DNA from: a virus
Taxonomy: Duplodnaviria; Heunggongvirae; Uroviricota; Caudoviricetes
Strand: one strand, 5' to 3'
Virus record (IMG/VR): IMGVR_UViG_2740892441_000001
Length of the DNA stretch: 64,000 nt
Shown here: positions 1-64,000 of the stretch, in pieces
How the letters are laid out: every line of letters starts with the position of its first letter
How positions within the stretch are numbered: position 1 is the stretch's first letter
Translations under genes and position numbers: made by a program
The notes under the pieces: generated by a model
What the model saw: only the letters and a program-made list of their open reading frames with translations
What the model was told of the DNA's origin: nothing
Database searches by the model: none

Positions 1-319
1 GAACCTGAATAGCCAACTGGTTGTTGGTGTCGGCCATAGTGGTCGCCAGGAATTTATCAACGTCTACGTCACCAGCCAGAATACGCAGTTTCGCAACGCA
101 TTCTTCGAAGGTTGCTGCACCTTCAGGGATGGTGTCGTTAACGTCGATGAAGGTAGCTTCACTCAGCGTTTTTTCACGGTTGTACAGATATGCCTTTGAA
201 TTAATTTTCATAAAAGGCAGGATGGCAAACAGGTCATCGCGATCGATGATGGTTTCAATCACGCCCTGTTCAAGTTCGTTGTTAGACAGCTTTTCAGCTT
301 CTTCACGCAGTAATGGCAT
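1..319 (-). CDS. Major capsid protein, N-terminal fragment (gene runs off the window start)
   Basis: Minus-strand ATG at 317-319 preceded by AAGGGA RBS; translation MPLLREEAEKLSNNELEQGVIETIIDRDDLFAILPF...; sits directly downstream of scaffold-like gene in terminase-portal-scaffold-capsid order. Plus-strand ORF 21-341 judged antisense artefact. Confidence 0.45.
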   Translation of the reverse strand, partial: MPLLREEAEKLSNNELEQGVIETIIDRDDLFAILPFMKINSKAYLYNREKTLSEATFIDVNDTIPEGAATFEECVAKLRILAGDVDVDKFLATTMADTNNQLAIQV

Positions 320-344
320 CTATCAATTCCCTTTGATTTAGATG

Positions 345-1232
345 TTACTTAAGTCCAATTTTCCCCAGACCGGAGGCCAACTTATCCATAGTCGACTTGT
401 TCTTCGGTTGGGATATTGTGTAGGTCGATTTGGAATGTGAGCCTACACCCTGCTTGGCTTCGCTACGCATCAATGCGTCAGCTTCCGGATCTGCCCGCAC
501 AATGCGTTCAATCGCGGATTCAAACGGCAACGGCTTACCTTCACCGTCAACCAGAACAGCTCGTTCTTTATGACCTGCCGGTTTGTCATAACCCACTACG
601 CTACCGTCTTCACCCACTTCAAAATGAGAACCGTAGATCACGCGGGCTTTTGCCGGAGTCATCAGAACTTTGTCACGTAGGAAGAGAGAGTTACTGAAGG
701 AAGTGCCCACGGTCATCTCGACTAATTGAGATTTCAGTGATGCGTTTTCACTTTCCAGTGCTGTATAACGTTCGTCACGCTGTGCCAGCTCTGCCTGGTG
801 TGCTTCGATCATCTGTTTTTTAACAGCATCGAACTCACCACGACGCTCCAGTTCAGCTTGCTCCGCCTCACGACGTGCATTTTCTGCGGCCTGTTCAGCT
901 TCTAAAAGCTGGCGAGCACGCGCCGGGTCGATATCACCGTACTGAGCAAGCTGATCGGCCAATGTGCGCTCTTTCTCTTTGCGCTTCATGTTCTCTTTCA
1001 GCAGTTCAGCACCAGCTTTCTTGGTTTTGCGAAGTTCGGCCAGTAACTCTTCATGAGTCATGCCAGCGTATTCGTCATCACCCTTCGGCTGCTCTTTTTG
1101 TTCACCCTGTTTGTCAGGATCTTGTGTACTCTGCTCATTATCAGCAGCTACACCGCCAGCGCCTCCACGCTCATGCGCTTCAGCAACATCCATCAGACCA
1201 CGACGGGCCAAAAGCATTTGCCACAGTTTCAT
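345..1232 (-). CDS. Head scaffolding-like protein (charged, coiled-coil rich)
   Basis: 295 aa, highly charged with long E/A/R/Q-rich helical stretch; located between portal-like gene and capsid start. Assignment by position and composition only. Confidence 0.45.
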   Translation of the reverse strand: MKLWQMLLARRGLMDVAEAHERGGAGGVAADNEQSTQDPDKQGEQKEQPKGDDEYAGMTHEELLAELRKTKKAGAELLKENMKRKEKERTLADQLAQYGDIDPARARQLLEAEQAAENARREAEQAELERRGEFDAVKKQMIEAHQAELAQRDERYTALESENASLKSQLVEMTVGTSFSNSLFLRDKVLMTPAKARVIYGSHFEVGEDGSVVGYDKPAGHKERAVLVDGEGKPLPFESAIERIVRADPEADALMRSEAKQGVGSHSKSTYTISQPKNKSTMDKLASGLGKIGLK

Positions 1233-1253
1233 AAAAATTCCCTTTGTTACTTA

Positions 1254-1622
1254 TCACTCGTTCTCTTGAGTAGATGAGTCCCCATTCCCTCGGGGTTGAT
1301 CTTGCCCGCTTTCTTGGGCTGCGTCTTGATCATAAGTAAGTACTGACTTATTTTCAAGGGTATTTAGATCATTTTTTGGCGGAAAATTCAAGAGATCTTT
1401 ATCAAATTCCTTCTTCATCGCCTCAGTGATGTTCGGGAAAATCTTCTCAATCAGCATTTCCATCTGGTGACGACGTACAGAGTCCGGTGCCTGAAGTAAC
1501 GACAGTTTCTCGGCAACAGAAAATTCATCAGTAAGGCCACGAATATCGAAACTTTCTGGATACGCAATTAAAGAGTGGTCTTCGTCCAGATCTACCCCCA
1601 TCCATTTCGCAACCAGTAGCAT
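1254..1622 (-). CDS. Hypothetical acidic head-module protein
   Basis: 122 aa ORF; start overlaps end of upstream portal-like ORF; no recognisable motif. Confidence 0.35.
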   Translation of the reverse strand: MLLVAKWMGVDLDEDHSLIAYPESFDIRGLTDEFSVAEKLSLLQAPDSVRRHQMEMLIEKIFPNITEAMKKEFDKDLLNFPPKNDLNTLENKSVLTYDQDAAQESGQDQPRGNGDSSTQENE

Positions 1623-2827
1623 GATTTGGCGTTCAGCCTTTCCAGACGCTCTGCTTTTGTGACAAGCAAGCTATTTACACGCTGGAAGTCATACATTTTT
1701 GCGGCACCAGATGAGTTATCGATTCCCTGTGCGTTGTCCTGCTTCGTTCGCTCACCAGCTACACCAACTGAATGGTAGATTTCGTTAATCACCGTCTTAA
1801 TCGTAGTGATGATCATCTGAGCTTGTTTCGGGTCTGGTGACAGATAAAACGGCTGGTTTCCACCTTCAGAATCGTAGGTGAAGACTCGCTTTGTGCCCAT
1901 TTCAAGCACTTTAGTGTGGTTTTCATCACCAGGTAAAAGCGACTGTACCGGTATAGCCAACTGGCTAAATGTCTGATCCTGAATAATGGCATCAAGGTTT
2001 GACAGATAGTTTGCAACCGCACGATCAAGATAAGCGATATCATCGATCAACGATGGGCTGAAATACGGTGATTCACTTTCTCCAATACAATCAACAGGAA
2101 ACACAGGAACTACGCCGAGATTATGCTCACCGCTATCCTCTAAAATAACTTTTGCCTGACGGCGACCTGCTCCACCAGCGCCCTTCTTCACTTCCTCACG
2201 GAACAGATACCACTCGTTTTGTGTCCACAGACGATAACGTTGGTATTCCTGACCTGTAGAAGTAAAAGGATCTGCGTCATCACGAGCGACTTCCACAATT
2301 AACGCCCACAACATATTCCCGTCGTCGTCCCATGCCACATCCAGCATTTGCTGAGGTGAAATCCAGTAGGCGTAGGCGCGAGCATCTTTCTTTTTCTCGT
2401 CAGCTACTGACTCAACATCACCACTCATCGTGCTATCGACAACAACCCATATGCGACCGTAAATAGACGACTGCAAATCAATAGCGGCCATAAATGAGTC
2501 AATAGAGGCATTCTGGCGGGTCGCACGTTTCCAGAAATTGCGGATCTGCTCTGGTGCCTCTTCGATATTTCTATGAATGTCTTCTTTAAAGAGATATTTG
2601 TTGATGAGGTTTACCACCTCACGAGTGTGGTTGAAGCGATAAGCACGCTCAACTCGCTCCTTAAACTCCTGATCTCCCTCTTTAAAGTAACGAAAGATAT
2701 TGTCTGTAAACCAACCACGCCCGCCAGCGTAAGTGCTGGCGAGGAAGTCCCAATGTTCTTTTTTCTTTTCGTATTCCGGGTGGCGTCGCGCCACCAGATC
2801 CTTAATTTGTTTGTCGTTCAATTCCAT
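1592..2827 (-). CDS. Putative portal protein
   Basis: 411 aa ORF immediately downstream of large terminase on the same strand; RBS AAGG upstream; assignment by synteny. Confidence 0.5.
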   Translation of the reverse strand: MELNDKQIKDLVARRHPEYEKKKEHWDFLASTYAGGRGWFTDNIFRYFKEGDQEFKERVERAYRFNHTREVVNLINKYLFKEDIHRNIEEAPEQIRNFWKRATRQNASIDSFMAAIDLQSSIYGRIWVVVDSTMSGDVESVADEKKKDARAYAYWISPQQMLDVAWDDDGNMLWALIVEVARDDADPFTSTGQEYQRYRLWTQNEWYLFREEVKKGAGGAGRRQAKVILEDSGEHNLGVVPVFPVDCIGESESPYFSPSLIDDIAYLDRAVANYLSNLDAIIQDQTFSQLAIPVQSLLPGDENHTKVLEMGTKRVFTYDSEGGNQPFYLSPDPKQAQMIITTIKTVINEIYHSVGVAGERTKQDNAQGIDNSSGAAKMYDFQRVNSLLVTKAERLERLNAKSCYWLRNGWG

Positions 2828-2853
2828 TTGAATAACCTTAGATAATTACTTAC

Positions 2854-4110
2854 CTATCGAGAACCACCAAGAATAACACGGTTTTTGACTGGATACCTAC
2901 GATGTACTGGATAGCCCAATGCGTCTGCACTATGCTCAATGCCACCTGTCTTATCCATATCTCGTGTTCCAGGCTTGTAGATGACCTTTTCCAGTGAATC
3001 AATCAAATGCTTGCACTTCGGATCGATATACAGCCGGATATCTCCAGATGCGGTCATCAGCATTCGGTTAACAGCATTAACACGATCCGCAATTGGCGGG
3101 TGCTTTTTCGAATAATCGACACGTAAGAATCCCTTCTCTTTGAATATGTCTACGTCAGACTCCCCGCGAGCATGTTGGCGATAAGCACCTGCCGGATCTG
3201 GAAATACCGTTATCTGTGATTTCCAGCGCCAGAAGCGCCTCTCAAGCTCATCACAAACCTCTGCCGTGTTAGAGGAAAAGAGCACCAATTCATCAATTGC
3301 CCATAGCTCACCATTTGGCTGAGGTTGCAAAATTACGGAAGACATCGGGTCAATGTTGAAGTCCTGTCCTACCCATATAGGCAACCGAGGGTTGAACTGA
3401 AGCGGTTTAACATGCACGTTTCGATCGAACGGGTAGTAAACGCGCCCGGACATATTTTCAAAGCTGGCCAGGTACTCCTGAGCGAACGATTTAGGGTCCA
3501 TATCGTTCTTAGCAGCTTCAATTTCCGCCGTAGGCACAAACGGCGAATCAGCAGTTACAAACTGCCAGCTCTTCCACTGTCCCTTTCTTTGCAGCTCTAC
3601 GTTCTGGCCTATAGTCCACAGTTTGTGAAATTCCGAGAAGCCTTTTGGCGTACCAATGATCAGTGCACCGCCGCGTGTCGATGAAAGAGTAGGTCGTAAC
3701 ACCTTGTACCAGGTGTCAGCCTTCATATCCTGAAATTCATCAAGCACTACAAAATGCAACGCTACGCCGCGCAGAGTGTCAGGTTTATCAGCACCTTTGA
3801 GGGCGATCTCCGAACCGTTCTTCAACACGATTGTCATCGTGGTGTCGTTCTTTTTCCTAACCCACTTACGGGGCAGAACTTCCTGTAGATCGTCCCACAA
3901 AATCTGGCGAGCCATCTGGTAAGTAGGAGCGACATACCAGACCCTTTGCTTTTTTTCCTTTGCCGCCGCACGAATAATAGTGGAGATCGACAACCGGGAT
4001 TTTCCCCAGCGTCGACCAGCACAAACAACTTTAAATCGATGCGGAGACTGGAAGACTTTCATCTGTCCAGAATGCAGTTGCACAAGACTGAGCGAGGACG
4101 GGATTGCCAT
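2854..4110 (-). CDS. terL: Terminase large subunit
   Basis: 418 aa; Walker A-like VVCAGRRWGKS, Walker B-like HFVVLDEFQD, C-terminal nuclease-like region with conserved acidic residues. Confidence 0.9.
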   Translation of the reverse strand: MAIPSSLSLVQLHSGQMKVFQSPHRFKVVCAGRRWGKSRLSISTIIRAAAKEKKQRVWYVAPTYQMARQILWDDLQEVLPRKWVRKKNDTTMTIVLKNGSEIALKGADKPDTLRGVALHFVVLDEFQDMKADTWYKVLRPTLSSTRGGALIIGTPKGFSEFHKLWTIGQNVELQRKGQWKSWQFVTADSPFVPTAEIEAAKNDMDPKSFAQEYLASFENMSGRVYYPFDRNVHVKPLQFNPRLPIWVGQDFNIDPMSSVILQPQPNGELWAIDELVLFSSNTAEVCDELERRFWRWKSQITVFPDPAGAYRQHARGESDVDIFKEKGFLRVDYSKKHPPIADRVNAVNRMLMTASGDIRLYIDPKCKHLIDSLEKVIYKPGTRDMDKTGGIEHSADALGYPVHRRYPVKNRVILGGSR

Positions 4111-4742
4111 TATTCGTCCTCCCCTTCACTTCCATCATCTGTCGCATCAAATTCGCTTAGAGCTTCTTCTTCCAACGTCTCAAGCAATTCGTCATCGATG
4201 ATTTCAGGCTCGTCGTCTTCCTGACGTAATTTCGCCACCTGGGAAGGCGTAAGCTCACCAAATACCAGGTTCGGAATTTCTTCCTCGTCATTTTCCGCAT
4301 GATCCATGCCCAATGCTTTGGACGAAACTTCAAAGCATTTTGCAAGGGTATTACTGGCTCTCTGTAAGCTCTTGAGAGAACCCTCAATCGCCCCTAAAGG
4401 CTTACCCTCACGTTTGGCCGTAGTGACTTCGACCATCACCATCTGCCCCAACGCATACGCCCAGCCGTCATAACGTGTACGACGTTCTTCTATCTTTTCC
4501 GCACGGGCTTTAGCGCGAAGCTCTGCGTCAGATTTAAGAGACTCACGAACCATCTTCCCAACAGAGTCCGCGCCTTTCTCTAATCCTCGCTTTTTGAAAT
4601 GTCTGGAGAGTGTTTCACGACGAATGCCGTACTCTTCCTCCAGCTTTGAGAGTGTATATTCGCCTGACGTCCATTTGGCTTCAGCTTCGGCCCACTCCGC
4701 TGGTGTCAGGCGAGTTTTTACCTCGTCTTTTTCGACAGTCAT
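4110..4742 (-). CDS. Putative terminase small subunit / DNA-binding packaging protein
   Basis: 210 aa immediately upstream of and overlapping terL start; N-terminal HTH-like segment, acidic C-terminus; GAGGGA RBS. Confidence 0.5.
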   Translation of the reverse strand: MTVEKDEVKTRLTPAEWAEAEAKWTSGEYTLSKLEEEYGIRRETLSRHFKKRGLEKGADSVGKMVRESLKSDAELRAKARAEKIEERRTRYDGWAYALGQMVMVEVTTAKREGKPLGAIEGSLKSLQRASNTLAKCFEVSSKALGMDHAENDEEEIPNLVFGELTPSQVAKLRQEDDEPEIIDDELLETLEEEALSEFDATDDGSEGEDE

Positions 4743-4838
4743 AGATCCCTCTAAAACACACAGAGCGCGTCCATGCGCTCTAAAACAACTTGTTTACTGC
4801 ATCTGCTAACCAACTTGTTTTCTGGTGTGTCTAATTAG

Positions 4839-4936
4839 GTCTGGGCATGTCTTACTAAGCCTGCTTCCGTATATATTTAATAAGTTACTTATTATTTATA
4901 TATACGGAAGCAGGTCTTTAAATAACGTCCCAGACC
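4839..4936. repeat. Long near-perfect palindrome (CCTGCTTCCGTATATAT ... ATATATACGGAAGCAGG) with outer GGTCTGGG/CCCAGACC arms
   Basis: Read directly; lies between stop of 4939-5205 gene and the terS promoter region; a second copy of the same arm sequence is at ~35979-36037. Confidence 0.7.
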
Positions 4937-4938
4937 GA

Positions 4939-5205
4939 TTACATCACCAGTAACTTCGCTTTGGCTCGACCTAAAGTGGTTAACCCAAGAGTCCGGCGGT
5001 GATAGCGATTGTCACTGCGTTGGCGCGTATGCCCTTTCTCCACCAGCCCCTTTTTTATCAGAGCGCGAATTGAGAACTGGATACTTTGCTTTGTTGTCTT
5101 GTACGGCAAAACTTCAAGCAATTCGTCCAGATCAAGTAGATGACCTCGCTCATAACCGAGATTGAGCGTTTTGATGATGTCCTTTTGTTTGTCGGTTAAC
5201 GTCAT
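4939..5205 (-). CDS. Small putative DNA-binding protein (winged-helix-like)
   Basis: 88 aa, basic C-terminus; first gene downstream of the 5215-8112 operon. Confidence 0.45.
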   Translation of the reverse strand: MTLTDKQKDIIKTLNLGYERGHLLDLDELLEVLPYKTTKQSIQFSIRALIKKGLVEKGHTRQRSDNRYHRRTLGLTTLGRAKAKLLVM

Positions 5206-5214
5206 GGCAAATCC

Positions 5215-6105
5215 TTATGCCGGTAAAGCAATTTCTAACGGTTTATCCAAAGGTTGTTTGTCGAATGCCAGCAGTGGCAGCGTGTCAGGCAGTCGACGAC
5301 CAAAGTCAGGGTTTCGATACACACCATACAACGGAGACGTAAAGCTCAGGTTGTGAATGTCCTTGAGCAGCTTCACAATGCTGGCCTCGTCCACCAGACT
5401 GTCGGCAATGTCCTGAATCGTCGTGCCACGATTCCGCCCAGCTTTTGCCAGGGAACTGTTCTTGTGGTAGTCCGCCACCAGATCACGCAGTGCACGGCGA
5501 CGACGTGACTCGCTCATTGCGAACAACTCTTTGACGATCGCCTCGTTATCACCCGGGTCGGAGCGGAAATGGCGCTGGAACACACGCAGTGCACTTTCAT
5601 AGCTCTTCGGTCGCTCAGGGCGGATGAACTTGAACCCTGCTTTCATGGCGAAGGGATTGTATTTGCTCATCGAGGATTGGATCTCAATGATTGGCCGGTC
5701 ATGCATCCTGCTAACCAGGTTAATCATTCGATAAGAGACGCCTACGCCACGGTACTGAGTATCCACAACTGAGCGGCTGATCACCGCAAAGTTGTTATTC
5801 ACGTACCGGCCCCAGTACTGGTTAGCCACGGTGGTATTGGTGGTTGGTTTCAACTTAGGAAACATGCGATGGCGAGGTGCCAGCAGAAGTTTCGGGTAAG
5901 CCATAACCACGACGCCCACCAGACGGTCATCCAGTTCGCAGCGATAGTATGTTGGCGCGAAAGGTTTGCCGTCTGTTTTGTAGTGAAGCGACTTAAGAGC
6001 GTGCCAGTCCTCTACAGTTCCCTTTGTGACAGTCATTCGCTCCAGAAAGTCCAGATGACGCGGAAACTCTTCAGGGCGGTAGCGTTTAATGATGATGTCC
6101 GTCAT
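5215..6105 (-). CDS. Hypothetical protein (possible acyltransferase-like fold)
   Basis: 296 aa; stop/start overlap with upstream ATPase gene implies operon; weak GNAT-like segment RCELDDRLVGVVVMAYP. Confidence 0.5.
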   Translation of the reverse strand: MTDIIIKRYRPEEFPRHLDFLERMTVTKGTVEDWHALKSLHYKTDGKPFAPTYYRCELDDRLVGVVVMAYPKLLLAPRHRMFPKLKPTTNTTVANQYWGRYVNNNFAVISRSVVDTQYRGVGVSYRMINLVSRMHDRPIIEIQSSMSKYNPFAMKAGFKFIRPERPKSYESALRVFQRHFRSDPGDNEAIVKELFAMSESRRRRALRDLVADYHKNSSLAKAGRNRGTTIQDIADSLVDEASIVKLLKDIHNLSFTSPLYGVYRNPDFGRRLPDTLPLLAFDKQPLDKPLEIALPA

Positions 6106-6767
6106 GAATGGACCTCATCATAACTACCATTGTGATATTCCACCTTCACGCGTTCTTTGTAGTGCTTGGTGATCTGCATATCCGGGCGCAGCGCGTTCTT
6201 CAGGTCTTCGTGAGTCGTCGCCACCATTACCGTCGCACCAACCTTTCGAGCGGCACGCTGGAGGTTAGATGCCACAACCTGAGCGGTTACACGGTCTAGA
6301 ACAGCACCGAACTCGTCAGCAGCCCACACTTTAGCGCCTGACTCAATCAGTTTGGCAATCTTGAGACGATATTTCTGACCGTCTGACATTTCAGAAGGCT
6401 TGCGAACAAACAGATATGCATCGTTCAGACCTGCCATAGATAACAACCCAAGCGCATCACTGGTAGTTTTGCCCAGTTGGTCAATGACGTTAACCTCATT
6501 ATCGAAGGTAAAGTCATCAATAGAAGCTACAGAAAGCCCTTCATCCTTCATCTGGCGTTGCAACTCGCGCAACACAACGGATTTACCTGAACCGGATTGG
6601 CCGGTGATGTACACCACATCGCCCTGCTTCACTTCCAGCTCCAGATTGTCGTAAAGCGTCCACTCTTTTTCGTCCAGGCCAAGCCCGAACGACTCAGCGA
6701 TTTCCAACGTGCGCGTGGTTTTATTTACGCGTGTCTGAAACGATACGTTGATGATGTATTTGCTCAT
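6102..6767 (-). CDS. ABC-type ATPase domain protein (soluble)
   Basis: Walker A GQSGSGKS, ABC-signature-like MSDGQKYRL, Walker B VWAADEFGAVLD, H-loop-like ATTHED. Confidence 0.65.
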   Translation of the reverse strand: MSKYIINVSFQTRVNKTTRTLEIAESFGLGLDEKEWTLYDNLELEVKQGDVVYITGQSGSGKSVVLRELQRQMKDEGLSVASIDDFTFDNEVNVIDQLGKTTSDALGLLSMAGLNDAYLFVRKPSEMSDGQKYRLKIAKLIESGAKVWAADEFGAVLDRVTAQVVASNLQRAARKVGATVMVATTHEDLKNALRPDMQITKHYKERVKVEYHNGSYDEVHS

Positions 6768-7432
6768 GCAGCCATCTCCCCGGAAGAGATCTTCTCCGCA
6801 TATGCCACAAATGCGTCTACCCCGCTTTCTCCCGTCATTTCTTCCATGTGGGCAAGCAAATCACCAACAACAATGGCAGAGCCAGCAGGGAGCGTTTTAA
6901 AGCCCAATACGTCGATAACACGTACTTCTTCCGCTGCAACTTCACGACTGATCTCGGTGTGTTCATCCTTCTGTCGTTTAGTTTCTTCGCCCAGATCGAT
7001 AACTAGCGAGTCGGTGTCCATTTCTTCTGTCATGCTGCCAACGAGAACATTCAACTCCCGCTCTTCAAAGCCGAAAACCTCGATATCGTCCAGAACAAGC
7101 GACTCAAGTTCTTTCTGTAGCTTAATTGCATCGTAATCAATGCTGGCAAGTCGGTTATCTTCAAGGCGCTTCGCACGAACCTCGTCATCACTGAGATCAT
7201 CGCGAACAATAACCGGTACGCGCTCAAGTCCAGCAAAAATTGCAGCCTCACGGCGGCCGTGGCCAGTAATAATTACGTCGTTCTTATCGACCGTAATTGG
7301 CTGGTCAAATCCGCGCTTTTTAATGGCTGCGGCCAGATCTCGGATCTGCTGTTCATCATGCTTTTTGGCATTCATCTCATAGGGAATAAGATCTGCCGGG
7401 TCGCGATATACGATTTCAAACTTTTTGGTCAT
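6764..7432 (-). CDS. ParB-like nuclease domain protein
   Basis: ParB N-terminal-like motif ITGHGRREAA...VPVIV; start set at MTKKFEIVY (ATG overlapping upstream stop). Confidence 0.6.
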   Translation of the reverse strand: MTKKFEIVYRDPADLIPYEMNAKKHDEQQIRDLAAAIKKRGFDQPITVDKNDVIITGHGRREAAIFAGLERVPVIVRDDLSDDEVRAKRLEDNRLASIDYDAIKLQKELESLVLDDIEVFGFEERELNVLVGSMTEEMDTDSLVIDLGEETKRQKDEHTEISREVAAEEVRVIDVLGFKTLPAGSAIVVGDLLAHMEEMTGESGVDAFVAYAEKISSGEMAA

Positions 7433-8112
7433 TACATACACTCCTTGTAGTAGTCGACCAGCCACACCAGAGCCTCACCAGCGTTCTCCATTTCATTACC
7501 GGTGTTAATAGCCTGCTCTTTGATGATGTTTTTTATGGTTTCTGCAACACGATCTGACGCATCGAAAGTTACTTTGAAGCGCATGGTCTGATGTTCCGCA
7601 CCCACACGTTCGGTTTTCTCTCGTTTGTCGGTATCGACAGGCTCATCACTACCACGAGACAACGCCTCCAGTGCTTCAAGGTCGATTGCCGCCTCTTTTG
7701 CTAAAACCATCGAGATTTCGTCGTCATACGGGGCGATTTCAGACAGTTGATAGTCAAGTTCTGACTGAATTTCTTCAATGAAGCGTTGCAATGCGATTTG
7801 GTCGTCTTCACCGTATCGCTCGTTGTCCACTAGTGACATCTGTTTAGCTACGACATCGCTAATTTTGCCCACAGAAAGCACCGGAACCGTTGAAATTCCT
7901 TGCTCAATAGCAGCACGCCAGCGATGTTCGCCGCCGAGGATTTCAAAAAATCCATCTTCAAGTTCACGAGCCAAAATTGGCTTAAAAAAGCCCAATTTTT
8001 CGATAGAACCTTTCAGTTTTTCAAAATTCTGCGCACCAACCGAATTGGTGTTCCAGGTATTCGGGCGAAGGTTGGCAACATCAACCTGCAAAATCGTGAT
8101 TTTTACATCCAT
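7432..8112 (-). CDS. ParB-like nuclease domain protein
   Basis: ParB/Srx signature FEILGGEHRWRAAIEQGISTVPV; first gene of the operon, divergent from helicase gene. Confidence 0.65.
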   Translation of the reverse strand: MDVKITILQVDVANLRPNTWNTNSVGAQNFEKLKGSIEKLGFFKPILARELEDGFFEILGGEHRWRAAIEQGISTVPVLSVGKISDVVAKQMSLVDNERYGEDDQIALQRFIEEIQSELDYQLSEIAPYDDEISMVLAKEAAIDLEALEALSRGSDEPVDTDKREKTERVGAEHQTMRFKVTFDASDRVAETIKNIIKEQAINTGNEMENAGEALVWLVDYYKECM

Positions 8113-8194
8113 TTTATTGCTACAATCAACTAAGTAATTACTTACTTATTATAATAGCCAAATAACATACAAAAGGCACTAAGGAAAGAGGTTT

Positions 8195-9754
8195 ATGACT
8201 GTTCGGATTGTATCTAACGCAGTAAATGCGCTTATTTCTGGCGCAGATGACAAGGTAAAGCAACTGGTGCAACAGATGTTGAGCTACGAAGTCGAGACTG
8301 GCGACTGGAAAGGCACAAGCACGATGTTCAACTGGAGTAAAAACTCGTTCCCTGCTGGCTTTGCCAAGCCTGTAGCGGCGAACTTGAACAAGGCGGGCAT
8401 CAAATGTGTTCATATCCGCAAAGACAAAGCCCCGGCGCTTGGAAAGCCAAATCCGGCGGTTAACCCATTCCCATACAATCCTGATTATGCGTATCAGGAT
8501 CAGACTGTGGAAACGCTAGTTCGCGAGGGAATGATGATTGCGCAGATCGCTACTGGTGGCGGAAAATCTAATGTTGCCTGCAAAGCAGCTGCACGTATCG
8601 GTCGAATGACATTATTTTTAACAACCCGCTCTGTTCTGATGTTTCAGATGGCCGAAAACTTCCAGAGATCCATCGACTACCGCGCCGAAAATGGCGAACC
8701 GTGGTTAAAAGACCAAAAGGTTGGAGTAATTGGCTCGGGTGAGTTCCAGGTATCGCGACATATCAACGTTGCTACAGTTCAAACTCTTGCAAGTTTCCTC
8801 GAAGAACCACCACGCGATGCAACACCAGATAAGAAAAGCTACCACCTCAAACGTCGGGAGTTGGTGAAACGCTTCCTTTCAAGTGTCTCTCTTCTTATTC
8901 TGGAAGAGGCGCATGAGTCTTCAGGCTCTAATTTCTATGACATTGCCAGATTATGTGCGAACGCAGACTATCGCCTGGCGCTTACGGCAACGCCGTTCAT
9001 GAAGGATTCTACGGAAGCCAACATGCGTCTGATGGCTGTGGCCGGGCGAATTGAAATAAAAGTCACGGAAAAGTACCTGATTGATAAAGGCATTCTGGCA
9101 AAGCCATACTTCCTTTATCATAAAGTTGCCTACAAACCGGACGAGGTCAGAATCAAGGCAGAACTTGCTAACAAACACCTCAATTTTAGAGTAGGTATGA
9201 GCACTGCCTACCAAAAGGCTTATCAGTTGGGGATCGTGTATAATTTGGGACGTAACGAGGCCATTGTGCGCGAAGCATTGCTCTATAAGCAACACTCTCT
9301 CAACTGCATGACTCTGGTTCGTCTTAAACGCCACGGGCAAATCCTGATGGAGATGATGAAGGAGTCCGGTCTTAGAGTTGACTTCATCTATGGGGAATCG
9401 AACCAGGCGACAAGGCAAGCAAAGCTGAACAGTTTAGCGTCTGGTGAAATAGATGTTTTAATAGGCTCGACTATTCTGGATGTCGGTGTTGATGTGCCAA
9501 GCGTTGGTGCGGTCATTCTTGCTGGTGGCGGGAAAGCAGAAGTTGAAATGAGACAACGTGTCGGTCGTGGCTTACGAGCCAAGAAGAATCAGGCAAACGT
9601 GTGTTTTATCACTGATTTCATTGACATTAGCAACAAATACCTGTTGTCTCACTCTTATGAGCGAAAACACATCATCGACACTACACCTGGCTTTGCAGAA
9701 GGTGTATTGCCTATTGATGGCGCATTCGATTTTGGAGTTCTGAAACGAGATTAG
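8195..9754 (+). CDS. Superfamily-2 DEAD/DEAH-box helicase
   Basis: Motif I IATGGGKSN, motif II ILEEAHE, motif III LALTATP, motif VI RQRVGRGLRA; RBS AAGGAAAGAGG. Confidence 0.8.
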   Translation: MTVRIVSNAVNALISGADDKVKQLVQQMLSYEVETGDWKGTSTMFNWSKNSFPAGFAKPVAANLNKAGIKCVHIRKDKAPALGKPNPAVNPFPYNPDYAYQDQTVETLVREGMMIAQIATGGGKSNVACKAAARIGRMTLFLTTRSVLMFQMAENFQRSIDYRAENGEPWLKDQKVGVIGSGEFQVSRHINVATVQTLASFLEEPPRDATPDKKSYHLKRRELVKRFLSSVSLLILEEAHESSGSNFYDIARLCANADYRLALTATPFMKDSTEANMRLMAVAGRIEIKVTEKYLIDKGILAKPYFLYHKVAYKPDEVRIKAELANKHLNFRVGMSTAYQKAYQLGIVYNLGRNEAIVREALLYKQHSLNCMTLVRLKRHGQILMEMMKESGLRVDFIYGESNQATRQAKLNSLASGEIDVLIGSTILDVGVDVPSVGAVILAGGGKAEVEMRQRVGRGLRAKKNQANVCFITDFIDISNKYLLSHSYERKHIIDTTPGFAEGVLPIDGAFDFGVLKRD

Positions 9755-9756
9755 TT

Positions 9757-10035
9757 ATGAGCGAAAAGAAAACAACTTATTGTCAGGTAGCATTGACTGA
9801 TAAGGCCAATGACAAACTGGGAAAATTTCAAATGAAACTAAAAGAAAAAAACATCAAAATGTCCAAGGCTGAAGTTATCAATACCATTCTGGAGACGATG
9901 ACGATGGCTGAATTTGACAAGGTTTCATCTGCCGTTGGCGTCTCTGCTAAGGCTCGTGAAAAAATCATGCGCATCTATGAGAACTCTAATATGACAAAGG
10001 AAGACCTAGAACAAATTCTAAGCAAACTGCCATAA
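9757..10035 (+). CDS. Hypothetical small protein, coupled to helicase
   Basis: 92 aa ORF starting 2 nt after helicase stop. Confidence 0.5.
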   Translation: MSEKKTTYCQVALTDKANDKLGKFQMKLKEKNIKMSKAEVINTILETMTMAEFDKVSSAVGVSAKAREKIMRIYENSNMTKEDLEQILSKLP

Positions 10036-10177
10036 CATTTCACATTCCCTCCATCCGCCAATTCCAAGATGTGCTTACTTGTAAAAGGAGCACATCAATT
10101 GATGTGGCAGAGAATGAATTTAATCAAGACAAACATTGAATGATTAATAGACTACGATAGTGTCCAACAGGGCATTC

Positions 10178-10200
10178 TCATGTGACATTTGTCACATTTT
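10178..10200 (+). terminator. Rho-independent terminator-like hairpin (CATGTGACA..TGTCACATTTTT)
   Basis: Perfect inverted repeat followed by T-run, downstream of 9757-10035. Confidence 0.5.
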
Positions 10201-10287
10201 TAACCGCATAAGTCTCCGGCTGAAAAAAGTTCTTGATTGGCTGAATGATATTTGTAGGCTTATCAATGTTTAGAGCCGGAGGTGTGA

Positions 10288-10830
10288 ATGGGTGTACTTG
10301 ACATTGATAGTAATTACTTAAGTGCAAGGCGAATAAAGGAATGTGTTCATATCTATTGTAAATCAAAGCAGTCTTGTTTAGAAAAGCAGGCGTACCTAAC
10401 ATCTTCTCAAAAAGGAGAGCACAAACTCATCAAATATAAACTAAAGGCTTCGCGCAAAGATCGTTATGAGCACTATATATATGTAAAGGATATTGAAGGC
10501 ACCAAGACAAATTGCGGTATTATCTTTTATCCCTATGATATATCAAGACTGTTCTCCATTATGAAATCCTGTGTCGGCGTAGCTCCAGGTAAATTAGAGT
10601 TGCATTCAAACTTATACGATTACCCAAATGCTCAAAAACAGATAAACGATAGCACTTCGCCCTATGGATTTTCGTTTCTCTTTAAGAATCATCTCGCATT
10701 GAAAGATTTCATCGAAAAATACAATGAAGGAATAATATCAGGCGAATTAAATTTCAACAAAATCTGCGGAGATATAAAAAGGGACGACCTCTTAATAGAT
10801 ATTTACAATAGAATCCAAGTTAACGTGTAA
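10288..10830 (+). CDS. Hypothetical protein (low-GC accessory gene)
   Basis: 180 aa ORF, AT-rich codon usage distinct from neighbours. Confidence 0.5.
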   Translation: MGVLDIDSNYLSARRIKECVHIYCKSKQSCLEKQAYLTSSQKGEHKLIKYKLKASRKDRYEHYIYVKDIEGTKTNCGIIFYPYDISRLFSIMKSCVGVAPGKLELHSNLYDYPNAQKQINDSTSPYGFSFLFKNHLALKDFIEKYNEGIISGELNFNKICGDIKRDDLLIDIYNRIQVNV

Positions 10831-10857
10831 CCATCCATTAATCATAGCCAGACAAAT

Positions 10858-11277
10858 ATGAAAGTAACAAACCTAATTATTCTGACACTAGCCACATCAC
10901 TAATTGGGTGTTCATCTTCATCTATATCTGTTTCAAAGGCAAAGTATGCGCCTCAAAGCAGAATATTTAAATATCAAACACCACATGAGTCTAGTCTAAC
11001 AATAGTTAGAGACAAAGGGCTGGTTGGTTCTGGATGTAACGCTTCCATATTCATCAATGGAGAAACGGCAGCAAAATTGGAACCTGGTGAAAAAGCAACT
11101 TTCTATCTTAATGAAGGAGATTGGATCGTTGGGACATCAATTGAAAGTTCAGGTCTTTGCGCATTTAACCCCTCTAGGATGGAGCGAGAAATAAAACTAA
11201 AGCAAGGCGACGCGAAAACATATCGGGTTTTCACTACCTGGGATGGTACAATGGATATATTGCCAACCACTTTATAA
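10858..11277 (+). CDS. Putative lipoprotein
   Basis: N-terminal signal peptide MKVTNLIILTLATSLIGCSSS with lipobox LIGC. Confidence 0.6.
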   Translation: MKVTNLIILTLATSLIGCSSSSISVSKAKYAPQSRIFKYQTPHESSLTIVRDKGLVGSGCNASIFINGETAAKLEPGEKATFYLNEGDWIVGTSIESSGLCAFNPSRMEREIKLKQGDAKTYRVFTTWDGTMDILPTTL

Positions 11278-11806
11278 TGATATGACGACGAAAGACATCA
11301 CCTACGGTGTGCCAGCAGAAGTCTGGCCTCGAGATTACACTAACGTTGAAAAACTACTGATGTTCTGGCGCAGAGAACAAATTCCTGTAAGGGCCACTCT
11401 AGAAGATGGCCAGGCGTTTTGCATGTACGTTTATGGCCTCATGCCATCTCGTAACAAAGTTGACCTTTGCCCAGCCCCTTTTGACAAAGAAAATCGTATA
11501 AGGCTCCCACTTGAACGCATTAGTACAATTGAATCAGGTGTGGTTGACAGTATCGCTCACGATTTCAAAGGTCGATTAACAGTTCACCCTGATTATGTCG
11601 ATAATCGGCCATCACGCCGCGATTTTTTTGCTATTTGCAACCAAGCCTATAAAGCAAACAAATCTATAAGGGTGTACATGGCGGATGGCCGTGAAATTGA
11701 GGGGGTGTCAGCAGGCGCAGATGCTTGTCAGGTTACACTACGTGTCGAGAACGGTAGAAAAATAGTTATTTTGTTCGATTGGGTTGAACGAATTTTGCCT
11801 TTTTGA
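11243..11806 (+). CDS. Hypothetical protein
   Basis: 187 aa ORF; true start may be the internal Met at ~11281. Confidence 0.45.
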   Translation: MVQWIYCQPLYNDMTTKDITYGVPAEVWPRDYTNVEKLLMFWRREQIPVRATLEDGQAFCMYVYGLMPSRNKVDLCPAPFDKENRIRLPLERISTIESGVVDSIAHDFKGRLTVHPDYVDNRPSRRDFFAICNQAYKANKSIRVYMADGREIEGVSAGADACQVTLRVENGRKIVILFDWVERILPF

Positions 11807-11809
11807 GTT

Positions 11810-12118
11810 ATGAAATCGATATTGTTACCACCATTATTTTTACTTTGCTCAGTTGCAGCAAATGCAATGGACTATAAGCCTGTCATTCAGTCGCTGATGA
11901 ATGACGTGTGCTCAACGTCTCAGAATGTATCAGTTTGCATGTATCAATTTTCGGCAGCCGTAAAAGCAGGAAAAGCGATAGGTGAGAATGTGGAACTGTG
12001 TAAGAAAGTGGCAAATGAAGAACGAGCAATGTTGGATTGCGAATCTAGCGAGTCATCGGCACAGTTCGTTGATGCGCTATTTGACACCAATCGTAAGGCT
12101 GTAGAGTCTGTCCAATAA
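11810..12118 (+). CDS. Small secreted protein
   Basis: Signal peptide MKSILLPPLFLLCSVAANA; 102 aa. Confidence 0.55.
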   Translation: MKSILLPPLFLLCSVAANAMDYKPVIQSLMNDVCSTSQNVSVCMYQFSAAVKAGKAIGENVELCKKVANEERAMLDCESSESSAQFVDALFDTNRKAVESVQ

Positions 12119-12337
12119 ATCTATAAGGTTAATAACCGGCTAAGTCCGGTTATTATTTTTCACATCACTTCTTTATATCTATAAATCAAACAACCTAAAT
12201 ATATAAGGTCGAAAGCCGGAATCGATTATTTATTTAGGGAACACCTTCGACGATCTCGCTTTTATTTCTAGGACTTTCATCCCTGCAAAAAAATTTAAAA
12301 AAACACTTGCAATCTTTTTTCGCGTATCGATAATTGA

Positions 12338-12399
12338 ACTCGTCGAAAGCGAAGATGCTAACGACAATAAATTTTAAATTTACATAAGGAAAAATTATC
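12338..12399 (+). promoter_or_regulatory. Sigma70-like promoter (TTGCAA - 17 nt - GATAAT) for 12400-13050
   Basis: Hexamers read directly upstream of RBS AAGGAAAAA. Confidence 0.5.
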
Positions 12400-13050
12400 A
12401 TGGCTAACATTATCATTTCTAAAAAATCCATCATTGAAGCTGCTTCCATTGTATCCGACGAGCTGCGCGAAAAAGCAGATCTGGCAACTCAAACATATAA
12501 CGAACATTATAAAAATGGTACGCACACTAAAGCAGACAAAGCAAATATGCAAGCTGCGACCACTAAACTTGCTTACTTCATCAACAACGTTGTAAACGCT
12601 GTTGAAGACGAAAAATTATGCTCTGTTTTCTACTATGCGATTAAAGCAAGCAAACAAGCGCCAGAAGTATTTTTCCGTGATGCAATGACTAATAGTTATT
12701 CACTGGAAAAACTGGTTTATCTGGTTAAATCTATTAAAGCTGGTAAATGCGTTTATTCCGTCGCTGATATGTCAGGATCTCGTGTATTCGCTTTAATCGA
12801 TATGATTAACGACGAGATCGACACGTTCACCAATGGCGCTGTTTTCGATTTAATGAATGAAGCTAAAAAAGCGTGTGAGATTAAATTGGACGCTGGCTAT
12901 ACTCAAGCCAACCAGTTGATCAATCTTTGCGAACGTCTCGGACTTGTTGAAAAAGTCAAAGGAGCTGGGAGCGCAAAAGCTGGTACTCAGCAATATCGCT
13001 TTATCAAGAATGATTTCTACAATTATCTAGCTGATGCTTTCAAAGCGTAA
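12400..13050 (+). CDS. Hypothetical protein
   Basis: 216 aa ORF with good RBS and own promoter; hairpin GCGCCCACTATGGGCGC at 13064-13080 downstream. Confidence 0.6.
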   Translation: MANIIISKKSIIEAASIVSDELREKADLATQTYNEHYKNGTHTKADKANMQAATTKLAYFINNVVNAVEDEKLCSVFYYAIKASKQAPEVFFRDAMTNSYSLEKLVYLVKSIKAGKCVYSVADMSGSRVFALIDMINDEIDTFTNGAVFDLMNEAKKACEIKLDAGYTQANQLINLCERLGLVEKVKGAGSAKAGTQQYRFIKNDFYNYLADAFKA

Positions 13051-13097
13051 TTAATGGAATCAAGCGCCCACTATGGGCGCTTTAAAGGAGCTTTAAA

Positions 13098-13301
13098 ATG
13101 GTCAGCTATGACAAGATCCGCGCGGAATATCGCGCAAAGTATCGCGCTTACAAACTGGAATTAATCGATGATTTGATCGCGCAACGCGACCAATTAAATT
13201 TTACGTTTTCTGATTTGCTTAACAGCAAGCGAGATTGCAAGCGCAAACGTGAATATTTACGTTTAAGCGCATTAATCGGAAAACTTCAAAATTCTATTTA
13301 A
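13098..13301 (+). CDS. Hypothetical small protein
   Basis: 67 aa, RBS AAAGGAG upstream. Confidence 0.5.
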   Translation: MVSYDKIRAEYRAKYRAYKLELIDDLIAQRDQLNFTFSDLLNSKRDCKRKREYLRLSALIGKLQNSI

Positions 13302-13321
13302 TTTTTTTAAGGAGCTTAATC

Positions 13322-13549
13322 ATGTTTGTTCTTATCGCTGGCGTTAACGTCCACAATGAATATTGTGTTAATGATATTGCTGGGATCGCTGGTTACGCTG
13401 GATCTGTTGAGCTTATAGATGAAACGACGCGCAAAATTGACTTATTGAGCGACCAGGAGCGAAAAAAAGCAGACGTGAACGACGCTGATATATTTTTAAT
13501 GTTAAAAGCGTTTGTAGAAATGGGATTTGAAATCAGTTTACATAAATAA
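13322..13549 (+). CDS. Hypothetical small protein
   Basis: 75 aa, RBS AAGGAG upstream. Confidence 0.5.
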   Translation: MFVLIAGVNVHNEYCVNDIAGIAGYAGSVELIDETTRKIDLLSDQERKKADVNDADIFLMLKAFVEMGFEISLHK

Positions 13550-13553
13550 AATC

Positions 13554-13578
13554 GAGCGCCCACTATGGGCGCTTTTTT
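13554..13578 (+). terminator. Rho-independent terminator (GAGCGCCCACTATGGGCGC + TTTTTT)
   Basis: GC-rich hairpin followed by T6; same stem as hairpin at 13064-13080. Confidence 0.8.
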
Positions 13579-13601
13579 CGTTTCCAATACTCCCACCATA
13601 A

Positions 13602-13628
13602 CGCGCCATCATTGGCGCGTTTTTTATT
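13602..13628 (+). terminator. Second tandem rho-independent terminator (CGCGCCATCATTGGCGCG + TTTTTTATT)
   Basis: Hairpin plus T-run read directly. Confidence 0.75.
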
Positions 13629-14029
13629 GTCTTTAACTCACTCCAACAACATAAAAATAAGCGCCAAAATAACGCCATAGACGCGATTTTATATCCTCGC
13701 CAGTACATACCCATTACTTAACACATTAACGCGCTTAAAACGCGTTATATTGCGCTATAGAGTATGGTTAATCGTTGGCTTTTAGTCTTGCTTTATGATC
13801 CGCGTTTATTTGTCGGCGCGGATCGGCATTTTGTTTTGTTCCGTATCCGCTCGCGTATTATGTGCGCGTGATTTTTCACATAATCACACCACTTAATCAC
13901 GTATGTGATTATGCTACGAAAGAAATCTGGATGTCTCAGGCGACGAAAGTCATCATAATTTTCCCCGCTCACCTGTCCGACAACCGCTGGTTGGATTCAA
14001 CCAGCTTCCCGATGTTTTTTCTATATAAA

Positions 14030-14160
14030 GGCGAATGCAGCCGTTTCCCGAAAAAATCCTGGCCGTTTCCCGTCGGCTCATGAATGCGTTCCTCGCCGTT
14101 TCTGAAAATTTCCCTGCGGCAGCTGGTGGCTATAGAGAAAGGGCCGTTTCTGGCCCTCTT
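14030..14160. repeat. Array of about 4 direct repeats of (G)CCGTTTCC(C/T)GAAAA-type units
   Basis: GCCGTTTCCCGAAAA, GGCCGTTTCCCGTC, GCCGTTTCTGAAAA, GGCCGTTTCTGGCC read directly; same repeat family recurs at 17640-17800. Confidence 0.65.
14131..14156 (-). terminator. Terminator-like hairpin (GGGCC..GGCCC + T-rich) after gene 14166-14648
   Basis: Minus-strand hairpin followed by TTTCTCTAT. Confidence 0.45.
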
Positions 14161-14165
14161 CTCAG

Positions 14166-14648
14166 TTACACGCCATCAAGGATGTGGATGCGGTTGCTTG
14201 CGTATACATTCAGCATAAAGTTAGCGCAAAACAGTTTCCATGTATCAACGCCAGCGGTATACGTAATGTTTTTGCATTTAATCGCATTGTTGGCGATCCG
14301 CATCCCCTGCGATACTGCTTCATCGTCGGAAAATTTGAACGACGATTGAGTTTTAATCCAGACAGAAATCTGCGTAGCGAACTCAATCAGCTTGGACTGG
14401 CAGAATCGCCCGGAGCGCACCGGAAAGACGAACGTTCCGAATCCAGAATTTACCACATACGCTTTCTCAAATACCCGCGAGTAACGACGATTGCCAATGA
14501 TGTCGCGTGCAATAATGCATTTTTCTTGTGCTGACAGTTCTACCGTCTCATTGTCGCGCCATGCACCAAGTACTCGTTTTTCAATGTCAGAGAACGTTAC
14601 AGCGATATTGCCATGTGCGGGTGCGTTTACAGTAGCGATAAAATTCAT
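14166..14648 (-). CDS. Hypothetical protein
   Basis: 160 aa; preceded by conserved promoter/leader element and RBS AAGGAAA. Confidence 0.55.
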   Translation of the reverse strand: MNFIATVNAPAHGNIAVTFSDIEKRVLGAWRDNETVELSAQEKCIIARDIIGNRRYSRVFEKAYVVNSGFGTFVFPVRSGRFCQSKLIEFATQISVWIKTQSSFKFSDDEAVSQGMRIANNAIKCKNITYTAGVDTWKLFCANFMLNVYASNRIHILDGV

Positions 14649-14725
14649 GATTATTTCCTTATCGTAAATAACAAATTGTTTTCTTGTTGGTGTTAATTAT
14701 CGTTGTACGAATAAGGCGTCAAAGT
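14649..14725 (-). promoter_or_regulatory. Conserved promoter/leader element (TTGACG ... GATAAT ... AACACCAACAAGAAAACAATTTGTT)
   Basis: -35/-10-like hexamers plus the conserved leader motif shared by more than 10 genes in the window. Confidence 0.5.
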
Positions 14726-14823
14726 GGAAAGTTGCGGTAGCCGGACGGGAACAGGTGGGTTTTTCGGTTGCCTGGAGGTAAGAGGTTGGTGTTTTTAGCC
14801 TGCGGGAAACAGGATGGTCATTT

Positions 14824-14847
14824 AAGGCCACCAATGCTGGTGGCCTT
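14824..14847. terminator. Conserved hairpin AAGGCCACCAATGCTGGTGGCCTT (terminator or processing site)
   Basis: Perfect stem-loop; near-identical copy at 15294-15320 and related copy at 16945-16963. Confidence 0.4.
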
Positions 14848-14852
14848 AGTCT

Positions 14853-15134
14853 TTAGTGGAGCAGACCGATGTCGATGGTATCCCCTGAATCCCCCACACG
14901 GATCATCAGCATGGCGAAGGCGTTTAGTGGATAACTGGCGTGCCATTCAGGGAAGCGGTCATCTCGCATGAAGTCGGCAATGTCGTAAACGCAGCCCTCA
15001 AAGTGGAAGAATCGCGTGCTTACCTGCTCGTCATATTCCACATGATCCATTTCTTGCTGTTCTGTTTCCGGCAAGTCCAGCCATGATTCAAGGAATACAT
15101 TTTGTGCTTTAGGGGTAATGGTGAAATCAGTCAT
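14853..15134 (-). CDS. Hypothetical small acidic protein
   Basis: Start reassigned to internal Met (MTDFTITPK...) because the conserved promoter element lies inside the longer ORF; RBS GAGGATA. Confidence 0.5.
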   Translation of the reverse strand: MTDFTITPKAQNVFLESWLDLPETEQQEMDHVEYDEQVSTRFFHFEGCVYDIADFMRDDRFPEWHASYPLNAFAMLMIRVGDSGDTIDIGLLH

Positions 15135-15469
15135 GAGCATATCCTCACTGCGTAAACATATTGTTTTCTTGTTGGTGTAATTATCGCAGTGTAGATAAGG
15201 CATAAAAGAAGTTAATACAGGCTGAATACACAAGAAAGGTTCTGGAAGTTGATAGCCAGGTTTCAAACTAACCTTCGGTTATTAAAAGTCATTTAAGACC
15301 ACCAATGCTGGTGGCCTTAATAATTATCGCCCGATTACGCTAAGGATCTTTTCCTCAACTGATTTGTTGTTGCGACTAAACTGCCTTGCGTATCTGATGA
15401 CAGAAGAGGCGTTTTGCTTTCTGACCATCTCGGCTCTTTCCTTCAGGCGTTTCTTGAAATCGCCCATAT

Positions 15470-15862
15470 TTACCACCAGGCGCAGAACGTCAGTCTGTTA
15501 TTGTGAAAGTCGTAATTATTAATCAGCTCTTCTACAAGTGCTTTCAACTCCCCCACGTCACGCCAGTAATCTTCGTCATAATCCATGCTGCCAAAGTAAA
15601 AACCTCCAGTCGGCTCGAACTCATCCTGAGTAGGCAGAAGGGCTTCGCAATTACTCTCGTTGAGACGAATCAGAGTAGCCTTTAGAGCGCAAAGATCATT
15701 CTTTGTAATTTCTAAAAATTTAAAACTATCAACTTTGCCTACGTTCCGATTCACCCACCCAACAAGCGCATTAAACTTATAAAAATAGCCTACTTCCTTT
15801 CTGGCTGCTTCGTTATTCAGATCGTTTTTTGGCTGCGTCTCGATATAGATATCAAGTCCCAT
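15470..15862 (-). CDS. Hypothetical protein
   Basis: 130 aa; RBS AAGGAAACC; upstream GGCAGAAAACAAATT element. Confidence 0.5.
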   Translation of the reverse strand: MGLDIYIETQPKNDLNNEAARKEVGYFYKFNALVGWVNRNVGKVDSFKFLEITKNDLCALKATLIRLNESNCEALLPTQDEFEPTGGFYFGSMDYDEDYWRDVGELKALVEELINNYDFHNNRLTFCAWW

Positions 15863-15986
15863 GATGGTTTCCTTATTAAGTATTAAGTTGCTTCAGTGAA
15901 AGCATTTTCACAAATCAGATAAGGCAGAAAACAAATTATTATCGGGCATAAGAAAATGGCGCGGTTTACGCGCCATTTAAAGAGGA

Positions 15987-16382
15987 TTAAGCGAATACGC
16001 TTTCAGGGATTAAGGTATCAGCAGGAATGCCGGATGTAATACGCAGACCGTACTGGCCAATCCAGGTGGTGCTGGTGTTCAGGCTGGAGGCGAATACGGA
16101 ATTAACCATATTCATCATGGTTTCAAACACCTCTTCATCAACCTGGCGGAAGTAGTTCTCGATTTTCAGCAGCAGCGGGTCAGTTGCATCGAGAATGGAC
16201 TGGTATTGAGTCGCGTACTCGCCGCCGGAGGCATCACCTTTACGCACGATCGTACTGGCCTGTACTTCGGCACCAGTTTCGGTGTTGTACGTAACAACGG
16301 TGATTTTTGCCACATTCTTACCTTCGGCGGTTTCAGAGGCATAGTAAACATCAACTGTCAGTTTTTCGCGTTTAACGGTCAT
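15987..16382 (-). CDS. Hypothetical protein
   Basis: Start set at MTVKREK; RBS GGAGAGTGAA; upstream palindrome GTAAGTACATACTTAC. Confidence 0.5.
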   Translation of the reverse strand: MTVKREKLTVDVYYASETAEGKNVAKITVVTYNTETGAEVQASTIVRKGDASGGEYATQYQSILDATDPLLLKIENYFRQVDEEVFETMMNMVNSVFASSLNTSTTWIGQYGLRITSGIPADTLIPESVFA

Positions 16383-16508
16383 TTCACTCTCCGTAGTGTA
16401 TTGGTTATTTTTATATTCTATGATCGTAAGTATGTACTTACAAAACAAAAAAGCCCCGTAAGGATGGCGGGGCTGTCGTACTGTCGACTAATTACCACTT
16501 GCACATTA

Positions 16509-16820
16509 TCAGGCTATTGCCATCACTGATGCTCTCTGAATCTCTTGCTGGGCCACGCGGTTAACTTCCATCAAAGCCAGTTCGAGCTGATGTTCCGGCC
16601 ACATTCTTTGAAACGCCATCCAGCCTTTTCCACGCTGGCGGCGAACATTCATTACATAACGAGTAAAGGTGTTTTTATCGAAAGACACCGCTGTTTCACG
16701 GAACAGACGAATAGAGGTTCCATTGGCAACGATGTCCAGCAAAGTTAATTGAGCAACCAGCGCAGGCTTCTCTTTTCTCTTCTGGTCTTTGTCCAGACCA
16801 AGAACCAATGATTTTTTCAT
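16509..16820 (-). CDS. Hypothetical protein
   Basis: Start set at MKKSLVLG (RBS GGAG) downstream of conserved promoter element at 16833-16865. Confidence 0.5.
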   Translation of the reverse strand: MKKSLVLGLDKDQKRKEKPALVAQLTLLDIVANGTSIRLFRETAVSFDKNTFTRYVMNVRRQRGKGWMAFQRMWPEHQLELALMEVNRVAQQEIQRASVMAIA

Positions 16821-16973
16821 CACAACTCCGTAAACAACTTGTTTTCTCAATGGCGTAAATAATACCAGTAAGAAAACGGCTACAAAGCATATTGATCAGG
16901 TGCATGAGCGATATGCAGGTTCTTCCCTGCGGCTATAGAGAAATTAAGCCAGCAATGCTGGCTTTGGTTGGGG

Positions 16974-17303
16974 TTACTCGAATACTTCAAGAAACTCCTG
17001 AACGTCCCAATGCTGGACGAGGTGAAGATAGACCTTAGAAATCACGTCATTTTCGCTATCGCATGTGAAGTAGTACTTCTGGCTGCGGTTGTATGTGTCC
17101 ACACAAAATTCGCTCATATCCATAAAGTCAGCATCTTCACCCATGTCGCAAATCATCAAAGCAGGTGCGTCATCACGAGTCATCAGCTCAAGCACCCACC
17201 GCGAATTGATCAGAGTGGAAGACCAACCTTCTAACTCATAAAACTGATCAAACTCTTTTTGAGTTAATTTCTTGATTTGGTTGATGTCGATATTTGCAAA
17301 CAT
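16974..17303 (-). CDS. Hypothetical acidic protein
   Basis: 109 aa; conserved promoter element at 17318-17350 immediately upstream. Confidence 0.5.
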   Translation of the reverse strand: MFANIDINQIKKLTQKEFDQFYELEGWSSTLINSRWVLELMTRDDAPALMICDMGEDADFMDMSEFCVDTYNRSQKYYFTCDSENDVISKVYLHLVQHWDVQEFLEVFE

Positions 17304-17639
17304 AAATCAATCCTTAAACAACATGTTTTCTTATTGGTGTTATTATCGCAATAACGCATAGGCGAAAAAGGATTTTATTCCGGTGAATGTGGTTTTGGCA
17401 GTGAGTTTTCAGGTTCAGTACCGAGTACACTTTTTACATTATTCTGATTTAGTAGCCGAAGGTGGCTGGTGGGCAGAATAATCATCTCCCCGAAAACCTA
17501 CTGAAATCGATTGTGACCCGCTGACTGTCTGGCACAATTACGCTGTAGTTGGGCATTCAGAGGGAATCCAGCGGTAAGTAAGTTCGCCTGCACGTGAGCG
17601 CCTCTCTTCTTCCCGCACATTACAGGTGGATAGCCGCAA

Positions 17640-17800
17640 CTCTCCCTCTCGCTATACCGGTACGCCGCCGTTCCTGAACCGGCATCGAGCCTTTTCCCGA
17701 AATCCACACAGGCAACTCGACCGTTTCCCTGAAAACCTCCAGCCGTTCCCCGAAGGCAACCCAGCCGTTTCTGTAGCGGGATGCAGCCTTTTCCCTGTAT
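17640..17800. repeat. Array of about 6 direct repeats of the CCGTT(T/C)CC(C/T)GAA family
   Basis: CGCCGTTCCTGAAC, AGCCTTTTCCCGAAA, GACCGTTTCCCTGAAAA, AGCCGTTCCCCGAAGG, AGCCGTTTCTGTAG, AGCCTTTTCCCTGTAT at ~22-30 bp spacing; contains DnaA-box-like AAATCCACACA. Confidence 0.65.
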
Positions 17801-17949
17801 GGACCGAAGGCTGACCGTAGGGGTGTTACGGGGGATAAAATCAGTAGTTGAATAAATACGAAAAAGGAGGCGACACCCCTCCTTCCCTCCCCACTTATAC
17901 ATACCTGGCTTCTTCGCTATGCATGTTGTGTTTTCTTCGTGTTTTATCT

Positions 17950-18500
17950 GTTTCAACCTCTCTATAGGCGTTAATGCTCACTCCTTCCAGAACGTTCTAT
18001 ACGGCAACTATTTCTGTTGGTGAATTGGGTGTGTTGTTTTCTCTGTCGGTGTATGTGGTTTCGTTCGTTTTGCGGTGGTTCTTCTATAGGGTGTTCTCGT
18101 CGTTTTGGTGATTGTTCTTCTCCGTCTATGGAGTAATGGCAGGTGGGCGATTCCTTTCGTTATTGTGTTTGAGTTGTTTGTCTGGAGTGCGTGAAGGGCT
18201 TTTGTAGTTATTCGTGTATTGGGTAATGGCGTTTCCCGTGATTGTTCTGTTTCGTGTCTTTTGGGATTGAAGAATCCTTGCGGTAACAGGCTTCGTTGGG
18301 GTTTCAGTGATTCTGGTGTTTCTTCGCTGTTTGGGTAATGGCGTGTCGTGGGTATCGCGCGTATGAATGTTTTCGGATTGCCTGTGAAAGTTAGGTTGGT
18401 TGTCCGGTAGCCTGGGAAGAAGAGGTGGGTCTTTTCGGTAGCCTGCCATAAAGAGGTTGGTTGTTTTTGGGAATGGCATATGCGTTATTTAGTTGTTTTG
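17950..18500. repeat. Strongly GT-skewed non-coding region built from degenerate tandem repeats
   Basis: Plus strand almost entirely G/T; repeated TTGGGTAATGGCGT units (~18135, ~18220, ~18335) and GGTAGCCTG units; overlapping ORFs have implausible T/P/Q/N-rich composition. Confidence 0.6.
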
Positions 18501-18866
18501 TTATGCCTGAAAATAAGTTGTTTATATGGTTATGTAACGCAACGGGAACGATTTTGAGCGTGTGTTTTTGTTGGTAGTGTGTTGGGTCGTCTGTGGTGAA
18601 AATTGGACGCTGTGGCGCTGTCTGCTGCGTAGGATTGCGGGTATAAGAAGTAATGTGTGAAAACGTCAATTTTTTAGACCAAATCGGGTGAAAGCGTTGA
18701 CGTTTCGTTGATCTGTTATTCAGTTGTTTTCTTGTTTGTATAAACAACTATAACCTATTGATATTTAAGGGTGTGATTGCAGGTATGGAAGGGGAGTAGT
18801 GGCGATCAACGGATTCTTATAGAAAAGAATCAAATTGTGACCGCCATTATCAATAAGTTGCAACCG

Positions 18867-19436
18867 TTAGTTGTTCAGATAAACATTTGGAACACGGACG
18901 TAGAAGTTCCTGTCACCGGTAAGTTCCAGAGTAATGTTAATGTCATTACCATTGTCTAGTGTAGCCGTTGCTCTATAGAACTTATCCGTCACCTTGTCCT
19001 CTATTGTCACCTTCATACATTTTGGTGCAGTCGAACCGTTATTCTCTTTCAGAATAGTTGTCACGAGAGGGCAGGCTGCTTCTTCAAGAGCAACCTCGTC
19101 CTTGTGTGGGATGCCGATGAAGATAATCCAAGCCAGCGACGCAACGATTATGATAAATGGCACTCTGCTGCCTTTTGTAATAGTCGCGCGCTTCCAGAGA
19201 TAGACAGGCAGGAGGAATACCCCCCATAGAATTGAAGGTGGTTCACAGCCAGACTCCGATAGAGCCATTCTGTCAGCTACTAACAAACCGATGGTAGTTA
19301 CACCCCCAATTATAATAGCGTAATTGGTATACTCTTCCGGCAATACTCCAAAGAAGAAAGGCATGAACGCTAGAATCCACGCATAAATGTTATTCAGAGG
19401 TTTTGTTTGTTGGTTCTGGGTTTCCATCACATCCAT
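18867..19436 (-). CDS. Putative membrane protein
   Basis: 189 aa with several hydrophobic helices (e.g. IYAWILAFMPFFFGVL, FIIIVASLAWIIFIGI). Confidence 0.5.
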   Translation of the reverse strand: MDVMETQNQQTKPLNNIYAWILAFMPFFFGVLPEEYTNYAIIIGGVTTIGLLVADRMALSESGCEPPSILWGVFLLPVYLWKRATITKGSRVPFIIIVASLAWIIFIGIPHKDEVALEEAACPLVTTILKENNGSTAPKCMKVTIEDKVTDKFYRATATLDNGNDINITLELTGDRNFYVRVPNVYLNN

Positions 19437-19588
19437 TCCATCACATAAAAATCGCTTTTATATATTATCAATTTTCTCACTTGTATAACCTAAATACGCA
19501 TCCGTTTATCAATCCACCTTCCACAAACATCAGCTTTGGCTATGAAAAATGACAATCTCAAAGTGAAACCATTATCATAGGATAACGA

Positions 19589-19774
19589 TTAGATGAGATG
19601 GTCTAATTCATCATCTATCATCGCTTTAACACTTGAGTCATTAACCCCGTATTGATTTATGAGCCGTTTCAGCTCCGGTGAAAACTGAAGGTAGATATCG
19701 TGGGCGTTTTTCACTGTAGGTTCAACGCCACGCATTTCAAGCGCCTTTAGTAGATATGAGTCTTCTTTAAGCAT
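19589..19774 (-). CDS. Hypothetical small protein
   Basis: 61 aa ORF in operon with 19811-20119. Confidence 0.4.
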   Translation of the reverse strand: MLKEDSYLLKALEMRGVEPTVKNAHDIYLQFSPELKRLINQYGVNDSSVKAMIDDELDHLI

Positions 19775-19810
19775 AAATTCTCCGTTATCTAGTATGAAGC
19801 GATTGCCGGA

Positions 19811-20119
19811 TTACCATTGCCAGCACTCAAGCCCTTCAACGACCGGTGCGCCACAATCAAAATGTACAGAGTCAAAGCCTACATCAAGTACTTTCTGAAT
19901 GTTCGCAATCGCGCCCTCGGATATACCATATCGACGCAACTCATCTTTCCAGTCATCGTCCTGTAACCCGGCGTGGACAATGCAACCGTACTCAATTTGT
20001 GAAACCCAATCCAGCTCATTGCTTGCGATCATGAATCGGCGAGCATCTTCCTCTGATGTATGAGATGAGCTGATCAATGCCACCTGGTAGGCTTGGGTAA
20101 TGTTCAACATTTCAACCAC
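19811..20119 (-). CDS. Hypothetical protein
   Basis: 102 aa; tandem conserved promoter elements at 20120-20195 upstream. Confidence 0.5.
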   Translation of the reverse strand: MVEMLNITQAYQVALISSSHTSEEDARRFMIASNELDWVSQIEYGCIVHAGLQDDDWKDELRRYGISEGAIANIQKVLDVGFDSVHFDCGAPVVEGLECWQW

Positions 20120-20271
20120 TCCGAAACAATTTGTTTTCTTATGTGGCTTATTATCTCAATCAACAAAAGGCAGAAAACAAATTGTTTTAGGGTTTGTTAA
20201 AGTCAGAAGGGATTGTGTCTATATGAAAATGCCCAGCGTATTGCCGGGCATTGTGAAGAATGGTTGCTTAA

Positions 20272-22305
20272 TTACTTAACCTGGTGGCCAGGTTTAGCAC
20301 CAGCATCCGGGCTTAACAGGAAGATGTCTTTCCCGCCGGGGCCAGCAGCCATCACCATGCCTTCGGAGATACCGAAACGCATTTTACGCGGAGCCAGGTT
20401 AGCCACCATAATGGTGTGACGGCCAATCAGTGCCTGTGGGTCTGGATAAGCGGAACGGATGCCTGAGAAGACATTGCGTTTTTCACCGCCGAGATCCAGC
20501 GTCAGGCGCAGCAGTTTGTCAGAACCTTCAACAAAGTCTGCGTTTTCGATCAGCGCCACGCGCAGGTCAACTTTGGCAAAGTCGTCAAAGGTGATGGTTT
20601 CCTGAATCGGGTCGTCTGCCAGCGGGCCAGTAACTGGCGCGGCAGTAGCTTTCACTTCTTCTTTAGACGCTTCCACCAATGCTTCCACCTGTTTCATGTC
20701 GATACGGTTATACAGTGCTTTGAACGGATTCACTTTATGGCCCAGCAGCGGTTGCTGGATACCATCCCAGGTCAGTTCTGTATTCAGGAATGCTTCTGCA
20801 CGTTCAGTCAGTTTCGGCAGTACCGGCTTCAGGTACGTCATCAGCACGCGGAACAGGTTAATGCCCATAGAGCAAATCGCCTGCAGATCGGCATCGCGTC
20901 CTTCCTGCTTCGCCACCACCCACGGAGCCTGTTCATCGACATAGCGGTTAGCCAGGTCAGCCAATGCCATGATTTCACGGATAGCTTTACCAAATTCGCG
21001 GCTTTCCCATGCTTCGCCAATCACTTCAGCGGCATCAGTAAAGGTTTTGTACAGTTGCGAGTCAGCCAGTTCGCTTGCCAGCACGCCGTCAAAACGCTTG
21101 TTGATAAAGCCTGCATTACGGGAGGCCAGGTTAACCACTTTGTTCACGATATCGGCATTCACGCGCTGAACGAAATCCTCCAGGTTGAGATCGATATCAT
21201 CAATGCGCGAAGAGAGTTTCGCAGTGTAGTAGTAACGCAGGCTGTCGGCGTCAAAATGATTCATCCAGGTGCTGGCTTTAATAAAGGTGCCGCGAGACTT
21301 GGACATCTTCGCGCCGTTCACCGTCACATAGCCGTGAACAAACAGGTTGGTCGGCTTGCGGAAGTTGCTGCCTTCCAGCATGGCAGGCCAGAACAGGCTG
21401 TGGAAGTAAACGATATCTTTACCGATGAAGTGGTACAGCTCGGCGGTGGAGTCTTTCTTCCAGTATTCATCGAAGCTGGTAGTGTCGCCGCGCTTGTCGC
21501 ACAGATTCTTGAAGGAACCCATGTAGCCAATCGGTGCGTCCAGCCAGACGTAGAAATATTTACCCGGCGCGTTCGGAATTTCAAAACCGAAGTAAGGTGC
21601 GTCGCGGGAGATATCCCACTGTTGCAGACCAGATTCAAACCACTCCTGCATTTTGTTTGCCACCTGCTCCTGCAACGCACCGCTGCGGGTCCATGCCTGC
21701 AACATTTCGCTGAAAGAGGGCAGATCAAAGAAGAAGTGTTCAGAATCACGCATTACCGGCGTAGCGCCAGAAACTACCGATTTCGGCTCAATCAGTTCAG
21801 TCGGGCTGTAGGTCGCGCCGCAAACTTCACAGTTATCGCCGTATTGATCTGGCGCTTTACATTTCGGACAGGTGCCTTTCACAAAACGATCCGGCAGGAA
21901 CATGCCTTTTTCCGGGTCGTACAACTGAGAGATAGTGCGGTTTTTAATAAAACCGTTCTCTTTCAGGCGAGTATAGATAAGCTCAGACAGCTGGCGGTTC
22001 TCTTCGCTGTGCGTCGAGTGATAGTTGTCATAGCTGATGTTAAAGCCTGCGAAATCAGTCTGGTGTTCCTGGCTCATTTCGCCAATCATCTGTTCCGGTG
22101 TGATACCAAGCTGCTGTGCTTTCAGCATGATCGGCGTACCGTGGGCATCGTCGGCGCAGATGAAGTTGACCTCGTGGCCGCGCATTCGCTGGTAACGGAC
22201 CCAGACATCAGCCTGGATGTGCTCCAGCATATGGCCGAGGTGGATTGAGCCGTTAGCGTACGGCAGCGCGCACGTCACCAGAATTTTCTTCGCGACTTGG
22301 GTCAT
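20272..22305 (-). CDS. metG: Methionine--tRNA ligase (methionyl-tRNA synthetase), enterobacterial type
   Basis: 677 aa from [26 protein letters not shown]... with HIGH (HLGH) and KMSKS motifs; recalled as near-identical to E. coli MetG; start reassigned to 22305. Confidence 0.97.
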
Positions 22306-22462
22306 AGTAGGCATTACTTCTTTGTAGTGAAAAGGGGCTTGATAGTAACAAAATGGCCTTATGTCTGCCATGTGATAACAGCATTTCTCATAAATGATTA
22401 AATGTCGTAGCTGGAGTACACTACAAGGCGACAATTGCGCAAATTAAAATAAAGGAGACGGG

Positions 22463-23563
22463 ATGAGCGAGTCCAAATCGCCGGATGCCCTGAGAGCAAT
22501 GGTAGCCGGTACGCTGGCTAATTTTCAGCACCCAACCCTGAAGCACAACCTGACTACGCTTAAAGCGTTACACCATGTTGCGTTGATGGATGACACACTG
22601 CATGTCGAACTAATCATGCCTTTCGTGTGGAATAAGCCTTTTGAAGACCTGAAAGAGCAATGTAGTGGTGATCTGCTCCGTATCACTGGCGCAAAGGCTA
22701 TCGACTGGAAGCTGTCGTACAACATTGCCACGCTTAAGCGCGTCAAAAACCAACCAGGCATTAATGGCGTTAAGAACATCATCGCCGTCAGCTCAGGCAA
22801 GGGCGGTGTAGGCAAATCGTCCACAGCAGTAAACTTGGCACTGGCGTTGGCTGCTGAAGGTGCGAAAGTTGGTATTTTGGATGCCGATATCTACGGTCCA
22901 TCAATTCCAACCATGCTGGGTGCGGAAAACCAACGTCCAACCTCACCGGACGGTACTCACATGGCACCTATCATGTCTCATGGCCTGGCAACCAACTCTA
23001 TTGGTTATCTGGTCACCGACGACAATGCAATGGTGTGGCGTGGACCGATGGCCAGCAAGGCGTTAATGCAGATGTTGCAGGAAACTCTATGGCCTGATCT
23101 GGACTATCTCGTTCTCGATATGCCGCCGGGCACTGGTGATATTCAATTGACGCTGGCGCAGAACATTCCTGTAACTGGTGCTGTTGTGGTAACTACGCCG
23201 CAAGATATCGCGCTGATCGATGCGAAGAAAGGCATTGTGATGTTCGAAAAAGTCGAAGTGCCGGTACTGGGTATCGTCGAAAACATGAGTGTGCATATTT
23301 GCAGTAACTGCGGTCATCACGAGCCAATTTTTGGCACCGGTGGCGCACAGAAGCTGGCCGAGAAATACAACACGCAGTTGTTAGGCCAAATGCCACTTCA
23401 TATCTCTCTTCGTGAAGATCTGGATAACGGAACACCAACCGTTATTAGTCGTCCAGATAGCGAATTTACGGCTATTTATCGTGACCTCGCAGATCGCGTT
23501 GCTGCCCAAATGTATTGGCAAGGTGAAGTAATACCTGGCGAAATCGCATTCCGCGCAGTGTGA
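22463..23563 (+). CDS. apbC: Iron-sulfur cluster carrier protein ApbC/Mrp (P-loop ATPase)
   Basis: 366 aa; deviant Walker A SGKGGVGKSS and CxxC motif (CSNCGH); divergent from metG with enterobacterial-type intergenic region. Confidence 0.95.
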   Translation: MSESKSPDALRAMVAGTLANFQHPTLKHNLTTLKALHHVALMDDTLHVELIMPFVWNKPFEDLKEQCSGDLLRITGAKAIDWKLSYNIATLKRVKNQPGINGVKNIIAVSSGKGGVGKSSTAVNLALALAAEGAKVGILDADIYGPSIPTMLGAENQRPTSPDGTHMAPIMSHGLATNSIGYLVTDDNAMVWRGPMASKALMQMLQETLWPDLDYLVLDMPPGTGDIQLTLAQNIPVTGAVVVTTPQDIALIDAKKGIVMFEKVEVPVLGIVENMSVHICSNCGHHEPIFGTGGAQKLAEKYNTQLLGQMPLHISLREDLDNGTPTVISRPDSEFTAIYRDLADRVAAQMYWQGEVIPGEIAFRAV

Positions 23564-23565
23564 TA

Positions 23566-23590
23566 AAAAGGTGGTGCAATGCACCACCTA
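23566..23590 (+). terminator. Hairpin GGTGGTGCAATGCACCACC after apbC
   Basis: Perfect inverted repeat immediately after apbC stop. Confidence 0.5.
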
Positions 23591-23600
23591 AACAGTTCTC

Positions 23601-23990
23601 CTACATCACAGGACAATCATCAAACTCGCCACTTCTTGCGTCGTTGATAATGTGAGTGATCACACCAAACACGGCATTGCTGCCCGTGCATCCATCATCA
23701 TCCTTTGGCAATGCTTCCTTCTTACCAGTTCTTAAATCCTCCAGATGCTGACGTGGATACTTCCGGTATCTTTTTACGCGATATTCCCCATCCAGAGCAC
23801 ATACAAGAAGAGATCCATCAACAGGAGTGAGTGAGGAATCGACCACCAGCAATGCACCCTGCAATATTCCCTCACGATGATGACTATCAGCCGCCCTCAT
23901 GAAGTAGGTCGCTGAAGGATGTCTAATTATCTGCTGATCAAGAGAAATACGGCTCTCTGCATAATCCGCCGCAGGAGATGGGAAGCCCAT
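23601..23990 (-). CDS. UmuD'-like S24 peptidase-fold protein (HumD-like, lacks UmuD N-terminal arm)
   Basis: 129 aa starting MGFPSPAADYAESR, matching E. coli UmuD from Gly25 onward; conserved Ser and Lys positions present; LexA box upstream. Confidence 0.85.
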   Translation of the reverse strand: MGFPSPAADYAESRISLDQQIIRHPSATYFMRAADSHHREGILQGALLVVDSSLTPVDGSLLVCALDGEYRVKRYRKYPRQHLEDLRTGKKEALPKDDDGCTGSNAVFGVITHIINDARSGEFDDCPVM

Positions 23991-24008
23991 AGCGTTTTCA
24001 CCTCAAAA

Positions 24009-24028
24009 TACTGTTTATATATACAGTA
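24009..24028. promoter_or_regulatory. LexA (SOS) box TACTGTTTATATATACAGTA
   Basis: Perfect CTGT-N8-ACAG palindrome 19-38 nt upstream of the UmuD'-like start, overlapping a TATACT -10-like hexamer. Confidence 0.8.
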
Positions 24029-24120
24029 TACATGAAAGAAACCCACTTAGTGCAACCGATCGAGACTCTTCACCAAACAAAAATATTTTTCTCAAATAAG
24101 AAAAGGCAGAAAACAAATTG

Positions 24121-24150
24121 TTTAAGGCCACTAGTTGTGGCCTTAATGGG
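24121..24150. terminator. Hairpin AAGGCCACTAGTTGTGGCCTT (terminator-like) after gene 24161-24685
   Basis: Stem-loop read directly; same family as 28300-28325. Confidence 0.4.
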
Positions 24151-24160
24151 GGAGGGGTGC

Positions 24161-24685
24161 TTATTGGCTATGGCTAAAAATCAAATGAGACACTTCATGT
24201 GGTTGTAGCTCGTCAAGATCCGGGGCCACAAAACCTTTTCCGAAAGACTTCACAAGTGATTCACCAGCCGCATCATTGTCACCTATTACGCGAAAGTCAT
24301 ACGGCAGCATTGCCAGTTGACGACGTAATCCTGCTGAGAAAGTCGAACCTAACAGCGCCCACGAATTTCCGCCCGCGTTGTGCACTGCTGCACTTTTAAA
24401 AATCGACTCAGTTATCCATATCGGTCCATCTTTTAAAGGAAGATAGGTTCCCCATAGTAGCTGTCTGCCGTGCGCTCGTGTGAAATACCGGGCCATCTTC
24501 GGATTGCTATGCTGCTTAGGAGCGCCTGGTCTGTATGTCTGATACCCGGCCAACATCCCATCAAACCTGTATAGAGGGAACGTAACAACTCCTTCGCTTT
24601 CATCGATCCACTGTCTATATGGATGCACATCATGGCGGTAGTTGCGAGTTAGCAAATGAGCTTCCAGCTTTCCAAATTTGGTCAT
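24161..24685 (-). CDS. TOPRIM-domain protein (primase-like fold)
   Basis: Start set at MTKFGKLEAH; segments ITESIFKSAAVHNAGGNSWALLG and VIGDNDAAGE resemble TOPRIM E...DxD motifs. Confidence 0.45.
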   Translation of the reverse strand: MTKFGKLEAHLLTRNYRHDVHPYRQWIDESEGVVTFPLYRFDGMLAGYQTYRPGAPKQHSNPKMARYFTRAHGRQLLWGTYLPLKDGPIWITESIFKSAAVHNAGGNSWALLGSTFSAGLRRQLAMLPYDFRVIGDNDAAGESLVKSFGKGFVAPDLDELQPHEVSHLIFSHSQ

Positions 24686-24698
24686 AACTTCGCATCCC

Positions 24699-25553
24699 TC
24701 ATAACACTTCCCATTTATCACCATATTTCTCCATAGCTCTTAGCCAGTAAACATGGCCACTAGGCATAGTGATGTGAGGCTCGCCAAACTCTTCTCCATG
24801 CACATCAAAGATGTCCCCAACAGAGAATTGGGGGATTTCTACGCCGTTTTCACCTATATGCGTAATTCGTATACGTTTCGGTTGAAATTGTCCACCTTTG
24901 AGCGAGTTGTTCACTGCTCTGGCAATTTTCTCCCGCAATTGCTGCGTTACGTGGTACTGAACCGCAATATCCCGCAACTCGTTCACCAGTTCTCTAATCT
25001 GGTGATCTTTAAGCTCATTATTTGGGTGATGGGCAACAACTCTGGTTAATTCACCCTTGTCTTTTGCTCTTACGTATGCAGCTCTTGTGCATTCGACCCA
25101 TGTATTACCGCCTACATTAACTTCGTAGATTAGGCTGGACTTATCTGTCAATTCGGAACAAATACGGGCCGTGGTCTGGCAACTAGAGCATTCGCAGTTA
25201 TCGCGGAAACCGTGGTCTACTGGCTGCGGTTTCACATCATCAACTTTTTCTACCCTATTGGAATTTAAATACTTCGAAGCCTTGCTATGCCAATCGCTGG
25301 TTTTAGGATCTTGTCCATCCATCAAACGCCAGGCTTCAGCGATTAACTCATAACTAGTGACTGTAGCTTCCTGCGCATCACCAATAAGTCGTGTAATCTC
25401 TCTTTCAAGCCGACCGCCTAGCTCTGTTTTAGTGCAATGTTCTGACCAATCGCCAGCCTCAAGCAGCGCGAGAATGCTTAAAATATCGTCCAATAGAACG
25501 GTAGTATTATCGACTTCCTTCTGAAACTCACCGGCTACTGATTTATGCATCAT
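24699..25553 (-). CDS. Hypothetical protein
   Basis: 284 aa ORF in operon with the TOPRIM gene; cysteine cluster CECSSC. Confidence 0.5.
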   Translation of the reverse strand: MMHKSVAGEFQKEVDNTTVLLDDILSILALLEAGDWSEHCTKTELGGRLEREITRLIGDAQEATVTSYELIAEAWRLMDGQDPKTSDWHSKASKYLNSNRVEKVDDVKPQPVDHGFRDNCECSSCQTTARICSELTDKSSLIYEVNVGGNTWVECTRAAYVRAKDKGELTRVVAHHPNNELKDHQIRELVNELRDIAVQYHVTQQLREKIARAVNNSLKGGQFQPKRIRITHIGENGVEIPQFSVGDIFDVHGEEFGEPHITMPSGHVYWLRAMEKYGDKWEVL

Positions 25554-25852
25554 TCGTCATCCTCATCCGAGTCATCCTCATCACAGGATGAGAGTAGTGG
25601 GTTAGTCATTCGCCCTACTTGAGTGGCGTAGCCACGCCGACAGAGATTGCGCAGCACACTGTATATTTCGAACATCTCGGTTCGTTCATCGCCAACATCA
25701 AGCTCAGATGCTATAGCGTGGCATTCAGTCGCGAGAGCCGATATTTTCTGAAATAACTCTGCTTTATTCACTCTTAGACTCCTGCGGAGGTTCTGGTAGC
25801 GGCATCCAGTGAGTTGCTTGCTCAATACCATTACCCGGCTTAATCGTTGCAT
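25550..25852 (-). CDS. Hypothetical protein with acidic C-terminal tail
   Basis: 100 aa ending CDEDDSDEDDE; start uncertain. Confidence 0.35.
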   Translation of the reverse strand: MQRLSRVMVLSKQLTGCRYQNLRRSLRVNKAELFQKISALATECHAIASELDVGDERTEMFEIYSVLRNLCRRGYATQVGRMTNPLLSSCDEDDSDEDDE

Positions 25853-26498
25853 CTCCGCGCCGAAAGGTGCTTCCGGTATAGCGTGCGGAGCATATTAGCG
25901 GTTCAACCAGAGAGCTATCGAAATTCACCGAAATAAGCACGTTCTGGCCCTTTTCAGGCATTCGCTCACTACAGCTTATCCAACCATCCGGAGTTACCGG
26001 ATTGTTGCCAGCCTCATACGCGACCCTTATCCAGTGCATAAGCATTTCAGTACTTACACATCCACAATCAACATCAATTTTGTCATGCTGCTGTTCCAGC
26101 CATTGCTCAAAAGTTAACTTGTAAGTTTGGCTTACAGGTTTGGCTTCCAGTTCTGCTATGTGATTTTTGGCTGATTCCAACTCAATCGACAATTTTTCCA
26201 ACTGCTCTTTATGATTTTTATATTCCTGATATGCGTGCCAAGACTGACCTTTGCGCACACTATCAGTGATATCAGCAACCTGCTCTGGTGTTAGCGTGGT
26301 CAGTGGCTGTGCTGGAAAAATCATCACTTGCCCGGCATCCCAATCAAAACCCGCCTGAATTGACTGAACCTCAACTGATGGTGTTGAACCGATGCGACCA
26401 GGCGAATGAACAACGATCGTTACATCCATATCGCGACGATGGCTGTGGTTGTTGGACAAAATACGATTCACCGACTCAGAAAATTTGGAAAATTTCAT
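25764..26498 (-). CDS. Hypothetical phage protein (DUF551-like C-terminus)
   Basis: Start set at MKFSKF; C-terminal WMPLPEPP segment typical of a common phage domain of unknown function. Confidence 0.5.
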
Positions 26499-26821
26499 GC
26501 TGACCCCTCTTTCTCTCCCCGGATAATTCTGTTGCACACATCCACACACTCGTCGCAGATGAAAACGGCGTCCCCAGCAATTAACTTTTTGACGGCGTAC
26601 TGGGATTTGTTGCAGAAGCTGCAACAAAGTGTTCGCCTGGCTGATAAGGATGGAGCGCCAGATGTCAGCCGCTCCATATCGTTCTTGCGACGCAATATCA
26701 CACGGCTGAACTCAACCAGTTTCTCCGGGGATATCTCCTCCTCCTCCGTAGCGAGCGTCTCTAGTCGTTCGAGTATGTGGAAGGCTTTTTCCTGGGTAAT
26801 TGCAGAATGCGATGTGGTCAT
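26495..26821 (-). CDS. Small protein with ClpX-type C4 zinc finger
   Basis: C-terminal [31 protein letters not shown] closely matches the ClpX N-terminal zinc-binding domain. Confidence 0.55.
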
Positions 26822-26822
26822 C

Positions 26823-27434
26823 TCACTCTCCTTTGATGCGAATGCCAGGGGCGCGTGGCACATTAACTTCCACGATGCGCACTGTTGGTTTGTACATCTC
26901 AATCGCTGTCAGCCAGTCAGCTCCTGTCATGCGCTTTTCCGCATCGCCATTAGTCCACTGAACCGGTACACCAATAGCCTTCATCGCGATTTCTATTTCC
27001 CCGGCAATGGCGCTTTTTCCGCAACCAGTAAAACCAGATACAACGACCAGAACTTCACCTTTGGCTGGTTTTATTTCCCGTGCTTCCAGTTCTGCAATGC
27101 GCTTACTTCCATCCGAGATAACGCCCTCGTAATACTCACGCTGCTCGTTGAGTTTTGATTTTGCCAACTCCAGTTGTTTTGTTAGTTCTGCAATACGACA
27201 AACATCGTTGATACGCGTTTCCTCTAATGCGTTGCTCTCATCCAGTAGCGCCAGCACGGTTTCTGGTCCGGCCAGAAATTTGAAGGCGTTGAGGGCATCA
27301 ATATCAACACCGCTATCTTTAAGTTCCTGTTCGCTTATCAGATCATCATCAACTGGCAACATTAACAGGCGTTCCATTGCCGGAATTGCACGCTCTGCCG
27401 CCTCACGCAGTGCCTGATAGTCAATCTTGCTCAC
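26823..27434 (-). CDS. Hypothetical protein (Ead/Ea22-like coiled-coil protein)
   Basis: 203 aa; coiled-coil N-terminus, resembles lambdoid ea22-type early proteins by composition. Confidence 0.45.
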
Positions 27435-27874
27435 TGGATGACTCCTTTACGAAGCAGTTCAGCAATACTTACGCATATCTCTGCGCCTCTAATCAGCCCC
27501 GGAACGTTCTTGTTTGGCCCAACTTCACCATCAACAAAATCAATCATCGCGTTACGAGCCATATCCACGCCCTGCGCACGTACTTCAGCCAGAAAAGCAT
27601 CGGTAGCTGGAGTTTCGCTGTGGTGCAGGGCATCGTTGATAATCATTGCAGCAACTCCGGCCTGCCCTGCATCCGTGACCGACACATGCTCAAGAGTTAC
27701 GGCCATTGCGTGTTTCAGCCCAGCGTTCTCTGCCACCAGCGCAGCGAGATTAGTCTCAAGCTCTGAAATTCGGCACGTGGCATCAATATTTGTGTCCTCC
27801 AGCCGCTTAATTTCATCCAGTAGTGCCAGCACATCCTGCGGATGCTCTTCGACCTCTTCAAATTCTTCTTCCAT
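27431..27874 (-). CDS. Hypothetical protein (Ead/Ea22-like)
   Basis: 147 aa acidic coiled-coil N-terminus; start overlaps upstream stop. Confidence 0.45.
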   Translation of the reverse strand: MEEEFEEVEEHPQDVLALLDEIKRLEDTNIDATCRISELETNLAALVAENAGLKHAMAVTLEHVSVTDAGQAGVAAMIINDALHHSETPATDAFLAEVRAQGVDMARNAMIDFVDGEVGPNKNVPGLIRGAEICVSIAELLRKGVIQ

Positions 27875-27908
27875 ATATCACCTCAAATAAGTGGTTTGCT
27901 GCCTGAGC

Positions 27909-28238
27909 TTATTTTGCTTTGAGCAACTTCATCGCTTCGTCAATGCGTGATTGTGTCCCTGCGTTTGGCTCCACTACCTGAAGGCGGCGGGCATCTTCAA
28001 GAAGTTTCGCAATCATTTCTTTAAGTACTTCGTTATCGTTATTCATGAGCGTGCTCCTGTCAGTTAGCTTTGAGTAACGCGCCGCGATTTGCATCTCCAC
28101 GGTTCCGTCATGCAATGCAACAATCTCTCGGACAGCAACCGGGTGGTTGATGTAGTCTTCGCCGGTATATTTTCTTTTCTGACCAACGCCACCATGAGCG
28201 CCAGCGGCGAACATATGAGCTTCGGAAATACTAGACAT
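27909..28238 (-). CDS. HD-domain protein resembling the RelA/SpoT (p)ppGpp-hydrolase N-terminal region
   Basis: AHMFAAGAHGGVGQKRKYTGEDYINHPVAV...ALHDG matches the SpoT/Mesh1 hydrolase motif including the HD dyad; only 109 aa so possibly truncated. Confidence 0.5.
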   Translation of the reverse strand: MSSISEAHMFAAGAHGGVGQKRKYTGEDYINHPVAVREIVALHDGTVEMQIAARYSKLTDRSTLMNNDNEVLKEMIAKLLEDARRLQVVEPNAGTQSRIDEAMKLLKAK

Positions 28239-28357
28239 TCTTAACTCCGTTGTTTTCTAGTTGTGGTTATTTTCACAAATAAGAAAAGGCAGAAAACAAT
28301 TTATTCAAGGCCACAACTTATGGCCTTTATTTATTCATGCCGAAGGATTTGTAGCGT

Positions 28358-28738
28358 CTAATTGCCGGATAAAATGGGGTGAGGTGCTTGCCAGTAGGCC
28401 CCACCGTTCCATGTGAACCCCATGCGAATAAGAGTGTTTATTGCGGCTTTGGTAGACTCCGATTCGACACTGGCTTTTCGAAACTCTTGAACCTCTTTCG
28501 CCAACTTGTATGTAATTGTGCAGGGGACGATTGCAGCCCAGCCTTTCTCATGACTGTTAATGACCATCTGGATGTGACCATCCAGAATAGGTTGATCAGG
28601 CATGTTATTGAAAACGTCTGCCTGTTTTTGAATGTGAAGAAAAAGCCTTGCCAGCTCCATTTGCTCACTACGAGACAAGGGATTATCAAGAGGGCTTTTT
28701 GCAAAAGCGGCTATACGCTGTGCGTCAATGCCAAACAT
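28358..28738 (-). CDS. Hypothetical protein
   Basis: 126 aa ORF. Confidence 0.5.
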   Translation of the reverse strand: MFGIDAQRIAAFAKSPLDNPLSRSEQMELARLFLHIQKQADVFNNMPDQPILDGHIQMVINSHEKGWAAIVPCTITYKLAKEVQEFRKASVESESTKAAINTLIRMGFTWNGGAYWQAPHPILSGN

Positions 28739-29442
28739 CAGCGCACCTCACCATCTTTATGGCTGGAGTTAACTTCCGCCATTAAATGTCTGACGTAATC
28801 GACAAGAGAGCCACCTGGTGGAATCTGGCATTCCTCAACTAACTGGAAGTAGATATCAGCAGCATTACGTGTATTGCTACCCGCGCATATTCTTTCTTCC
28901 CGAAGTGCATGAAGCTCGTTGATCAAACGGTCACACTCTCCGTTACGCTGATCCACAACAGCCTCAAGTTCTGCGACGCGTTCACCTGGCGTCTTACCTT
29001 CTTTGCGTTGGATGGTAACGACGAAATCGCCCATTTCAGGGACGTTGTAATCCAGCTCAAGGTAGTTTTTGGCACCGCTGCGGACGAACTCACCCGCGAA
29101 CATGGTGGCGAACATCGCAGAGGCCATTGTGCCGTTGAAAAGTGACTCCAGATCTAACGGAGTCCCGGCAGCCAGAGCCTCTTTTGCTGTATCCATTGCA
29201 TCCATGAACCGATCAAACTCATTGGCGCGCTTTTCCAGGTCTTTCCATTGCTCGCTCCAACGTTTGGCAACGAAGTCTATGAATGTTTTCGCGGATTCAT
29301 CAAAATCCCCCTCAAACTTAACGATGCCTTTATCAATAATGATCTGGCCTACCGCATCCTCTGCATAACCTTTCAATGTAAACTTGAAAGGAAAATCGGA
29401 ATGGCCTGTGACGTTAAAATGCTCTAACTGGAGGTTGCTCAT
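28738..29442 (-). CDS. Hypothetical protein
   Basis: 234 aa ORF, start overlaps downstream gene. Confidence 0.5.
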   Translation of the reverse strand: MSNLQLEHFNVTGHSDFPFKFTLKGYAEDAVGQIIIDKGIVKFEGDFDESAKTFIDFVAKRWSEQWKDLEKRANEFDRFMDAMDTAKEALAAGTPLDLESLFNGTMASAMFATMFAGEFVRSGAKNYLELDYNVPEMGDFVVTIQRKEGKTPGERVAELEAVVDQRNGECDRLINELHALREERICAGSNTRNAADIYFQLVEECQIPPGGSLVDYVRHLMAEVNSSHKDGEVR

Positions 29443-29503
29443 GTGTTTTTCTCTTATCGTTTAGTTACTACATTCTTACACAAATTAAGTAAGTATTTAC
29501 CTA

Positions 29504-31189
29504 TTATTTAACGCGTTTGAAAACGTATACGCTGACTGTGATCCCGGTATCTTCAAACTCGTTGGTAAACGACTTCCCTTTGGCATAAACGTAATTATCC
29601 ATCGTCATCCAGCTCAGGATTGGCGCAGTGCCCGGCAATACTGCTACAAGACGCCCGCCGACTTTCAGATGCCCCAGCGCAGCCAGCGTGTGCTCTCTAT
29701 GACGACCAAGCGAGTACGGCGGGTTCATAACGATTTTGTCGAACTGATAACCTGCGTTGTCCTCAGACCACTTTATGAAGTCACAGCAAATCGTGTTCGT
29801 ATACCCTTTTCCACGCAGGATATCAGCGAAGAGAGGTGCGATTTCTATGCAGGTAACATCTTCCAGATCGGCGTTAATATAGGCCAGAAGATCCCCACGT
29901 CCGGCTTGAGGCTCCAGCAGCTTCTCACCAGGCTTCAATTCAGTGGCTCTGGCAACGTACTCAGCAATCAAGCGTGGGGTAGGGTAGAACTGGTGTGATT
30001 TTGTATCCGGTATTAAACCGGTAGCCACAATCGTATTTAGCGTATGGCCGATGTCATACGGGAACTGCCAGTGCTTTTTCTCCTGCACGCCGCCAATGAA
30101 GCTCAGTGTGCGCTCAAGCTCTTCCACCTGCGACTTCTGGAGAGCTGAATCAGAGAAGTACCATACGCCTTTGTCTTTGCTCAATCGCCCGTCACGAAGC
30201 GCAGTGCGAACCGGCACGGAGATCGTCTTCTGGATTAAACCGAACTGCTTTGGTGCCCGTGTTTTTGGCGCAGTTCGGCATGGCGAGGGGATTGCAGCAG
30301 GCATACTGTAAGCCAGCACCTCATTCAACTTCCAGGCCACGTCAGGATGTATTTCAAAGTGAACGTTGCCGTTCTTGAACATCTTCACGCGCATCAGATT
30401 TCCATCGACGTTCATCCAGTCACCGGTCTGGCAGTCGTTTGCCCTATACGCAGCTGATAGCACCTCAGCAGTGCGGTTGATGGTAATAAATTCTTTGTGC
30501 GCGAAGAAATGAAGCAAGACACGCAGATCGTCGATGTAGTCCTCTTTGCGATAGTTCACGCTAACGCTGTCCCGCCAGAAATCAGAAATGCAGTCAGCGA
30601 TTATCAGACGCTCGCTGAAACCGTTTGTCTTATTTGTCTTGTGCGCAGGACTCAGCGCCTTAAACAAGCCATACACGCGCTCAGAGAGATATTTGTGCCT
30701 GTCATTCAGCAAATTAAGCATCGTGGGTATGACCGTTTCTGCTTTGAACTCCGGTACACCAACGAACTCTTTAACCTTCATCTGGTAGCCGGTTCTGTCG
30801 GTTTTGATGACTTCCTGTTTGCCCTCTATAAACTGCTCGCGCCACTCATCTCGACGGGAAGCTGGCATGATCAGCAAAACGTTAGTCATGTCCGTGACCT
30901 TCCTCCAGTACTCGGCCCAAATATTCTGTTTCACCCATTCCAGATCGACTTTATCCAGCCAAGCTCGATTCAAACGTGAGCGTTCTTCATCTGGTCGGTG
31001 GTTCAGTTGCAGCAGGCGATTAATCATGTTGTGGCGTTCGTCGCCATAAACGAAGTCGTGAACCTGGTACATGAAAGCGATCTCTTTCTCGCACTCGGCC
31101 ACAATTTCGTGGATGACGTTCATTTCCTGCCGATAGTCGATAGCAGTGTTTGAGTTGGCATCGTCGATGATGGAAAGGGCTGTATTCAT
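29504..31189 (-). CDS. DNA N6-adenine methyltransferase (gamma-class C-terminal domain) with large N-terminal domain of unknown function
   Basis: C-terminal motifs in order X-I-IV: YPTP, LEPQAGRGDL, IVMNPPYS; N-terminal ~390 aa unassigned. Confidence 0.8.
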   Translation of the reverse strand: MNTALSIIDDANSNTAIDYRQEMNVIHEIVAECEKEIAFMYQVHDFVYGDERHNMINRLLQLNHRPDEERSRLNRAWLDKVDLEWVKQNIWAEYWRKVTDMTNVLLIMPASRRDEWREQFIEGKQEVIKTDRTGYQMKVKEFVGVPEFKAETVIPTMLNLLNDRHKYLSERVYGLFKALSPAHKTNKTNGFSERLIIADCISDFWRDSVSVNYRKEDYIDDLRVLLHFFAHKEFITINRTAEVLSAAYRANDCQTGDWMNVDGNLMRVKMFKNGNVHFEIHPDVAWKLNEVLAYSMPAAIPSPCRTAPKTRAPKQFGLIQKTISVPVRTALRDGRLSKDKGVWYFSDSALQKSQVEELERTLSFIGGVQEKKHWQFPYDIGHTLNTIVATGLIPDTKSHQFYPTPRLIAEYVARATELKPGEKLLEPQAGRGDLLAYINADLEDVTCIEIAPLFADILRGKGYTNTICCDFIKWSEDNAGYQFDKIVMNPPYSLGRHREHTLAALGHLKVGGRLVAVLPGTAPILSWMTMDNYVYAKGKSFTNEFEDTGITVSVYVFKRVK

Positions 31190-31292
31190 AATTGCACCAT
31201 TAAGAAGTGATTTGTTTAATGGTGCAATTATTTCAAAAATGAAAAGGTACTAAATAGAAATAAACAGGCAATCCTTCAAATAAAGGCATTGG

Positions 31293-32191
31293 CTAATCAT
31301 ACTTGGAGGTATTTATCACCAGAATTTTGTTTGTATAAATCTTCTTAATATCCCATGTGACATTACCGGAATACCATTGACCGTTATATACTTGGTTTCC
31401 AGTTGCACCTGTCATTGTTACATAGACAGGTCTGTCGTAATCGGTTCGTCTATAGTTATATACCCCAACCATAGCAGGCATTACCGCACATGGATACCCC
31501 ATATCTATTGTAAATTGAGGGTCAGAAATAGTGATAAGTTTCGCATCAAGGGGCATCATCTCACCGTGATACACCATTGCGCCTGCGCTGTTATACATGG
31601 CAATGCCATAGCCAGAATGTGGTAACACCATATCAGAAAAAGCATAAACTGTTATTGTTCCGGGGCTACCATTTACCTGATGCAATCTGAGAGCATTGTA
31701 TCCGTTACTATGCTCATGAATAAACATCATGTTCGCCTTATTACTGCTTTTTATGAAAAAAAAACATGATTTGTTTGATGGGATTGATGTTTGAAAAACA
31801 GAACCTTTAGATGTAGACATTGTCCCTTTATTAATCAGATTTTGCGGAGTAAATTCTGGACTCATCCACAAACTTCCATCTGATTGAGTAATTGACATCC
31901 CGAACATAATTATCCCCAGTATGTGTATATGTAAGAACCAAGCCCTGTATATAAATTTGACCAACTAACCGTATTTCCATTAATTGTCACTGTTGGAATA
32001 GGTAAATCGATATAGTTGTCGTTGTTAAGAGGCATCAGTGACCATACAGCATGTAGCGATTTACCCGGTGGTGGATTGGAGTACGTCTTAGAGCCTGATG
32101 ACGCCGTAAATCGATCAAGAAAAAAAATAGGTGTAAGGAAGCCTGTAACGTTAATTCCTTTATTGTTGTAAATCCCTGTACCGTATGCCAT
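31293..32191 (-). CDS. Hypothetical protein(s); two overlapping ORFs (31910-32191 and 31293-31964) possibly one frameshifted gene
   Basis: Low-GC region; ORFs overlap by ~55 nt in different frames. Confidence 0.35.
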
Positions 32192-32245
32192 TTTTCATCC
32201 TTGTTTTTATCAACATAATATGGCCGATCATGCGGCCATATCAGA

Positions 32246-32815
32246 TCAATTAGAGCTTTGAAAGGCTTTGTGTGGCTGTGTTGCGAGGTTATGTCGATGA
32301 CTTAACTCACGCATCATGTCTTCAAGGCGACTCTTTGTGTCGTCGAGTTGATCAGCCATTGCTCCCAAAAGCTGACGAACGGCCATCGGATCGTCGCTGT
32401 TTAGTGATGGCATTTTATAACCCGCCTGAGAAGACATCAGATTGAACGCAGACATCAACATCGTTAGAGAGGATTTAAGCCCGGCAATTTCACGATCTTT
32501 GCTGGCAATAATCGTCTCACTTTTGTTACCGTCATGAGTTCCTTGAGTCTCGCTCACCATATCCAAAGTCGCTTGCAACTTATCAGCTCTCTCTTTTTCA
32601 GCAAGGTAATGAACACCGAAATGATGTGCTAAAGCTACAACCTGAGTTGGTTCTTCAAAGGTGGAATTAAAATTAAGTACTGTAAACAGTCTCTCAAATA
32701 TGGAAACGTCTTCTGTTCCCCGAACAATGCCTAACATTTTGACAAGTTCATTAGCATCCATTTCTTCGAATAGGGCGTTTTGTTCATCAGCTATTGCTTT
32801 GCATTTCTCGCACAT
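32246..32815 (-). CDS. Hypothetical protein
   Basis: 189 aa; conserved promoter element at 32828-32860 upstream. Confidence 0.5.
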   Translation of the reverse strand: MCEKCKAIADEQNALFEEMDANELVKMLGIVRGTEDVSIFERLFTVLNFNSTFEEPTQVVALAHHFGVHYLAEKERADKLQATLDMVSETQGTHDGNKSETIIASKDREIAGLKSSLTMLMSAFNLMSSQAGYKMPSLNSDDPMAVRQLLGAMADQLDDTKSRLEDMMRELSHRHNLATQPHKAFQSSN

Positions 32816-32954
32816 GTGTTTTCCTTAATGCTTAAACAAGTTGTTTTCTTATTGGCTTTATTGTGATGTGACATAAAAGGGGAGCAAGCTAAACGTAAAG
32901 GTGCAAACTCTCTATTTCGGTCAACGAAACACAAGGGCCAAATGGCCCTTGTCA

Positions 32955-33113
32955 TTAACACGTTGCTTTACGGACTAGCGGATAAGCGAAGTAGATCGCC
33001 AGACCAATGAGGACGCCATCAGAAATGACAGACATCATCTTTCCCGTAAAATCCACCAACACCGCCATCACCAGAAGAGCAATGACGGTCACAAGCCGGA
33101 ATCTCTCAAGCAT
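32955..33113 (-). CDS. Small hydrophobic protein (52 aa), translationally coupled to the TerB-like gene
   Basis: Hand-translated MLERFRLVTVIALLVMAVLVDFTGKMMSVISDGVLIGLAIYFAYPLVRKATC; ATG overlaps upstream stop; below the 60 aa ORF cutoff. Confidence 0.3.
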   Translation of the reverse strand: MLERFRLVTVIALLVMAVLVDFTGKMMSVISDGVLIGLAIYFAYPLVRKATC

Positions 33114-33538
33114 TAGAGATAAGCATCCAGTGACAACTGAAGCGCCTGGGCGATCTTTTTCAGCGCCAGCTCTTCTGGTTCATCAATGCCGTCTTGGTCG
33201 GCAATATCAAGGCACAGACACAGTACATCTACTGCATCATCAGTCCCGGCCACATCCGCCAGCTCACGTAAAGCCTGGGCATTAGCACGGCGCGGTGAGG
33301 CTTCGTATTGAGCGCGGATATTGGCGCTCATCTGGGCAATCTCACCAGCAAAAGGAGAAAATGCAGGCAGAGCTGCAATTGTTTTCTCAAGAATGGAAAT
33401 TTCTTTTGCGTCACATGTACCGTTGGCATAGGAGATCATGTACCCGCCCCACACGGTGGCTTCAACCGCATCACGGTTCTCCATTTTTTTGACTTCGATA
33501 ACTGCTTTACGAGTTTTCTTTTTGAAGAAACCTAACAT
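33113..33538 (-). CDS. TerB-like domain protein
   Basis: 141 aa; C-terminal DIADQDGIDEPEELALKKIAQAL resembles TerB-type repeats. Confidence 0.45.
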   Translation of the reverse strand: MLGFFKKKTRKAVIEVKKMENRDAVEATVWGGYMISYANGTCDAKEISILEKTIAALPAFSPFAGEIAQMSANIRAQYEASPRRANAQALRELADVAGTDDAVDVLCLCLDIADQDGIDEPEELALKKIAQALQLSLDAYL

Positions 33539-33631
33539 GTGTTTTCCTTTTGTTATTTGTCAAAACAAGTTGTTTTCTAGTTAAATAAATTGCTTACGCA
33601 AAGACGGTCAATGCATAGGCACTAACAGCCG

Positions 33632-33823
33632 TCAGAAATAACCAAGTACCGAACCAACTGGAAAAACAAAAATCCCAACTACACGAGCCAAGGTCATGCC
33701 AGCCTGAAACTGGAGATCACCAGAGCAAACAAGTTTTATAATGTTCGATACCCAACCGGCGGCCATGAGGCCAGAATTGCCAGCCAAATTTTTCCAAAGT
33801 GATTTGAAAACCAGTTCATACAA
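33632..33823 (-). CDS. Small putative membrane protein
   Basis: 63 aa, hydrophobic. Confidence 0.35.
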   Translation of the reverse strand: MYELVFKSLWKNLAGNSGLMAAGWVSNIIKLVCSGDLQFQAGMTLARVVGIFVFPVGSVLGYF

Positions 33824-33828
33824 CCGCC

Positions 33829-34323
33829 TTAGTCACAGCATGATCCTGAGTAACTGGATGAACTTGAGGTATCGCATCCACCGCCATCCCATCCAGAGTG
33901 ACAGGACGCTCCACTGGAGTGGTGGTAATTGTCGTCGACGAAGGTGTGGTGATGGATGAATCCGGCATCAAAAGGCTCTGACCGGCTGGAACGGCTACCG
34001 TCGCCAGTGAAACTATAATGAGAACGTAGGCCATTGGTTTCAGCCTCTTTCTTTGAAAATTTTCCATCCGAACGGTCCTTGTTATTTTTCTCCTTCACTA
34101 AAGGCCGTGCATTTTTCGCTTCACATGAAGAACTGGAGGTTACAATCGCCCCCACGTTCGCAACAACTGACGCTTGCTTATCTAAACGTGCCTTCAGCAC
34201 CAGAACGGTAGTTTCCAATTCATCAAGACGTGACAGAAGGCGACCGCTAAATAATTCGGCCAAAATTTGACGTAAAGAACGAGGGCGTTTAGTTGCAGGA
34301 GTTAAAAAAAATTGACGTGCCAT
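33829..34323 (-). CDS. Hypothetical protein (C-terminal part doubtful; alternative embedded ORF 33816-34067 has a signal-peptide-like N-terminus)
   Basis: N-terminal 80 aa coiled-coil-like; C-terminal Ser/Gly/Cys-rich tail looks non-native. Confidence 0.3.
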   Translation of the reverse strand: MARQFFLTPATKRPRSLRQILAELFSGRLLSRLDELETTVLVLKARLDKQASVVANVGAIVTSSSSCEAKNARPLVKEKNNKDRSDGKFSKKEAETNGLRSHYSFTGDGSRSSRSEPFDAGFIHHHTFVDDNYHHSSGASCHSGWDGGGCDTSSSSSYSGSCCD

Positions 34324-34468
34324 ATGGACTCCATCCAGTGTCAGAAAGAGTTGCGGCTGGCGATTGCCAGCCGCCTTTCTCGTTCCATCCTGGAACTGTG
34401 TCTTACCGACACATTGTCATCCTGACGCCGATAAGATACATGATTTAAAATGATAGGTAAACACTTAC

Positions 34469-35062
34469 TTACTGCTTGTTATAAACAAAACCAATATCTT
34501 TCTTGTGAGGCATATCTGCTGCGGAAAAAGCTGCGATCTTCGCGAGTCGATCACATATTTCATTTTCACGATGCCCGGCGTGACCTTTAACCCACTTCCA
34601 GCGAACATTATGTCGACTTGCGGCCTCATCCAGACGCTTCCACAGATCAACATTCTTTACCGGTTTTTTGTCAGAAGTCATCCATCCATTGCGTTTCCAG
34701 AATTTCATCCACTGTGTCATGCCGTTTTTCAGATACTGGCTATCAGAGTGCATAATAACGTTGCATGGATATTTCAAACGCTCCAGCCCGATAAGTGCCC
34801 CCATCATCTCCATGCGGTTATTGGTGGTGCTATGAAAACCATCTGAGAACTCGCGTTCCTCACCACGATACTGGAGAACTATACCGTAACCGCCCGGGCC
34901 ACCCGGATTTTTAAGGCAAGAGCCATCACTGAAGATTTTCACGGTTTTAAGCTGGGGATTGAACTCTACGACAGGCGTTGTGGGATTGGTGCGGGGAGAA
35001 TTTTTGTTTTTGTCTTTTTTGCGAGTTTTTGCTTGCGACCGGGCTGGTGTCTTCGACGTCAT
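34469..35062 (-). CDS. rnhA: Ribonuclease HI with basic N-terminal extension
   Basis: Core [18 protein letters not shown]...[11 protein letters not shown]...DSQY...[15 protein letters not shown] closely parallels E. coli RNase HI; start set at MTSKTPARS (RBS GGAG). Confidence 0.9.
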
Positions 35063-35119
35063 ATAAACTCCTGAATCAAGCGCCGCGCCGTTTTTTCCTC
35101 GCGCGTGCGCACACACGTG

Positions 35120-35640
35120 CGTGTAATAATTATTAAAATAAACAAATTACTTCCCAGTACAGGTTTTTATAAACCTGAACTGAACGAACGAAGTGAGTGA
35201 AGTTCACCTCGAACGAAGTGAGAGGTTGTCTTTTCAGGTAATACTCTCCCAGGGAGGTGAGTATAAAATTCCTCACCAACCTGGTCGTTTCATAACCTGA
35301 AAAGCTATGGTCTAAGTCTACTGCCAGCTTAGACTTGGGAAGTTATGGATGACAGCACCCCAGAACCGAGATCTTCCCACACTTTATGAAGGGGAGTACT
35401 GGATTCAACCTCTCGAAACACCCCAGACTCGACAATCATAAAGTGACCCTTGTCTCCGCTCACTTTGGTTCCCCCTTCCCCGACACCTAAACGGCACCGG
35501 TTCTACGCTGGTAGTGAGCTTTTTTAAACCTGACGCCAGTGACGCTTACCCCCACCCATCAGGTCGAGTCTCCAGTCTACGACTGGAAACTATCAGATCT
35601 TAGCACTTACAATTCATCTTATGAATAGTTTGTACTTATC
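35120..35640. other. ~520 bp ORF-free region with multiple hairpins and a 12 bp direct repeat (GAACGAAGTGAG x2)
   Basis: No ORF of 60 aa or more on either strand; hairpins CAGGTTTttataAAACCTG, GGTGAG..CTCACC, GTCTAAG..CTTAGAC; AGTGAGC + TTTTTT at ~35511-35526. Confidence 0.5.
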
Positions 35641-35642
35641 TA

Positions 35643-35897
35643 TCATTTCGATTGATTATTTTCTCGACCATGTAGTTGAACATTCAAGGCAAACACCTCG
35701 TTAATCAACTCACCTAAAAGCTGTTCAACAAGTTCGCGATGCTCCCCAAGATGCAAGCACTTAATTGCCCATTCGTACAAGTTGAAAGCCTGCTCGCGAT
35801 CTTTCATCATTTCACGGGCCTGGGCCAGAAAATCGCTCTCTACGAGCGCAACGACATTAGTCGGGTATGACATGTTAGTTTCCTTAAAGTGATTCAT
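35643..35897 (-). CDS. Hypothetical small protein
   Basis: 84 aa; start may be the internal MSYPTNVV. Confidence 0.4.
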   Translation of the reverse strand: MNHFKETNMSYPTNVVALVESDFLAQAREMMKDREQAFNLYEWAIKCLHLGEHRELVEQLLGELINEVFALNVQLHGRENNQSK

Positions 35898-35953
35898 AAA
35901 ATCGATTTTAAAGCGTCTGGGAAGGGGTTCTAGTGGATTCTGTAGTGATGTTC

Positions 35954-36045
35954 AGGTCTGGAGTCTCTGATACAAAACAGCCTGCTTCCGTATATTAATA
36001 ATTAATATGTAGTTATTTATATATACAGAAGCAGGCTAATTACAG
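35954..36045. repeat. Second copy of the long palindrome (AGCCTGCTTCCGTATAT...ATATATACAGAAGCAGGCT)
   Basis: Shares the CCTGCTTCCGTATAT arm with the 4839-4936 palindrome. Confidence 0.7.
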
Positions 36046-36058
36046 ACGCCAGAACAAA

Positions 36059-36652
36059 CTAAGCAGCCTTCTTTGATGGTCTTTTTTTCCTGATCACATT
36101 CGCAGGATCATACCCTCCCAGACTTTTCATGACGTCCAAAGGGATCTTGCTTATAGAGTGCCCAGCGTCCTGACAGAATCCTCGAAAAACAACGAGCATA
36201 CTGCCACCTGGGTTGATGTTTACTTCTACCTGACCCAGATTGACGTCAGGCTCGACAAACGCTACGCGGCCACCAGACAGAATAATCGTCTCATTCGCAC
36301 ACTCTGTTGCACGCTCATACCACTTTGTATCTAGGGATTGAGGAATTAGCATCACTGTTGTAACTCCGCGAGCCTGCTCACGTATAGCCGCATCAATCCA
36401 GGGGGAGATTTTGGAGTAGGGTGGATTGAGGAAGGCAATTGTACCTGGCTGTCCCCATTCAGATTTCAAAGCATCACGCTCAACGCCTATGAAATTAGGC
36501 AGCTTTGCATTGTCCTTGTTGCAGGCAACGTCAACATCAAATGTCACTCCAAGATAACGTTGAATGGCAGAAAACAGCCAGTCAGGTGTTCTCCAGAGGT
36601 CACGAAGAGAGTTGTCGCGCTTTCGCTGTTTGATTTTTTCGGCTGCAATCAT
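36059..36652 (-). CDS. Phage Dam-type DNA N6-adenine methyltransferase
   Basis: DLWRTPDWLF and AFLNPPYS motifs characteristic of the phage Dam family. Confidence 0.8.
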   Translation of the reverse strand: MIAAEKIKQRKRDNSLRDLWRTPDWLFSAIQRYLGVTFDVDVACNKDNAKLPNFIGVERDALKSEWGQPGTIAFLNPPYSKISPWIDAAIREQARGVTTVMLIPQSLDTKWYERATECANETIILSGGRVAFVEPDVNLGQVEVNINPGGSMLVVFRGFCQDAGHSISKIPLDVMKSLGGYDPANVIRKKRPSKKAA

Positions 36653-36835
36653 CTTCTTTCTCGATAGGTAAGTAAATACCTATTTTTGCATTTGATTTTA
36701 TGTCTGGCAATCAAATAAAACGCGCCAGAAATGCAAACGAGAAGCTCTCTGGCGCGTTTTTGTGGTGCTGGGTATGTGATTGGCTTACCCAGCACTATAA
36801 AGCTCTCTATGGGCTTTATTTTCAGTAGGGGAACG

Positions 36836-37645
36836 TCATCCAATAGTGTACTCCGCGACAAACTTCTTAACGATCGGTGATTCTTCGTTCAATGTTAGAT
36901 TTCCACCGCCTCTAACGGCAATTCCTGTCGCTGGAAATACAGCCATCATTTGCCCAGCCTGAGTTGACGCAGTGTTAAGCGGATACGGTTTTTCTGGATT
37001 GCTCATTAAAGCAATCTTAATACTATTACTTGTAGCCTTCTTTTCTGTGAGAAGGTGTCTCATGGAAATTACCGTGTAAACACTAATATCTGGACCTCCG
37101 CTAAACCAATTAAGAAGGTTTAATATCTTATCCTTTGCTTTGACAGGCGCGTTATCGTAAGCGTCTAAGAAAATATCTTTTTCTAAGCCCGCTTTATTGA
37201 AAAACGAATCATCTTTATCACTTAAAGTAAAACGAGGACCTCTTGCAGTACGAGCTTTTTTATTTGTATTGCTATCATTTGACTGTTGAACTTTTAATTC
37301 ATCATTAACCTCAACACACTCTTCAACCTCAATAAATCCCAATTGTTCTGGCTCGTTTTCGGCAGCTTCAACACTTTCAGCGTTAATTACGTTTATAGGC
37401 TCATGCGCTAACTCCAACTCATTTAAAGCAGAGCTGAAATCACCTGCTTTTTCTTCATTGAACAGTTCTTCGGCAACATCATCAGAACTCATGGCTACGC
37501 CAGCATCTAGGCCGAGCAGCAGATCGTCAATATCATCAGTATTTTCAACCTGTGCAGCTTTTTTTACTGGTTCATCAAGTGATTGCAACATGGCTGTCAG
37601 CTCGTCCAGATCATCATTTGTCATTACATTTTCAACCGAACTCAT
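36836..37645 (-). CDS. Hypothetical protein with highly acidic N-terminal half
   Basis: 269 aa; N-terminal ~110 aa extremely D/E-rich; terminator hairpin at ~36720-36755 downstream. Confidence 0.5.
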   Translation of the reverse strand: MSSVENVMTNDDLDELTAMLQSLDEPVKKAAQVENTDDIDDLLLGLDAGVAMSSDDVAEELFNEEKAGDFSSALNELELAHEPINVINAESVEAAENEPEQLGFIEVEECVEVNDELKVQQSNDSNTNKKARTARGPRFTLSDKDDSFFNKAGLEKDIFLDAYDNAPVKAKDKILNLLNWFSGGPDISVYTVISMRHLLTEKKATSNSIKIALMSNPEKPYPLNTASTQAGQMMAVFPATGIAVRGGGNLTLNEESPIVKKFVAEYTIG

Positions 37646-37803
37646 GTAAGTCTCCTTCTGTTTGGTTACATTTGCGTTTCGATGGCTACATTTTGACTAA
37701 ACCTATCAGGCGGAAAAGTATTAAATACAGGCAGGAAATGATTGAAAGGCGACTGTTCTTTAAAAGAAAGCCTACTTTAAACTTTTTAAAGTAGGCTTTT
37801 GTT

Positions 37804-38352
37804 TTACACAATTTCAGAGGGTAATTTAAAAAATCCGTACTTATTACGTGCCTTAAAGAAGCATTGCATCATTAAGTTTGTGTCATATAAGGCACTATGT
37901 GCTTTGGCATGATCGTATATAAAGCCAAGAGAGAAGGCCAACTCTTCAAGGCGGGGACGTTTACCGTCTTCTGTGGCCCACAGGGAAAATAGAGTGTCAA
38001 TCAATGGGATGTCTGGAAGCGAAAAACCGTAACTTTTCAGCTCATGCCTAATAAACGGAATATCGAACGCTTCGCCGTTGTGGGCTATCCAAATATCGGA
38101 AGAAGAGAGATACGAAGCGACAGATGAAGCGTGATCGGCTAGTAACGGCTCGGCGGCTAAATCTTCAAGACTGATGCCGTGTACCGCTTGCGCTTTCGGA
38201 TCGATACTGCGACGCGGGTTGAACCGCATTGCAAAACTATCAACCATTGTCTGTGTCTCAATTTCGTACTTCACCATTGCGATTTCAATGATTTTATGGC
38301 CTGAGAGGAAATCAAGACCTGTTGATTCGATGTCCACCCCTGTAGCAATCAC
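37804..38352 (-). CDS. DnaQ-like (DEDD) 3'-5' exonuclease
   Basis: Exo I VDIESTGL, Exo II IAHNGEAFDIPF, Exo III HSALYDT motifs. Confidence 0.8.
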   Translation of the reverse strand: MIATGVDIESTGLDFLSGHKIIEIAMVKYEIETQTMVDSFAMRFNPRRSIDPKAQAVHGISLEDLAAEPLLADHASSVASYLSSSDIWIAHNGEAFDIPFIRHELKSYGFSLPDIPLIDTLFSLWATEDGKRPRLEELAFSLGFIYDHAKAHSALYDTNLMMQCFFKARNKYGFFKLPSEIV

Positions 38353-39143
38353 TTTTTATCTCCTTTTACTGGTCGTTTGGACGGTGTGAAGATGGCAGCT
38401 TCAACATCCCACCCCCTCAAAATTCGCTGCGAGATAATGGTCGCAGTCAAGCCAACCTCTCTAGCCCATTCGGTAATTCGCTGAGTTCTGCCGCGACACT
38501 CGATCAGACGCTTACTATCTCGGTTGGCATACGTGTCGACGCTGGCGTTAAGCGCGCGATCTAATGGCCACCCTTTCTTGATTCGATAGTGAAGAGTTGA
38601 TGTCTGAATCCCGGCTCTTTTAGCCCATTGTGAGAGAGTCAGCTTTTCCCCCTTATGCTCCAAAATTAAGTTTGAACGCGTGTTATTGGCCTGTTCTTCA
38701 AAAGTCGCCCATCTGCAATTTTCAGGTTCGTAGTCACCATTCACATCTTTGCGATCAAGAGACATCCCCTCTGGTCGCTCTCCCATGTCAGCATAAAAGT
38801 TTTCAAATATTTGCCACCGCTCGCAGACTTTGATACCTCGGCCGCCATACCACTTATAGGCGTGATGGGTTGGTTTTTCACATCGTTCCCGCATACCCAG
38901 CCATATACGATAAATTGGCGTTTTACTCATACCATGAGGCTTTACGCTACGGCGATGTGCGTTGTAGACACAGCCACACGATATTGTCGCCCCGTGATTT
39001 AGCTTCCCGTAACTAACCAGGCAGGTGTTGCCGCAATCGCAGATGCAATCCCAAAGTCGCCCTTGTTTGTTTGAAATACCGGAATATTTAAGTGCAACCA
39101 ACTTTCCAAAACGTTTACCTGTTATGTCTACCGGTTGTCCCAT
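38349..39143 (-). CDS. HNH/AP2-type homing-endonuclease-like protein
   Basis: Cys cluster CICDCGN...CGC plus IYRIWLGMRERC...YGGRGIKVCERW...F.NFYADMG typical of phage free-standing HNH endonucleases. Confidence 0.65.
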   Translation of the reverse strand: MGQPVDITGKRFGKLVALKYSGISNKQGRLWDCICDCGNTCLVSYGKLNHGATISCGCVYNAHRRSVKPHGMSKTPIYRIWLGMRERCEKPTHHAYKWYGGRGIKVCERWQIFENFYADMGERPEGMSLDRKDVNGDYEPENCRWATFEEQANNTRSNLILEHKGEKLTLSQWAKRAGIQTSTLHYRIKKGWPLDRALNASVDTYANRDSKRLIECRGRTQRITEWAREVGLTATIISQRILRGWDVEAAIFTPSKRPVKGDKK

Positions 39144-39152
39144 TACTACTCC

Positions 39153-39571
39153 TTACAACTTCTTAGCGCCCTTAAGTAGTGCGCTACGTACAAATTGAGC
39201 CGCTTTTTTCAAAGTTTCTTCACTGGTTTCACAGACAACCGGATCTTTCCACTTACCTGACGCCGTGTTGAGAATGTTGATTTGGTTGCTATCCAGACAA
39301 ACAGAGACGTAAAGCACCGTGCCACCAGCCAGCATCAAATGCATAGGAAACAGAGGCTTTTTACTGCCTTCACTGAACTGAGACATGGCGATGTTAATGC
39401 TTCACCTACTTGTGCGCCAACAAGCCCTTGCGCAATTTCGAATACGGTACGAATAGCCAGACGAGCCTCTCGATCGCTCATAAGCGACCGGGAATGTTCG
39501 TCCGCTACACGAATCAAAGCCTCTGTTGTTTTCCGATCCAGTTCATCTTCAAGTAACATTTCACTAAACAT
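39153..39571 (-). CDS. Hypothetical protein; two overlapping ORFs (39335-39571 and 39153-39386), possible frameshift
   Basis: ORFs overlap in different frames; no motif recognised. Confidence 0.3.
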
Positions 39572-39632
39572 TTTTTATCCTTAACCCATTTTGAGAGTTT
39601 TATTGTCGCAATGTCGAAGAGGCGAACAATTT

Positions 39633-40277
39633 CTAATGAACGGTCACTCGGCCACAGAACCGGTTTTCTATCTTTTCTACAGCGTTATCTAGCATTCTCA
39701 TCACTGATCTGGCTCTTGCTTCAACCGTGCGATATCGGTTGGAAACGACGAAGGTTTGCAGATCCCCCCTTTGCGGATGCAGGTGAATTTTTGTCAGTTC
39801 CCCGCACATCAACGCATCAATACGAGCGACATACAGACGGTCTAATGATGCTCGTTGTGATCGCAAGTAATCTCGCTCTGAGAGAGCGACTCCCGGGCGT
39901 AAGCCAGCAATGGCGTTAAAGTTTGAAATAGCAGTTTTGTGGCAAAACTTTTCGATATCGAGGGCTAACTCAATACATCGATCTTCATTGGTATGGCCGA
40001 CCAAATCCAACGTGTAGGCCATAACATCAGCAGGTGTGCGATCGATAACAAAGCCTTCAACACCACGCGTAAGTAGCTCTATATGCTTTGCTATTTCCAT
40101 TTGAATCTGAAGCCGCTCATATAGAGGCATAGACTCACCTACTCGAACACCGAGTCGGCTCATCAAACTTCCGACACCAGCATCCACGTAAGGGATTCCG
40201 TAATGTTTGTCGATATATTTTGCCAGGGTTGTTTTCCCACTGCCCTGAGCACCAGTGATCCCAATCCGGTAATCCAT
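39633..40277 (-). CDS. P-loop NTPase, probable (deoxy)nucleotide kinase
   Basis: Walker A GITGAQGSGKTT at N-terminus; small size and position within the nucleotide-metabolism cluster. Confidence 0.55.
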   Translation of the reverse strand: MDYRIGITGAQGSGKTTLAKYIDKHYGIPYVDAGVGSLMSRLGVRVGESMPLYERLQIQMEIAKHIELLTRGVEGFVIDRTPADVMAYTLDLVGHTNEDRCIELALDIEKFCHKTAISNFNAIAGLRPGVALSERDYLRSQRASLDRLYVARIDALMCGELTKIHLHPQRGDLQTFVVSNRYRTVEARARSVMRMLDNAVEKIENRFCGRVTVH

Positions 40278-40752
40278 TACGACCTTCTGTATACGATCTG
40301 CGAAAAGCCAGGCTCTTCCTCGCTGGCTCGTTGGGTATAAGCTGTTTCAACAGGCACAAAGCCTAAGTTACGCATCATGCTTGCCGGGAAGAATGCATCG
40401 GCGTTTGGTACATCAACGCCGATGTGGGAGAGCCAAATCTCTTCAACATGCGGCATGAATAGCGAGTAAATTTGTTCCCCGCCAATCACCCACACAGGCT
40501 CTGGTAATCGCAACACATCATCCACACCAGCAGGTAGAATCCATTTGGTACAAAGCCATGAGAGCGCGTCAAAACGAGGTTATGACGCTCTGGAAGAGGG
40601 CGTTTGAGACTTTCCATCGTTTTACGCCCCATAACGACAGTGGCGTTTTTGGTGAGTCTCTTAAATAGCTTCAGATCGGTAGAACAACGCCAGGGGAGTT
40701 CATTCGCTATGCCGATCTCATAGTTACGGCCAACAGCAGCGATCATCTTCAT
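40277..40752 (-). pseudogene. Dihydrofolate reductase, interrupted by a frameshift (or sequencing error)
   Basis: N-terminal [25 protein letters not shown]...[11 protein letters not shown] and C-terminal ORF ...[10 protein letters not shown]... are DHFR halves in different frames; junction ~40525-40565. Confidence 0.75.
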
Positions 40753-41162
40753 TTGCTCACCTCATAGATGACCGGTCGATGGTGAGAGTCGGCTAAAGCG
40801 GCACGGAGTCGAGGATCGTGCACCAGCGCAGCGATAAGCAGATCGCCTTTATGCTCCGCTAATGTGCGCTTAATATGCTTCTCATAACTGGTGCCATTCG
40901 GTACGAGATGAAGCCAGTCATAATCAACGCCAAAATCTTTCAGCCATCGTTTAGTTGGCGCTTCAAGAGTTTCAGAGCGGCTACTGATAAGCACCACTTC
41001 AGCCCCTGAGCGAGCAAAACCACGCAACATACGGCTGGTGGGGAAAATGAGTTCATCACCGGCAATGAGCTGGCCTGCATCCGCGTCAGATACTGATTTA
41101 CGATGGCTGGCATTTGCCAGCACACCTTCAATTTCGCATAAGACATACATACCTCTTGCCAT
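40749..41162 (-). CDS. Hypothetical protein (possible degenerate HAD-like nucleotidase)
   Basis: Start set at [17 protein letters not shown]; weak resemblance to HAD motif I. Confidence 0.35.
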
Positions 41163-41163
41163 A

Positions 41164-42267
41164 TCACACCGCCACTGGAACCTTGATCCACGGTAGAGGG
41201 TCATAGCCAAGAATTAAAACCTCGTCCCATTTGAAATCATCCAACTCTGACCATTCATGAGGGAAAATAACGACCGGATCTGAATGCTCTGGAGCCTGTC
41301 GTTTCATTAGCTCACACACACCTTCCATGTGGTTGTTGTACAAATGCACGTCAAAGCCAAAATGCACAAATGCACCGGCCATGTGACCCGTAATCTTCGC
41401 GAGAAAATGAGTGAGAATGCCATAGCCAGCAATATTGAATGGCATACCAACAAAAGTGTCTACGCTACGCTGTACGAGGCAGGAGTTGAGGATGCGTTTG
41501 GGGATTCCAAGTTCATCCAGTTCAGCTTCAGTAACACTGCCGTCCATCTCCAGATCGTATAGCATCTTGGTGTAGATAGACTCGTAACCGAGGCGACTGT
41601 GTTGAAGACCAATGTCAGTTGCCATCGTTAAACGGGTTTCAAAATCCAGCTCACGACTCCACAAAGAGAAGACAAAGTGGCAAGGTGGCAGTTTCATATC
41701 CTCAAGCTCGCCTACGTTCCATGCGTTAAGCATGATGCGACGATCGGTGGGGTTCGTGCGCAGTGTATCGACAATACGCTGTAGCTGATCGATTTCACGG
41801 GACAGCACTACGCGATCTTCACTGATACCCAGGTATCCCTCGACTTTGTACCCGCGTTCACGGAAAGTATCGATCTTGCTCAGATATTCACTATGGCTCA
41901 CGATGCGGGTATCTTCCCATCGACGCCACTGCTTACCGTAAACCGGCCCCAAATCGCCATTCTCATCGGCCCATGCATCCCAAATCTTAACGCCGTTATC
42001 CTTGAGAAATTGGATGTTGCCCGTGCCTTTCAGATACCACTCAAGTTCGACAAGTAGTGGCTTAAGATTTACCGCCTTTCCAGAAATAAGCGGCACAGTC
42101 CCACCAGTAAGCATGTAGTAAGAGGGAACATAGCAGGTGCTTAAAGTACCAGTGCCTGTGCGATCATCAGCCTGCACGCCGCTTTTAAGCACCGTCTCAA
42201 TAACTTTTGCATACGATGCGTTTGTTACCTGACCGTTCGTATGCTCTCGATTCAAAAGGAGTGACAC
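41164..42267 (-). CDS. thyA: Thymidylate synthase (ThyA family, with insertions)
   Basis: DRTGTGTLS, WDAWADENGDLGPVYGKQWRRW, NAWNVGELEDMKLPPCH (catalytic Cys), GMPFNIAGY, GYDPLPWIKVPVAV parallel E. coli ThyA; 367 aa versus ~264 aa. Confidence 0.88.
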   Translation of the reverse strand: MSLLLNREHTNGQVTNASYAKVIETVLKSGVQADDRTGTGTLSTCYVPSYYMLTGGTVPLISGKAVNLKPLLVELEWYLKGTGNIQFLKDNGVKIWDAWADENGDLGPVYGKQWRRWEDTRIVSHSEYLSKIDTFRERGYKVEGYLGISEDRVVLSREIDQLQRIVDTLRTNPTDRRIMLNAWNVGELEDMKLPPCHFVFSLWSRELDFETRLTMATDIGLQHSRLGYESIYTKMLYDLEMDGSVTEAELDELGIPKRILNSCLVQRSVDTFVGMPFNIAGYGILTHFLAKITGHMAGAFVHFGFDVHLYNNHMEGVCELMKRQAPEHSDPVVIFPHEWSELDDFKWDEVLILGYDPLPWIKVPVAV

Positions 42268-42437
42268 AAAAACCTCACAAAGATAAGTAATTACTTATTC
42301 ATCGTGTGAGTTTACATTCATTGAGAGAACAAGACCAGACAGATAAAAAAATGGTGGCCATAGGCCACCAAAACGAATAGTCATTCCAGAGTTTTATTAC
42401 GCATGTTAAATATACACAGATAGATAACTACCTACAA

Positions 42438-43307
42438 TTATTTTTTGATCATTCCGTACATTGCTGAGGCTTTAGCTTGCTCAACAAAGGAGGATAAATC
42501 GACATCACTATAGGTTGGAGACTTCAGAATCTTTCCATCGGAAATTCGAAAACCGATCATCTTATCGGTGCCATCAGCATGGCGGAATCCCAGATCTGAA
42601 GAGTCGTATTTGCAGTTGGCCACAGCCTGGCGACGTTCCTCAACATCAGCAGGCCATAATTTTGTCATGTTAGACCGATGAATTTCGCCAACCAGCTCGA
42701 CGACATTGATACCGAGGAAATCAGCCAGTCGATAAGTCATCATGCACGCCACATAGATTTTGTTCATTACACGGCGCAGTTCCTGAATCAGCTCAGAATC
42801 CTTAACAGTCTTCTTCTCAAGTTTATCTGCCAGCTCTTCGAGCATACATGACGCCTCACGAGCTTCCTGAAATGGCATTGCCATATCATCGAAAACAGTG
42901 TTACCGGGCACAAAAATTGTCTGCATAAAGCGATCAATGCTCTGTTCCTGCGTGTAATAGGTCATGCCGGTAGAAATACCACCTTTGATGGAGACCATCG
43001 TACCAACACCAACGTATAAAAAGTCGGCCATTGCATCCAGCAGTTGCTCAATATCCCCATTCATTGCGGCTGGAATACCTTCCACTACAGCTTCTTCATG
43101 AATCAGGCTTGCACGGAGACGAAGCAGCTCTGGTGTCGGCATAACGCGTCTCGGATGCTGGAAGAGTTCATGAAACTGATCGACCATCTTGTAAATACTT
43201 TCAGTGGCTACACCATGGCCTTCATGCAACTCATATGGTTCTGGCTTAAATCCAATGAGTCGATCGGTGGCAAGTTTCAGGTGGTCAGTCAGTTTGGTAA
43301 AGTTCAT
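42438..43307 (-). CDS. Hypothetical protein, possibly MazG-like all-alpha nucleotide pyrophosphohydrolase
   Basis: Start set at MNFTKLTDHL; segment LIHEEAVVEGI...DIEQLLDAMADFLYV resembles the MazG/HisE EExxE motif region. Confidence 0.4.
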   Translation of the reverse strand: MNFTKLTDHLKLATDRLIGFKPEPYELHEGHGVATESIYKMVDQFHELFQHPRRVMPTPELLRLRASLIHEEAVVEGIPAAMNGDIEQLLDAMADFLYVGVGTMVSIKGGISTGMTYYTQEQSIDRFMQTIFVPGNTVFDDMAMPFQEAREASCMLEELADKLEKKTVKDSELIQELRRVMNKIYVACMMTYRLADFLGINVVELVGEIHRSNMTKLWPADVEERRQAVANCKYDSSDLGFRHADGTDKMIGFRISDGKILKSPTYSDVDLSSFVEQAKASAMYGMIKK

Positions 43308-43384
43308 GCTAGTTTTGTTCCTTCTTAATTCTTGTGATCCATTGTGGCCCAGCGTTGCCAGGCCACATAATGCTTTGTATCGGT

Positions 43385-44527
43385 TTACAGGTCTGCAAAC
43401 TGGCTTAGAGAAGCCTTGTCCACGGTAGAATCGATCTGACCTACCAGATATGTGCTTTGCTCTGCCTCTTGTGGTGCAATTTGCAGTGTGTCGGTTAACA
43501 ACCACTTGTTCATCCAGACCAGCGGATCTGTGGTAACTTCTGGAAATAAAGCCTTCAGGCCAAGACGATTCATAGCCAGATTGGTGCGGTATTTTACATA
43601 GGTCTTCAGAATATCCGCGTTTAAACCAATCATCGAACCGTCTTTGAAGAGATAGTCTGCCCAGTTCATTTCTTGTTCGGCGACTGATTTCATGGTGTCG
43701 TAAATGACGTTTTCTTCATCAGCAGCAATCTCTTTCCACAATAAACCTTCGCGACCGGTACGCATGAAGCGGATCATGCGTTCAGTTCCTTCGCAATGCA
43801 GAGCTTCATCACGGGCAATAAAGCGCATAATTTTGGTGTTACCCTCAAGCAACTTCCGTTCGCCAAAGGCAAACGTACATGCAAAACTTACATAGAAACG
43901 GATCGCCTCAAGCGCATTAATGGACACCAACGTGCGGAAAAGCTGACGGTGCAAAGGGTATGGCTCCCAGCCATATTCATTTACGTACAGACGTTCAAAC
44001 TCTTTCTCACCTAACGACTGGCGCTCGCAGGTCATCCCATAAAGCCTGTCATATTCAGCAGAGATACTGATCGCTCGGTTGATGATTTCTTCATCCGTAA
44101 CAATACCGTCAAAAACAATACTCGGATCGTCCACCATGCCACGAATAATGTGGGTGTAGCTGCGGCTATGGATAGTCTCAGAGAAAGACCACGTTTCAAC
44201 CCACGTTTCCAGTTCAGGAATAGAGATAAGCGGCAGCAGAGTTGCGTTTGGGCTACGTCCCTGAACTGAATCGAGCAACGTTTGATAACGGAGATTACTC
44301 AGGAAAATGTGGCGTTCGTGGTCCCGCAGCTTCGTATTGAAGTCGATGCGATCGCTCGAAATATCAACTTCTTCCGGCCGCCAGAAGAAAGACAATTGAC
44401 GTTCAATCAACTTTTCAAAATCACGGTATTTTTGTTGATCGTAACGAGCCACGTTGACAGATTGTCCGAGGAACATAGGCTCTTTGGTTGCATCATTAGC
44501 ACCCAAACGGAACGTTGAATATGACAT
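43385..44527 (-). CDS. nrdB: Ribonucleotide reductase class Ia beta subunit
   Basis: 380 aa closely paralleling E. coli NrdB ([43 protein letters not shown]). Confidence 0.95.
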
Positions 44528-44627
44528 GTGTTTTTCCTTTTTTGATGTGTTTAAACAAGTTGTTATCTTATGTGTTTAAACAAGGCTTACAAATCAAAGA
44601 TAAGGTGGGGATATACCCCACCATATG

Positions 44628-46942
44628 TCAGATTTTGCAGGCTCCGTCGCACTCATCTTCTGGCTCGACGGCTACAGCTTGCGTAAGTGGATTCTGCGCT
44701 TCGTCGTCATCACGCTTTCCTGCACCATCTCTGGTGTTGTGGTAGTAAAGCGTTTTAACTCCCATCTTGTAGGCGAGAAGCAAATCTGACAGTAGCGTCA
44801 TCATTGGGACTTTATCGCCTTCAAAGCGAGAAGGGTCATAGTTGGTATTGGCTGAAATAGCCTGGTCAAAGAACTTCTGGATGATCGCCACCTTTGTCAG
44901 ATAGCCGCGGTTGTCCGGCATATCCCACAGGTATTCATACTGTTCCTTCAGTTTTTCAAACTCAGGCACGACCATCTTGACGATGCCGTCCTTAGAAGAT
45001 TTCACTGACACCGGGCCACGAGGCGGTTCGATGCCGTTGGTGGAATTAGTGATCTGGCTGGAAGTCTCGCATGGCATTTGTGCCGTCAGTGTGGAGTTGC
45101 GAAGGCCGTATTTTGCAATACGTTCACGCAGTTCTTCCCACGGCATCTTTAACTCAAAGTTGGTTTCGCCGCTTTCGTCTAATGAAGAACGGTAATGGTC
45201 GATCGGCAACTGACCAATTGCGTATTTGGTCTGCTCAAACCAGTCACACTCACCTTTTGCTTCAGCAAGTCGGCAGCTGGCGTCAAGAAGGTAATACTGG
45301 ATAGCTTCGAACGTTTCATGCACCAGTTTATTGCCAGCGGTATCAGAATAACGAACGCCATTCTTTGCCAGGTAATAAGCAAAGTTGGTTACACCAATTC
45401 CCAGGCTACGACGAGCTTTGGCAGGCACTTCGGCTGCCTCCATCGGATAGTCTTGATAATCCAGTAACGAATCCAGTGCAGCAACGGCATAGAACGCCAC
45501 CTCTTTAAGAGACTCCAGTGAACGGATGGCTCCGAGGTTAAAAGCGGATAAAGTGCATAGCGCGATCTCACCGTTCGGGTCGTCGGTAAATGCCAGTGGA
45601 CGGGTGGGTAGAGTGATCTCCATGCACAGGTTTGACTGGCGAACAGGTGCAAGAGCAGGAATGAAAGCGCCATGCTCGTTAATATGATCGACGTTCGCAA
45701 TATAAATTCGGCCCGTGGACGCTCGTTCCTGCATCAGAGATGAGAACAGCTCAATGGCAGGTACTGACTTCTTGCGAATTGAATCATCGGCTTCGTATTT
45801 ATGGTACAGCTTTTCAAACAGATCCTGGTCTGTGAAGAAGGCTTCGTACATATCAGGCACATCATGCGGCTGAACAGAGTGATGTTCTCGCTTCTGACGA
45901 GTCGACGGTACATTAGACGGTTACTCATGACGCCGTAATCAAGATGGCGAACGCGGTTTTCATCAATACCACGGTTATTTTTCACCACCAGCAGACTTTC
46001 AACCTCAAGATGCCAAATCGGGTAAAACGCTGTTGCTGCGCCACCACGAACACCACCTTGCGAACAAGATTTAACAGCCGTCTGGAAATGCTTCAGGAAT
46101 GGAATAACTCCGGTATGGGTGGCTTCACCATTGCGGATCTCACTGCCCAGCGCACGGATACGGCCAAAACCAATACCAATTCCAGCACGACGTGAAACGT
46201 AGTCGATAATTGCGGCTGAAGCTGCACTAATCCCTTTCAGACTATCGCCAGACTCAATCAGCACACAACTGGAGAACTGACGGGTTGGAGTACGGACGCC
46301 GGCCATGATTGGTGTGGGCAGAGACAGCTTGAACGTACTTGTAACGTCATAGAAACCTTTGACCATCTCCATACGTGTTTTGCCCGCGCAGTCGTCTTCC
46401 CAATTCTGGAACAGACACATGCCCACCAGCATATAGATATGTTGCGGGCCTTCGTGAATCTCACCAGTAACACGGTTTTGAACGAGGTATTTGCTTTGCA
46501 ACTGCACCGTAGCTGCATAGCCAAAAAGATCGTCACGTTTCGGCTTAATGTAATTGCCGAGTTCTTCGATCTCTTCAAATGAATAATGTGTCAGCAAATC
46601 CTTGTCATAAACGCCCTTGTTAACGTTCTTGACAATGTGTTGGTAGAAGTTCGGATAGTCGTAACGACCGAAGGCATCTTTGCGGATTTTAAAAATGTTC
46701 AGGCGGGCAGCCACCTGCGAGTAATTTGGTGCATCTGGTGAGATCAAATCAGCGGCAGATTTAACCAAAGCCTCATGCAACTGGCTGGTGGTAATCCCAT
46801 CAAAAATGCTGGTCGCAGCTCCCATTGCTACAGCGGATGCGCTTACACCACGAATGCCTTCTACGCCATACATTACGACGCGGTTGTATTTTTCTTCGGA
46901 TAACGGCTCTGTTTGGCCGTTACGTTTTACGATGCTTATCAT
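44628..46942 (-). pseudogene. nrdA: Ribonucleotide reductase class Ia alpha subunit, split by a frameshift near 45860-45900
   Basis: N-terminal ORF 45734-46942 and C-terminal ORF 44628-45860 (ending ...ECDGACKI) together are about the length of E. coli NrdA but in different frames. Confidence 0.88.
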
Positions 46943-47015
46943 GTATCACCAAATAAAGAGGGCCACTATATTTAGTGGCCCATGTTAATAGATAAGCACT
47001 CACCTATCAATGAGA

Positions 47016-47585
47016 TCAAATGAGAGACTTGAGAACATCGCGCACCTGGCGAAACTGATCTGTTTGCATACCGGTATGGATGGCAGCCACCGCATCAGCC
47101 AAATGTTCGTTTTTGTTCACGAGAACATCCTGTCCAGATTGCTTACGACGCAGCCACGGTGCTTTAGGGTGTTTTTTCGTAGCCCACTGGATAATCTCTT
47201 CTTTCGATGTTGTAAGTTTATTGCCGACAAAATGTTTAATTTCGTTTGGAGTAACCTGGATCAATGGCTTATCTACGCACGCAAGTACACCGATGCAAAT
47301 ACCGTAAGACGTCTGCGAACGAGAGTTTTGGCTCCCAACCGGTAGCTCACAAAAAACCATATTTGCCTTATCAATGATTGGCTTCGCAACACGCCATATT
47401 TCACTGGCACGGCGCAGATCGTCACTGTTCACACGAACGGTCTTTTTGTTACTCCCCGCTTTAGTCTCAACAAGAGTAAGGCCGTGAATCTCAAGTTCGT
47501 CCGTTTCAAGGTCTAAAGTGCCCACAGCAAGCCCAAAGTTGCTCATAGAGGGATCAACACCAACTACGCTGATTTTTTTACTCAT
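47016..47585 (-). CDS. RuvC-like Holliday junction resolvase
   Basis: 189 aa; ISVVGVDPS (Asp), FCELP (Glu), HLADAVAA motifs of the RuvC/RNase H-like fold. Confidence 0.55.
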   Translation of the reverse strand: MSKKISVVGVDPSMSNFGLAVGTLDLETDELEIHGLTLVETKAGSNKKTVRVNSDDLRRASEIWRVAKPIIDKANMVFCELPVGSQNSRSQTSYGICIGVLACVDKPLIQVTPNEIKHFVGNKLTTSKEEIIQWATKKHPKAPWLRRKQSGQDVLVNKNEHLADAVAAIHTGMQTDQFRQVRDVLKSLI

Positions 47586-47594
47586 ATAGTCTCC

Positions 47595-48337
47595 TTACCA
47601 TGTTCCCCATAGAGGGTTTTCCAATAATCTCGCCTCCAACGAATTGGCTACTATTGCCGTTTGCAACGTTGGTTGGGGATAGTTTGCAAAGTCTGAATAC
47701 TCATTTTCCTGCGTGACACGTTTATCTACGGCATGTTTAACGCCACTTGCTATGAAATGACGCATGATACCCAACAGCCTCCGACTGTCTGCACTATCGT
47801 TTGCTAAAACATGAGGGAGCTGAAGTTCGATTTCTACCATTTCTCCATACTTACCAACAAACTGTAGTTTGTCCGCACTGTACTTTTTATCCCTCCTTTG
47901 GATAAGGAAACCAGTAAAAGCATCACCTGGCGATGCCAAACTATCCACCCGCTTATTGGCAAGTCGAATAAGGTTCGTGAAAGCCATACAGTGATGCGCC
48001 CCCATTCCCCCAAAGAATCCTTCGCTATTAATGTTAAGATCTTCAGTTTCATGGGATGCAATAAACCCAGGCCCGACGTTGGGAGATATCCCCCCTCAAC
48101 AAAAGGATTAATCAGGATCGGCGCAATACATCCAGGTGGTAGTGATTTCAAACTTTGCATCAATGGTGTCTCGGATATTAGACCAAGCAACGCGGCGAAT
48201 TGTACTCCGTCAATATTGTTGCTGCCCCACAGAATACGTGGAGCCGCACCATTGGAAGTATGCCCATTGATCAGTTTTATCGACTGCATCACTGCAAATA
48301 CCTGCAAAAACTGCGAGCGGCTTAATTTAAACGACAT
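47595..48337 (-). CDS. Hypothetical protein, apparently split into two overlapping frames (47834-48337 and 47595-48005)
   Basis: Two ORFs overlap by ~170 nt in different frames between recombination genes. Confidence 0.35.
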
Positions 48338-50243
48338 AGCTGCGCCCCTCTTTAACTTCCAGCGTAATAGTTTCCCGGAACCATGACTTCATCTCTTTAT
48401 GGGAGATAATCAGCACAGTACCTCGCTCGCGAGCTTTGGACTCCAGAATACCCATGAGGCGTTCAAGACCGGCTGTATCGAGTGCATCGTCAATTTCGTC
48501 GCCGATAAACAAATCGATGTTTTTACTCGCCCGGTTACTAACCAGATCCTGCAATGCCAAAGAACACGCAATGCGAACCTTCCGCTTCTCACCACCAGAG
48601 AGGGTTTGGAACGACTTACTTGAACCTTTCTTCTGCACACTAATGTTGAATTTGTCGCGATACTCACCTTTTTTAGTGACATCCATCGTCGACCACTCAG
48701 CAGTAATGTTCCCGTCAGACAACGTATTGAGATATTCTGCTGTGCGTGTATTCAGGAAAGGCGTAACAGACGTCAAAATATGAGAACGCACCCCGGCAGG
48801 AGAGTAGACCTGACGAGCTTTTTCCAATAGCAACGTTTGTTCCTGAATAGCCTTCAACTCATCTTTTAAGGACTTGAAGGTAGACTTACTGGATACCAGG
48901 TTATCTTCGTGTCTGGCGATAAGAGCAATAAACGGATTAATCTCTTTTGATATACGATCGACCTCAGTACGAGCACGAGTCACAAGAGACTCAATAGCAA
49001 CAACCTCCTTCTCACGATGACGCAAAGATGAGAGTTGTTTCGTAAGCTCTTCAATCCGGGCAATGATAGCCGTTACATCAGGTGTCGTTTTAACAAGGGC
49101 AGACTCAATGCTTAACGCTTTCTCAAGATTCGTTTTGTGTTTAGCCATTGCCTCTGCAAGTGTCTTCGCCTGACCAATTTCCTGACGTGCTTGTTCAATG
49201 AAATTCTCCTTCACCGTTGATAGATCTTCTTCGCAGTAGGCTTTGCCACAAGTAGGGCATGGTGATCCCACTTTAGTACCAACCTCTTCTGCTTTGGTCT
49301 TAAAATTACGCGCACGGTTCATTGCATCAGCCTGACTATTTTCTGTAGCTTTGATGCTTGCCCGAATATCAGTTATCGCACCACGAACTTTGAGCAACTT
49401 GGCGTCATGTTCTTCTTTTGAGGCTAACTTTTTGCGCTCACTTTCGATTGCCTTCTCGGTATCACGTATCTGTTCGGGAAGAGTGCGGATCTCAAGTTCA
49501 ACTTCCGTTAACTCAACTTCGGCACTGGCCAGCCCAGCCAGGGCATCGTCATAACGTTTAGAACGCTCTTGCTCCCATGATTCAGAGGAGGCTTTCGCTG
49601 ACTCAATTTCTGACTGTGTTGCCTCAATGGTCGAGATTGTCGACTCCAATTTGGTTTTAACCACATCCATACGTGCGGCAGCTGCATTAGCTCGCTCACG
49701 AGCAATAGCGTAGGCGCGTGTCAGTCTGTCAACGCCAGCGGCTTCTTCTACGATGGTTTTGAGGTTTTTGTCGGACATTCCAGGTAAATCTGGCATAGCT
49801 TCTTGGCTCGCATAGATGGAAGCCATGAAAACCTCTTTAGATGCACCAATCAGGCGTTCAACGAACTCCTGCGTCAGCGTGTCCTTGCCTTTGGTCATGT
49901 CACCGTCTTCACCGCGGACGATCAGCCGGTTCTTGAACTCTTTGTGTTTACGGTGACGAATGATCGCGTATCTCTTGCCTTCATCCTCAACAGTCACCAT
50001 TACACGACAGTTTTTCTCGTAGCCTGTAGACAGCACGTCGTCACCTTTGACTCCATGCGCAGTTTCGCCATACAGACACCACATCAGGCTGTTCATCAAA
50101 GTAGATTTACCAGCGCCATTACTTGATGCGGAACTATCATCACTATTAACACCCTGAATGAGCACTAAACCACGCTGATCTAACTCGACCTCCGCGCTGG
50201 CGATAGCCATAAAATTCTCAACCTGGAGCTTTAAAAACTTCAT
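48327..50243 (-). CDS. SbcC/Rad50-like recombination ATPase
   Basis: N-terminal Walker A GVNSDDSSASSNGAGKST, long central coiled coil with CPTCGK zinc hook, C-terminal signature/Walker B (LSGGEKRKV, DLFIGDEIDD). Confidence 0.88.
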   Translation of the reverse strand: MKFLKLQVENFMAIASAEVELDQRGLVLIQGVNSDDSSASSNGAGKSTLMNSLMWCLYGETAHGVKGDDVLSTGYEKNCRVMVTVEDEGKRYAIIRHRKHKEFKNRLIVRGEDGDMTKGKDTLTQEFVERLIGASKEVFMASIYASQEAMPDLPGMSDKNLKTIVEEAAGVDRLTRAYAIARERANAAAARMDVVKTKLESTISTIEATQSEIESAKASSESWEQERSKRYDDALAGLASAEVELTEVELEIRTLPEQIRDTEKAIESERKKLASKEEHDAKLLKVRGAITDIRASIKATENSQADAMNRARNFKTKAEEVGTKVGSPCPTCGKAYCEEDLSTVKENFIEQARQEIGQAKTLAEAMAKHKTNLEKALSIESALVKTTPDVTAIIARIEELTKQLSSLRHREKEVVAIESLVTRARTEVDRISKEINPFIALIARHEDNLVSSKSTFKSLKDELKAIQEQTLLLEKARQVYSPAGVRSHILTSVTPFLNTRTAEYLNTLSDGNITAEWSTMDVTKKGEYRDKFNISVQKKGSSKSFQTLSGGEKRKVRIACSLALQDLVSNRASKNIDLFIGDEIDDALDTAGLERLMGILESKARERGTVLIISHKEMKSWFRETITLEVKEGRSYVV

Positions 50244-50518
50244 ATAACACCTCTGATATCGTGTGTTAGCTTTTGGCCTTCTTTCAATCTGAACTCCGTA
50301 TGCGCCGGGAAGGATCTGCGCCTCAATACGCCTTTTCTTGTTAACCTTCCAAGATAAAACGCTACGGGATTTCCTTGTGGCGGGTAGGGCTTGTGAAACA
50401 TCACCGTCTGGCCTCGTTCAAGTCTTTTCATCGTGATGGCAAAGTCTCGAAAGCTCCCATAACGACTTTGCTTCACACAGCCTCCGAACTCTCCGCTTCG
50501 GTGAGGATTTCCTGACAC
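50240..50518 (-). CDS. Hypothetical small protein
   Basis: 92 aa between SbcD-like and SbcC-like genes; overlaps both ends. Confidence 0.3.
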   Translation of the reverse strand: MSGNPHRSGEFGGCVKQSRYGSFRDFAITMKRLERGQTVMFHKPYPPQGNPVAFYLGRLTRKGVLRRRSFPAHTEFRLKEGQKLTHDIRGVI

Positions 50519-51558
50519 AAAATATCCAATTTGCTCAGATCAAATCCGCCGTCAGTATCGTGGACAATCTTGCAATAAGCAGATACCGACTCTCCCAGGC
50601 TATCGATTTTGCTGGTTTCAGTTGTGCTGGCTGTCCCTTCCATCATTGATGACTTACGGATGAAGTTGCACACGACACCTTTTGCACCCATTGTTTTGAG
50701 GATGTTCTGGTACTTAATGCCTTCTTCATCGTTCTCAATTACGGCGCGGAAACGCACGTAGTTGCCGCGAATTTGGTCATCAGCAACATCATCTTCCAGG
50801 TTAATGAATTTAGGCGCACTGGTTTCGTAGTGACTGAAACTGCCGTCCGGGTTTACGATCATGTAGCCAGCCAGAGATCCAACATCTCCCCAATTTTGAT
50901 GAGTCAGTGCACCGACACTGATAACTCCAGGAATGACCTCTTTGTGGTTGTGGTAATGCCCACTAAGCACGAGACGAAAGCCGATATCCTTTAACTCCTG
51001 CGCATCGATACCGACGTCAGGCATTGTTGGAATGGCTTTGTTAATGGATGTATGGATAACAACGTCATGATTATCACCTTCTACGCTCTTACGTAATGCT
51101 TTCAGATCGCTGATAAGCTCCGCATGATTGTTACGCCAGCTAATCAGGTGGACAGTGACATCACCAATTTTTATTGAGTGTGGGCGTTTTCCACATACGA
51201 TTACCACGCCGATAGAACTCAGCGATGCTGCTGCGTTGGCGCTATATACTGAATCGTTGGTTTCAAGATCGTGATTACCGGCCAGCATTACTACTGTCAG
51301 ATCAAGCTCGTTGATAATCCACTTGTACGTTTCAGTTACGTAATGCAGAACAGAAGGGGACACAGTTCCTCGGACGTGAAATGTATCACCGGCAACCAAC
51401 ATGTACTTACAACCAGCCTTCTTCATGGCGATGGCGGCTTCTTTCGTTGCTTCCAACTGTATTTCAAGTCTGGAGTTAAGCCCCTCAGCGTTCGTCGTGG
51501 AGAACGCATCCCATTTGTGGTAGTGGCAGTCAGAAATGACGCCGTATGGCAAAGTCAT
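50473..51558 (-). CDS. SbcD/Mre11-like nuclease
   Basis: Start set at MTLPYGV; calcineurin-like phosphoesterase motifs (VAGDTFH, LAGNHD, GHYH). Confidence 0.85.
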   Translation of the reverse strand: MTLPYGVISDCHYHKWDAFSTTNAEGLNSRLEIQLEATKEAAIAMKKAGCKYMLVAGDTFHVRGTVSPSVLHYVTETYKWIINELDLTVVMLAGNHDLETNDSVYSANAAASLSSIGVVIVCGKRPHSIKIGDVTVHLISWRNNHAELISDLKALRKSVEGDNHDVVIHTSINKAIPTMPDVGIDAQELKDIGFRLVLSGHYHNHKEVIPGVISVGALTHQNWGDVGSLAGYMIVNPDGSFSHYETSAPKFINLEDDVADDQIRGNYVRFRAVIENDEEGIKYQNILKTMGAKGVVCNFIRKSSMMEGTASTTETSKIDSLGESVSAYCKIVHDTDGGFDLSKLDILCQEILTEAESSEAV

Positions 51559-51784
51559 GTGTTTTTCCTTTGTGGTTATTTTGATACAGATATTAAGTGT
51601 GTTTGAGAGGCGAACAATCCAGATAACACGGCCATTAAGAATGTTCACAGACACATGATTATGGCAAATTCATAGGTAAGTGAATACCTATTTTTATGGG
51701 CAACAAAGATTTCTAGATGTTACAAGCCACTCTATAATCGCAGTCACTTAATGATGACAACCAAACGAAAAAGGAGAACTGACG

Positions 51785-52288
51785 GTGAAACGCGTAATTA
51801 TAGGGACGATGGCCATTGCTCTGATCGGATGCGTACCAAAACCACCTCAAGATGAAAAGTCAGCTGGCGGGTACGTTGATATTTACTCCACTTCAAGCGT
51901 AGCAATTGCCCAAGACAGAGCCGACAAATTGTGTGGAAGCCATGCCTATTATGTCTCTAACGACAATGATTTAACCAAAGTCATGGGTAGATACGCGCCT
52001 TCATTCCCAAAAATCAGGTTCAACTGTGATCTTGAAATGGCCGCTTATCTGGGCAGCAAAGAGGCAAAGGAGATCAAAATGAAACGCATAGAGGAAGCCT
52101 ACAAGGAGATGTACAAGGCCCAATATGAGCTGAAAGAAGTGCGCCGTAAGAACGCTGATCCGAAGAAGCTGGAGTCTTACACAGAACGCGATCCGGACGG
52201 TACTATTCGCAGCTACAGCTTCTTGAATGGCAAGTCGTGCGAATCAATCGTGTACCCAGACGGCACGGGCAAAACGACTTGTGATTAA
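51785..52288 (+). CDS. Putative lipoprotein
   Basis: Signal peptide MKRVIIGTMAIALIGC with lipobox; RBS AAGGAGAA; terminator downstream. Confidence 0.6.
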   Translation: MKRVIIGTMAIALIGCVPKPPQDEKSAGGYVDIYSTSSVAIAQDRADKLCGSHAYYVSNDNDLTKVMGRYAPSFPKIRFNCDLEMAAYLGSKEAKEIKMKRIEEAYKEMYKAQYELKEVRRKNADPKKLESYTERDPDGTIRSYSFLNGKSCESIVYPDGTGKTTCD

Positions 52289-52290
52289 TT

Positions 52291-52325
52291 CTTCAGGAGC
52301 ACCTCGTATGGGGTGCTTTTTATTT
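52291..52325 (+). terminator. Rho-independent terminator (GCACCTCGTATGGGGTGC + TTTTTATTTT)
   Basis: Hairpin and T-run read directly. Confidence 0.7.
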
Positions 52326-52760
52326 TGGGTCGCGAAACAGCATGTCGGCCATTTGCGAGGATTTGACGTAGCACTTTGCCATCATCGGCTGACTAGGGTT
52401 TGATGCGATCATGTCGGACACCAGCATTGACCCATAGCCTTTTCCGCGAAGCTCTTTGACAATACTGACGGCACGGAGTTCAAGTCAAGGTGCGCCAGTC
52501 GGATCGAGTGCGGCACAGAACCAGATTAGTCCTACTTTTTGTCATCAGAACGATGCAGCAGGATGTAGATAAAATGCCCGGAGTATTGGCCCCGCTCGTT
52601 CGTCTTGATTGCCAGTCTGGTCTGCTGCTCAAAGGTTTTACCCCCCCTTTGATGTGAGGATCTCTTCGTAGAAGTGACCTTTGCGTGCGCCGTCCTCGAA
52701 CTCAGCCATGATAAAAGGCATGTCTGTCACAGTTGCTGCCCTTGAATAAAATTCACTCAT
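52326..52760 (-). pseudogene. GNAT-family acetyltransferase remnant with multiple frameshifts (one at a C9/G9 homopolymer)
   Basis: Hand translation gives MSEFYSRAATVTDMPFIMAEFEDG..., then in other frames ...VSIVKELRGKGYGSMLVSDMIASNPSQPMMAKCYVK... (GNAT motif A); homopolymer at ~52644-52652. Confidence 0.5.
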
Positions 52761-52816
52761 GTATTAATCCTAAAAGCCCTCAGTGTCTTTCTAATGCACC
52801 ATATTTTATGCCTCGG

Positions 52817-53479
52817 TTAAACCCTGAGATTACGTTTAAAACGTCTCAGTGGCTTTTTACGCGCTGCGTTTATGCTTATGACGCCAGCTTTTGGACGTGG
52901 GTCAACAAGGTTAAGCTCTTCTTCGCTGTGGTATTCGAGGTCGAACTCACGTTTTACATGTCTGATGTAGATTGCGGTGAGCAGGCTATCTTTGGTCAGA
53001 AAGTGTCCGTAGGATTTGCGGATCACTTCTTCTACCTTCTCGATTTTCTCACCACCCATACAGAGATGATTAAACCGGCTGTGTTTCCGCAACATTTCGT
53101 CTACTGGGCCTGAGTAAACCTTGTCTACTTTCCCAAAACGGATGATTTTCCCTGTGTCTGCGGATACGAGGCAAATCAGCTTGTCTGGTGATAAACGATC
53201 TCGCCACGTCACACCTGAACGGAGTGTGTTGAAGTAGGGCGCATCCAATCCGATGATCGGTTTACGAAATGCGAGCAATGGAACGTACCTGATACAACTA
53301 TTCAAATGAAAGTTCACACCAGCCTTATCAAGTTTAATTCTGGTTTCGTAGATCGGGCACTTCGCCGCTATACCGCAGATATCACAAAGTAACTTCTGCT
53401 TATTCAGGTTGGAATTTGATTCGATAGTGTAGGAGCCGTCCTCAAGACGACGAACCCAGCGCGTGCGTTTTAGATCCAT
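52817..53479 (-). CDS. Hypothetical protein
   Basis: 220 aa ORF with Cys pair CDICG; no family recognised. Confidence 0.5.
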   Translation of the reverse strand: MDLKRTRWVRRLEDGSYTIESNSNLNKQKLLCDICGIAAKCPIYETRIKLDKAGVNFHLNSCIRYVPLLAFRKPIIGLDAPYFNTLRSGVTWRDRLSPDKLICLVSADTGKIIRFGKVDKVYSGPVDEMLRKHSRFNHLCMGGEKIEKVEEVIRKSYGHFLTKDSLLTAIYIRHVKREFDLEYHSEEELNLVDPRPKAGVISINAARKKPLRRFKRNLRV

Positions 53480-53539
53480 AATCGTTTTTTCAGTAGTTAT
53501 TGGCCGATGCTACGATAACTCATTAGGCATACCTTAATC

Positions 53540-54220
53540 TGCATTTGCCTGTTTTACTTATCCCAGTTATCCACTGGATAGATCCAAATAAGAGATCCCA
53601 AGTAAGATCAAATAGAAGATCCAAAGAGATCCCCGATCGCCTCTAGCCGTTGCGGTTACTGGTCTGAAAGGGTGTTGCCATCCACTATGGAGAGCAAAGA
53701 AACCTCTGTAGAGAGCTGAATAACCGCTATGAAGAGTAAAACAACCACTCTGGAGAGCTGTATATATCCACTGTAGAGAGTAGAGCACATTGTCTTTTAT
53801 GGATAACTTAATGACTTAATTCTTCATTAACATACTGATATACATAGATATATTTTAAACTCTACTCTTAGTCATGATTCTTATGTCCTTAAATATCCAC
53901 AGAAGAGTAGAGTTACCTGTTCTTGAAATCCTCTGATTTTTATCCACAGGCCCGATCCAGTAATTCAGATCACAAAGAGAACCAAAGAGACCCATAAAGA
54001 CCCAATAAGATCCCCGCCCACCTCAAACCGTTGTGCCATCTGCCTTCAGACATGATCGATATCCACTATAGAGAGCGAATAATCCACTATAGGGAGCAAA
54101 GCAACCACTATAGAGAGGAGAAAAACCACTATAGACGGTAGGATAACCGCTGTGATGAGTGCTACTATCCACTGTAATCAGCAAAGGCCACCAAAGCCGT
54201 CGAATAACAAGAGACATTTG
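53540..54220. promoter_or_regulatory. Plasmid-type replication origin region: two arrays of 22 bp-spaced iterons, DnaA boxes, GATC clusters and an AT-rich segment
   Basis: Iterons (A/T)TCCACTATAGAGAGC-like at ~53681-53780 (5 copies) and 54061-54182 (6 copies); perfect DnaA box TTATCCACA at 53940-53948 plus near-matches at 53566-53574 and 53893-53901; 6 GATC in 53570-53640, 4 in 53960-54060. Confidence 0.75.
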
Positions 54221-54222
54221 GA

Positions 54223-55278
54223 ATGAGCGAAAACGGCAATAAAAACATAGCGATCGTTGAAGCATTTTCAGAAACAGATAAAAAGACAGGCGAAGTTGTT
54301 ACGTTGGTTCCTAACACTAATAACACTGTTCAGCCTGTTGCTTTGATGCGTCTGGGCCTCTTCGTTCCGACGCTGAAATCGACATCCAGAGGAAGAAAGG
54401 GGCAAATGGTCTCTATGGATGCCTCTGCTGAACTCAAACAGCTGTCTCTGGCAAAAGCCGAAGGGTACGAAGACATAAGGATCTCTGGCCTTCGGCTTGA
54501 TATGGATAACGACTTTAAAACGTGGGTGGGAATAATCCACGCGTTTGCCAAACACAAGGTCGTTGGCGATACTGTCACGTTGCCGTTCGTTGAGTTTGTA
54601 AGGCTGTGTGGCATTCCGACCGCCAGGTCATCAGCGAAGTTACGCAAACGCCTGGACAGTTCGCTAAGCCGTATTGCCACAAATACCATCTCGTTCCGTA
54701 GCAAAGGCTCTGATGAGTTTTACGTAACGCATCTTGTGCAAACGGCAAAATATAGTGTCAAGCACGATACGGTCGAACTGAAAGCAGATCCCAAGATTTT
54801 CGAACTCTACCAGTTCGACAAAAAGGTTCTTCTGCAACTCCGGGCTATAAACGAACTCTCAAGAAAAGAATCCGCTCAGGCGCTTTATACTTTTATTGAA
54901 AGTTTGCCGCCTGATCCGGCACCAATATCACTAGCCCGTTTACGCGCCAGACTTAATCTGACAAGTCGCACTATTACTCAGAATGCGACGGTAAGAAAGG
55001 CTATGGAACAGCTGCGAGAGATAGGATATCTCGATTACACGGAAGTTAAGCGCGGAAACTCGGTCTACTTCGTCATCCACTATAGGCGGCCAAAGTTACG
55101 CCAGGCACAAATATCAACAAAAATCGATAATGATGAGACGGAATATAGCCTCCCAGATGAGAATCAAGATGACATTATCGACGTTGTGCCTGACGAAAAA
55201 GAAGGCAAAATGGTCATGTTGAGTAAAGAAGAACTGGCGCTTCTCGAAGAGTTGCGCAAGGCAAAGACTCGCAAATAG
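54223..55278 (+). CDS. Putative iteron-binding replication initiator (RepA-like)
   Basis: 351 aa gene flanked upstream and downstream by iteron arrays; assignment rests on context, not a recognised sequence match. Confidence 0.65.
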
Positions 55279-55282
55279 CCCA

Positions 55283-55762
55283 ACCACTGTAGTTAGTAGT
55301 AAGGCTCACTATCCACTGTAGTGAGCCTTACTTATATCTGTAATTCGCTATCCACTATAGTGAGTATCGTTATCTGTTGATAACCACTGTAGGCAGTAGA
55401 ATGCAAATACTGAATCAAATGTTAGTGATCACTAACACTGATGAAACAAGGGCTGCGAGGTTAGTGGTCACTGGGTATCTTGGAAAATTTACTGTCTATA
55501 GTGGTTGTTGTCGCCCTCATCTTTGAGCGTATCCACTGTGGCGAGTGGATATCCACTGAAAACAGCAAAGGCTTACTCACCATAGTGGATACCCGCTGGA
55601 CATCTCACTCCAATACTCACCATAGTGGTTGTTTGATGCGAATGAAAGGCTGTCTACTCGCTACAGTGGTTAGCAGATATGTAGGAAGAGAGGACTGCAG
55701 ACCACAGTGGATAATGAGCTGATACGAATGCGGTGAGCTGGCTACTCACCGCAGTGGTTGGT
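55283..55762. repeat. Downstream iteron array in both orientations (incA-like control locus)
   Basis: ACCACTGTAG, ATCCACTGTAGTGAGC, ATCCACTATAGTGAGT, then inverted copies (CACCATAGTGGAT, CTACAGTGGTT, CACCGCAGTGGTT). Confidence 0.7.
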
Positions 55763-55766
55763 GCTA

Positions 55767-55979
55767 TTAGTGTATTTTCTTCAACAGGCCCCAAAGTGTT
55801 CCGGCTTTTGTAGTCAGTTTTCCTGTTTCTGGATCGTACATACGCCATTCACGCCGCTGGTGGACGATATACCCATCTTCACGTTCCAGACGCTCAAGAA
55901 TGCCAGGCTGCTTGAAACCCTTAGCACGCCAGTATCCGCTTGTTTTCTCGATTTCCAGACCTGCCAGTGTTAATGCCAT
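55767..55979 (-). CDS. Hypothetical small protein
   Basis: 70 aa ORF overlapping the next gene's stop. Confidence 0.4.
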   Translation of the reverse strand: MALTLAGLEIEKTSGYWRAKGFKQPGILERLEREDGYIVHQRREWRMYDPETGKLTTKAGTLWGLLKKIH

Positions 55980-56314
55980 TATCCAACCTCCTTGCAGTCA
56001 TCGAAAAGGTAGCTTTGCTGAGAAGCGTGCACGCCATAGAAGCCCTTGTATTTGTTGTATACGAAGTGGTCTTCTCCGACGCCGGTTAATTTGCCATTAC
56101 GGTTTGTGAGATATGGGGATGACAATACTCGATCGTCACGCACAACATAGAACTGGTCGCCGCTGTCTACGACCATCGCTCCATATGGTGCTTTTATGAC
56201 GTCGGTAAGAGCGCCATTCTTAACGTCGGCTACAGACATTTCACACTGATAAACAGTGGTGTCGGCCACAACGATCGAGGAAAGGAACAACAGAGCGAAT
56301 GGGATGGCCTTCAT
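55979..56314 (-). CDS. Small secreted protein
   Basis: Signal peptide MKAIPFALLFLSSIVVA. Confidence 0.5.
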   Translation of the reverse strand: MKAIPFALLFLSSIVVADTTVYQCEMSVADVKNGALTDVIKAPYGAMVVDSGDQFYVVRDDRVLSSPYLTNRNGKLTGVGEDHFVYNKYKGFYGVHASQQSYLFDDCKEVG

Positions 56315-56490
56315 GCTGCCACCTCTTTGATTACATCAAATGCTGAATTAAATACGAGCACGATAGCCAAAGCGTTTATGACTACATCGTTCACCGGGGA
56401 AAAGACTTTACGAATGACACCAGTGAAAATGCAGTCGATGACAAAAGCTATTGACACGATGAGTAACAAGTATTCAATAAAAATCTTCAT
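56314..56490 (-). CDS. Small membrane protein (58 aa), translationally coupled
   Basis: Hand-translated MKIFIEYLLLIVSIAFVIDCIFTGVIRKVF...; stop overlaps start of 55979-56314. Confidence 0.3.
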
Positions 56491-56529
56491 GATAGGTAGA
56501 TACTAACTTATATAAATTTTACTGTAAAC

Positions 56530-56805
56530 TCACTCAAAAGTGCTGATGCTTAAAATACGCTCAAGATGTGCGGCATCTTCATCACTGATTTGTTGAGTCT
56601 CTTCTACGTACCAACAGTTGCCGTTATGCCAACAAACACCATCATCATCAACCATCACTGAATCAGCGTCATAACCTGTATATCCAACGAGAATACGCTG
56701 GATCAGCGCGTCAGTTTCTTCGTCGTTAAGGCCATCGGCTTTGACCATAAAAAGCGGAAACACGTCATAGACAGTGCTGGTAACGATTCGAACTAAAACT
56801 CTCAT
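56530..56805 (-). CDS. Hypothetical small acidic protein
   Basis: 91 aa ORF. Confidence 0.45.
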   Translation of the reverse strand: MRVLVRIVTSTVYDVFPLFMVKADGLNDEETDALIQRILVGYTGYDADSVMVDDDGVCWHNGNCWYVEETQQISDEDAAHLERILSISTFE

Positions 56806-56860
56806 GTGTTTTTCCTTTTGTGGTTAGTGTTTACTTATTTTGTTAGTTATGAATAGGCGA

Positions 56861-57286
56861 TCAATCTTCTTGTTTAGGGAAAAACTGTTCAATAACTCTG
56901 TCAACGGCTGTGTCTATATGGAGTAGATGCCACACAACCATATCTTTGCTTCCCATGCCTTGTGTGAATATCACGTCATACTTACGCCATGCGCAGTGGA
57001 ACCAATATGCTGAGTCATCAATTGGTAAATCCTCTCCCGCCTCTTTGAAGTATTTCAGCAGCATTGCTTGCTCTGCCGTTGGCGTTGGGCCTATTTCCTG
57101 AGCGTACATACGGATAAATCGCTGCCAGTCTGTCTCGTCGGGGGTTGGATCTGGTGGGGTCATTTCTGCGATAGCGTTTCGTAGCTGATGTGCCCAATCA
57201 GGTTCAGGAAAGCCTTTTGATACTTCATCATCAATAACATCCAGAGCCACGTTTGCGGCATCGTAGAGTTTCTTAATAGCTGTCAT
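56861..57286 (-). CDS. Hypothetical protein
   Basis: 141 aa; conserved promoter element at 57302-57335 upstream. Confidence 0.5.
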   Translation of the reverse strand: MTAIKKLYDAANVALDVIDDEVSKGFPEPDWAHQLRNAIAEMTPPDPTPDETDWQRFIRMYAQEIGPTPTAEQAMLLKYFKEAGEDLPIDDSAYWFHCAWRKYDVIFTQGMGSKDMVVWHLLHIDTAVDRVIEQFFPKQED

Positions 57287-57333
57287 GTTTTCTTATCCTT
57301 TTAAACAAATTGTTTTCTTAATAAGATAATTGC

Positions 57334-57361
57334 GATAAAAAAGGCGTCCAACTGGACGCCT
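57334..57361 (-). terminator. Rho-independent terminator (AGGCGTCCAGTTGGACGCCT + TTTTTT)
   Basis: Hairpin plus T-run on minus strand after SPFH gene; same stem family at 58481-58500 and 62081-62098. Confidence 0.75.
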
Positions 57362-57377
57362 GAACTTTTTAGGGGAG

Positions 57378-58208
57378 TTATTTCACTGTAATGAAAGGAG
57401 TGTTAGCCCCTTGAGTCATGTACTGCGGTAACTGGCCATTCCATTTATTGATGGCTTCCAGTTCCATAACGTTCGGGTTTTGACGCAGAGCTTCACCGCG
57501 CAGACGAATGGCGTCTGCTTCTGCTTGCGCACGAGCACGGATAGCATCAGCTTCACCATTAGCCTGTTCACGTAGCATATTCGCCTCAGCTTTACGTTGT
57601 TCAACTTCCTGCTGACGTTGCAGAGTACGCTGGTTAGCCGTTACTTTGGCGTTAATAGATTCAATGACAGTTTTTGGGTAATCAGGCTTTCCAACCCATG
57701 ACAGGCTCAGTACCTCAATACCAACCGGAGACATCTCTTTCTGAATATCTTTCAGTGCGTTGTCCAGCAATTGTGCCTTACCACCGTCGATAAATGAGTC
57801 AGTGGTCATACGGCTGGCCAAACGGTTTAGAGAGTCGGCAATTTTCTGACGCAGATCTGATTCGGTGATATCGTCTACGCCTTTGCGATAGGTCTGGAAC
57901 ACCGTAGTTACCTTGTCACGATTAACCAGATACGCAACGCCAATTTTGTGACCAATAGCAGTACCGTCACTCATCTGGAATGTGAACGGCTCGTCGTAGG
58001 TCTTCATTTGTTTGAAGGTCGGGAATACGTAAAGTTCGGTGTTAAGACCTGTCCATTGGCGACCAACGCCAACCACTTCACCAATCCCTTTGTCTTCACC
58101 TAATTTGTTTACTTTGATGCCAACGTATCCAGGCTCAACGCGATCGCAGCCAGTAAGACCCATTGTGCAAATAGCCGCCAGAGCAACTGCAAGTAAACCT
58201 TTCTTCAT
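57378..58208 (-). CDS. SPFH/band-7 (stomatin/prohibitin-like) lipoprotein
   Basis: Lipobox LTGC after signal peptide; SPFH-like core and C-terminal Ala/Arg/Glu/Gln-rich coiled coil. Confidence 0.75.
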   Translation of the reverse strand: MKKGLLAVALAAICTMGLTGCDRVEPGYVGIKVNKLGEDKGIGEVVGVGRQWTGLNTELYVFPTFKQMKTYDEPFTFQMSDGTAIGHKIGVAYLVNRDKVTTVFQTYRKGVDDITESDLRQKIADSLNRLASRMTTDSFIDGGKAQLLDNALKDIQKEMSPVGIEVLSLSWVGKPDYPKTVIESINAKVTANQRTLQRQQEVEQRKAEANMLREQANGEADAIRARAQAEADAIRLRGEALRQNPNVMELEAINKWNGQLPQYMTQGANTPFITVK

Positions 58209-58211
58209 TAC

Positions 58212-58412
58212 TTACTTCTCCTTCGAATTGATGAGTGACTTTAGAAACTTACGACCTGCAATAAACCCGATCACAGGAGCACCAAAAGCAACGATGATTC
58301 CAAGCATTACGGCAATGTCGCTTTTAGCAGAGATCAGCGACGGAACCAGCAAACAGTAGATGAAAACTACAGATAGACCTGTAACTACTGCCATAAGATA
58401 GAGTTTGATCAT
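58212..58412 (-). CDS. Small two-helix membrane protein upstream of the SPFH gene
   Basis: 66 aa hydrophobic; 4 nt upstream of the SPFH gene. Confidence 0.5.
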   Translation of the reverse strand: MIKLYLMAVVTGLSVVFIYCLLVPSLISAKSDIAVMLGIIVAFGAPVIGFIAGRKFLKSLINSKEK

Positions 58413-58471
58413 GTGTTTTCCTATGTGGTTATTGTGTGCTAATGATAAGTAAGTACTTATACATTTTCAAC

Positions 58472-58500
58472 ATACAATAAAGGCGTCCGTTTGGACGCCT
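58472..58500 (-). terminator. Rho-independent terminator (AGGCGTCCAAACGGACGCCT + TTTATTGTAT)
   Basis: Hairpin plus T-rich tail after recombinase gene. Confidence 0.7.
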
Positions 58501-58505
58501 GATAA

Positions 58506-60845
58506 TTAATCTTCTAGTTCTTCTGTTGGTGATGTCTTCTCTCGTCGGTCATCTATCGCCTGTAACGCAGCAATGATTTCAGCCAGTGGCTTCTCCCGAT
58601 ACATCTCGACGATCTGCGATTTGGTGTATTTCTTGTCACCAATTTCAACTCTCCCGCTGGCGTTCTTTGGCAGGTATCCTTCTTCCAGCATGTACTCGAC
58701 GAGCGATTCGATAACGTCGAGGCCACGAGTAGGATCGAAGTAGAATTTCCAGGTGCATTTGCCATACGGTGGTGCAACTTTGTTTTTGATGCACTCTGCG
58801 CCTACGTCCTGACCGATCTTCTCTTTCCCATCCTTCATCACCGATGCACCGAGACGGATGCGCACAGAAGCGTAAAACTTCGGTGAATCGCCGCCTGGAG
58901 ACGTAGTAGGGTCGCCAAACATTACACCGATTTTTGTGCGAACCTGATTCAAGAAGATGATGCAGGCGTTGTATTTGCGTGCCCACAAAGCCAGAGTAGG
59001 GAAGTTCGCACTCGTCGCACGCGCCAGTGCCGTATTGTCGTTCATGTTTAGCTGATCTTTGTCTTTGGCTGTGCCTTCAGCCATCTTTTCGAACTTCTCG
59101 GCTTTGGAGTTCGGAACCATAGACGCAAGAGAGTCAGCCACGATACAGATAGGTGCTGATTCGGGGATAAGCTCTTCATCACGAACCAATTTAAGTATTG
59201 TGCCGATCAACTCTACAGAGTCTTCGAAGGTATCTGGCTGCTTGTATACCCACTGACCGTCATCCTCATCTGCATTCAAACCATTGGCTACAGCCAGGCC
59301 AACGTCAAAACTGTTTTCATGATCGAGGAATACCGCCAGACCATCTTGTTTTTGAGCGGAGATCATCGCTGCTGTTGCAAGGAATGTGTTGTGGCTGATA
59401 ATCCCGTTAGACCAGAAAGAGTGTGTTTCCGGCATCGCTACGTCGAACGTTGGTGCTTCACCTTCCTCAATAGCCACGACTTCGTCGTAGAACAAGTTAG
59501 AGCCAATTACCGCTGCCAGTTGTGCAAACAGATGCTCGTTAAAACGATTCTTTCTGCCAATGAAGGAGACATAGATTTCTCGCAGTTTGTCTATTCCGAC
59601 ACGATCGCCGCGGCCAATAACGTGGTCTACCAGAGCGTAGTCTTCACGGGTGGTCTTGGTGAGCGACTCGTAGAGTGATTTCACTAAGCCGCTGATGTGC
59701 GGAACATAGCCTGAGTAAGTGCGGTCAAAACCAATGTCCCGTTTGGTTGCCACTGATAAACGTGCCGGAGATTCGAAACCAATCGTTGACAGAAAAAGGT
59801 CGTAATTAGAGCCACTGAATGACAGCCGGTAATATGTATTTTCATAACCCGCGACGTGTTTTTCAGAGATAGTTGACGTAATCCCCAGATTCAGGAGCAT
59901 GAGGCGAATTTGCTGTAGCAGCAGCCCACTCGCGCTCACAACCTCAATGCAGCGACCATCATTGACGTGGCATTCCAGCTCAAAGTAGCCGCGAAGGAAT
60001 GCAATTTGAGCCTCGCTATTGGCGCGACGCACACTCAACGGAACCTGCTTGCCAGCAGCTTTCTCATACTCCAGACCATATTCTTTAAAAAGCAGCGAAC
60101 GCACCTCTTTGCTAAACAGCACATGGTCTTCCGAGCCGTTATGTTTTCTCGTAACTGGCATCTTGTCTGATACCAGCGAAATGAGGCGGTAGTACTCATC
60201 CTTGATGAAAGGATCTGTGTTAGAAAAATTCACTGAATTTTCAGAGGCCACGTATCCGTCAGCAATTAAATAGCCCATCAGTTTTGCGATATTGGCATCC
60301 AGGTGCTGATCGCCGAATTGATGTGTGCCAACCATTGAAGGAATCGTGTCGCCTACACTGATTTTTTCAGCATGTCGCCAGACGACATTACCTAAGTCGT
60401 CAACCACACGGATTGGGTGACGGAACGTAGCCTCGATATAACCGCCTGATGCCAGCTTAATACGCTTGAATTTGCGACGGTTGTTCCATGTCAGGTGTGA
60501 GGTCTTCTCTATCACGCCATTTTCATTGATGAGTCCAACGTTATGCTCTACATCGCGAGTAGTGCATGTCGCTTTGTACCCTTCAATCTCAAACAACTCT
60601 TTCACTGTTACCATTCCACGCTCCGTCAGCAGCATGGTGTCTGCGGTAACACATTTCCCCGCACTTGGAGGACCGAATACTTCGACGATACGACCACATG
60701 GGAAACCGCCATCGTAACGACCGGAAATCGCTTTGTTTAACGGAGGAAAGCCTGTGTCAATCCAATGAGTTACTTTCTGAATTTCGTCGTTGCTACCGAT
60801 TTTCTTTTTCAGAGCAAGTGCCAGTGCGGATTTTCCTTTTGCCAT
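58506..60845 (-). CDS. RecA/UvsX-like recombinase containing an intein in the Walker A P-loop
   Basis: 779 aa; extein reads FGPPSAGK | C...(422 aa)...SHN | TFLATAAM; removing residues 65-486 leaves ~357 aa, RecA-sized. Confidence 0.88.
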   Translation of the reverse strand: MAKGKSALALALKKKIGSNDEIQKVTHWIDTGFPPLNKAISGRYDGGFPCGRIVEVFGPPSAGKCVTADTMLLTERGMVTVKELFEIEGYKATCTTRDVEHNVGLINENGVIEKTSHLTWNNRRKFKRIKLASGGYIEATFRHPIRVVDDLGNVVWRHAEKISVGDTIPSMVGTHQFGDQHLDANIAKLMGYLIADGYVASENSVNFSNTDPFIKDEYYRLISLVSDKMPVTRKHNGSEDHVLFSKEVRSLLFKEYGLEYEKAAGKQVPLSVRRANSEAQIAFLRGYFELECHVNDGRCIEVVSASGLLLQQIRLMLLNLGITSTISEKHVAGYENTYYRLSFSGSNYDLFLSTIGFESPARLSVATKRDIGFDRTYSGYVPHISGLVKSLYESLTKTTREDYALVDHVIGRGDRVGIDKLREIYVSFIGRKNRFNEHLFAQLAAVIGSNLFYDEVVAIEEGEAPTFDVAMPETHSFWSNGIISHNTFLATAAMISAQKQDGLAVFLDHENSFDVGLAVANGLNADEDDGQWVYKQPDTFEDSVELIGTILKLVRDEELIPESAPICIVADSLASMVPNSKAEKFEKMAEGTAKDKDQLNMNDNTALARATSANFPTLALWARKYNACIIFLNQVRTKIGVMFGDPTTSPGGDSPKFYASVRIRLGASVMKDGKEKIGQDVGAECIKNKVAPPYGKCTWKFYFDPTRGLDVIESLVEYMLEEGYLPKNASGRVEIGDKKYTKSQIVEMYREKPLAEIIAALQAIDDRREKTSPTEELED
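59388..60653 (-). mobile_element. Intein (422 aa) with LAGLIDADG homing-endonuclease domain inside the recombinase gene
   Basis: N-terminal Cys after GPPSAGK, C-terminal His-Asn followed by Thr; LAGLIDADG-type motifs LMGYLIADGYV and IAFLRGYFELE. Confidence 0.8.
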
Positions 60846-60847
60846 GA

Positions 60848-61120
60848 TCAGGCTCCTTTTGTTTCGTTGATTCGTTTTAAAGCGGCGGATTCGTCGAATA
60901 CAATCGCATCGTGGTTAAGGAGTCTGGATACACGAGCGAGGATTTTTACGACCTGCTCGCTGACTAATCCAAACTCGCGATCTGTCGCTTTCATTCCGGC
61001 AGCGCCTAGAATTGACGGCAGTGCGATGACAGCGTACTCACCGTGATAAAAGACAATCTCTTTTGCCAGTTGGGCAGGGGTGGTTGTAGCGCCATTAATA
61101 ATCGATTTAAGCATTAGCAA
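60848..61120 (-). CDS. Hypothetical small protein
   Basis: 90 aa ORF between flap endonuclease and recombinase. Confidence 0.4.
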   Translation of the reverse strand: MLMLKSIINGATTTPAQLAKEIVFYHGEYAVIALPSILGAAGMKATDREFGLVSEQVVKILARVSRLLNHDAIVFDESAALKRINETKGA

Positions 61121-62108
61121 TACCTTTCGAATGGAAGAACAAACACTTCAAGGTCTTCAAGGAACGAACGGAAATTCAGCTCGTAGCACAGTTGCTCGAA
61201 TGCTTTCACGTCACGATTGCCTTTGATTGTTTCGATTTCGGTAGGCGGAAACTTCGTCTCAATCAGGTTCATTAGCGTGATGTTTCTCTTGAACGCTTCG
61301 AGCATTCGACAGCCTGTTTTCTCGTTGAAGGCATTCTTCGCTAGTTTGTTGAAGGCGGTCTTATGGCGTCCTTTGTCAACCACGATTGAGCCGTCGTTGA
61401 TGCCGCGTACCATCGTTGCGACACTTCCCCATTCATGCAGCAGCTCTTTCGCACCGCCAGCACCAATGCCACCAACACCGCTAATGTTGTCCGATTTATC
61501 GCCTTGTAATGCTTTTGCTTCCAAAAATGCGCGAGGAGTAGCGAATCCTGTCAGCTCCGCAAATTGCTCAAAATTAACCTGCTTGTTTTTGGCGTCTTCG
61601 CGCAGGCTTACCCAGCTTACGTTTTCGCGAACTAACTGAAGCCAGTCGCTATCGCCTGTTAACAGATAGATGTGTTCAACGGTTGGCTGCGCTGCCATGC
61701 GGGATACCAGCAGCCCGGCCAGATCATCCGCTTCTGCATCTTTTGCAATGAGTTGGGTAACTCCAAGCGCGGTCATCATTTTGAGGATGTATGGCTTCTG
61801 GATAGCAAAGCCTTCCTTCATCTTTTTCATATCAGGATCGTCGTCGCGATTTGCTTTGTAGTCCGGGTAAAAGTCGCGACGCTTGTCACTAAATCCATCC
61901 CAAAGAATCATAGGTCGGGCATGGAGGATGGAGGCATAACGACGGACGTTCTTAACAAAGCCGAAAGCAGCCTGTACTTCCATTTCGCCGTTGTGCAATT
62001 TGTCAGATTGTTGGTGGTAATAACCCAGCTATTGCCATCTACGAAGAGATAATTCACCGGTACATTCCTTCCAAAAAGTAAGGCGTCCGTAGACGCCTTA
62101 CTGGTCAC
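61114..62108 (-). pseudogene. 5'-3' exonuclease / flap endonuclease (FEN), N-terminus in a different frame (frameshift near 61990-62000)
   Basis: ORF 61908-62108 encodes ...YLFVDGNSWVI (FEN N-terminal motif); ORF 61114-61998 carries KDAEADDLAG and GDKSDNISGVGGIG (helix-hairpin-helix). Confidence 0.75.
62072..62098 (-). terminator. Rho-independent terminator (AGGCGTCTACGGACGCCT + TACTTTTT)
   Basis: Hairpin plus T-run after SSB gene. Confidence 0.7.
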
Positions 62109-62117
62109 GTAATGGGA

Positions 62118-63146
62118 TTACAGAGAGTCCAGCTCTCTCAGTAGGTCATCCAGACCTTCATCTTCCGTCGCAGATGCGGCTGCTACAGATGTCGCTGCGA
62201 CTGCTTCAGACTCTTTGACTGATACTGCAACGGCAGCGGAACTTGCTTCTGGTTTAAATTCAGTTTCAACGGCACGGAGGATTTCTTCATCAACCAGACT
62301 GGTTGGTTCAGAAGCCGGTGTGTGCGCGGTTGCTACAGCCGTCGCTCCTTCTGTATGACCAGTGACAGAGCCAAATCCAGGTAGTGCCGCAGCCGATGTT
62401 TTCGCGGTTGAGGAAATTGCTGGTGCAGATGCTGCGGCAGTTGGTGCAGCGATGCCAATCAGACGACCCATAGTGCGAACTGTCGACAGAAGACGAGTTT
62501 CATCAGCCTGATTTGCGTATGCGATCAGATCATGCTGGGTGTTCCAGAATTTATCTTCGATATCGCCTTTGTAGACTTTACGCTTAGGCGAGACGTCATA
62601 TTTGGTATCGCGACCAGAGCCAGTACGTTTAATCAGGAATGCGTAGCCTTCCTCTTTGCTCAGTGGATTGCCGATATCATCAGCGATGTCTTCGGTGATT
62701 GCTTTGCAGATATCATCGAATACAGTAGACGGCAGCTCGATTAACTGGCATTTCTCAGCATCTGCGAAATCCTCACGAGCAGAAAGAATGCCGTTGACCA
62801 GGTAGCGAGGAGTGGCACGCATTTGACCGATGCGTTCTTCCATTGCTTTGTTACCCTTGTGACGAGCGCGACCTTCCATCACCATTTCGCATAGCTGACA
62901 AGCGCGACCGTGAGTATGTTGCTCACAAATATAAGCGTTGGTTGCTTCTTTACCTTCCTCGTTCTGATACTTAACGTAGTGCATACCGAAAGTCTGGAAG
63001 AACTTACCGTTTGGGTCGTCTTTATTCGGGAAGATGCGGATATAGTTGACGCCGTCTTTTAAGCGAGTCAGATCAACGTTGTTGCCACGTTTGGCGGCAA
63101 TGTCTTCACGAGTTTTGTTAAGCAAATCAAGTAATGTCTTAGACAT
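62118..63146 (-). CDS. Single-stranded DNA-binding protein, T4 gp32-like
   Basis: His/Cys cluster YICEQHTHGRACQLCE consistent with gp32 zinc site; Ala/Ser-rich linker; acidic C-terminal tail EDEGLDDLLRELDSL. Confidence 0.65.
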   Translation of the reverse strand: MSKTLLDLLNKTREDIAAKRGNNVDLTRLKDGVNYIRIFPNKDDPNGKFFQTFGMHYVKYQNEEGKEATNAYICEQHTHGRACQLCEMVMEGRARHKGNKAMEERIGQMRATPRYLVNGILSAREDFADAEKCQLIELPSTVFDDICKAITEDIADDIGNPLSKEEGYAFLIKRTGSGRDTKYDVSPKRKVYKGDIEDKFWNTQHDLIAYANQADETRLLSTVRTMGRLIGIAAPTAAASAPAISSTAKTSAAALPGFGSVTGHTEGATAVATAHTPASEPTSLVDEEILRAVETEFKPEASSAAVAVSVKESEAVAATSVAAASATEDEGLDDLLRELDSL

Positions 63147-63263
63147 GTGTTTCTCCTTGTTGTGATTTGGCCGATGGCGCTATGCGCGTTGGGCTTTCGT
63201 TCATTCGTGGCTCTTTCGAGCTGTTAAATGATAGATCAGTACTTACTTATTATCTATCAAAAA

Positions 63264-63695
63264 TCAACGGGGAGTAATAAAGCGTTCAGAGCCTAATCGC
63301 TCTAATTCAACGATGGCCATCTTTGACGCCTGAACGATCATGTCTCGGCGATGCGAAAAGGCGGCGACAGCATGTTTGTATATGTCTGCGATGTGCCGTG
63401 CTTCATCCAACTTCTGCCGTTTAGACAGATACTGTGGGTTTGTTTTAACCTTAGCGTCCAGTACAGACTCGTTGAACTTAATGCCGTTCATACTCAAGTT
63501 CTTACGCTCTGTGTCGTATAGCTTTGCTTCAACAGCTTCAAGGTTAAGTTTTGCCTCTGCGACATCTCGATCTGCCTGCGCTAGTTTTGACCCATACTCC
63601 ATTAAAAGCCGTGGCTGTTTACGCCATACTTCCTCAAGGTTGTCGCGGTCGAACTCCAGATCGGCCATGATTTTAGAAAAAATATCAGTGTTCAC
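63264..63695 (-). CDS. Hypothetical protein
   Basis: 143 aa coiled-coil-like ORF. Confidence 0.5.
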   Translation of the reverse strand: MNTDIFSKIMADLEFDRDNLEEVWRKQPRLLMEYGSKLAQADRDVAEAKLNLEAVEAKLYDTERKNLSMNGIKFNESVLDAKVKTNPQYLSKRQKLDEARHIADIYKHAVAAFSHRRDMIVQASKMAIVELERLGSERFITPR

Positions 63696-64000
63696 TCTAA
63701 TAGGTTCCTACTTATAAAATCTGTATCAATTATATCAAACAGAGAACGGGTTTATGGCGTCATGTCAACTTTGTTCAGGGGAAGATATTGAGATCACCGA
63801 AGATAATTAGTTGTCTTATTTTGGTAAGCTGTGCTGACCATCTTTAGGTCACATACATGAGATGGATGGGGGTGTGGCATGAACGGATGAAATTCAGTCG
63901 CCGTTGACAGATGTCAACACTGTGAATAGAATACTATTATCGGAGGCGAATGAAGCAACATCCGAATAAGCATATTCAAGCAGCCATTGACTATGCATTA

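Follow-up and report, generated by a model that had tools for sequence, protein, structure and literature searches.

A palindrome dispersed through the intergenic gaps of SSU5/pHCM2-type phage-plasmids is probably an operator of their immunity repressor

On the IncP plasmid RK2, one global regulator, KorB, acts through a palindrome, OB, that occurs at 12 dispersed positions. Streptomyces phage phiC31 is reported to carry many intergenic copies of a conserved palindromic operator of its c repressor, the CIR (work attributed to Ingham et al. 1994 and Wilson et al. 1995), and these reportedly lie at the repressor gene and near promoters and terminators. In the phage-plasmid P1, one master repressor keeps lytic functions off through about 22 dispersed operators (PMC8546580). 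Mycobacteriophage L5 and other Cluster A phages have 20-30 stoperators genome-wide, bound by the gp71 repressor, of which few are true promoter operators and most sit in short intergenic gaps; the stoperator consensus is lineage-specific and diverges together with the repressors (PMC6550527). The P1 C1 operators, the L5 stoperators and the phiC31 CIRs appear, by analogy, to be the closest counterparts of the dispersed palindrome described here.

The window, a stretch of 64,000 nucleotides, comes from a phage-plasmid of the SSU5/pHCM2 type and is about 98-99% identical to Escherichia phage Cyrano (pLF82), whose annotated genome is 86.8% coding. The full phage-plasmid genome measures ~108 kb and has the palindrome in ~25 intergenic gaps, 13 of them in the window. 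An earlier note on this DNA had described a recurrent intergenic palindrome, distinct from an AACAA..TTGTT element and existing in a 20-bp and a 16-bp form. Its recurrence, intergenic position and distinctness are all borne out, and the two forms are one motif, whose family consensus is the perfect 20-bp palindrome ATAGGTAAGTACTTACCTAT; the Klebsiella consensus is this same sequence, a palindrome without mismatch. The window holds 13 strong copies against 0.05 expected. The sequence ATARGTAAGTRANTACYTAT, with up to 3 mismatches, gave 18 strand-hits (0.05 expected; none of 100 shuffles was that high), and the 16-mer pattern 27 matches against 0.9 expected. All window copies but one (1332-1351) stand between long ORFs, and 25 of the 26 copies in Cyrano are intergenic (binomial p = 2e-21), so that the motif is far from equally frequent in coding or shuffled sequence. 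Each half of the palindrome matches the half-site consensus independently, the motif as read carries stop codons in two or three reading frames, and the window-specific insertions hold no copies. The strong copies are the following.

1332-1351: ATAAGTAAGTACTGACTTAT, within the portal gene at its 3' end, with the next gene ~100 nt downstream; makes up the 17-bp spacer between the promoter-like hexamers TTGAAA (1357-1352) and TATGAT (1334-1329) on the minus strand; same sequence in Cyrano, SSU5, pJN2-26 and pMT1.
2838-2857, minus strand: ATAGGTAAGTAATTATCTAA, between terL and the portal gene, holding the terL stop codon (2854-2856), with the portal ATG (2827) 10 nt beyond; no recognisable promoter; counterparts in syntenic positions of relatives.
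8130-8149: between two divergent genes, one for ParB_N (minus strand, start 8112) and one for the UvsW-like helicase (plus strand, start 8195); TATAAT-like hexamers adjoin it on both strands (8148-8155).
16426-16441: variant copy GTAAGTATGTACTTAC, with a terminator hairpin (16474-16452, minus strand) just upstream in gene direction; overlaps the promoter-like TTGTAA-17-TAGAAT (16443-16415, minus strand); syntenic with Cyrano 96690, SSU5 93165 and pJN 28031.
29485-29504: TTAAGTAAGTATTTACCTAT, adjoining the DUF4942 stop codon; next ATG (29442) 42 nt downstream.
34453-34472, minus strand: GTAAGTAAGTGTTTACCTAT, holding the stop codon of an RNase H-like gene (34469-34471), then TATCAT.
36664-36683: ATAGGTAAGTAAATACCTAT, the best copy in the window, with the ATG of the adenine methyltransferase (36652) 11 nt downstream; its first two bases are also the last two of the promoter-like TTGCCA-17-(TG)AAAAAT (36710-36682, minus strand).
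42279-42298: core palindrome ATAAGTAATTACTTAT at 42283-42298, flanked by a terminator (42370-42352, minus strand) on one side and by the thyX start (42267) on the other.
46988-47007, minus strand: ATAGGTGAGTGCTTATCTAT, 8 nt past the RuvC stop codon; spacer of TTGATA-17-TAACAT (47010-46982, minus strand), followed directly by a terminator hairpin (46981-46960) and then nrdA.
51672-51691: ATAGGTAAGTGAATACCTAT, with the SbcD-like gene ~113 nt downstream; syntenic with Cyrano 63199 and SSU5 63080.
56492-56511, minus strand: ATAAGTTAGTATCTACCTAT, with a small ORF 1 nt downstream; the motif contains TAGTAT, preceded at 17 bp by a conserved TTTACA (56528-56500, minus strand), and an unusual T at motif position 7 is kept in 5 lineages; RNA-seq step-up of 3.65 log2 at the Cyrano equivalent.
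58443-58464: core ATAAGTAAGTACTTAT at 58445-58460, directly after a terminator (58500-58481), with an ATG (58412) 32 nt further on; fills the spacer between the hexamers of a near-consensus promoter, TTGAAA-17-TATCAT (58470-58442, minus strand); kept in 4 lineages; RNA-seq step-up of 3.6 log2 at the Cyrano equivalent.
63231-63250, minus strand: ATAAGTAAGTACTGATCTAT, between the uvsY-like and gp32-like SSB genes; spacer of TAGATA-17-TATCAT.

Three weak copies accompany them.

4880-4899: ATAAGTTACTTAT..., degenerate and of doubtful significance, between a small wHTH gene (4939-5205, minus strand) and terS; PWM score 14.7.
35624-35643: AATAGTTTGTACTTATCTAT, PWM score 15.5; syntenic with Cyrano 78477 and SSU5 78709.
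56819-56838: TGTGGTTAGTGTTTACTTAT, PWM score 14.9; syntenic with Cyrano 59072 and SSU5 57746.

Eight of the nine positions given in the earlier note fall within a few bases of these copies. The ninth, 16405-16425, was ~20 nt off: nothing resembling the motif stands there, and the actual palindrome is at 16426-16441. Four strong copies (1332-1351, 34453-34472, 46988-47007 and 56492-56511) were missing from that list, as were the three weak ones. Placement at ribosome-binding sites and start codons, which the note had proposed generally, fits the five of 13 window copies that end within about 20 nt of a start (portal 10 nt, Dam methyltransferase 11, ThyX about 11-15, ParB_N 17, small ORF 1) and not the rest. 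The copy assigned to a recombinase lies downstream of a RecA-like gene, that assigned to a methyltransferase touches the stop codon of the DUF4942 gene, and the SbcD copy is more than a hundred nucleotides from its start. Copies inside operons are often 0-18 nt past a stop codon. Early-type and late-type genes alike are preceded by copies, which also occur within the structural gene cluster.

The same syntenic gaps are occupied in Cyrano (about 25 copies), SSU5 (26), Klebsiella pJN2-26 (23-29) and Yersinia pMT1 (16), and are shared even by lineages only 70-80% identical. Between lineages, the motif arms are 84-92% identical, versus 67-71% for the 40-nt flanks. In two distant Acinetobacter relatives, the same positions are taken by ~30 copies of variants specific to the lineage, ATCAGTCAGTACTGACTGAT and ATTAGTAAGCGCTTACTAAT. 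The enteric elements have the half-sites ATAGGTAAGT and ACTTACCTAT, NZ_CP155459.1 has ATCAGTCAGT and ACTGACTGAT (31 copies vs 0-3 in shuffles), and pDD520 has ATTAGTAAGC and GCTTACTAAT (26 copies in 86 kb). In these variants both arms of the consensus are altered symmetrically, across all copies of a genome; the enteric and Acinetobacter lineage 1 motifs differ at 3 of 10 half-site positions. Outside the palindrome family, 596 Gb of genomes yielded single chance hits only.

Several copies overlap conserved sigma-70-like promoters, and the register varies: the motif may form the spacer, contain the -10 hexamer or lie downstream of it. At many copies the -35 hexamer is poor or absent, and some have no recognisable promoter. 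The promoters conserved across 4-5 lineages are TTGAAA-17-TATYAT, TTTACA-17-TAGTAT (-10 inside the motif), TTGCCA-17-AAAAAT, TAGATN-17-TATYAT and TTGATA-17-TAACAT. A near-consensus promoter calls for repression, not activation, and it is typical of operators that the register varies. Part of the overlap stems from the motif's own composition, since its flanks are AT-rich with -10-like hexamers on both strands (42/70 sense, 37/70 antisense). In the LF82 lysogen, CYRAN_45 is expressed and genes downstream of copies are at background (PMC9928086 Table 1, supplementary file 2). Exceptions are the UvsW-like operon, moderately expressed despite a copy in its promoter region, and gene 34, which is expressed although a degenerate copy precedes it. 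After 6 h of stress in macrophages, the plus-strand units with the strongest induction start at copies (genes 46, 60-62, 56-57 and 12-13); an overall induction test of the genes directly downstream of copies was not significant (p = 0.088). Ordinary terminators account for several of the drops in expression at copies.

The operator of a dimeric regulator, one of two functions suggested in the earlier note, is supported by the symmetry of the motif, its synteny, the symmetric changes between lineages and the overlap with promoter hexamers. We consider it fairly probable that the palindrome is a double-stranded DNA operator for a single dimeric regulator of the phage-plasmid, dispersed over ~25 gaps and keeping lytic genes off. 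In the plasmid state, this regulator would hold off genes for replication, recombination, nucleotide metabolism, structural proteins and lysis. Where a copy lies at a sigma-70-type promoter (in the spacer, at the -10 or at the start site), the bound protein would occlude RNA polymerase; copies inside operons may act as roadblocks or insulators, like the mycobacteriophage stoperators.

Most likely, the palindrome is bound by the Xre-type HTH protein encoded beside the integrase, CYRAN_45 in Cyrano, and by its homologues, and the site is probably the dispersed operator of the immunity (lysogeny) repressor of the phage-plasmid, a role for which the CYRAN_45 family is our candidate. The gene lies outside the window. 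A variant copy, GGTAAGTRCTTACCGAT, stands 29-30 nt upstream of it and is conserved in Cyrano, pJN2-26 and pMT1; homologous genes are preceded by four copies within ~950 bp in NZ_CP155459.1 and by two within ~800 bp in pDD520. The putative Xre recognition helix differs in all three motif lineages (KNANNLSLIKSGK, KRPNVLSMIKSGE and NQNMVSFIVRGK). However, identities among enteric Xre proteins span 48-100% while the motif is almost constant, which counts against the assignment and would be unusual for immunity repressors. The Xre HTH protein, the small wHTH protein and two ParB_N proteins co-occur in the enteric and Acinetobacter elements, so that phylogenetic profiling separates none of them. SSU5 has no Xre gene; its flanks are 99% identical to Enterobacter plasmids that have a ~6-kb block with an integrase and the regulator, and SSU5, going by its sequence, is a recent deletion derivative from which the Xre gene is gone.

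The other function suggested earlier was a translation-control hairpin, that is, an RNA element, located in a 5' UTR or between cistrons, with control over translation, termination or the stability of the mRNA. The five copies close to start codons and the folding of the sequence into a 7-8-bp hairpin (-4.6 to -6.6 kcal/mol) would suit it, as would the FljA-like protein (PF03614) encoded by the phage-plasmid, of a family that we take to be RNA-binding translational repressors. However, pairing covariation does not exceed column composition: arm pairing is 81.8% against 81.4 +/- 0.8 in shuffles (179 of 500 equally high), positions 4 and 17 vary independently (Fisher p = 0.44), and permuted half-sites in four genomes yield p values of 0.39-0.90. 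On the sense strand, G-U mismatches (37) and A-C mismatches are equally common, the antisense strand has 39 G-U mismatches, and asymmetric copies are mixed in their orientation relative to genes. The lack of compensatory covariation and of strand bias fits a double-stranded site read by a dimer, not an RNA hairpin. Moreover, the stems are AT-rich and weak, a search of Rfam gave no match, most copies are nearer to the stop codon that precedes them than to the ribosome-binding site that follows, and the Acinetobacter elements have their ~30 copies although they lack the FljA-like gene. The covariation tests largely refute an RNA-level role, which we regard as very improbable. Still harder to credit is a repeat that is selfish or neutral (REP- or MITE-like), or an accident of composition without any regulatory function. 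A short AT-rich palindrome restricted to intergenic DNA might look like one, and its own stop codons disfavour coding DNA; yet the excess over chance, the shared gaps in diverged lineages, arms better conserved than flanks, the genome-wide symmetric changes, the absence from window-specific insertions and the near-absence outside the family all speak against it.

An activator that binds the palindrome and turns on weak lytic promoters is unlikely, if the least so of these alternatives. The candidate would be the small winged-helix protein encoded just upstream of terS (CYRAN_123 in Cyrano), whose gene is present in every motif-family lineage, SSU5 included, and is itself stress-induced; P1 late promoters that depend on Lpa have a palindromic element and offer an analogy. 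The poor -35 hexamers, the stress-induced units that begin at copies and, in the spacer class, a palindrome centred ~20 bp before the predicted start point the same way. However, the variable register is ill-suited to a class-specific activator, copies precede early-type and late-type genes alike, and the best-conserved promoters, near consensus (TTGAAA-17-TATCAT) with optimal 17-bp spacers, should fire unaided. The enteric lineage and Acinetobacter lineage 1 have different motifs but nearly the same wHTH recognition helix, and no copies cluster at its gene, whereas copies are present at the Xre gene. Loading or binding of the ParB_N proteins, for KorB-like long-range silencing, partition or genome organisation instead of classical operator control, is improbable. 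Both genes (7432-8112 and 6764-7465) are conserved in all motif-family lineages, a copy precedes the first of them by 17 nt, and KorB of RK2 provides a parallel. However, the ParB_N domain is all that Pfam detects, with neither an HTH nor a KorB DNA-binding domain, expression of both genes does not rise above background in the lysogen, ParA and a small partner protein for partition are encoded separately, and a tight overlap with promoter hexamers is not expected of loading sites.

Returning to the operator for one dimeric regulator, its likeness to described systems differs from case to case. KorB OB is likewise a dispersed palindrome on a plasmid, and ParB-family genes occur here too; unlike the present motif, OB measures 13 bp, is often remote from promoters and is recognised by an HTH-containing ParB protein, whereas Pfam shows no DNA-binding domain in the ParB_N proteins here, which are silent in the lysogen. 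The P1 C1 operators match in number and genome-wide spread. However, they are 17-bp and asymmetric (ATTGCTCTAATAAATTT, with no match in the window at up to 3 mismatches), they control early functions and the late activator Lpa whereas copies here also lie in the structural gene cluster, and the candidate binder here is an Xre-type HTH protein. The L5 stoperators share copy number, intergenic placement, often at stop codons, and lineage-specific variants; they are 13-bp, asymmetric and mostly in one orientation to transcription, whereas the motif here is symmetric, its imperfect copies are mixed in orientation and many overlap promoter-like hexamers, and the hosts and phage type are unrelated. 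Although the phiC31 CIR is 17 bp long and differs in sequence, repressor family and host, and phiC31 integrates and has no plasmid state, the CIRs are, by analogy, the closest formal match: a palindrome with many intergenic copies, one of them at the repressor gene.

The 20-bp palindrome that recurs between genes of the window is real, conserved and probably functional, and it most likely constitutes the operator network of the immunity system in SSU5-type phage-plasmids. Sequence alignment identified the window as a large part of a phage-plasmid of the SSU5/pHCM2 type, in reverse complement. It is 95-99% identical to Escherichia phage Cyrano (pLF82, OV696614.1) over Cyrano positions 4877-1 and 108379-51910, a few insertions specific to the window excepted, and the annotation of Cyrano (gene numbers CYRAN_n) was used as the gene guide. 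Nearly all genes lie on the minus strand, in a single direction. Six stretches gave no alignment to Cyrano (blastn, E below 1e-20); judged by this alignment they are insertions or diverged segments, and none of them holds a copy of the palindrome:

10097-12116
18854-19811
24030-24904
25826-28264
37982-39148
51598-52845

Two genes are split by single-base deletions relative to Cyrano, the portal gene at ~1639 (ORFs 1592-2827 and 1254-1622) and nrdA at ~45870 (ORFs 45734-46942 and 44628-45860), which may be assembly errors or real pseudogenes. The RecA-like ORF (58506-60845, minus strand) encodes 779 aa in the window and in Cyrano versus 358 aa in SSU5 and pMT1, and may contain an intein or another insertion.

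Nine places had been cited for the palindrome in the earlier note. At eight of them the motif was confirmed, offset by no more than a few bases; nothing motif-like is present at 16405-16425, and that copy is found at 16426-16441, 20 nt further right. Four strong copies (1332, 34453, 46988 and 56492) and three weak ones emerged in addition from pattern and matrix scans, and the 20-bp and 16-bp forms described in that note are one element. An operator set dispersed over a genome is expected to comprise more than 10 copies, far above chance, and these should be intergenic, either at promoters or separating the genes of lytic operons. The window has 13 strong copies for 0.05 expected, 12 of which lie between long ORFs, and conserved sigma-70-like hexamers are overlapped at no fewer than six loci. 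Both comparisons that the earlier note had proposed, with coding regions and with shuffled sequence, favour the element: 25 of the 26 Cyrano copies are intergenic in a genome that is 86.8% coding (p = 2e-21), and the 20-mer pattern gives 18 strand-hits in the window versus 0.05 expected, with no shuffle coming close. The description 'next to start codons' fits only about 5 of the 13 window copies, since the distance to the preceding stop codon is often shorter than that to the following start. Of the Cyrano copies, four coincide with or border on a stop codon and another four follow one at a distance of exactly 8 nt; the window contains three of the former and one of the latter. TAG or TAA triplets occur in two or three reading frames of the palindrome. 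The stop codons of the window that it supplies or touches are:

2854-2856, stop codon of terL
34469-34471, stop codon of an RNase H-like gene
29504-29506, stop codon of a DUF4942 gene

The number of copies per genome ranges from 16 to 31 across six related elements, with ~25 in Cyrano, 26 in SSU5, 23-29 in the Klebsiella phage pJN2-26 and 16 in Yersinia pestis pMT1, located in the same syntenic gaps. In the structural cluster, these gaps are after terL, at the 3' end of the portal gene, after the capsid gene, after the tail genes and before the holin; further syntenic copies are found ahead of replication, recombination and nucleotide-metabolism genes. The pJN2-26 consensus is a perfect 20-bp palindrome, ATAGGTAAGTACTTACCTAT, and the centre of the motif is more variable in the E. 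coli lineage. Comparison of orthologous copies across lineages gives 84-92% identity in the arms against 67-71% in the 40-nt flanks. In IMG/VR the exact palindrome was found at 39 loci, every one of them SSU5-like, and a search of species-representative genomes (596 Gb) gave only 13 isolated matches in unrelated organisms, which are due to chance; in this set the palindrome is not repeated outside the SSU5-like family.

Two Acinetobacter lineages carry their own forms of the motif. NZ_CP155459.1 has 31 intergenic copies of ATCAGTCAGTACTGACTGAT, versus 0-3 in shuffled sequences, and pDD520, of the second lineage, has 26 copies of ATTAGTAAGCGCTTACTAAT within 86 kb, both at the same kinds of gap (e.g. 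between terL and portal, between the divergent helicase and ParB_N genes, and after the capsid gene). Wherever these motifs depart from the enteric one, both arms show the mirrored change in every copy of a genome, the signature of an altered half-site specificity.

The earlier note had considered either a dimeric-regulator operator or a translation-control hairpin plausible. These two possibilities were discriminated with a set of 70 copies from three genomes, all in sense-strand orientation. An RNA element, be it a translational operator or a terminator hairpin, should show compensatory pairing and wobble pairs on the sense strand only. However, the variable mirror positions 4 and 17 are independent (Fisher p = 0.44), and G-U mismatches are as frequent on the sense strand (37) as on the antisense strand (39). 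Paired cells amounted to 81.8% versus 81.4 +/- 0.8 in shuffles, 179 of 500 shuffles scoring as high (pair-count tool). Moreover, when half-sites were randomly re-paired within a genome, complementarity was the same as in the real copies (p = 0.39-0.90, four genomes). This indicates that each half fits the half-site consensus by itself, as predicted for a symmetric dimer bound to double-stranded DNA and not for selection on a hairpin. The predicted hairpin is also weak (-4.6 to -6.6 kcal/mol) and an Rfam scan gave no match. The structured-RNA reading, including translational control, is thus rejected and the dimeric operator is retained.

Consensus scans and five-lineage comparisons revealed sigma-70-like hexamers conserved around several copies, in differing registers:

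58470-58442, TTGAAA-17-TATYAT, palindrome forming the 17-bp spacer, directly after a terminator
copy at 63231, TAGATN-17-TATYAT, palindrome forming the 17-bp spacer
47010-46982, TTGATA-17-TAACAT, palindrome forming the 17-bp spacer
1357-1329, TTGAAA-17-TATGAT, palindrome forming the 17-bp spacer
56528-56500, TTTACA-17-TAGTAT, -10 hexamer inside the palindrome
36710-36682, TTGCCA-17-(TG)AAAAAT, -10 hexamer just upstream of the palindrome

At 56528-56500, the -10 hexamer is created by a conserved deviation from the motif, a T at position 7, and the arrangement at 36710-36682 places the start site under the palindrome. Such near-consensus promoters with optimal spacing would be independent of an activator, and operators typically vary in their register relative to the promoter. 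We rejected the possibility that a directional -10 element is fused to the motif, since the flank logo is nearly symmetric and -10-like hexamers (TAnnnT) occur at 42 of 70 copies on one strand versus 37 of 70 on the other. The overlap with promoters is therefore owed in part to the composition of the motif, and the AT-rich flanks are more plausibly the outer portions of a longer symmetric site than evidence of promoter direction.

Four Cyrano loci, one of them in the window, share the layout of a stop codon followed after exactly 8 nt by the palindrome, and in at least three of the four a GC-rich terminator hairpin comes 5-7 nt after the palindrome:

47016 stop codon, 47007-46988 palindrome, 46981-46960 hairpin (window)
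Cyrano 5443
Cyrano 9022
Cyrano 15529

A far-reaching reading of this layout, which we consider improbable, is that the entire 100-kb genome is assembled from a reusable 'transcription-unit cassette' with the palindrome at its core, and that the palindrome forms a two-letter regulatory code together with a second one, AAACAANTTGTTT. The cassette would be a symmetric operator, both ends of which double as -10 hexamers (TATYAT in enteric elements, TAATAT in pDD520). Upstream read-through would be terminated at the hairpin; the -10-like hexamer predicts a start site within the 5' arm of the adjacent hairpin, so that, speculatively, cassette-born transcripts would escape the terminator. In a possible variant, a ParB-CTPase-type protein would read one of the two elements.

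The second palindrome is also intergenic, with 14 copies in the window versus 0.53 expected (13-mers at 4783-4795, 4808-4820, 14669, 15154, 16832, 17316, 18511, 20124, 20175, 24111, 32834, 33563, 44553 and 57303), two copies lying just upstream of terS. Cyrano, SSU5 and pJN2-26 have 17-20 copies each and pMT1 has 6; in the Acinetobacter relative only chance-level matches were found. AAACAANTTGTTT is unrelated to the 20-bp palindrome, which agrees with the earlier view that the latter differs from the AACAA..TTGTT element, and it may mark a second regulon. The window encodes at 11288-11803 (plus strand) a homologue of CYRAN_114, with 78% protein identity, inside the stretch 10097-12116 that does not align by blastn. 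CYRAN_114 matches the Pfam family 'repressor of phase-1 flagellin' (FljA, PF03614, E = 1e-80) and weakly an Hfq-like family; FljA is an RNA-binding translational repressor. As the FljA-like gene and AAACAANTTGTTT are both missing from the Acinetobacter element, they might be partners.

Several proteins, of the element or of its host, could recognize the 20-bp palindrome. A host transcription-factor site was rejected because the consensus shifts with the phage-plasmid lineage, and to our knowledge no E. coli transcription-factor site matches it. A phage sigma factor was rejected as well, as a sigma-70-family gene is present in the Acinetobacter lineages only and a palindrome is unsuited to sigma recognition. 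This gene lies between a cobS-like gene and dnaE (pDD520 15101-15766; homologue at NZ_CP155459.1 19412-20080), and no homologue was detectable in the enteric elements or the window. Five enteric candidate regulators, the FljA-like protein (PF03614), CYRAN_37, a Cra-like protein, an S24 peptidase and CYRAN_43, have no detectable homologue in NZ_CP155459.1 and are unlikely binders, since this element retains the motif family. Phylogenetic profiling leaves four proteins that co-occur in all lineages: the Xre-type HTH regulator encoded beside the integrase outside the window (CYRAN_45), the small winged-helix protein (window 4939-5205, minus strand, just upstream of terS) and two ParB_N proteins. 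Homologues of CYRAN_45 are found on 995 PLSDB plasmids, Yersinia pestis pMT1 being one; the set also includes ~110-kb Acinetobacter plasmids that are syntenic phage-plasmids.

We favour the Xre protein as the candidate binder. It is the regulator expressed in the lysogen, and its putative recognition helix is different in each of the three motif lineages. Copies also lie upstream of its own gene or homologues in enteric and both Acinetobacter lineages, as expected for autoregulation or an immunity region: outside the window, a conserved variant copy precedes the Xre-HTH gene by 29-30 nt in Cyrano, pJN2-26 and pMT1, and the homologue is preceded by four copies in NZ_CP155459.1 and by two in pDD520. 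The ParB_N proteins are less favoured because Pfam detects no domain for DNA binding in them and they are not expressed in the lysogen, and the recognition helix of the winged-helix protein is almost unchanged in two lineages with different motifs. Each of the three motif variants is paired with a different HTH helix; yet enteric repressors that are 48-100% identical share one motif, and other regulators co-diverge too. What counts against the Xre assignment is that enteric Xre proteins are only 48-66% identical while the motif is essentially unchanged. A comparison of enteric backbones with divergent repressor alleles (OW968253.1, CP133154.1), on which the motif is essentially unaltered, does not discriminate between binders. 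SSU5 keeps the copies and has no Xre gene. Comparison of SSU5 41776-42761 with Enterobacter plasmid NZ_CP134672.1 3429-9443 shows that a ~6-kb block (PhoH, Gp49, glutaredoxin, toxin, integrase and Xre regulator) is missing between flanks that are 99% identical, so SSU5 looks like a recent repressor-less deletion derivative. PDB sequence searches with two candidate regulators returned no informative relatives.

Per-gene RNA-seq values for Cyrano were taken from a study of strain LF82 (PMC9928086, supplementary file 2). The genes expressed in the lysogen are CYRAN_45, toxin-antitoxin genes, the parA operon, repA and a few others, and the genes that immediately follow copies do not rise above background (PMC9928086). 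In macrophages at 6 h, induction among plus-strand units is strongest for gene 46, which adjoins the immunity-region copy, and for genes 60-62, 56-57 and 12-13 (PMC9928086 data). Each of the four starts at a copy, with steps of +2.5 to +3.65 log2 across it, which fits promoters located at copies and normally held off. Global expression tests were weak (p = 0.036-0.09) and many copy-linked genes were still silent. Step analysis over copy-bearing junctions revealed step-ups at a subset of copies only. Large step-downs at some copies are explained by ordinary terminators. Outside the window, Cyrano 31158-31220 forms a long near-perfect hairpin followed by TTTT after the parA operon, with a degenerate palindrome in its loop, and expression falls up to ~200-fold across this junction in the lysogen.

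The palindrome is a symmetric protein-binding site on double-stranded DNA tied to promoters and gene boundaries; beyond this, we infer how it works. An immunity-repressor dimer would occupy ~25 palindromes and occlude RNA polymerase at promoters, copies inside operons may block elongation or simply mark unit boundaries, and plasmid-maintenance genes, having no site, would remain on. Binding and repression at the copies are predictions to which the LF82 RNA-seq data lend indirect support. Phage-plasmids of the SSU5/pHCM2/pMT1 type are common in clinical Enterobacteriaceae and Acinetobacter, and resistance genes have been reported in relatives; very little has been described of how these elements control lysis and lysogeny. 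The motif provides a testable regulon map of ~25 operators, points to a candidate for the repressor and distinguishes three or more operator 'immunity types'. From these, cross-immunity and incompatibility among such plasmids could be predicted, and they offer a means of inducing or curing the plasmids.

We found no description of this motif in the searchable literature. Dispersed operators are not a new principle, being known from P1, L5 and phiC31, and such sets, each bound by a master repressor (P1 C1 operators, L5 stoperators, phiC31 conserved inverted repeats), form the nearest functional class, although the element is a strict member of none. The conserved inverted repeats of phiC31 are palindromic and intergenic, and one is also found at the repressor gene. 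P1 C1 binds 22 asymmetric 17-bp operators (PMC8546580), whereas the present site is a 20-bp palindrome, and the C1 consensus ATTGCTCTAATAAATTT has 0 matches in the window with up to 3 mismatches. L5 stoperators number 20-30 per genome and are 13-bp, asymmetric, oriented and lineage-specific (PMC6550527), whereas the present motif is symmetric and its imperfect copies occur both ways relative to genes. What sets the element apart from all three systems is a 20-bp palindrome that is orientation-free and belongs to another phage group.

Follow-up and report, generated by a model that had tools for sequence, protein, structure and literature searches.

A 17-bp pseudo-palindrome recurs at promoters of the window, the 64,000-nucleotide stretch of DNA analysed here. 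The window is part of an SSU5-like phage-plasmid of E. coli and matches phage Cyrano (pLF82) at 96-98% identity. Since the repeat lies just 3' of the -10 element in about a dozen promoters and does not change in any of the relatives, it is most likely the binding site of one repressor. We give a probability of about 60% to the reading in which it is the operator of a single element-encoded repressor, with a dispersed regulon that would be silent in the plasmid state. Where transcription starts, what binds, and that this represses are inferred from the motif, its enrichment, anatomy, and conservation, and from background-level expression of the downstream genes in a lysogen.

Sequence, symmetry, and enrichment of the motif

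The 17-base near-palindrome is AGAAAACAAnTTGTTTA, a pseudo-palindrome that can be written AGAAAACAA-n-TTGTTTA. In the window, AACAANTTGTT has 10 matches (0.20 expected), AGAAAACAA has 18 (1.0 expected), and AGAAAACAANTTGTT has 22 when up to two mismatches are allowed (0.83 expected). A 27-nt matrix built from 15 seed sites gave 19 matches at or above the cut-off of 12 bits, against 0.24 in dinucleotide-preserving shuffles. The enrichment above shuffles is 40- to 80-fold, and reading the list of open reading frames showed that all the matches are intergenic. The first-pass annotation had listed 14 places and named a shuffled background as the comparison for motif enrichment; the element can be read at all 14, and the matrix counts agree with the enrichment. 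The palindromic core it described is AACAA-n-TTGTT, in which the central position of the matrix carries 0.0 bits against 1.4-1.9 bits at the flanking positions. The repeat has the dyad symmetry, conserved core, and unconstrained central base of a repressor operator, and its copies overlap promoter core elements or the start site. The site is asymmetric, with one arm of 9 nt and another of 5 to 7 nt, so a simple symmetric dimer would leave it unexplained.

Position of the sites in promoters

The sites fall in two classes (Table 1). D sites lie in gene orientation just 3' of the -10 element, two of them being half-sites, and the four U sites carry the 17-mer inverted over the -35 element. The element is present wherever it had been annotated in gene orientation, but the copies at 15905-15935 and 24094-24120 are U sites, and the D position of these promoters is degenerate. 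The distance from the -10 element to the 17-bp core is fixed at 8-11 nt, so that the operator would span roughly transcript positions +1 to +20. Between the core and the ATG the distance is variable (12 to 45 nt); it had been given as 15-25 nt, and is in fact mostly 12-26 nt and about 45 nt at terS. In the U-D pairs, 33 bp separate the arms, in agreement with the inverted second half noted earlier some 35 bp upstream, and from centre to centre the spacing is exactly 51 bp at each of three non-orthologous promoters. At two other places, the tandem pair of terS and the pair at 18480-18522, the centres are 25 bp apart. No leader contains an inverted copy, a placement consistent with a site that is read as double-stranded DNA.

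Table 1. Putative operator sites, neighbouring promoter features, and genes of candidate regulators in the window
Feature	Position	Strand	Details
Tandem D operators	4809-4823 + 4784-4798	-	before terS (4742-4110); centres 25 bp apart
GC-rich hairpin	4762-4781	-	AGAGCGCatggacGCGCTCT then GTGTGTTTT; between double operator and terS ATG
Small protein gene	9757-10035	+	CYRAN_117 homologue; lysogen-expressed; ribbon-helix-helix-like sequence pattern
FljA-like gene	11285-11806	+	Pfam PF03614; predicted model with two tandem Hfq/Sm-like domains
Promoter module (D)	14670-14726	-	-35 TTGACG, GATAAT, AACACCAACA, operator AGAAAACAATTTGTT at 14670-14684; next gene 14648-14166
Promoter module (D)	15155-15211	-	extended -10 TGCGATAAT; operator 15155-15169, 1 mismatch; next gene 15134-14853
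U operator	15926-15940	+	over -35 of promoter with extended -10 TGTGAAAAT, gene 15862-15470; D position degenerate
Promoter module (D)	16833-16889	-	extended -10 TGGTATTAT; perfect operator 16833-16847; next gene 16820-16509
Promoter module (D)	17317-17373	-	extended -10 TGCGATAAT; operator 17317-17331, 1 mismatch; next gene 17303-16974
Inverted degenerate operator pair	18480-18522	.	strong arms facing, 6 bp apart; centres 25 bp apart
D half-site	18718-18732	-	AGAAAACAA only; 5' edge of conserved A/C-rich non-coding region
Complete cassette (U and D)	20125-20186	-	U 20172-20186, GCCTTTTGTTGAT, extended -10 TGAGATAAT, D 20125-20139; next gene 20110-19811
U operator	24108-24122	+	5' of umuD-like gene 23990-23601
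Cassette (U and D half-site)	28244-28305	-	U 28291-28305, extended -10 TGTGAAAAT, D half-site 28244-28258; next gene 28238-27909
Perfect D operator	32835-32849	-	19 nt 5' of ATG, gene 32815-32246
Perfect D operator	33564-33578	-	25 nt 5' of ATG, tciA-like gene 33538-33113; -35 TTGACC
D operator, 1 mismatch	44554-44568	-	26 nt 5' of nrdB ATG (44527-43385)
Perfect D operator	57304-57318	-	17 nt 5' of ATG, gene 57286-56861

Judged from their sequence, the promoters are of the sigma70 type, with either a TGnGATAAT extended -10 or a good -35 element. The extended -10 elements, which were read by eye, are close to TATAAT and have TG one base upstream; a simple -35/-10 scan of the window did not call these promoters. 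TGn accompanies a poor -35, and promoters that lack TGn, such as the one at 14670, have a good one (TTGACG or TTGGAC), a trade-off expected of real sigma70 promoters. They had been contrasted with plain sigma70 promoters, and they do share an extra element, but this accompanies sigma70-type promoters and is no alternative to them.

The idea of a conserved 5' leader structure, also raised in the first pass, found no support. The predicted folds of eight leaders are weak, from -1 to -8.6 kcal/mol, with z around 0 in six of the eight, and they have no fold in common. Mismatches in the arms are uncompensated (for example ATGTT at 15155), the U copies lie outside the leader, and an Rfam search of the window gave no match.

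Conservation in related elements

The exact 15-mer was found in 77 of the 86 loci fetched from relatives, including loci of a Klebsiella phage-plasmid and of relatives whose FljA-like proteins are 54% identical. Relatives from Salmonella, Klebsiella, and other sources have the core without any change, and 14 core positions are kept even where relatives are only about 70-80% identical overall. Orthologous promoters keep the -35, the -10, and the core, whereas the spacer and the central base vary. An orthologous footprint was found for the 14670 module, the nrdB operator has an ortholog in SSU5, and the U-D pair of the complete cassette, with centres 51 bp apart, is equally spaced in SSU5 and at other loci. 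SSU5 and others also keep the degenerate pair at 18480-18522, within the non-coding region.

In the rest of Cyrano, copies are restricted to the regions 5' of terS, parA, the helicase gene, and cobT, and there are none inside its 26-kb structural operon. The first gene of that operon is terS, whose double operator is conserved in SSU5 and other relatives. The hairpin in its leader, kept in SSU5 and L029, looks like a terminator.

Expression in the lysogen and proposed mechanism

Per-gene RNA-seq counts are available for the LF82 lysogen (PMC9928086, supplementary file 2). Genes behind D sites have 5-26 normalised reads, against a background median of 9.8, but these values discriminate weakly, because the lysogen keeps most of the element silent in any case. 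The parA operon is the exception, with 50-89 normalised reads. The ParB-like genes and the winged-helix gene (4939-5205) are silent (PMC9928086). The umuD-like gene, whose promoter has a U site only, is expressed at 148 (PMC9928086). Its expression counts against repression, but it also has a promoter of its own with a perfect LexA box (24009-24028).

Under the preferred reading, the repressor of the element would bind the operator copies, probably cooperatively where sites are paired 25 or 51 bp apart. In the paired promoters, the inverted copy over the -35, 51 bp away, would place both long arms facing the promoter core. Binding would stop initiation or promoter escape at at least a dozen separate transcription units. 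In the window, these may comprise the small accessory genes, nrdB, the tciA-like gene, and the late operon headed by terS; outside it, the helicase gene, cobT, and parA. All would be silent during plasmid maintenance and released jointly upon induction. The site for a common regulator proposed in the first-pass annotation accounts for the repeat better than plain promoter sequence would. This is supported by the free central base, the two orientations at fixed promoter positions, the invariant core between varying flanks in diverged relatives, and the background expression in the lysogen.

Candidate binders

Three candidates can be ranked. The most likely putative binder is a small protein whose gene follows parA immediately and lies outside the window; the FljA-like protein comes next, and the 9757-10035 protein is the weakest candidate. 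The first of these genes (Cyrano 29975-30334, 119 aa) lies directly 3' of the small parA gene (29307-29975), and the par promoter contains a perfect site (29256-29270), an arrangement like that of a type Ib partition centromere-binding protein of the ParG/omega type. The layout of the protein is also ParG/omega-like: its basic tail resembles an AT-hook, and a putative beta-strand and two putative helices come after it. The segments PQGRPTRGK, IKSRTMSxEDE, and FTRSDVIRAAI are invariant while overall identity drops to 48%. They are putative DNA-reading segments, and their invariance parallels that of the operator. The sequence fits a ribbon-helix-helix pattern, in which the putative beta-strand and the start of helix B are invariant; HMMER profile searches and hhalign for this fold returned nothing significant. 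The FljA-like protein matches Flag1_repress over its full length (E 1e-83) and, with its predicted Sm-like domains, is a candidate regulator at the level of leader RNA.

Alternative explanations

The FljA-like protein is central to the most serious alternative. It would bind an A-rich/U-rich element of the mRNA leader and block ribosome loading, the untranslated mRNA would decay, and the regulon would be post-transcriptional; we regard this as unlikely. We are equally doubtful that transcripts start at or just before AGAAAACAAnUUGUUUA, with the target 2-23 nt 5' of the Shine-Dalgarno sequence, as such a mechanism would have it. The protein is a tandem Hfq/Sm-fold relative of the Salmonella repressor of fliC translation, and all D copies are in sense orientation, within the stretch that a ribosome would cover. 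In the fliC leader of Salmonella and Citrobacter, CAAGTTGT stands just 5' of the Shine-Dalgarno sequence, but the best Salmonella-type match of our matrix on fliC leaders scores -2.8 bits, as do around 1 in 1000 background positions. The gene belongs to the core shared by all relatives, Klebsiella phage-plasmids included, and since Klebsiella, to our knowledge, lacks flagellin, one would expect the target of the protein to lie within the element itself. The gene is also expressed in the lysogen, with a profile resembling that of a prophage CI repressor (PMC9928086). A lysogen-expressed core protein from the family of FljA, which acts on an mRNA leader, keeps an RNA-level mechanism alive. Against it, the inverted U copies are conserved yet outside leaders, the position of the repeat is fixed relative to the -10 and not to the Shine-Dalgarno sequence or the ATG, and palindromy with a free central base is a signature of duplex recognition. 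Moreover, the transcripts, and not the proteins alone, are at background in the lysogen. There is a small chance that the FljA-like protein is the global regulator of the regulon and reads AGAAAACAAnUUGUUUA at the very 5' end of a dozen early transcripts, and perhaps in DNA too. If so, SSU5-like phage-plasmids would hold down lytic and replication genes largely after transcription, and the FljA of Salmonella would be a domesticated copy of such a phage-plasmid regulator, taken up along with the phage-type Hin invertase.

We find it improbable that the binder is a common Enterobacterales host factor or a lytic-phase activator or antiterminator loader instead of a lysogenic repressor. Elements from many host genera carry the motif in identical form, but we know of no E. 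coli factor whose consensus matches the operator. The late terS promoter, with its poor -35 and -10, two sites, and leader hairpin, suggests positive or antitermination control. Yet sites at +1 to +20 or over the -35 typically serve repression and not activation, and the element's own candidates for such a role, the ParB-like proteins and the winged-helix protein, themselves improbable, are encoded by genes silent in the lysogen. Least probable of all, to our mind, is that the repeat is mainly a duplicated promoter-terminator cassette spread among small accessory genes, its identity being due to common descent and recombination and not to a shared regulator, on the model of the promoter-stem-loop repeats of T4-type phages. 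Non-orthologous promoters do resemble each other over a whole module of about 70 bp (terminator hairpin, U copy, GCCTTTTnTTATTTG, TGnGAtAAT, aACACCAAyA, D copy), and where the element varies most, such modules border single small genes. However, conservation within the modules is much stronger in the operator core than elsewhere, while spacers and central base drift, and the core also occurs without the remainder of the cassette in different promoter contexts, at terS, parA, the helicase gene, nrdB, and the non-coding region.

Comparison with known systems

The early promoters and PeSL repeats of T4-type phages are extended -10 promoters that follow terminator hairpins and flank small genes in a plastic region. 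The element shares the repeated extended -10 promoters preceded by terminator hairpins, but the T4 repeats have no palindrome 3' of the -10 and no repressor, and serve a strictly lytic programme. Flagellar phase variation by FljA and fliC in Salmonella resembles the element in that the window encodes a family member and the leader target is just 5' of the Shine-Dalgarno sequence. The octamer CAAGTTGT is common to the fliC leaders and those of the element, at the same place relative to the Shine-Dalgarno sequence, with a matrix score that is not significant. FljA has one target on the host chromosome, whereas here sites are many, some inverted and outside leaders.

KorB of the IncP plasmid RK2 (with KorA) binds a palindromic operator present around a dozen times and coordinates replication, maintenance, and transfer. 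In both systems a palindromic operator is repeated across the plasmid, at varied distances from the promoters, and in the element it would coordinate replication, maintenance, and lytic functions. KorB is a ParB-family helix-turn-helix protein that can act at a distance, whereas the element's own ParB-like genes stay silent in the lysogen. Omega of pSM19035 and ParG of TP228 are small ribbon-helix-helix partition proteins that are also promoter repressors. The element resembles these systems in its gene order, with a small ParA and then a small protein that has a flexible, basic tail, in the operator in the par promoter, which would allow autoregulation, and in a short repeat in direct or inverted pairs at several promoters. 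The repeat differs in sequence and length, the sites are more numerous, around 20 over a 108-kb phage-plasmid, and no centromere-like repeat cluster was found beside parA in the par region of Cyrano.

In P1, one phage-plasmid repressor, C1, controls many units through scattered, asymmetric 17-bp operators, single or in inverted pairs, that overlap sigma70 promoters; C1 operators of both the monovalent and the bivalent kind are annotated in the P1 record. The P1 consensus, ATTGCTCTAATAAATTT, is unrelated to AGAAAACAAnTTGTTTA, and the usual position here, just 3' of the -10, is also different. Searches with tblastn for C1, Coi, and Lpa in the window, Cyrano, and SSU5 gave no homologue (best E > 1). 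Without a C1 homologue or a matching operator consensus, membership in the C1 regulon itself was rejected. The sites are best read as a dispersed operator regulon analogous to the C1 operators of P1 or to the omega and KorB regulons.

Genomic context

By megablast, the window is 96-98% identical to Escherichia phage Cyrano (OV696614, the plasmid pLF82 of E. coli LF82) and about 78% identical to Salmonella phage SSU5. These matches identify it as a portion of an SSU5-like phage-plasmid. Such elements occur widely in Enterobacteriaceae; pHCM2 of S. Typhi and the pLF82/Cyrano element of adherent-invasive E. coli are examples. According to the Cyrano annotation, the gene order runs from recombination and replication to nucleotide metabolism, then to many small unknown genes, and finally to the terminase and first head genes. 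Apart from one block (see the table), almost every gene is on the minus strand. The A+T-rich plus-strand part (G+C 39% vs about 46% elsewhere) encodes an FljA-like protein, a lipoprotein, and several unknowns, and its content differs among Cyrano, SSU5, and the window.

A few other features were observed. The gene nrdA (ribonucleotide reductase alpha) appears as two overlapping ORFs, with a 1-nt deletion relative to Cyrano at about 45869, and is either a frameshifted pseudogene or the product of a sequencing error. The recA/uvsX-like gene encodes 779 aa in the window and in Cyrano and 359 aa in SSU5, a difference in length that suggests an intein or another large insertion. Near repA lies a partial LexA-like dyad, AGCTGTATATATCCACTG, with 3 mismatches to the box pattern.

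Positions of the motif copies and other features in the window
Feature	Position
D copies (gene-sense motif past the -10)	4809, 4784, 14670, 15155, 16833, 17317, 20125, 32835, 33564, 44554, 57304
D half-sites	18718, 28244
U copies (inverted motif over the -35)	15926, 20172, 24108, 28291
Head-to-head pair, 25-bp centre spacing	18480-18522
Hairpin in the terS leader	4762-4781
Perfect 12-bp palindrome	8130-8141
Block that departs from the minus-strand layout	8195-14349
9757 protein gene	9757-10035
Plus-strand block of low G+C	10000-14000
FljA-like gene	11285-11806
A/C-rich non-coding region (sense strand minus)	17990-18760
31-nt tandem repeats	18405-18466
umuD-like S24 peptidase gene	23990-23601
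Perfect LexA box	24009-24028
nrdA	44628-46942
Partial LexA-like dyad	53756-53775
recA/uvsX-like gene	58506-60845

A conserved promoter family with a putative operator

The first-pass annotation had listed a shared promoter element at 14 sites, and we found it at all 14. Its enrichment over a shuffled background is strong: a 27-nt matrix gives 19 matches vs 0.24 in dinucleotide-preserving shuffles. Likewise, AACAANTTGTT occurs 10 times in the window (0.20 expected), AGAAAACAA 18 times (1.0 expected), and AGAAAACAANTTGTT, with up to two mismatches, 22 times (0.83 expected). All motif copies in the window are intergenic. The putative operator has the duplex AGAAAACAAGTTGTTTA. The D copies read AGAAAACAAnTTGTTTA in gene orientation and start 8-11 nt past the -10 hexamer. 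In the U copies, this 17-mer is inverted (aAACAAnTTGTTTTCTGCC) and lies over the -35, usually directly past the terminator hairpin of the preceding gene. A second, inverted copy upstream had also been reported, and the centres of U and D are indeed exactly 51 bp apart in three non-orthologous promoters, as they are in SSU5 and other relatives; in these pairs the long arms are turned towards the promoter core. A 25-bp centre spacing is found in two arrangements, a tandem pair before terS and a head-to-head pair in the non-coding region. The core had been described as palindromic, which is correct for the dyad but not for full symmetry, since a conserved arm of 9 nt (AGAAAACAA) faces one of 5-7 nt (TTGTTta).

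We compared 80 viral-contig loci fetched through the FljA-like gene, together with SSU5, Cyrano, and a Klebsiella phage-plasmid. Of 86 loci, 77 contain the exact 15-mer, including some with marker proteins only 54-66% identical, and the Klebsiella phage-plasmid has 11 motif copies with at most one mismatch vs 0.02 expected. One orthologous promoter compared across seven relatives retains its -35, GCGATAAT, and core, while its spacer has diverged and its central base is variously T, G, or A. In the rest of Cyrano, the motif is confined to the regions upstream of terS, parA, the helicase gene, and cobT and is absent from the interior of the 26-kb structural operon. These results show that the motif defines a real, strongly conserved promoter family bearing a putative operator. 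Our literature searches found no description of the motif or of a regulon for SSU5-like elements, and a text search for the motif string returned only primers.

The earlier proposal of a regulator site rather than plain sigma70 promoters stands for the additional shared element. It does not stand for a departure from sigma70, given the trade-off between -35 and TGn. The promoters with poor -35 elements have a TGn ahead of the -10 (TGCGATAAT, TGAGATAAT, TGTGAAAAT, TGGTATTAT), and the only one lacking TG, at 14670, has the -35 TTGACG (TTGGAC in its orthologues). Such compensation is that of real sigma70 promoters, and we predict that these are ordinary in kind. A plain scan for the sigma70 -35/-10 consensus does not call them because their -35 elements are poor, and their assignment as promoters therefore depends on the extended -10 reading.

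Other control signals were seen nearby. The stretch between the double operator and the start codon of terS contains a GC-rich hairpin with GTGTGTTTT after it, a feature shared with SSU5 and other relatives. It resembles a leader terminator, in which case the structural operon would be under antitermination control. A perfect LexA box, TACTGTATATATAAACAG, lies just 5' of the umuD-like S24 peptidase gene, whose expression in the LF82 lysogen is high (148 vs a background of 9.8; PMC9928086). A perfect palindrome, AAGTAATTACTT, lies beside a TATAAT in the 82 bp that separate the divergent parB-like and uvsW genes; this region drives a lysogen-expressed operon with the 9757 and FljA-like genes; the palindrome may be the operator of some other regulator.

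Expression in the lysogen

We used the per-gene RNA-seq of Cyrano in the LF82 lysogen (normalised reads, background median 9.8; PMC9928086, supplementary file 2). For genes behind motif-bearing promoters, values were 7.1 for terS, 7.8 for cobT, 12.9 for nrdB, 21 for the helicase, and 50-89 for the parA operon. Among numbered genes, they were 5.7 (CYRAN_58), 7.0 (CYRAN_85), 7.1 (CYRAN_87), 7.5 (CYRAN_101), 12.8 (CYRAN_105), 12.2 (CYRAN_106), 6.7 (CYRAN_110), and 25.5 (CYRAN_111). Constitutive-looking promoters that are off in the lysogen fit repression, but this test is weak because most of the element is silent in the lysogen anyway. Ciprofloxacin induces Cyrano 39-fold (PMC9928086).

The A/C-rich non-coding region

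The non-coding region that carries the head-to-head pair is conserved over about 800 nt (A 39%, C 30%, G 14%, T 17% on the sense strand). In global alignments with relatives (73-83% identity), mismatches lack codon periodicity and the lengths of many indels are not divisible by three, unlike a coding control where 265 of 328 mismatches fall at third positions and there are no indels. Hence, the hypothetical protein CYRAN_103 annotated there is probably spurious. The region contains 31-nt tandem repeats, 4-5 iteron-like GCCATTAC(T/C)CCATACACGGAGAAGAAC units, and three motif copies, and might serve as a lytic origin or centromere or else encode a long non-coding RNA. We rejected a decoy RNA with many half-sites, as only the three motif copies are conserved; the other AACAA strings result from base composition.

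Which molecule is read, and by which protein

We favour a reading of the motif as DNA rather than RNA, because the central base of the dyad is unconstrained, the 17-mer occurs in either orientation, and the inverted copies are conserved as exact matches even though they lie outside any leader. Furthermore, the distance to the -10 is fixed while that to the ATG varies from 12 to 45 nt, and the 25- and 51-bp centre spacings recur. The conserved 5' leader structure suggested by the first-pass annotation is rejected, since the folds are weak and unshared, arm mismatches are uncompensated, and no Rfam family matches the window. An RNA-binding protein may nonetheless act on single-stranded leader RNA, a reading that stays because of the FljA-like protein. 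This matches Pfam Flag1_repress over its full length (E 1e-83), a family that we modelled as two tandem Hfq/Sm-like domains without a helix-turn-helix; the literature searched holds no published structure or fold assignment for it. The segments DITYGxxAEVWPRDY and PSRRDFFxIC are invariant, including in true FljA proteins at 40% identity. The fliC leader of Salmonella and Citrobacter and the motif have CAAGTTGT in common, in the same position ahead of the Shine-Dalgarno sequence, but the motif matrix gives no significant score on that leader. The FljA-like gene is core to all relatives and kept in Klebsiella elements. Klebsiella is not known to have flagellin. In the lysogen the gene is expressed with a profile resembling that of prophage CI (PMC9928086).

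Our tentative ranking of the candidate regulators places a 119-aa protein encoded directly after parA (Cyrano 29975-30334, outside the window) before the FljA-like protein and the latter before the 9757 protein. The parA-adjacent protein is annotated as a putative RelE/ParE toxin and has no toxin-family Pfam match. It has, in order, a basic tail (PQGRPTRGK), the segment IKSRTMSxEDE, a helix, and the segment FTRSDVIRAAI; ribbon-helix-helix partition proteins of the ParG/omega type are laid out in this way. Its position and sequence pattern suggest a centromere-binding partner for the small ParA; HMMER and hhalign did not confirm the ribbon-helix-helix fold (not significant). The three named segments are invariant while the rest falls to 48% identity, including in Klebsiella, which would mirror the invariant operator. 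The parA operon promoter has a perfect D copy and, alone among the D-site promoters, is clearly active in the lysogen, as expected under negative autoregulation.

Expression of the 9757 protein in the lysogen is strong (114). Its sequence has a pattern like that of ribbon-helix-helix proteins, which hhalign aligns to CopG in register (E 0.017), and its AF2 model is of low confidence (pLDDT 55). Its would-be DNA-facing residues vary among relatives while the motif is constant. A sense motif-like sequence just past its ATG was rejected as an autoregulatory site because it is not conserved in diverged relatives. We also rejected CYRAN_45, the helix-turn-helix putative repressor of the LF82 paper (PMC9928086): no motif copy is present in the divergent promoter region of its gene, and it adjoins the integrase gene in a segment absent from the annotation of SSU5, which keeps the motif. 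Co-variation and co-occurrence among relatives did not discriminate between candidates, because the motif is invariant and the FljA-like and 9757 proteins are present in every relative whose sequence reaches them.

Comparison with known systems

The literature searched gives no account of how SSU5-like phage-plasmids silence their phage genes as plasmids. About 20 promoters with one invariant putative operator provide a handle on this silencing, define a regulon, and offer a bait for the repressor. The regulon predicts that nucleotide metabolism, the helicase, the terminase, and many small unknown genes switch together. Which protein reads the motif, in DNA or RNA, is an experimentally tractable question. 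If it is the FljA-like protein, both the idea of a new class of phage regulator and the origin of a textbook bacterial switch could be put to the test. If it is a partition protein, plasmid segregation and phage silencing would be coupled in one protein.

In function, the nearest analogue is the C1 regulon of the phage-plasmid P1, whose asymmetric 17-bp operators are single or paired and dispersed over the genome (P1 record features). We rejected control of the P1 type itself, since the two operator sequences bear no relation to each other and the window, Cyrano, and SSU5 gave no homologue of C1, Coi, or Lpa. The late promoters of P1 have a conserved box at -22, whereas here the motif lies past the -10. 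Omega, ParG, and KorB all combine a role in partition with global repression. Should the parA-adjacent protein be the binder, its nearest kin would be omega of pSM19035 and ParG and, by its logic, KorB of RK2.

Follow-up and report, generated by a model that had tools for sequence, protein, structure and literature searches.

A three-copy palindrome family at gene-block boundaries of SSU5-type plasmid-prophages: most likely cis-acting DNA elements, of predicted function, that form a hairpin or cruciform

The 64,000-nucleotide stretch of DNA analysed here (the window) belongs to an E. coli SSU5-like phage-plasmid. Two long palindromes had been reported in it. Both exist, and we refined their coordinates to 4838-4936 (copy 1) and 35955-36055 (copy 2). 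The count of two proved incomplete: each genome carries a hairpin-forming family of three, with the third copy outside the window, between the parA operon and the helicase-primase operon (31159-31211 in Cyrano, the LF82 plasmid). In CP053388, a 99%-identical relative, a copy-1 query matched six places, which is compatible with three sites on both strands. The sites are the boundaries of three co-directional gene blocks in SSU5-type plasmid-prophages: copy 1 stands before terS and the late genes, copy 3 before the helicase-primase-ligase block and copy 2 after dam. The window copies had been placed between convergent or consecutive minus-strand units; they are consecutive (the 88-aa ORF then terS, dam then the 84-aa ORF) and not convergent.

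The unit runs from an outer box through a spacer of ~15 nt, a GC-clamped arm of 14-16 bp and an AT/TA-rich centre prone to melting to the complementary arm, a second spacer and the inverted box (Table 1). Its parts are the GC clamp, TA repeats, an AT-rich dyad centre and outer inverted boxes (GGTCTGG...CCAGAC), which keep a near-constant distance of 13-20 nt from the arms though the spacers have diverged. Of the 36 unique copy-1 sequences, 32 have TCTGG at a distance of 14-16 nt from the arm, and relatives have a second CCAGA 30-35 nt from the arm. Copy 2 in the window has a CTGTTTTG tail. No account of the palindromic element was found in the searchable literature.

Table 1. Positions in the window of the two palindromic units, their parts and the adjoining genes
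Feature	Position	Strand	Comment
Copy 1, whole unit, box to box	4838-4936		fold computed; upstream of terS in 74/76 relatives
Copy 1, left outer box GGTCTGGG	4838-4845		inverted partner of right box
Copy 1, left arm CCTGCTTCCGTATATA, GC clamp and TA repeat	4860-4875		
Copy 1, AT-rich interior, inner dyad AATAAGT-T-ACTTATT	4876-4898		centre ~4886/7
Copy 1, right arm TATATACGGAAGCAGG	4899-4914		
Copy 1, right outer box CCCAGACC	4929-4936		
Possible second-tier box TTCTGGTG	4820-4827		mirror of CACCAG 4945-4950; overlaps CCAGAAAACAAnTTG promoter-associated motif
Possible second-tier box CACCAG	4945-4950		within last codons of 88-aa ORF
Small terminase / DNA-binding protein	4110-4742	-	annotation; phrog_867; downstream of copy 1
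88-aa winged-helix-like protein gene	4939-5205	-	phrog_900; ends 2 nt before copy 1
Copy 2, whole unit	35955-36055		fold computed; after dam in 68/80 relatives
Copy 2, outer box GGTCTGG	35955-35961		
Copy 2, arm CCTGCTTCCGTATATT	35981-35996		
Copy 2, arm TATATACAGAAGCAGG	36020-36035		arm position 9 pair is U.G on the transcribed minus strand
Copy 2, outer box CCAGAAC	36049-36055		
84-aa ORF, no assigned function	35643-35897	-	phrog_5343; downstream of copy 2
Dam methyltransferase gene	36059-36652	-	PF05869, E 2.5e-38; copy 2 begins 3 nt past stop codon

The 15-nt arm occurred four times against 0.12 expected, a count reached in none of 100 shuffles. Fold energies of the elements (98-116 nt) ranged from -38 to -52 kcal/mol for RNA (z -6 to -10) and from -19 to -26 kcal/mol for DNA (z -6 to -10.5), and none of 200 shuffles folded as well as the real ones. 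The original view of non-random, structure-forming and likely recognised sites was correct.

Both window copies were found to be conserved. At the sampled orthologous loci, copy 1 was present in 74/76, copy 2 in 68/80 and copy 3 in 78/80, the misses being truncated contigs or distant lineages; the same three intergenic sites are filled in nearly every complete relative sampled. Compensatory changes keep the arms complementary: 93% of cells were paired, with 13 additional types of Watson-Crick pair across 14 positions, a level of pairing matched by none of 2000 arm shuffles. The length of the interior varied from 23 to ~100 nt across relatives, which rules out a fixed-spacing dimer site and indicates fold-back pairing.

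Distant lineages carry other arm and box sequences, yet these match among the copies of one genome. In the SSU5 group, CCTGCTTCCGTATA and the boxes GGTCTGG/CCAGAC are found in all three copies. Moellerella pW1-b has CCTAGCTCCCATA-type arms at three sites (copy 1 being diverged), and its boxes CCGCAGTG/CACTGCGG were read in copies 1 and 2. At least four units are present in Acinetobacter pAYP-A2, with arms TTCCG..CGGAA and boxes ACTTGGG/CCCAAGT; one Acinetobacter unit has a box in direct orientation. The Moellerella centres differ while arms and boxes agree, which speaks for selection on specific sequence and not for simple homogenisation of the tract. Some copies are identical within one genome, showing gene conversion, and the family evolves in concert. 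The copies also show orientation flipping and TA-repeat slippage, and hypervariable sequence adjoins copy 3 on its upstream side, the junction falling at the arm (18 vs 6 sequence classes). In the K. pneumoniae pCRKP18622-1 lineage, copies 2 and 3 are reduced to one arm plus the AT block; these half-elements are near-identical (~40/45 nt, printed sequences compared by eye) and have canonical terminators just downstream. From E. coli through Acinetobacter, copy 3 stands immediately before the helicase-primase operon. At copy 3 the right box is retained more often than the left (37 vs 25 of 44). The boxes behave like protein sites, and binding to them is predicted. We infer that the 88-aa winged-helix-like protein, which gave weak matches to Sta1/Lrs14 HTH proteins, could be a binder of the element.

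The eight nucleotides after the hairpin on the sense strand contained on average 2.9 T at copy 1, 4.5 at copy 2 and 5.25 at copy 3, where all 44 variants had at least four. The tract is maintained at copies 2 and 3 despite diverged tail sequences, so that these two copies probably also terminate transcription; it is a sign of an RNA-level role for which a replication origin has no need. The sense RNA hairpin of copy 3 was stabler than the antisense one in 39/44 variants, which likewise speaks against an origin. The original prediction of strong bidirectional terminators is therefore partly supported, for copies 2 and 3; copy 1 lacks the tract, and there is no support for bidirectionality. A scan of the unit for sigma-70 promoters was negative.

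We consider the copies to be DNA sites that form structures and that a phage protein recognises; their likeliest function is that of multi-copy lytic replication origins. To this tentative reading we give a probability of about 0.35. It is possible, if doubtful, that they work as RNA: hairpins of 25 bp, AU-rich and GC-clamped, within long co-directional mRNAs would serve as terminators or insulators (keeping read-through from maintenance genes out of the lytic blocks) and/or as sites for RNase III processing and stability, and the copies would resemble each other by common descent and gene conversion. Identical copies within one genome attest to such conversion, the elements begin 2-25 nt past the stop codons of co-directional genes, and the T-tracts of copies 2 and 3 fit this account, as do the terminators accompanying the degenerate pCRKP18622-1 hairpins. 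On the sense strand, G.U pairs outnumber C.A pairs at copy 3 (54 vs 3) and copy 1 (19 vs 5); at copy 2, however, C.A was about as frequent as G.U and the antisense strand folded better (20 vs 7). The T-tract is missing at copy 1, at Moellerella copy 2 and at all Acinetobacter units, neither window copy was called by a terminator scan, and no Rfam family matches the element. Some copies have no co-directional gene upstream: Moellerella copy 3 is flanked by divergent genes, and the Acinetobacter 21.8-kb unit lies in a region without annotated genes, places where a terminator makes little sense. Nor does a substrate of a host enzyme account for lineage-specific arms and boxes common to all copies while the centres diverge. 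A precedent exists in a T7-like vibriophage, VIB04, whose dispersed look-alike palindromes include T7-type RNase III sites (PMC11707656). T7-type sites share with the element dispersed, similar intergenic hairpins and near one-directional transcription; the element differs in having only three copies, near-perfect stems of ~25 bp (vs ~10+10 bp with an internal loop), outer boxes conserved in sequence, some copies outside co-directional transcripts and an inconsistent sense-strand signal. The lambda nutL/nutR hairpins are also multi-copy, and from one related phage to the next their sequence changes along with a phage-encoded protein; they measure 15 nt, however, and function solely as RNA, and no N-like protein is known for the phage-plasmid.

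Among DNA-level alternatives, dispersed centromeres or ParB-loading sites are unlikely. Here boxes and arms would be bound either by the small ParA partner, whose gene precedes copy 3, or by one of the two ParB-family proteins whose genes precede copy 1, for segregation of the plasmid prophage and/or silencing of the adjoining lytic operons, like SopB at the four dispersed palindromic centromeres of N15 or KorB at its operators. Two copies occupy classical centromere positions: a conserved ParB - ParB/Srx - ABC-ATPase cluster is the immediate upstream neighbour of copy 1, and the parA operon that of copy 3. The sites are multi-copy, dispersed and lineage-specific in sequence, and the DNA upstream of parA contained no repeat array able to act as a centromere. 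The N15 SopB centromeres and RK2 KorB operators offer a parallel, with a plasmid prophage, few palindromic sites among phage operons and ParB-family genes. Known parS, sopC and OB sites, however, are short contiguous palindromes of ~13-16 bp, whereas the arms here enclose 23 to ~100 nt of AT-rich DNA and keep complementarity, not spacing; there is no partition gene near copy 2, and the Acinetobacter copy-3 analogue follows repM, not parA. Proximity to terS had made copy 1 a candidate pac element, at which (or at all three copies) the small terminase would bind the boxes and the large terminase make the first headful cut. In all lineages copy 1 does precede terS by ~100 nt, short boxes flank the central region of the P1 and SPP1 pac sites too, and the nearest solved relatives of TerL, P74-26 TerL and T4 gp17, fit a headful enzyme. 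The SSU5 and Cyrano records open inside copy 1, at 4877/4878; the two ends of the linear SSU5 record, like those of Cyrano, fall ~9 nt from the dyad centre and join seamlessly. The Cyrano record was probably re-oriented on SSU5, though, and isolate, plasmid-form contigs (L231, L266, L413, L426) end in or within ~100 nt of copies 2 and 3, showing that palindromic repeats break assemblies by themselves and that the break at copy 1 is not evidence of a packaging end. We found no paper reporting termini. Since P1/SPP1 pac sites are single-copy and identical units occur here at two loci far from packaging genes and without a packaging role, we regard this reading as very unlikely. Programmed breakage is more improbable still: extruded hairpins would be cut by host SbcCD, a phage SbcCD/gp46-47-like nuclease or a RuvC-like resolvase, giving the circular plasmid prophage ends for T4-style recombination-dependent replication, with gene conversion and module exchange as by-products. 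The genome has a T4-like replication and recombination gene set, with SbcC/SbcD-like, RuvC, RecA/UvsX, UvsY, gp32-like and UvsW proteins, and the conversion, flipping, slippage and hypervariable copy 3 flank are in keeping with breakage. Structure alone would suffice for it, leaving the conserved boxes and arm sequences unexplained; the pCRKP18622-1 half-elements are unable to form a hairpin, no breakpoint was present at copy 2 in the single mosaic genome that was tested, and E. coli SbcCD attacks palindromes efficiently in vivo only above a length that 55-100 bp does not reach. The PeSL cassettes (promoter-early stem-loops) of T4-type phages are likewise repeated intergenic stem-loops and provide patches of homology bordering variable gene sets, and the region upstream of copy 3 is hypervariable; they are, however, many and variable in position, whereas the element is fixed in place and devoid of a detected promoter. 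Finally, terminal inverted boxes, a size of ~100 bp and several copies per genome recall a MITE- or REP-like miniature mobile element inserted three times. The chance of this is negligible, as no extra or empty sites were seen, the sites persist with changed sequence in the Moellerella and Klebsiella lineages, and inverted arm pairs in IMG/VR, among the matches listed, occurred only in loci with the SSU5-type element and flanks.

The closest parallel to the preferred reading, lytic replication origins, is oriS/oriL of herpes simplex virus (HSV), which also has an AT-rich dyad centre with inverted recognition boxes on either side, several copies per genome (three in HSV), melted strands that can fold back, and instability in cloning and assembly. 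In contrast to HSV, the phage element has a bacterial host, no UL9-like origin-binding protein was identified for it, and two of its three copies have terminator-like T-tracts; initiation at the phage sites is a proposal. No initiator was identified for the elements. CYRAN_31, encoded beside copy 3, gave an all-alpha model with no match among solved folds, and no DnaA boxes were found near the palindromes. GC skew was uninformative because nearly all genes lie on one strand. The plasmid-mode origin (RepA, iterons, DnaA box) is located elsewhere, at 53.7-55.7 kb; three origins in addition to a plasmid origin would be unusual for a temperate phage.

In the proposed mechanism, a phage-encoded protein would read the boxes and arms, and the AT-rich centre would melt, a state stabilised by each separated strand folding back on itself. 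The elements would thereby act as multiple origins at which the DNA is unwound and the phage's own lytic replisome is loaded (DnaB-like helicase, primase, Pol III alpha and gp32/UvsX/UvsY/UvsW-like proteins). Copies 2 and 3 have in addition gained a T-tract and probably double as transcription terminators. Such lytic origins would be distinct from the RepA-iteron origin of the plasmid state.

Both predicted palindromes were found in the window, and they share one plan. In copy 1 an outer box (GGTCTGGG) is followed after 14 nt by an arm (CCTGCTTCCGTATATA), a 23-nt AT-rich interior with an inner dyad (AATAAGT-T-ACTTATT), the complementary arm (TATATACGGAAGCAGG), a further 14 nt and the inverted box (CCCAGACC). 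Copy 2 is built in the same way, with boxes GGTCTGG and CCAGAAC. For the 15-nt arm, four occurrences were counted where 0.12 would be expected, and the 25-bp stem is closed by a CCTGC/GCAGG clamp. Stretches of 111-116 nt folded better than their shuffles as RNA (MFE -38 to -52 kcal/mol, z -6 to -10), as did the elements folded as DNA (z -6 to -10.5). The genes flanking both copies, for which a convergent arrangement had also been considered, are all consecutive and on the minus strand.

We found a third copy by scanning the whole genome of Cyrano, the LF82 plasmid (pLF82), which is a complete relative. Copy 3 lies outside the window, at Cyrano 31159-31211, between the third gene of the parA operon and CYRAN_31, at the head of a helicase-primase-ligase block. 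The three units split the ~108-kb genome into blocks of ~31, 47 and 30 kb. A copy-1 query matched the 99%-identical CP053388 at six places, a number that would fit three sites hit on each strand. The E. coli SSU5-like plasmid-prophages CMS-2020a, Cyrano/pLF82 and PhiR41_1 share 97-99% identity with the window; for 2-kb queries around its two sites, identity was ~77-79% in Klebsiella relatives and 79-87% in Salmonella phage SSU5. Nearly all genes are on the strand that is minus in the window and plus in Cyrano.

Palindromic units, neighbouring genes and other repeats in the window
Feature	Window position	Strand	Remark
Copy 1	4838-4936		
Copy 2	35955-36055		arms 35981-35996 and 36020-36035
88-aa winged-helix-like ORF	4939-5205	-	one side of copy 1
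terS	4110-4742	-	other side of copy 1; then TerL and SPP1-type portal
dam	36059-36652	-	one side of copy 2
84-aa ORF	35643-35897	-	other side of copy 2
ParB_N protein genes	7432-8112, 6764-7465		
Five-gene cluster	5215-8112	-	directly upstream of copy 1 and terS
Plasmid-mode origin	53675-55675		CCACTATAGAGAG-type iterons on both sides of RepA
RepA (Rep_3 family)	54223-55278	+	
Perfect DnaA box	53940		in RepA origin region
terS-leader hairpin, TAGAGCGCATGGACGCGCTCTG then TGTGTTTT	4761-4782	-	terminator-like; directly before ribosome-binding site
CCAGAAAACAAnTTG, example sites	4811-4825, 14672-14686, 20170-20184, 24106-24120, 33566-33580, 57306-57320		
TAAGTAAGTACTTACTTA sites	1333-1350, 8131-8148, 16427-16444, 29486-29503, 34454-34471, 42284-42301, 58446-58463, 63232-63249		
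TAAGTAAGTACTTACTTA, further sites	2839-2857, 36664-36687		
Two pairs of ~30-nt tandem repeats (TTTTCGGTAGCCTGG...AGAGGTTGGT)	14731-14796, 18401-18467		repeat finder
Duplicated GC-rich terminator-like hairpins, examples	14817-14855/15288-15326, 13050-13083/13542-13575, 24124-24144/28307-28327		repeat finder

Conservation of the unit was followed in IMG/VR loci collected with TerS, Dam and CYRAN_31 as anchors. Copy 1 was present at 74/76 TerS loci, copy 2 at 68/80 Dam loci and copy 3 at 78/80 CYRAN_31 loci, so that both window copies proved to be conserved in relatives; loci without a unit were truncated contigs or more distant lineages. Arm positions 1-4, 7 and 10-14 are almost invariant, while positions 5, 6, 8 and 9 vary, often in one arm only, and the interior varies too, including changes in the length of the TA repeat. 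We tabulated the arm pairs and ran the shuffle control with a direct script, a MAFFT alignment of the arms having register gaps. Across lineages, 93% of the cells in 33 distinct arm pairs were paired. More than one Watson-Crick pair type was seen at 10 of the 14 arm positions (13 extra types), which none of 2000 arm shuffles matched. In some genomes two sites have the same core, and asymmetric variants or flanks are found in both orientations, indicating that the copies exchange sequence. We conclude that this is a real, deeply conserved family of cis-elements with three copies.

The unit extends to distant lineages with sequences of their own. In Moellerella pW1-b, each of the three orthologous sites holds a long palindrome. 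The arms (CCTAGCTCCCATA) are particular to this plasmid, with slight divergence at copy 1, and so are the boxes (CCGCAGTG/CACTGCGG), which were read at the first two copies; the interiors reach ~100 nt and differ between copies. A 14-nt scan for this Morganellaceae-type arm was swamped by chance matches, and a gapped pattern returned the known site only. Further arm variants were seen in two IMG/VR relatives (L281, L282). In K. pneumoniae pCRKP18622-1, copy 1 is a degenerate hairpin with a long T-run; copies 2 and 3 consist of one arm and the AT block only, are near-identical (~40/45 nt, read by eye) and are followed by canonical terminators. Acinetobacter pAYP-A2 (TerL 59% identical) carries at least four related units, with boxes ACTTGGG/CCCAAGT and arms TTCCG..CGGAA, at ~9.95, 21.8, 52.5 and 85.8 kb (L497-L499). 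Some occupy positions analogous to copies 1 and 3, and the 85.8-kb unit lies between repM and the CYRAN_31/helicase operon. The same plasmid encodes a sigma-70-family factor beside Pol III alpha.

This anatomy points to sites that may act as DNA and be read by a protein. Complementarity is kept while the distance between the arms varies fourfold, suggesting that the arms pair with each other in a hairpin or cruciform; the same variation contradicts a reading of the arms as two half-sites for a rigid dimer. All copies of a genome have the same lineage-specific arms and boxes, even where their centres differ, a pattern that favours a co-evolving trans factor as the reader of the sites, with a contribution from gene conversion. 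The box-to-arm distance stays at 13-20 nt although the spacers have diverged, the downstream box of copy 3 is kept in 37/44 cases against 25/44 for the upstream one, and a box of one Acinetobacter unit is directly oriented. Near-constant spacing, uneven retention and a direct-orientation box together indicate that the boxes behave as protein sites and not as a mere outer helix.

Our preferred reading, held tentatively at a probability of about 0.35, is that these are fold-back-forming DNA sites read by a protein, most likely multiple lytic origins, two of which would double as terminators; all the functional steps in it are ones that we infer. An AT-rich dyad centre with inverted flanking boxes is the arrangement of herpes simplex virus oriS and oriL, and it is present here too, with lineage-specific arms and boxes. 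No description of the element was found in the searchable literature, and no dedicated origin-binding protein was recognised. CYRAN_31 as an initiator had no Pfam, NCBIfam or PHROG-function match, and its all-alpha AlphaFold model (pLDDT 78) had no fold match in the PDB. The remaining candidate binders are the 88-aa winged-helix-like protein, TerS and the ParB-like proteins; searching TerS and the 88-aa protein against the sequences of solved structures gave nothing useful, and no paralogy was found between the 88-aa and 84-aa neighbour proteins. With nearly all genes on a single strand, GC skew increases monotonically over the full Cyrano genome and was thus uninformative for origins. A T4-late-promoter reading of the interior TATAAATA was dropped, as the motif is not conserved across lineages.

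An origin is not the only function that such an element could have. Action as RNA hairpins, either terminators or RNase III sites, is doubtful as the general explanation yet the one that we took most seriously among the alternatives. The stable stem-loop has the G+C-rich base of Rho-independent terminators, and the first 8 nt beyond the hairpin, read on the transcribed strand, contained a mean of 2.9 T at copy 1, 4.5 at copy 2 and 5.25 at copy 3 (never <4). This T-tract is kept though tail sequences differ, so copies 2 and 3 probably terminate transcription, as judged from their sequences. The strong terminators originally envisaged are partly supported, at copies 2 and 3, and their bidirectional action is not supported. 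In the window the tail of copy 1 (CTTAGTAA) has no U-tract, that of copy 2 (CTGTTTTG) is borderline, and a terminator scanner called neither. The T-tract is also missing at Moellerella copy 2 and the Acinetobacter units, and Moellerella copy 3 lies between divergent genes. At least ~20 bp of dsRNA between co-directional genes, as a T7-type RNase III site needs, is available in the window; T7-type RNase III sites, which also set off Lamassu defence, are the closest published analogy for dispersed look-alike phage palindromes (PMC11707656). On the sense strand, G.U outnumbered C.A by 54 to 3 at copy 3 and 19 to 5 at copy 1, against 15 to 20 at copy 2 (phylogenetically non-independent counts); wobble thus favours the sense strand strongly at copy 3 and weakly at copy 1, and the bias is reversed at copy 2, where the antisense strand folds better. 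Missing T-tracts, the uneven wobble bias and the divergent-gene site suggest that termination is not the common denominator. Rfam held no matching family, giving only sub-threshold matches to generic (miRNA) hairpins. A pac site at copy 1, as had been proposed, is possible but quite improbable, and we found no specific support for it. Copy 1 does lie ~100 nt upstream of terS in all relatives, which is not true of copies 2 and 3, and the linear SSU5 record and Cyrano share an opening point within copy 1, at window 4877/4878, across which their ends join seamlessly; such an agreement cannot be chance. However, a pac site is expected to be unique and the element has three copies, Cyrano is an LF82 plasmid sequence laid out like SSU5, and isolate contigs in plasmid form also end in or near copy 2 (L231, L266) and copy 3 (L413, L426). 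The three 55-bp palindromic repeats evidently break assemblies, and the Cyrano layout and these contig ends led us to reject record ends as physical pac or cos termini. The p4727 record begins simply at an ATG. The nearest solved relatives of TerL are P74-26 TerL and T4 gp17.

Since partition-like operons stand immediately upstream of both copy 1 and copy 3, a centromere or ParB-loading role stays alive, and two ParB_N proteins are encoded near copy 1. We consider it unlikely: parS, sopC and N15 sites are contiguous palindromes of ~13-16 bp, whereas the arms here are 23 to ~100 nt apart, and the centre is not conserved between copies. No centromere-like repeat array was found upstream of parA. 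The palindromes are not the RepA iteron origin either, for the iterons and DnaA box of the plasmid-mode origin are at 53.7-55.7 kb, with none inside the palindromes and no DnaA boxes near them. A protelomerase target (telRL) was rejected in view of the three copies, the circular records of relatives and a Cyrano annotation without a protelomerase. A mobile repeat of MITE or REP type is extremely improbable, as the same three sites are filled in nearly every complete relative and, among the matches listed, inverted arm pairs in IMG/VR fell only in loci resembling SSU5-type sites. It is very improbable that the units are simply break hotspots. Among 75 loci (L411-L490), the 300 nt upstream of copy 3 fell into 18 unrelated sequence classes against 6 downstream, with divergence reaching the left arm by eye, so that the upstream side of copy 3 is a hotspot of gene-content change. 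This flank, together with SbcCD-like, RuvC, UvsX/Y/W and gp32-like genes, is compatible with recombination-prone palindromes; one recombinant mosaic genome had no breakpoint at copy 2. Programmed self-cleavage is a slim chance of a related kind. On induction, hairpins would extrude at the three AT-centred palindromes and be recognised via the conserved arms and boxes; cutting by the phage Mre11/Rad50-like (SbcCD/gp46-47) nuclease or a resolvase would convert the circular low-copy plasmid prophage into ended molecules, and the ends would launch T4-style recombination-dependent replication and concatemers for headful packaging. If true, the switch from plasmid to phage replication would need no classical initiator.

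Several other features were seen around these sites. The terminator-like hairpin in the terS leader is kept in relatives, with an analogous hairpin and T-run before terS in Acinetobacter, which suggests that the late operon may be under antitermination control. The motif CCAGAAAACAAnTTG (core palindrome AAACAAnTTGTTT) has 15 sites in the window against 0.7 expected, those read in sequence including one before terS and, in Cyrano, one before parA; a phage regulator probably uses it as promoter or operator motif. A perfect-palindrome motif of 18-20 bp, TAAGTAAGTACTTACTTA, gave 9 matches against 0.03 expected and stands ~10-35 nt upstream of the start codon at the four starts checked (ParB, dam, portal and CYRAN_31), where it may act as an operator or translational operator. 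Its half-site is similar to the centre of copy 1. The five-gene cluster upstream of copy 1 encodes ParB, a ParB/Srx-like protein, an ABC-type ATPase, a 296-aa ATPase-like protein and the 88-aa winged-helix protein; the synteny of the first three is kept in Moellerella, Klebsiella and Acinetobacter relatives. The Cyrano annotation (depositors' names) lists a T4-like DNA metabolism set, mostly matching window 8-60 kb: SbcC/SbcD-like nuclease, RuvC, RecA/UvsX-like protein, UvsY, gp32-like SSB and UvsW, along with Pol III alpha, DnaB-like helicase, primase, ligase, RNase H, NrdAB and ThyX.

Phage palindromes that form hairpins are known to trigger Lamassu/DdmABC-type defence (PMC11707656), so keeping them implies a strong benefit. 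The shared break points of assemblies and database records, at the same three places, are explained by the palindromes, which are also conserved patches of homology where modules can be swapped. Phage-plasmids of the SSU5 type carry resistance genes and have spread widely in E. coli, Klebsiella, Salmonella (pHCM2), Yersinia pestis (pMT1), Enterobacter and Acinetobacter; in the searchable literature we found no characterised lytic origin, packaging site or lysogeny-to-lysis circuitry for them. For an origin, packaging or lysis-switch function, the best candidate cis-site is an element such as this one, with three copies, deep conservation and co-evolution inside each genome, and work on marker frequency, DNA ends, Term-seq and protein binding has in it a target that is short and precise.
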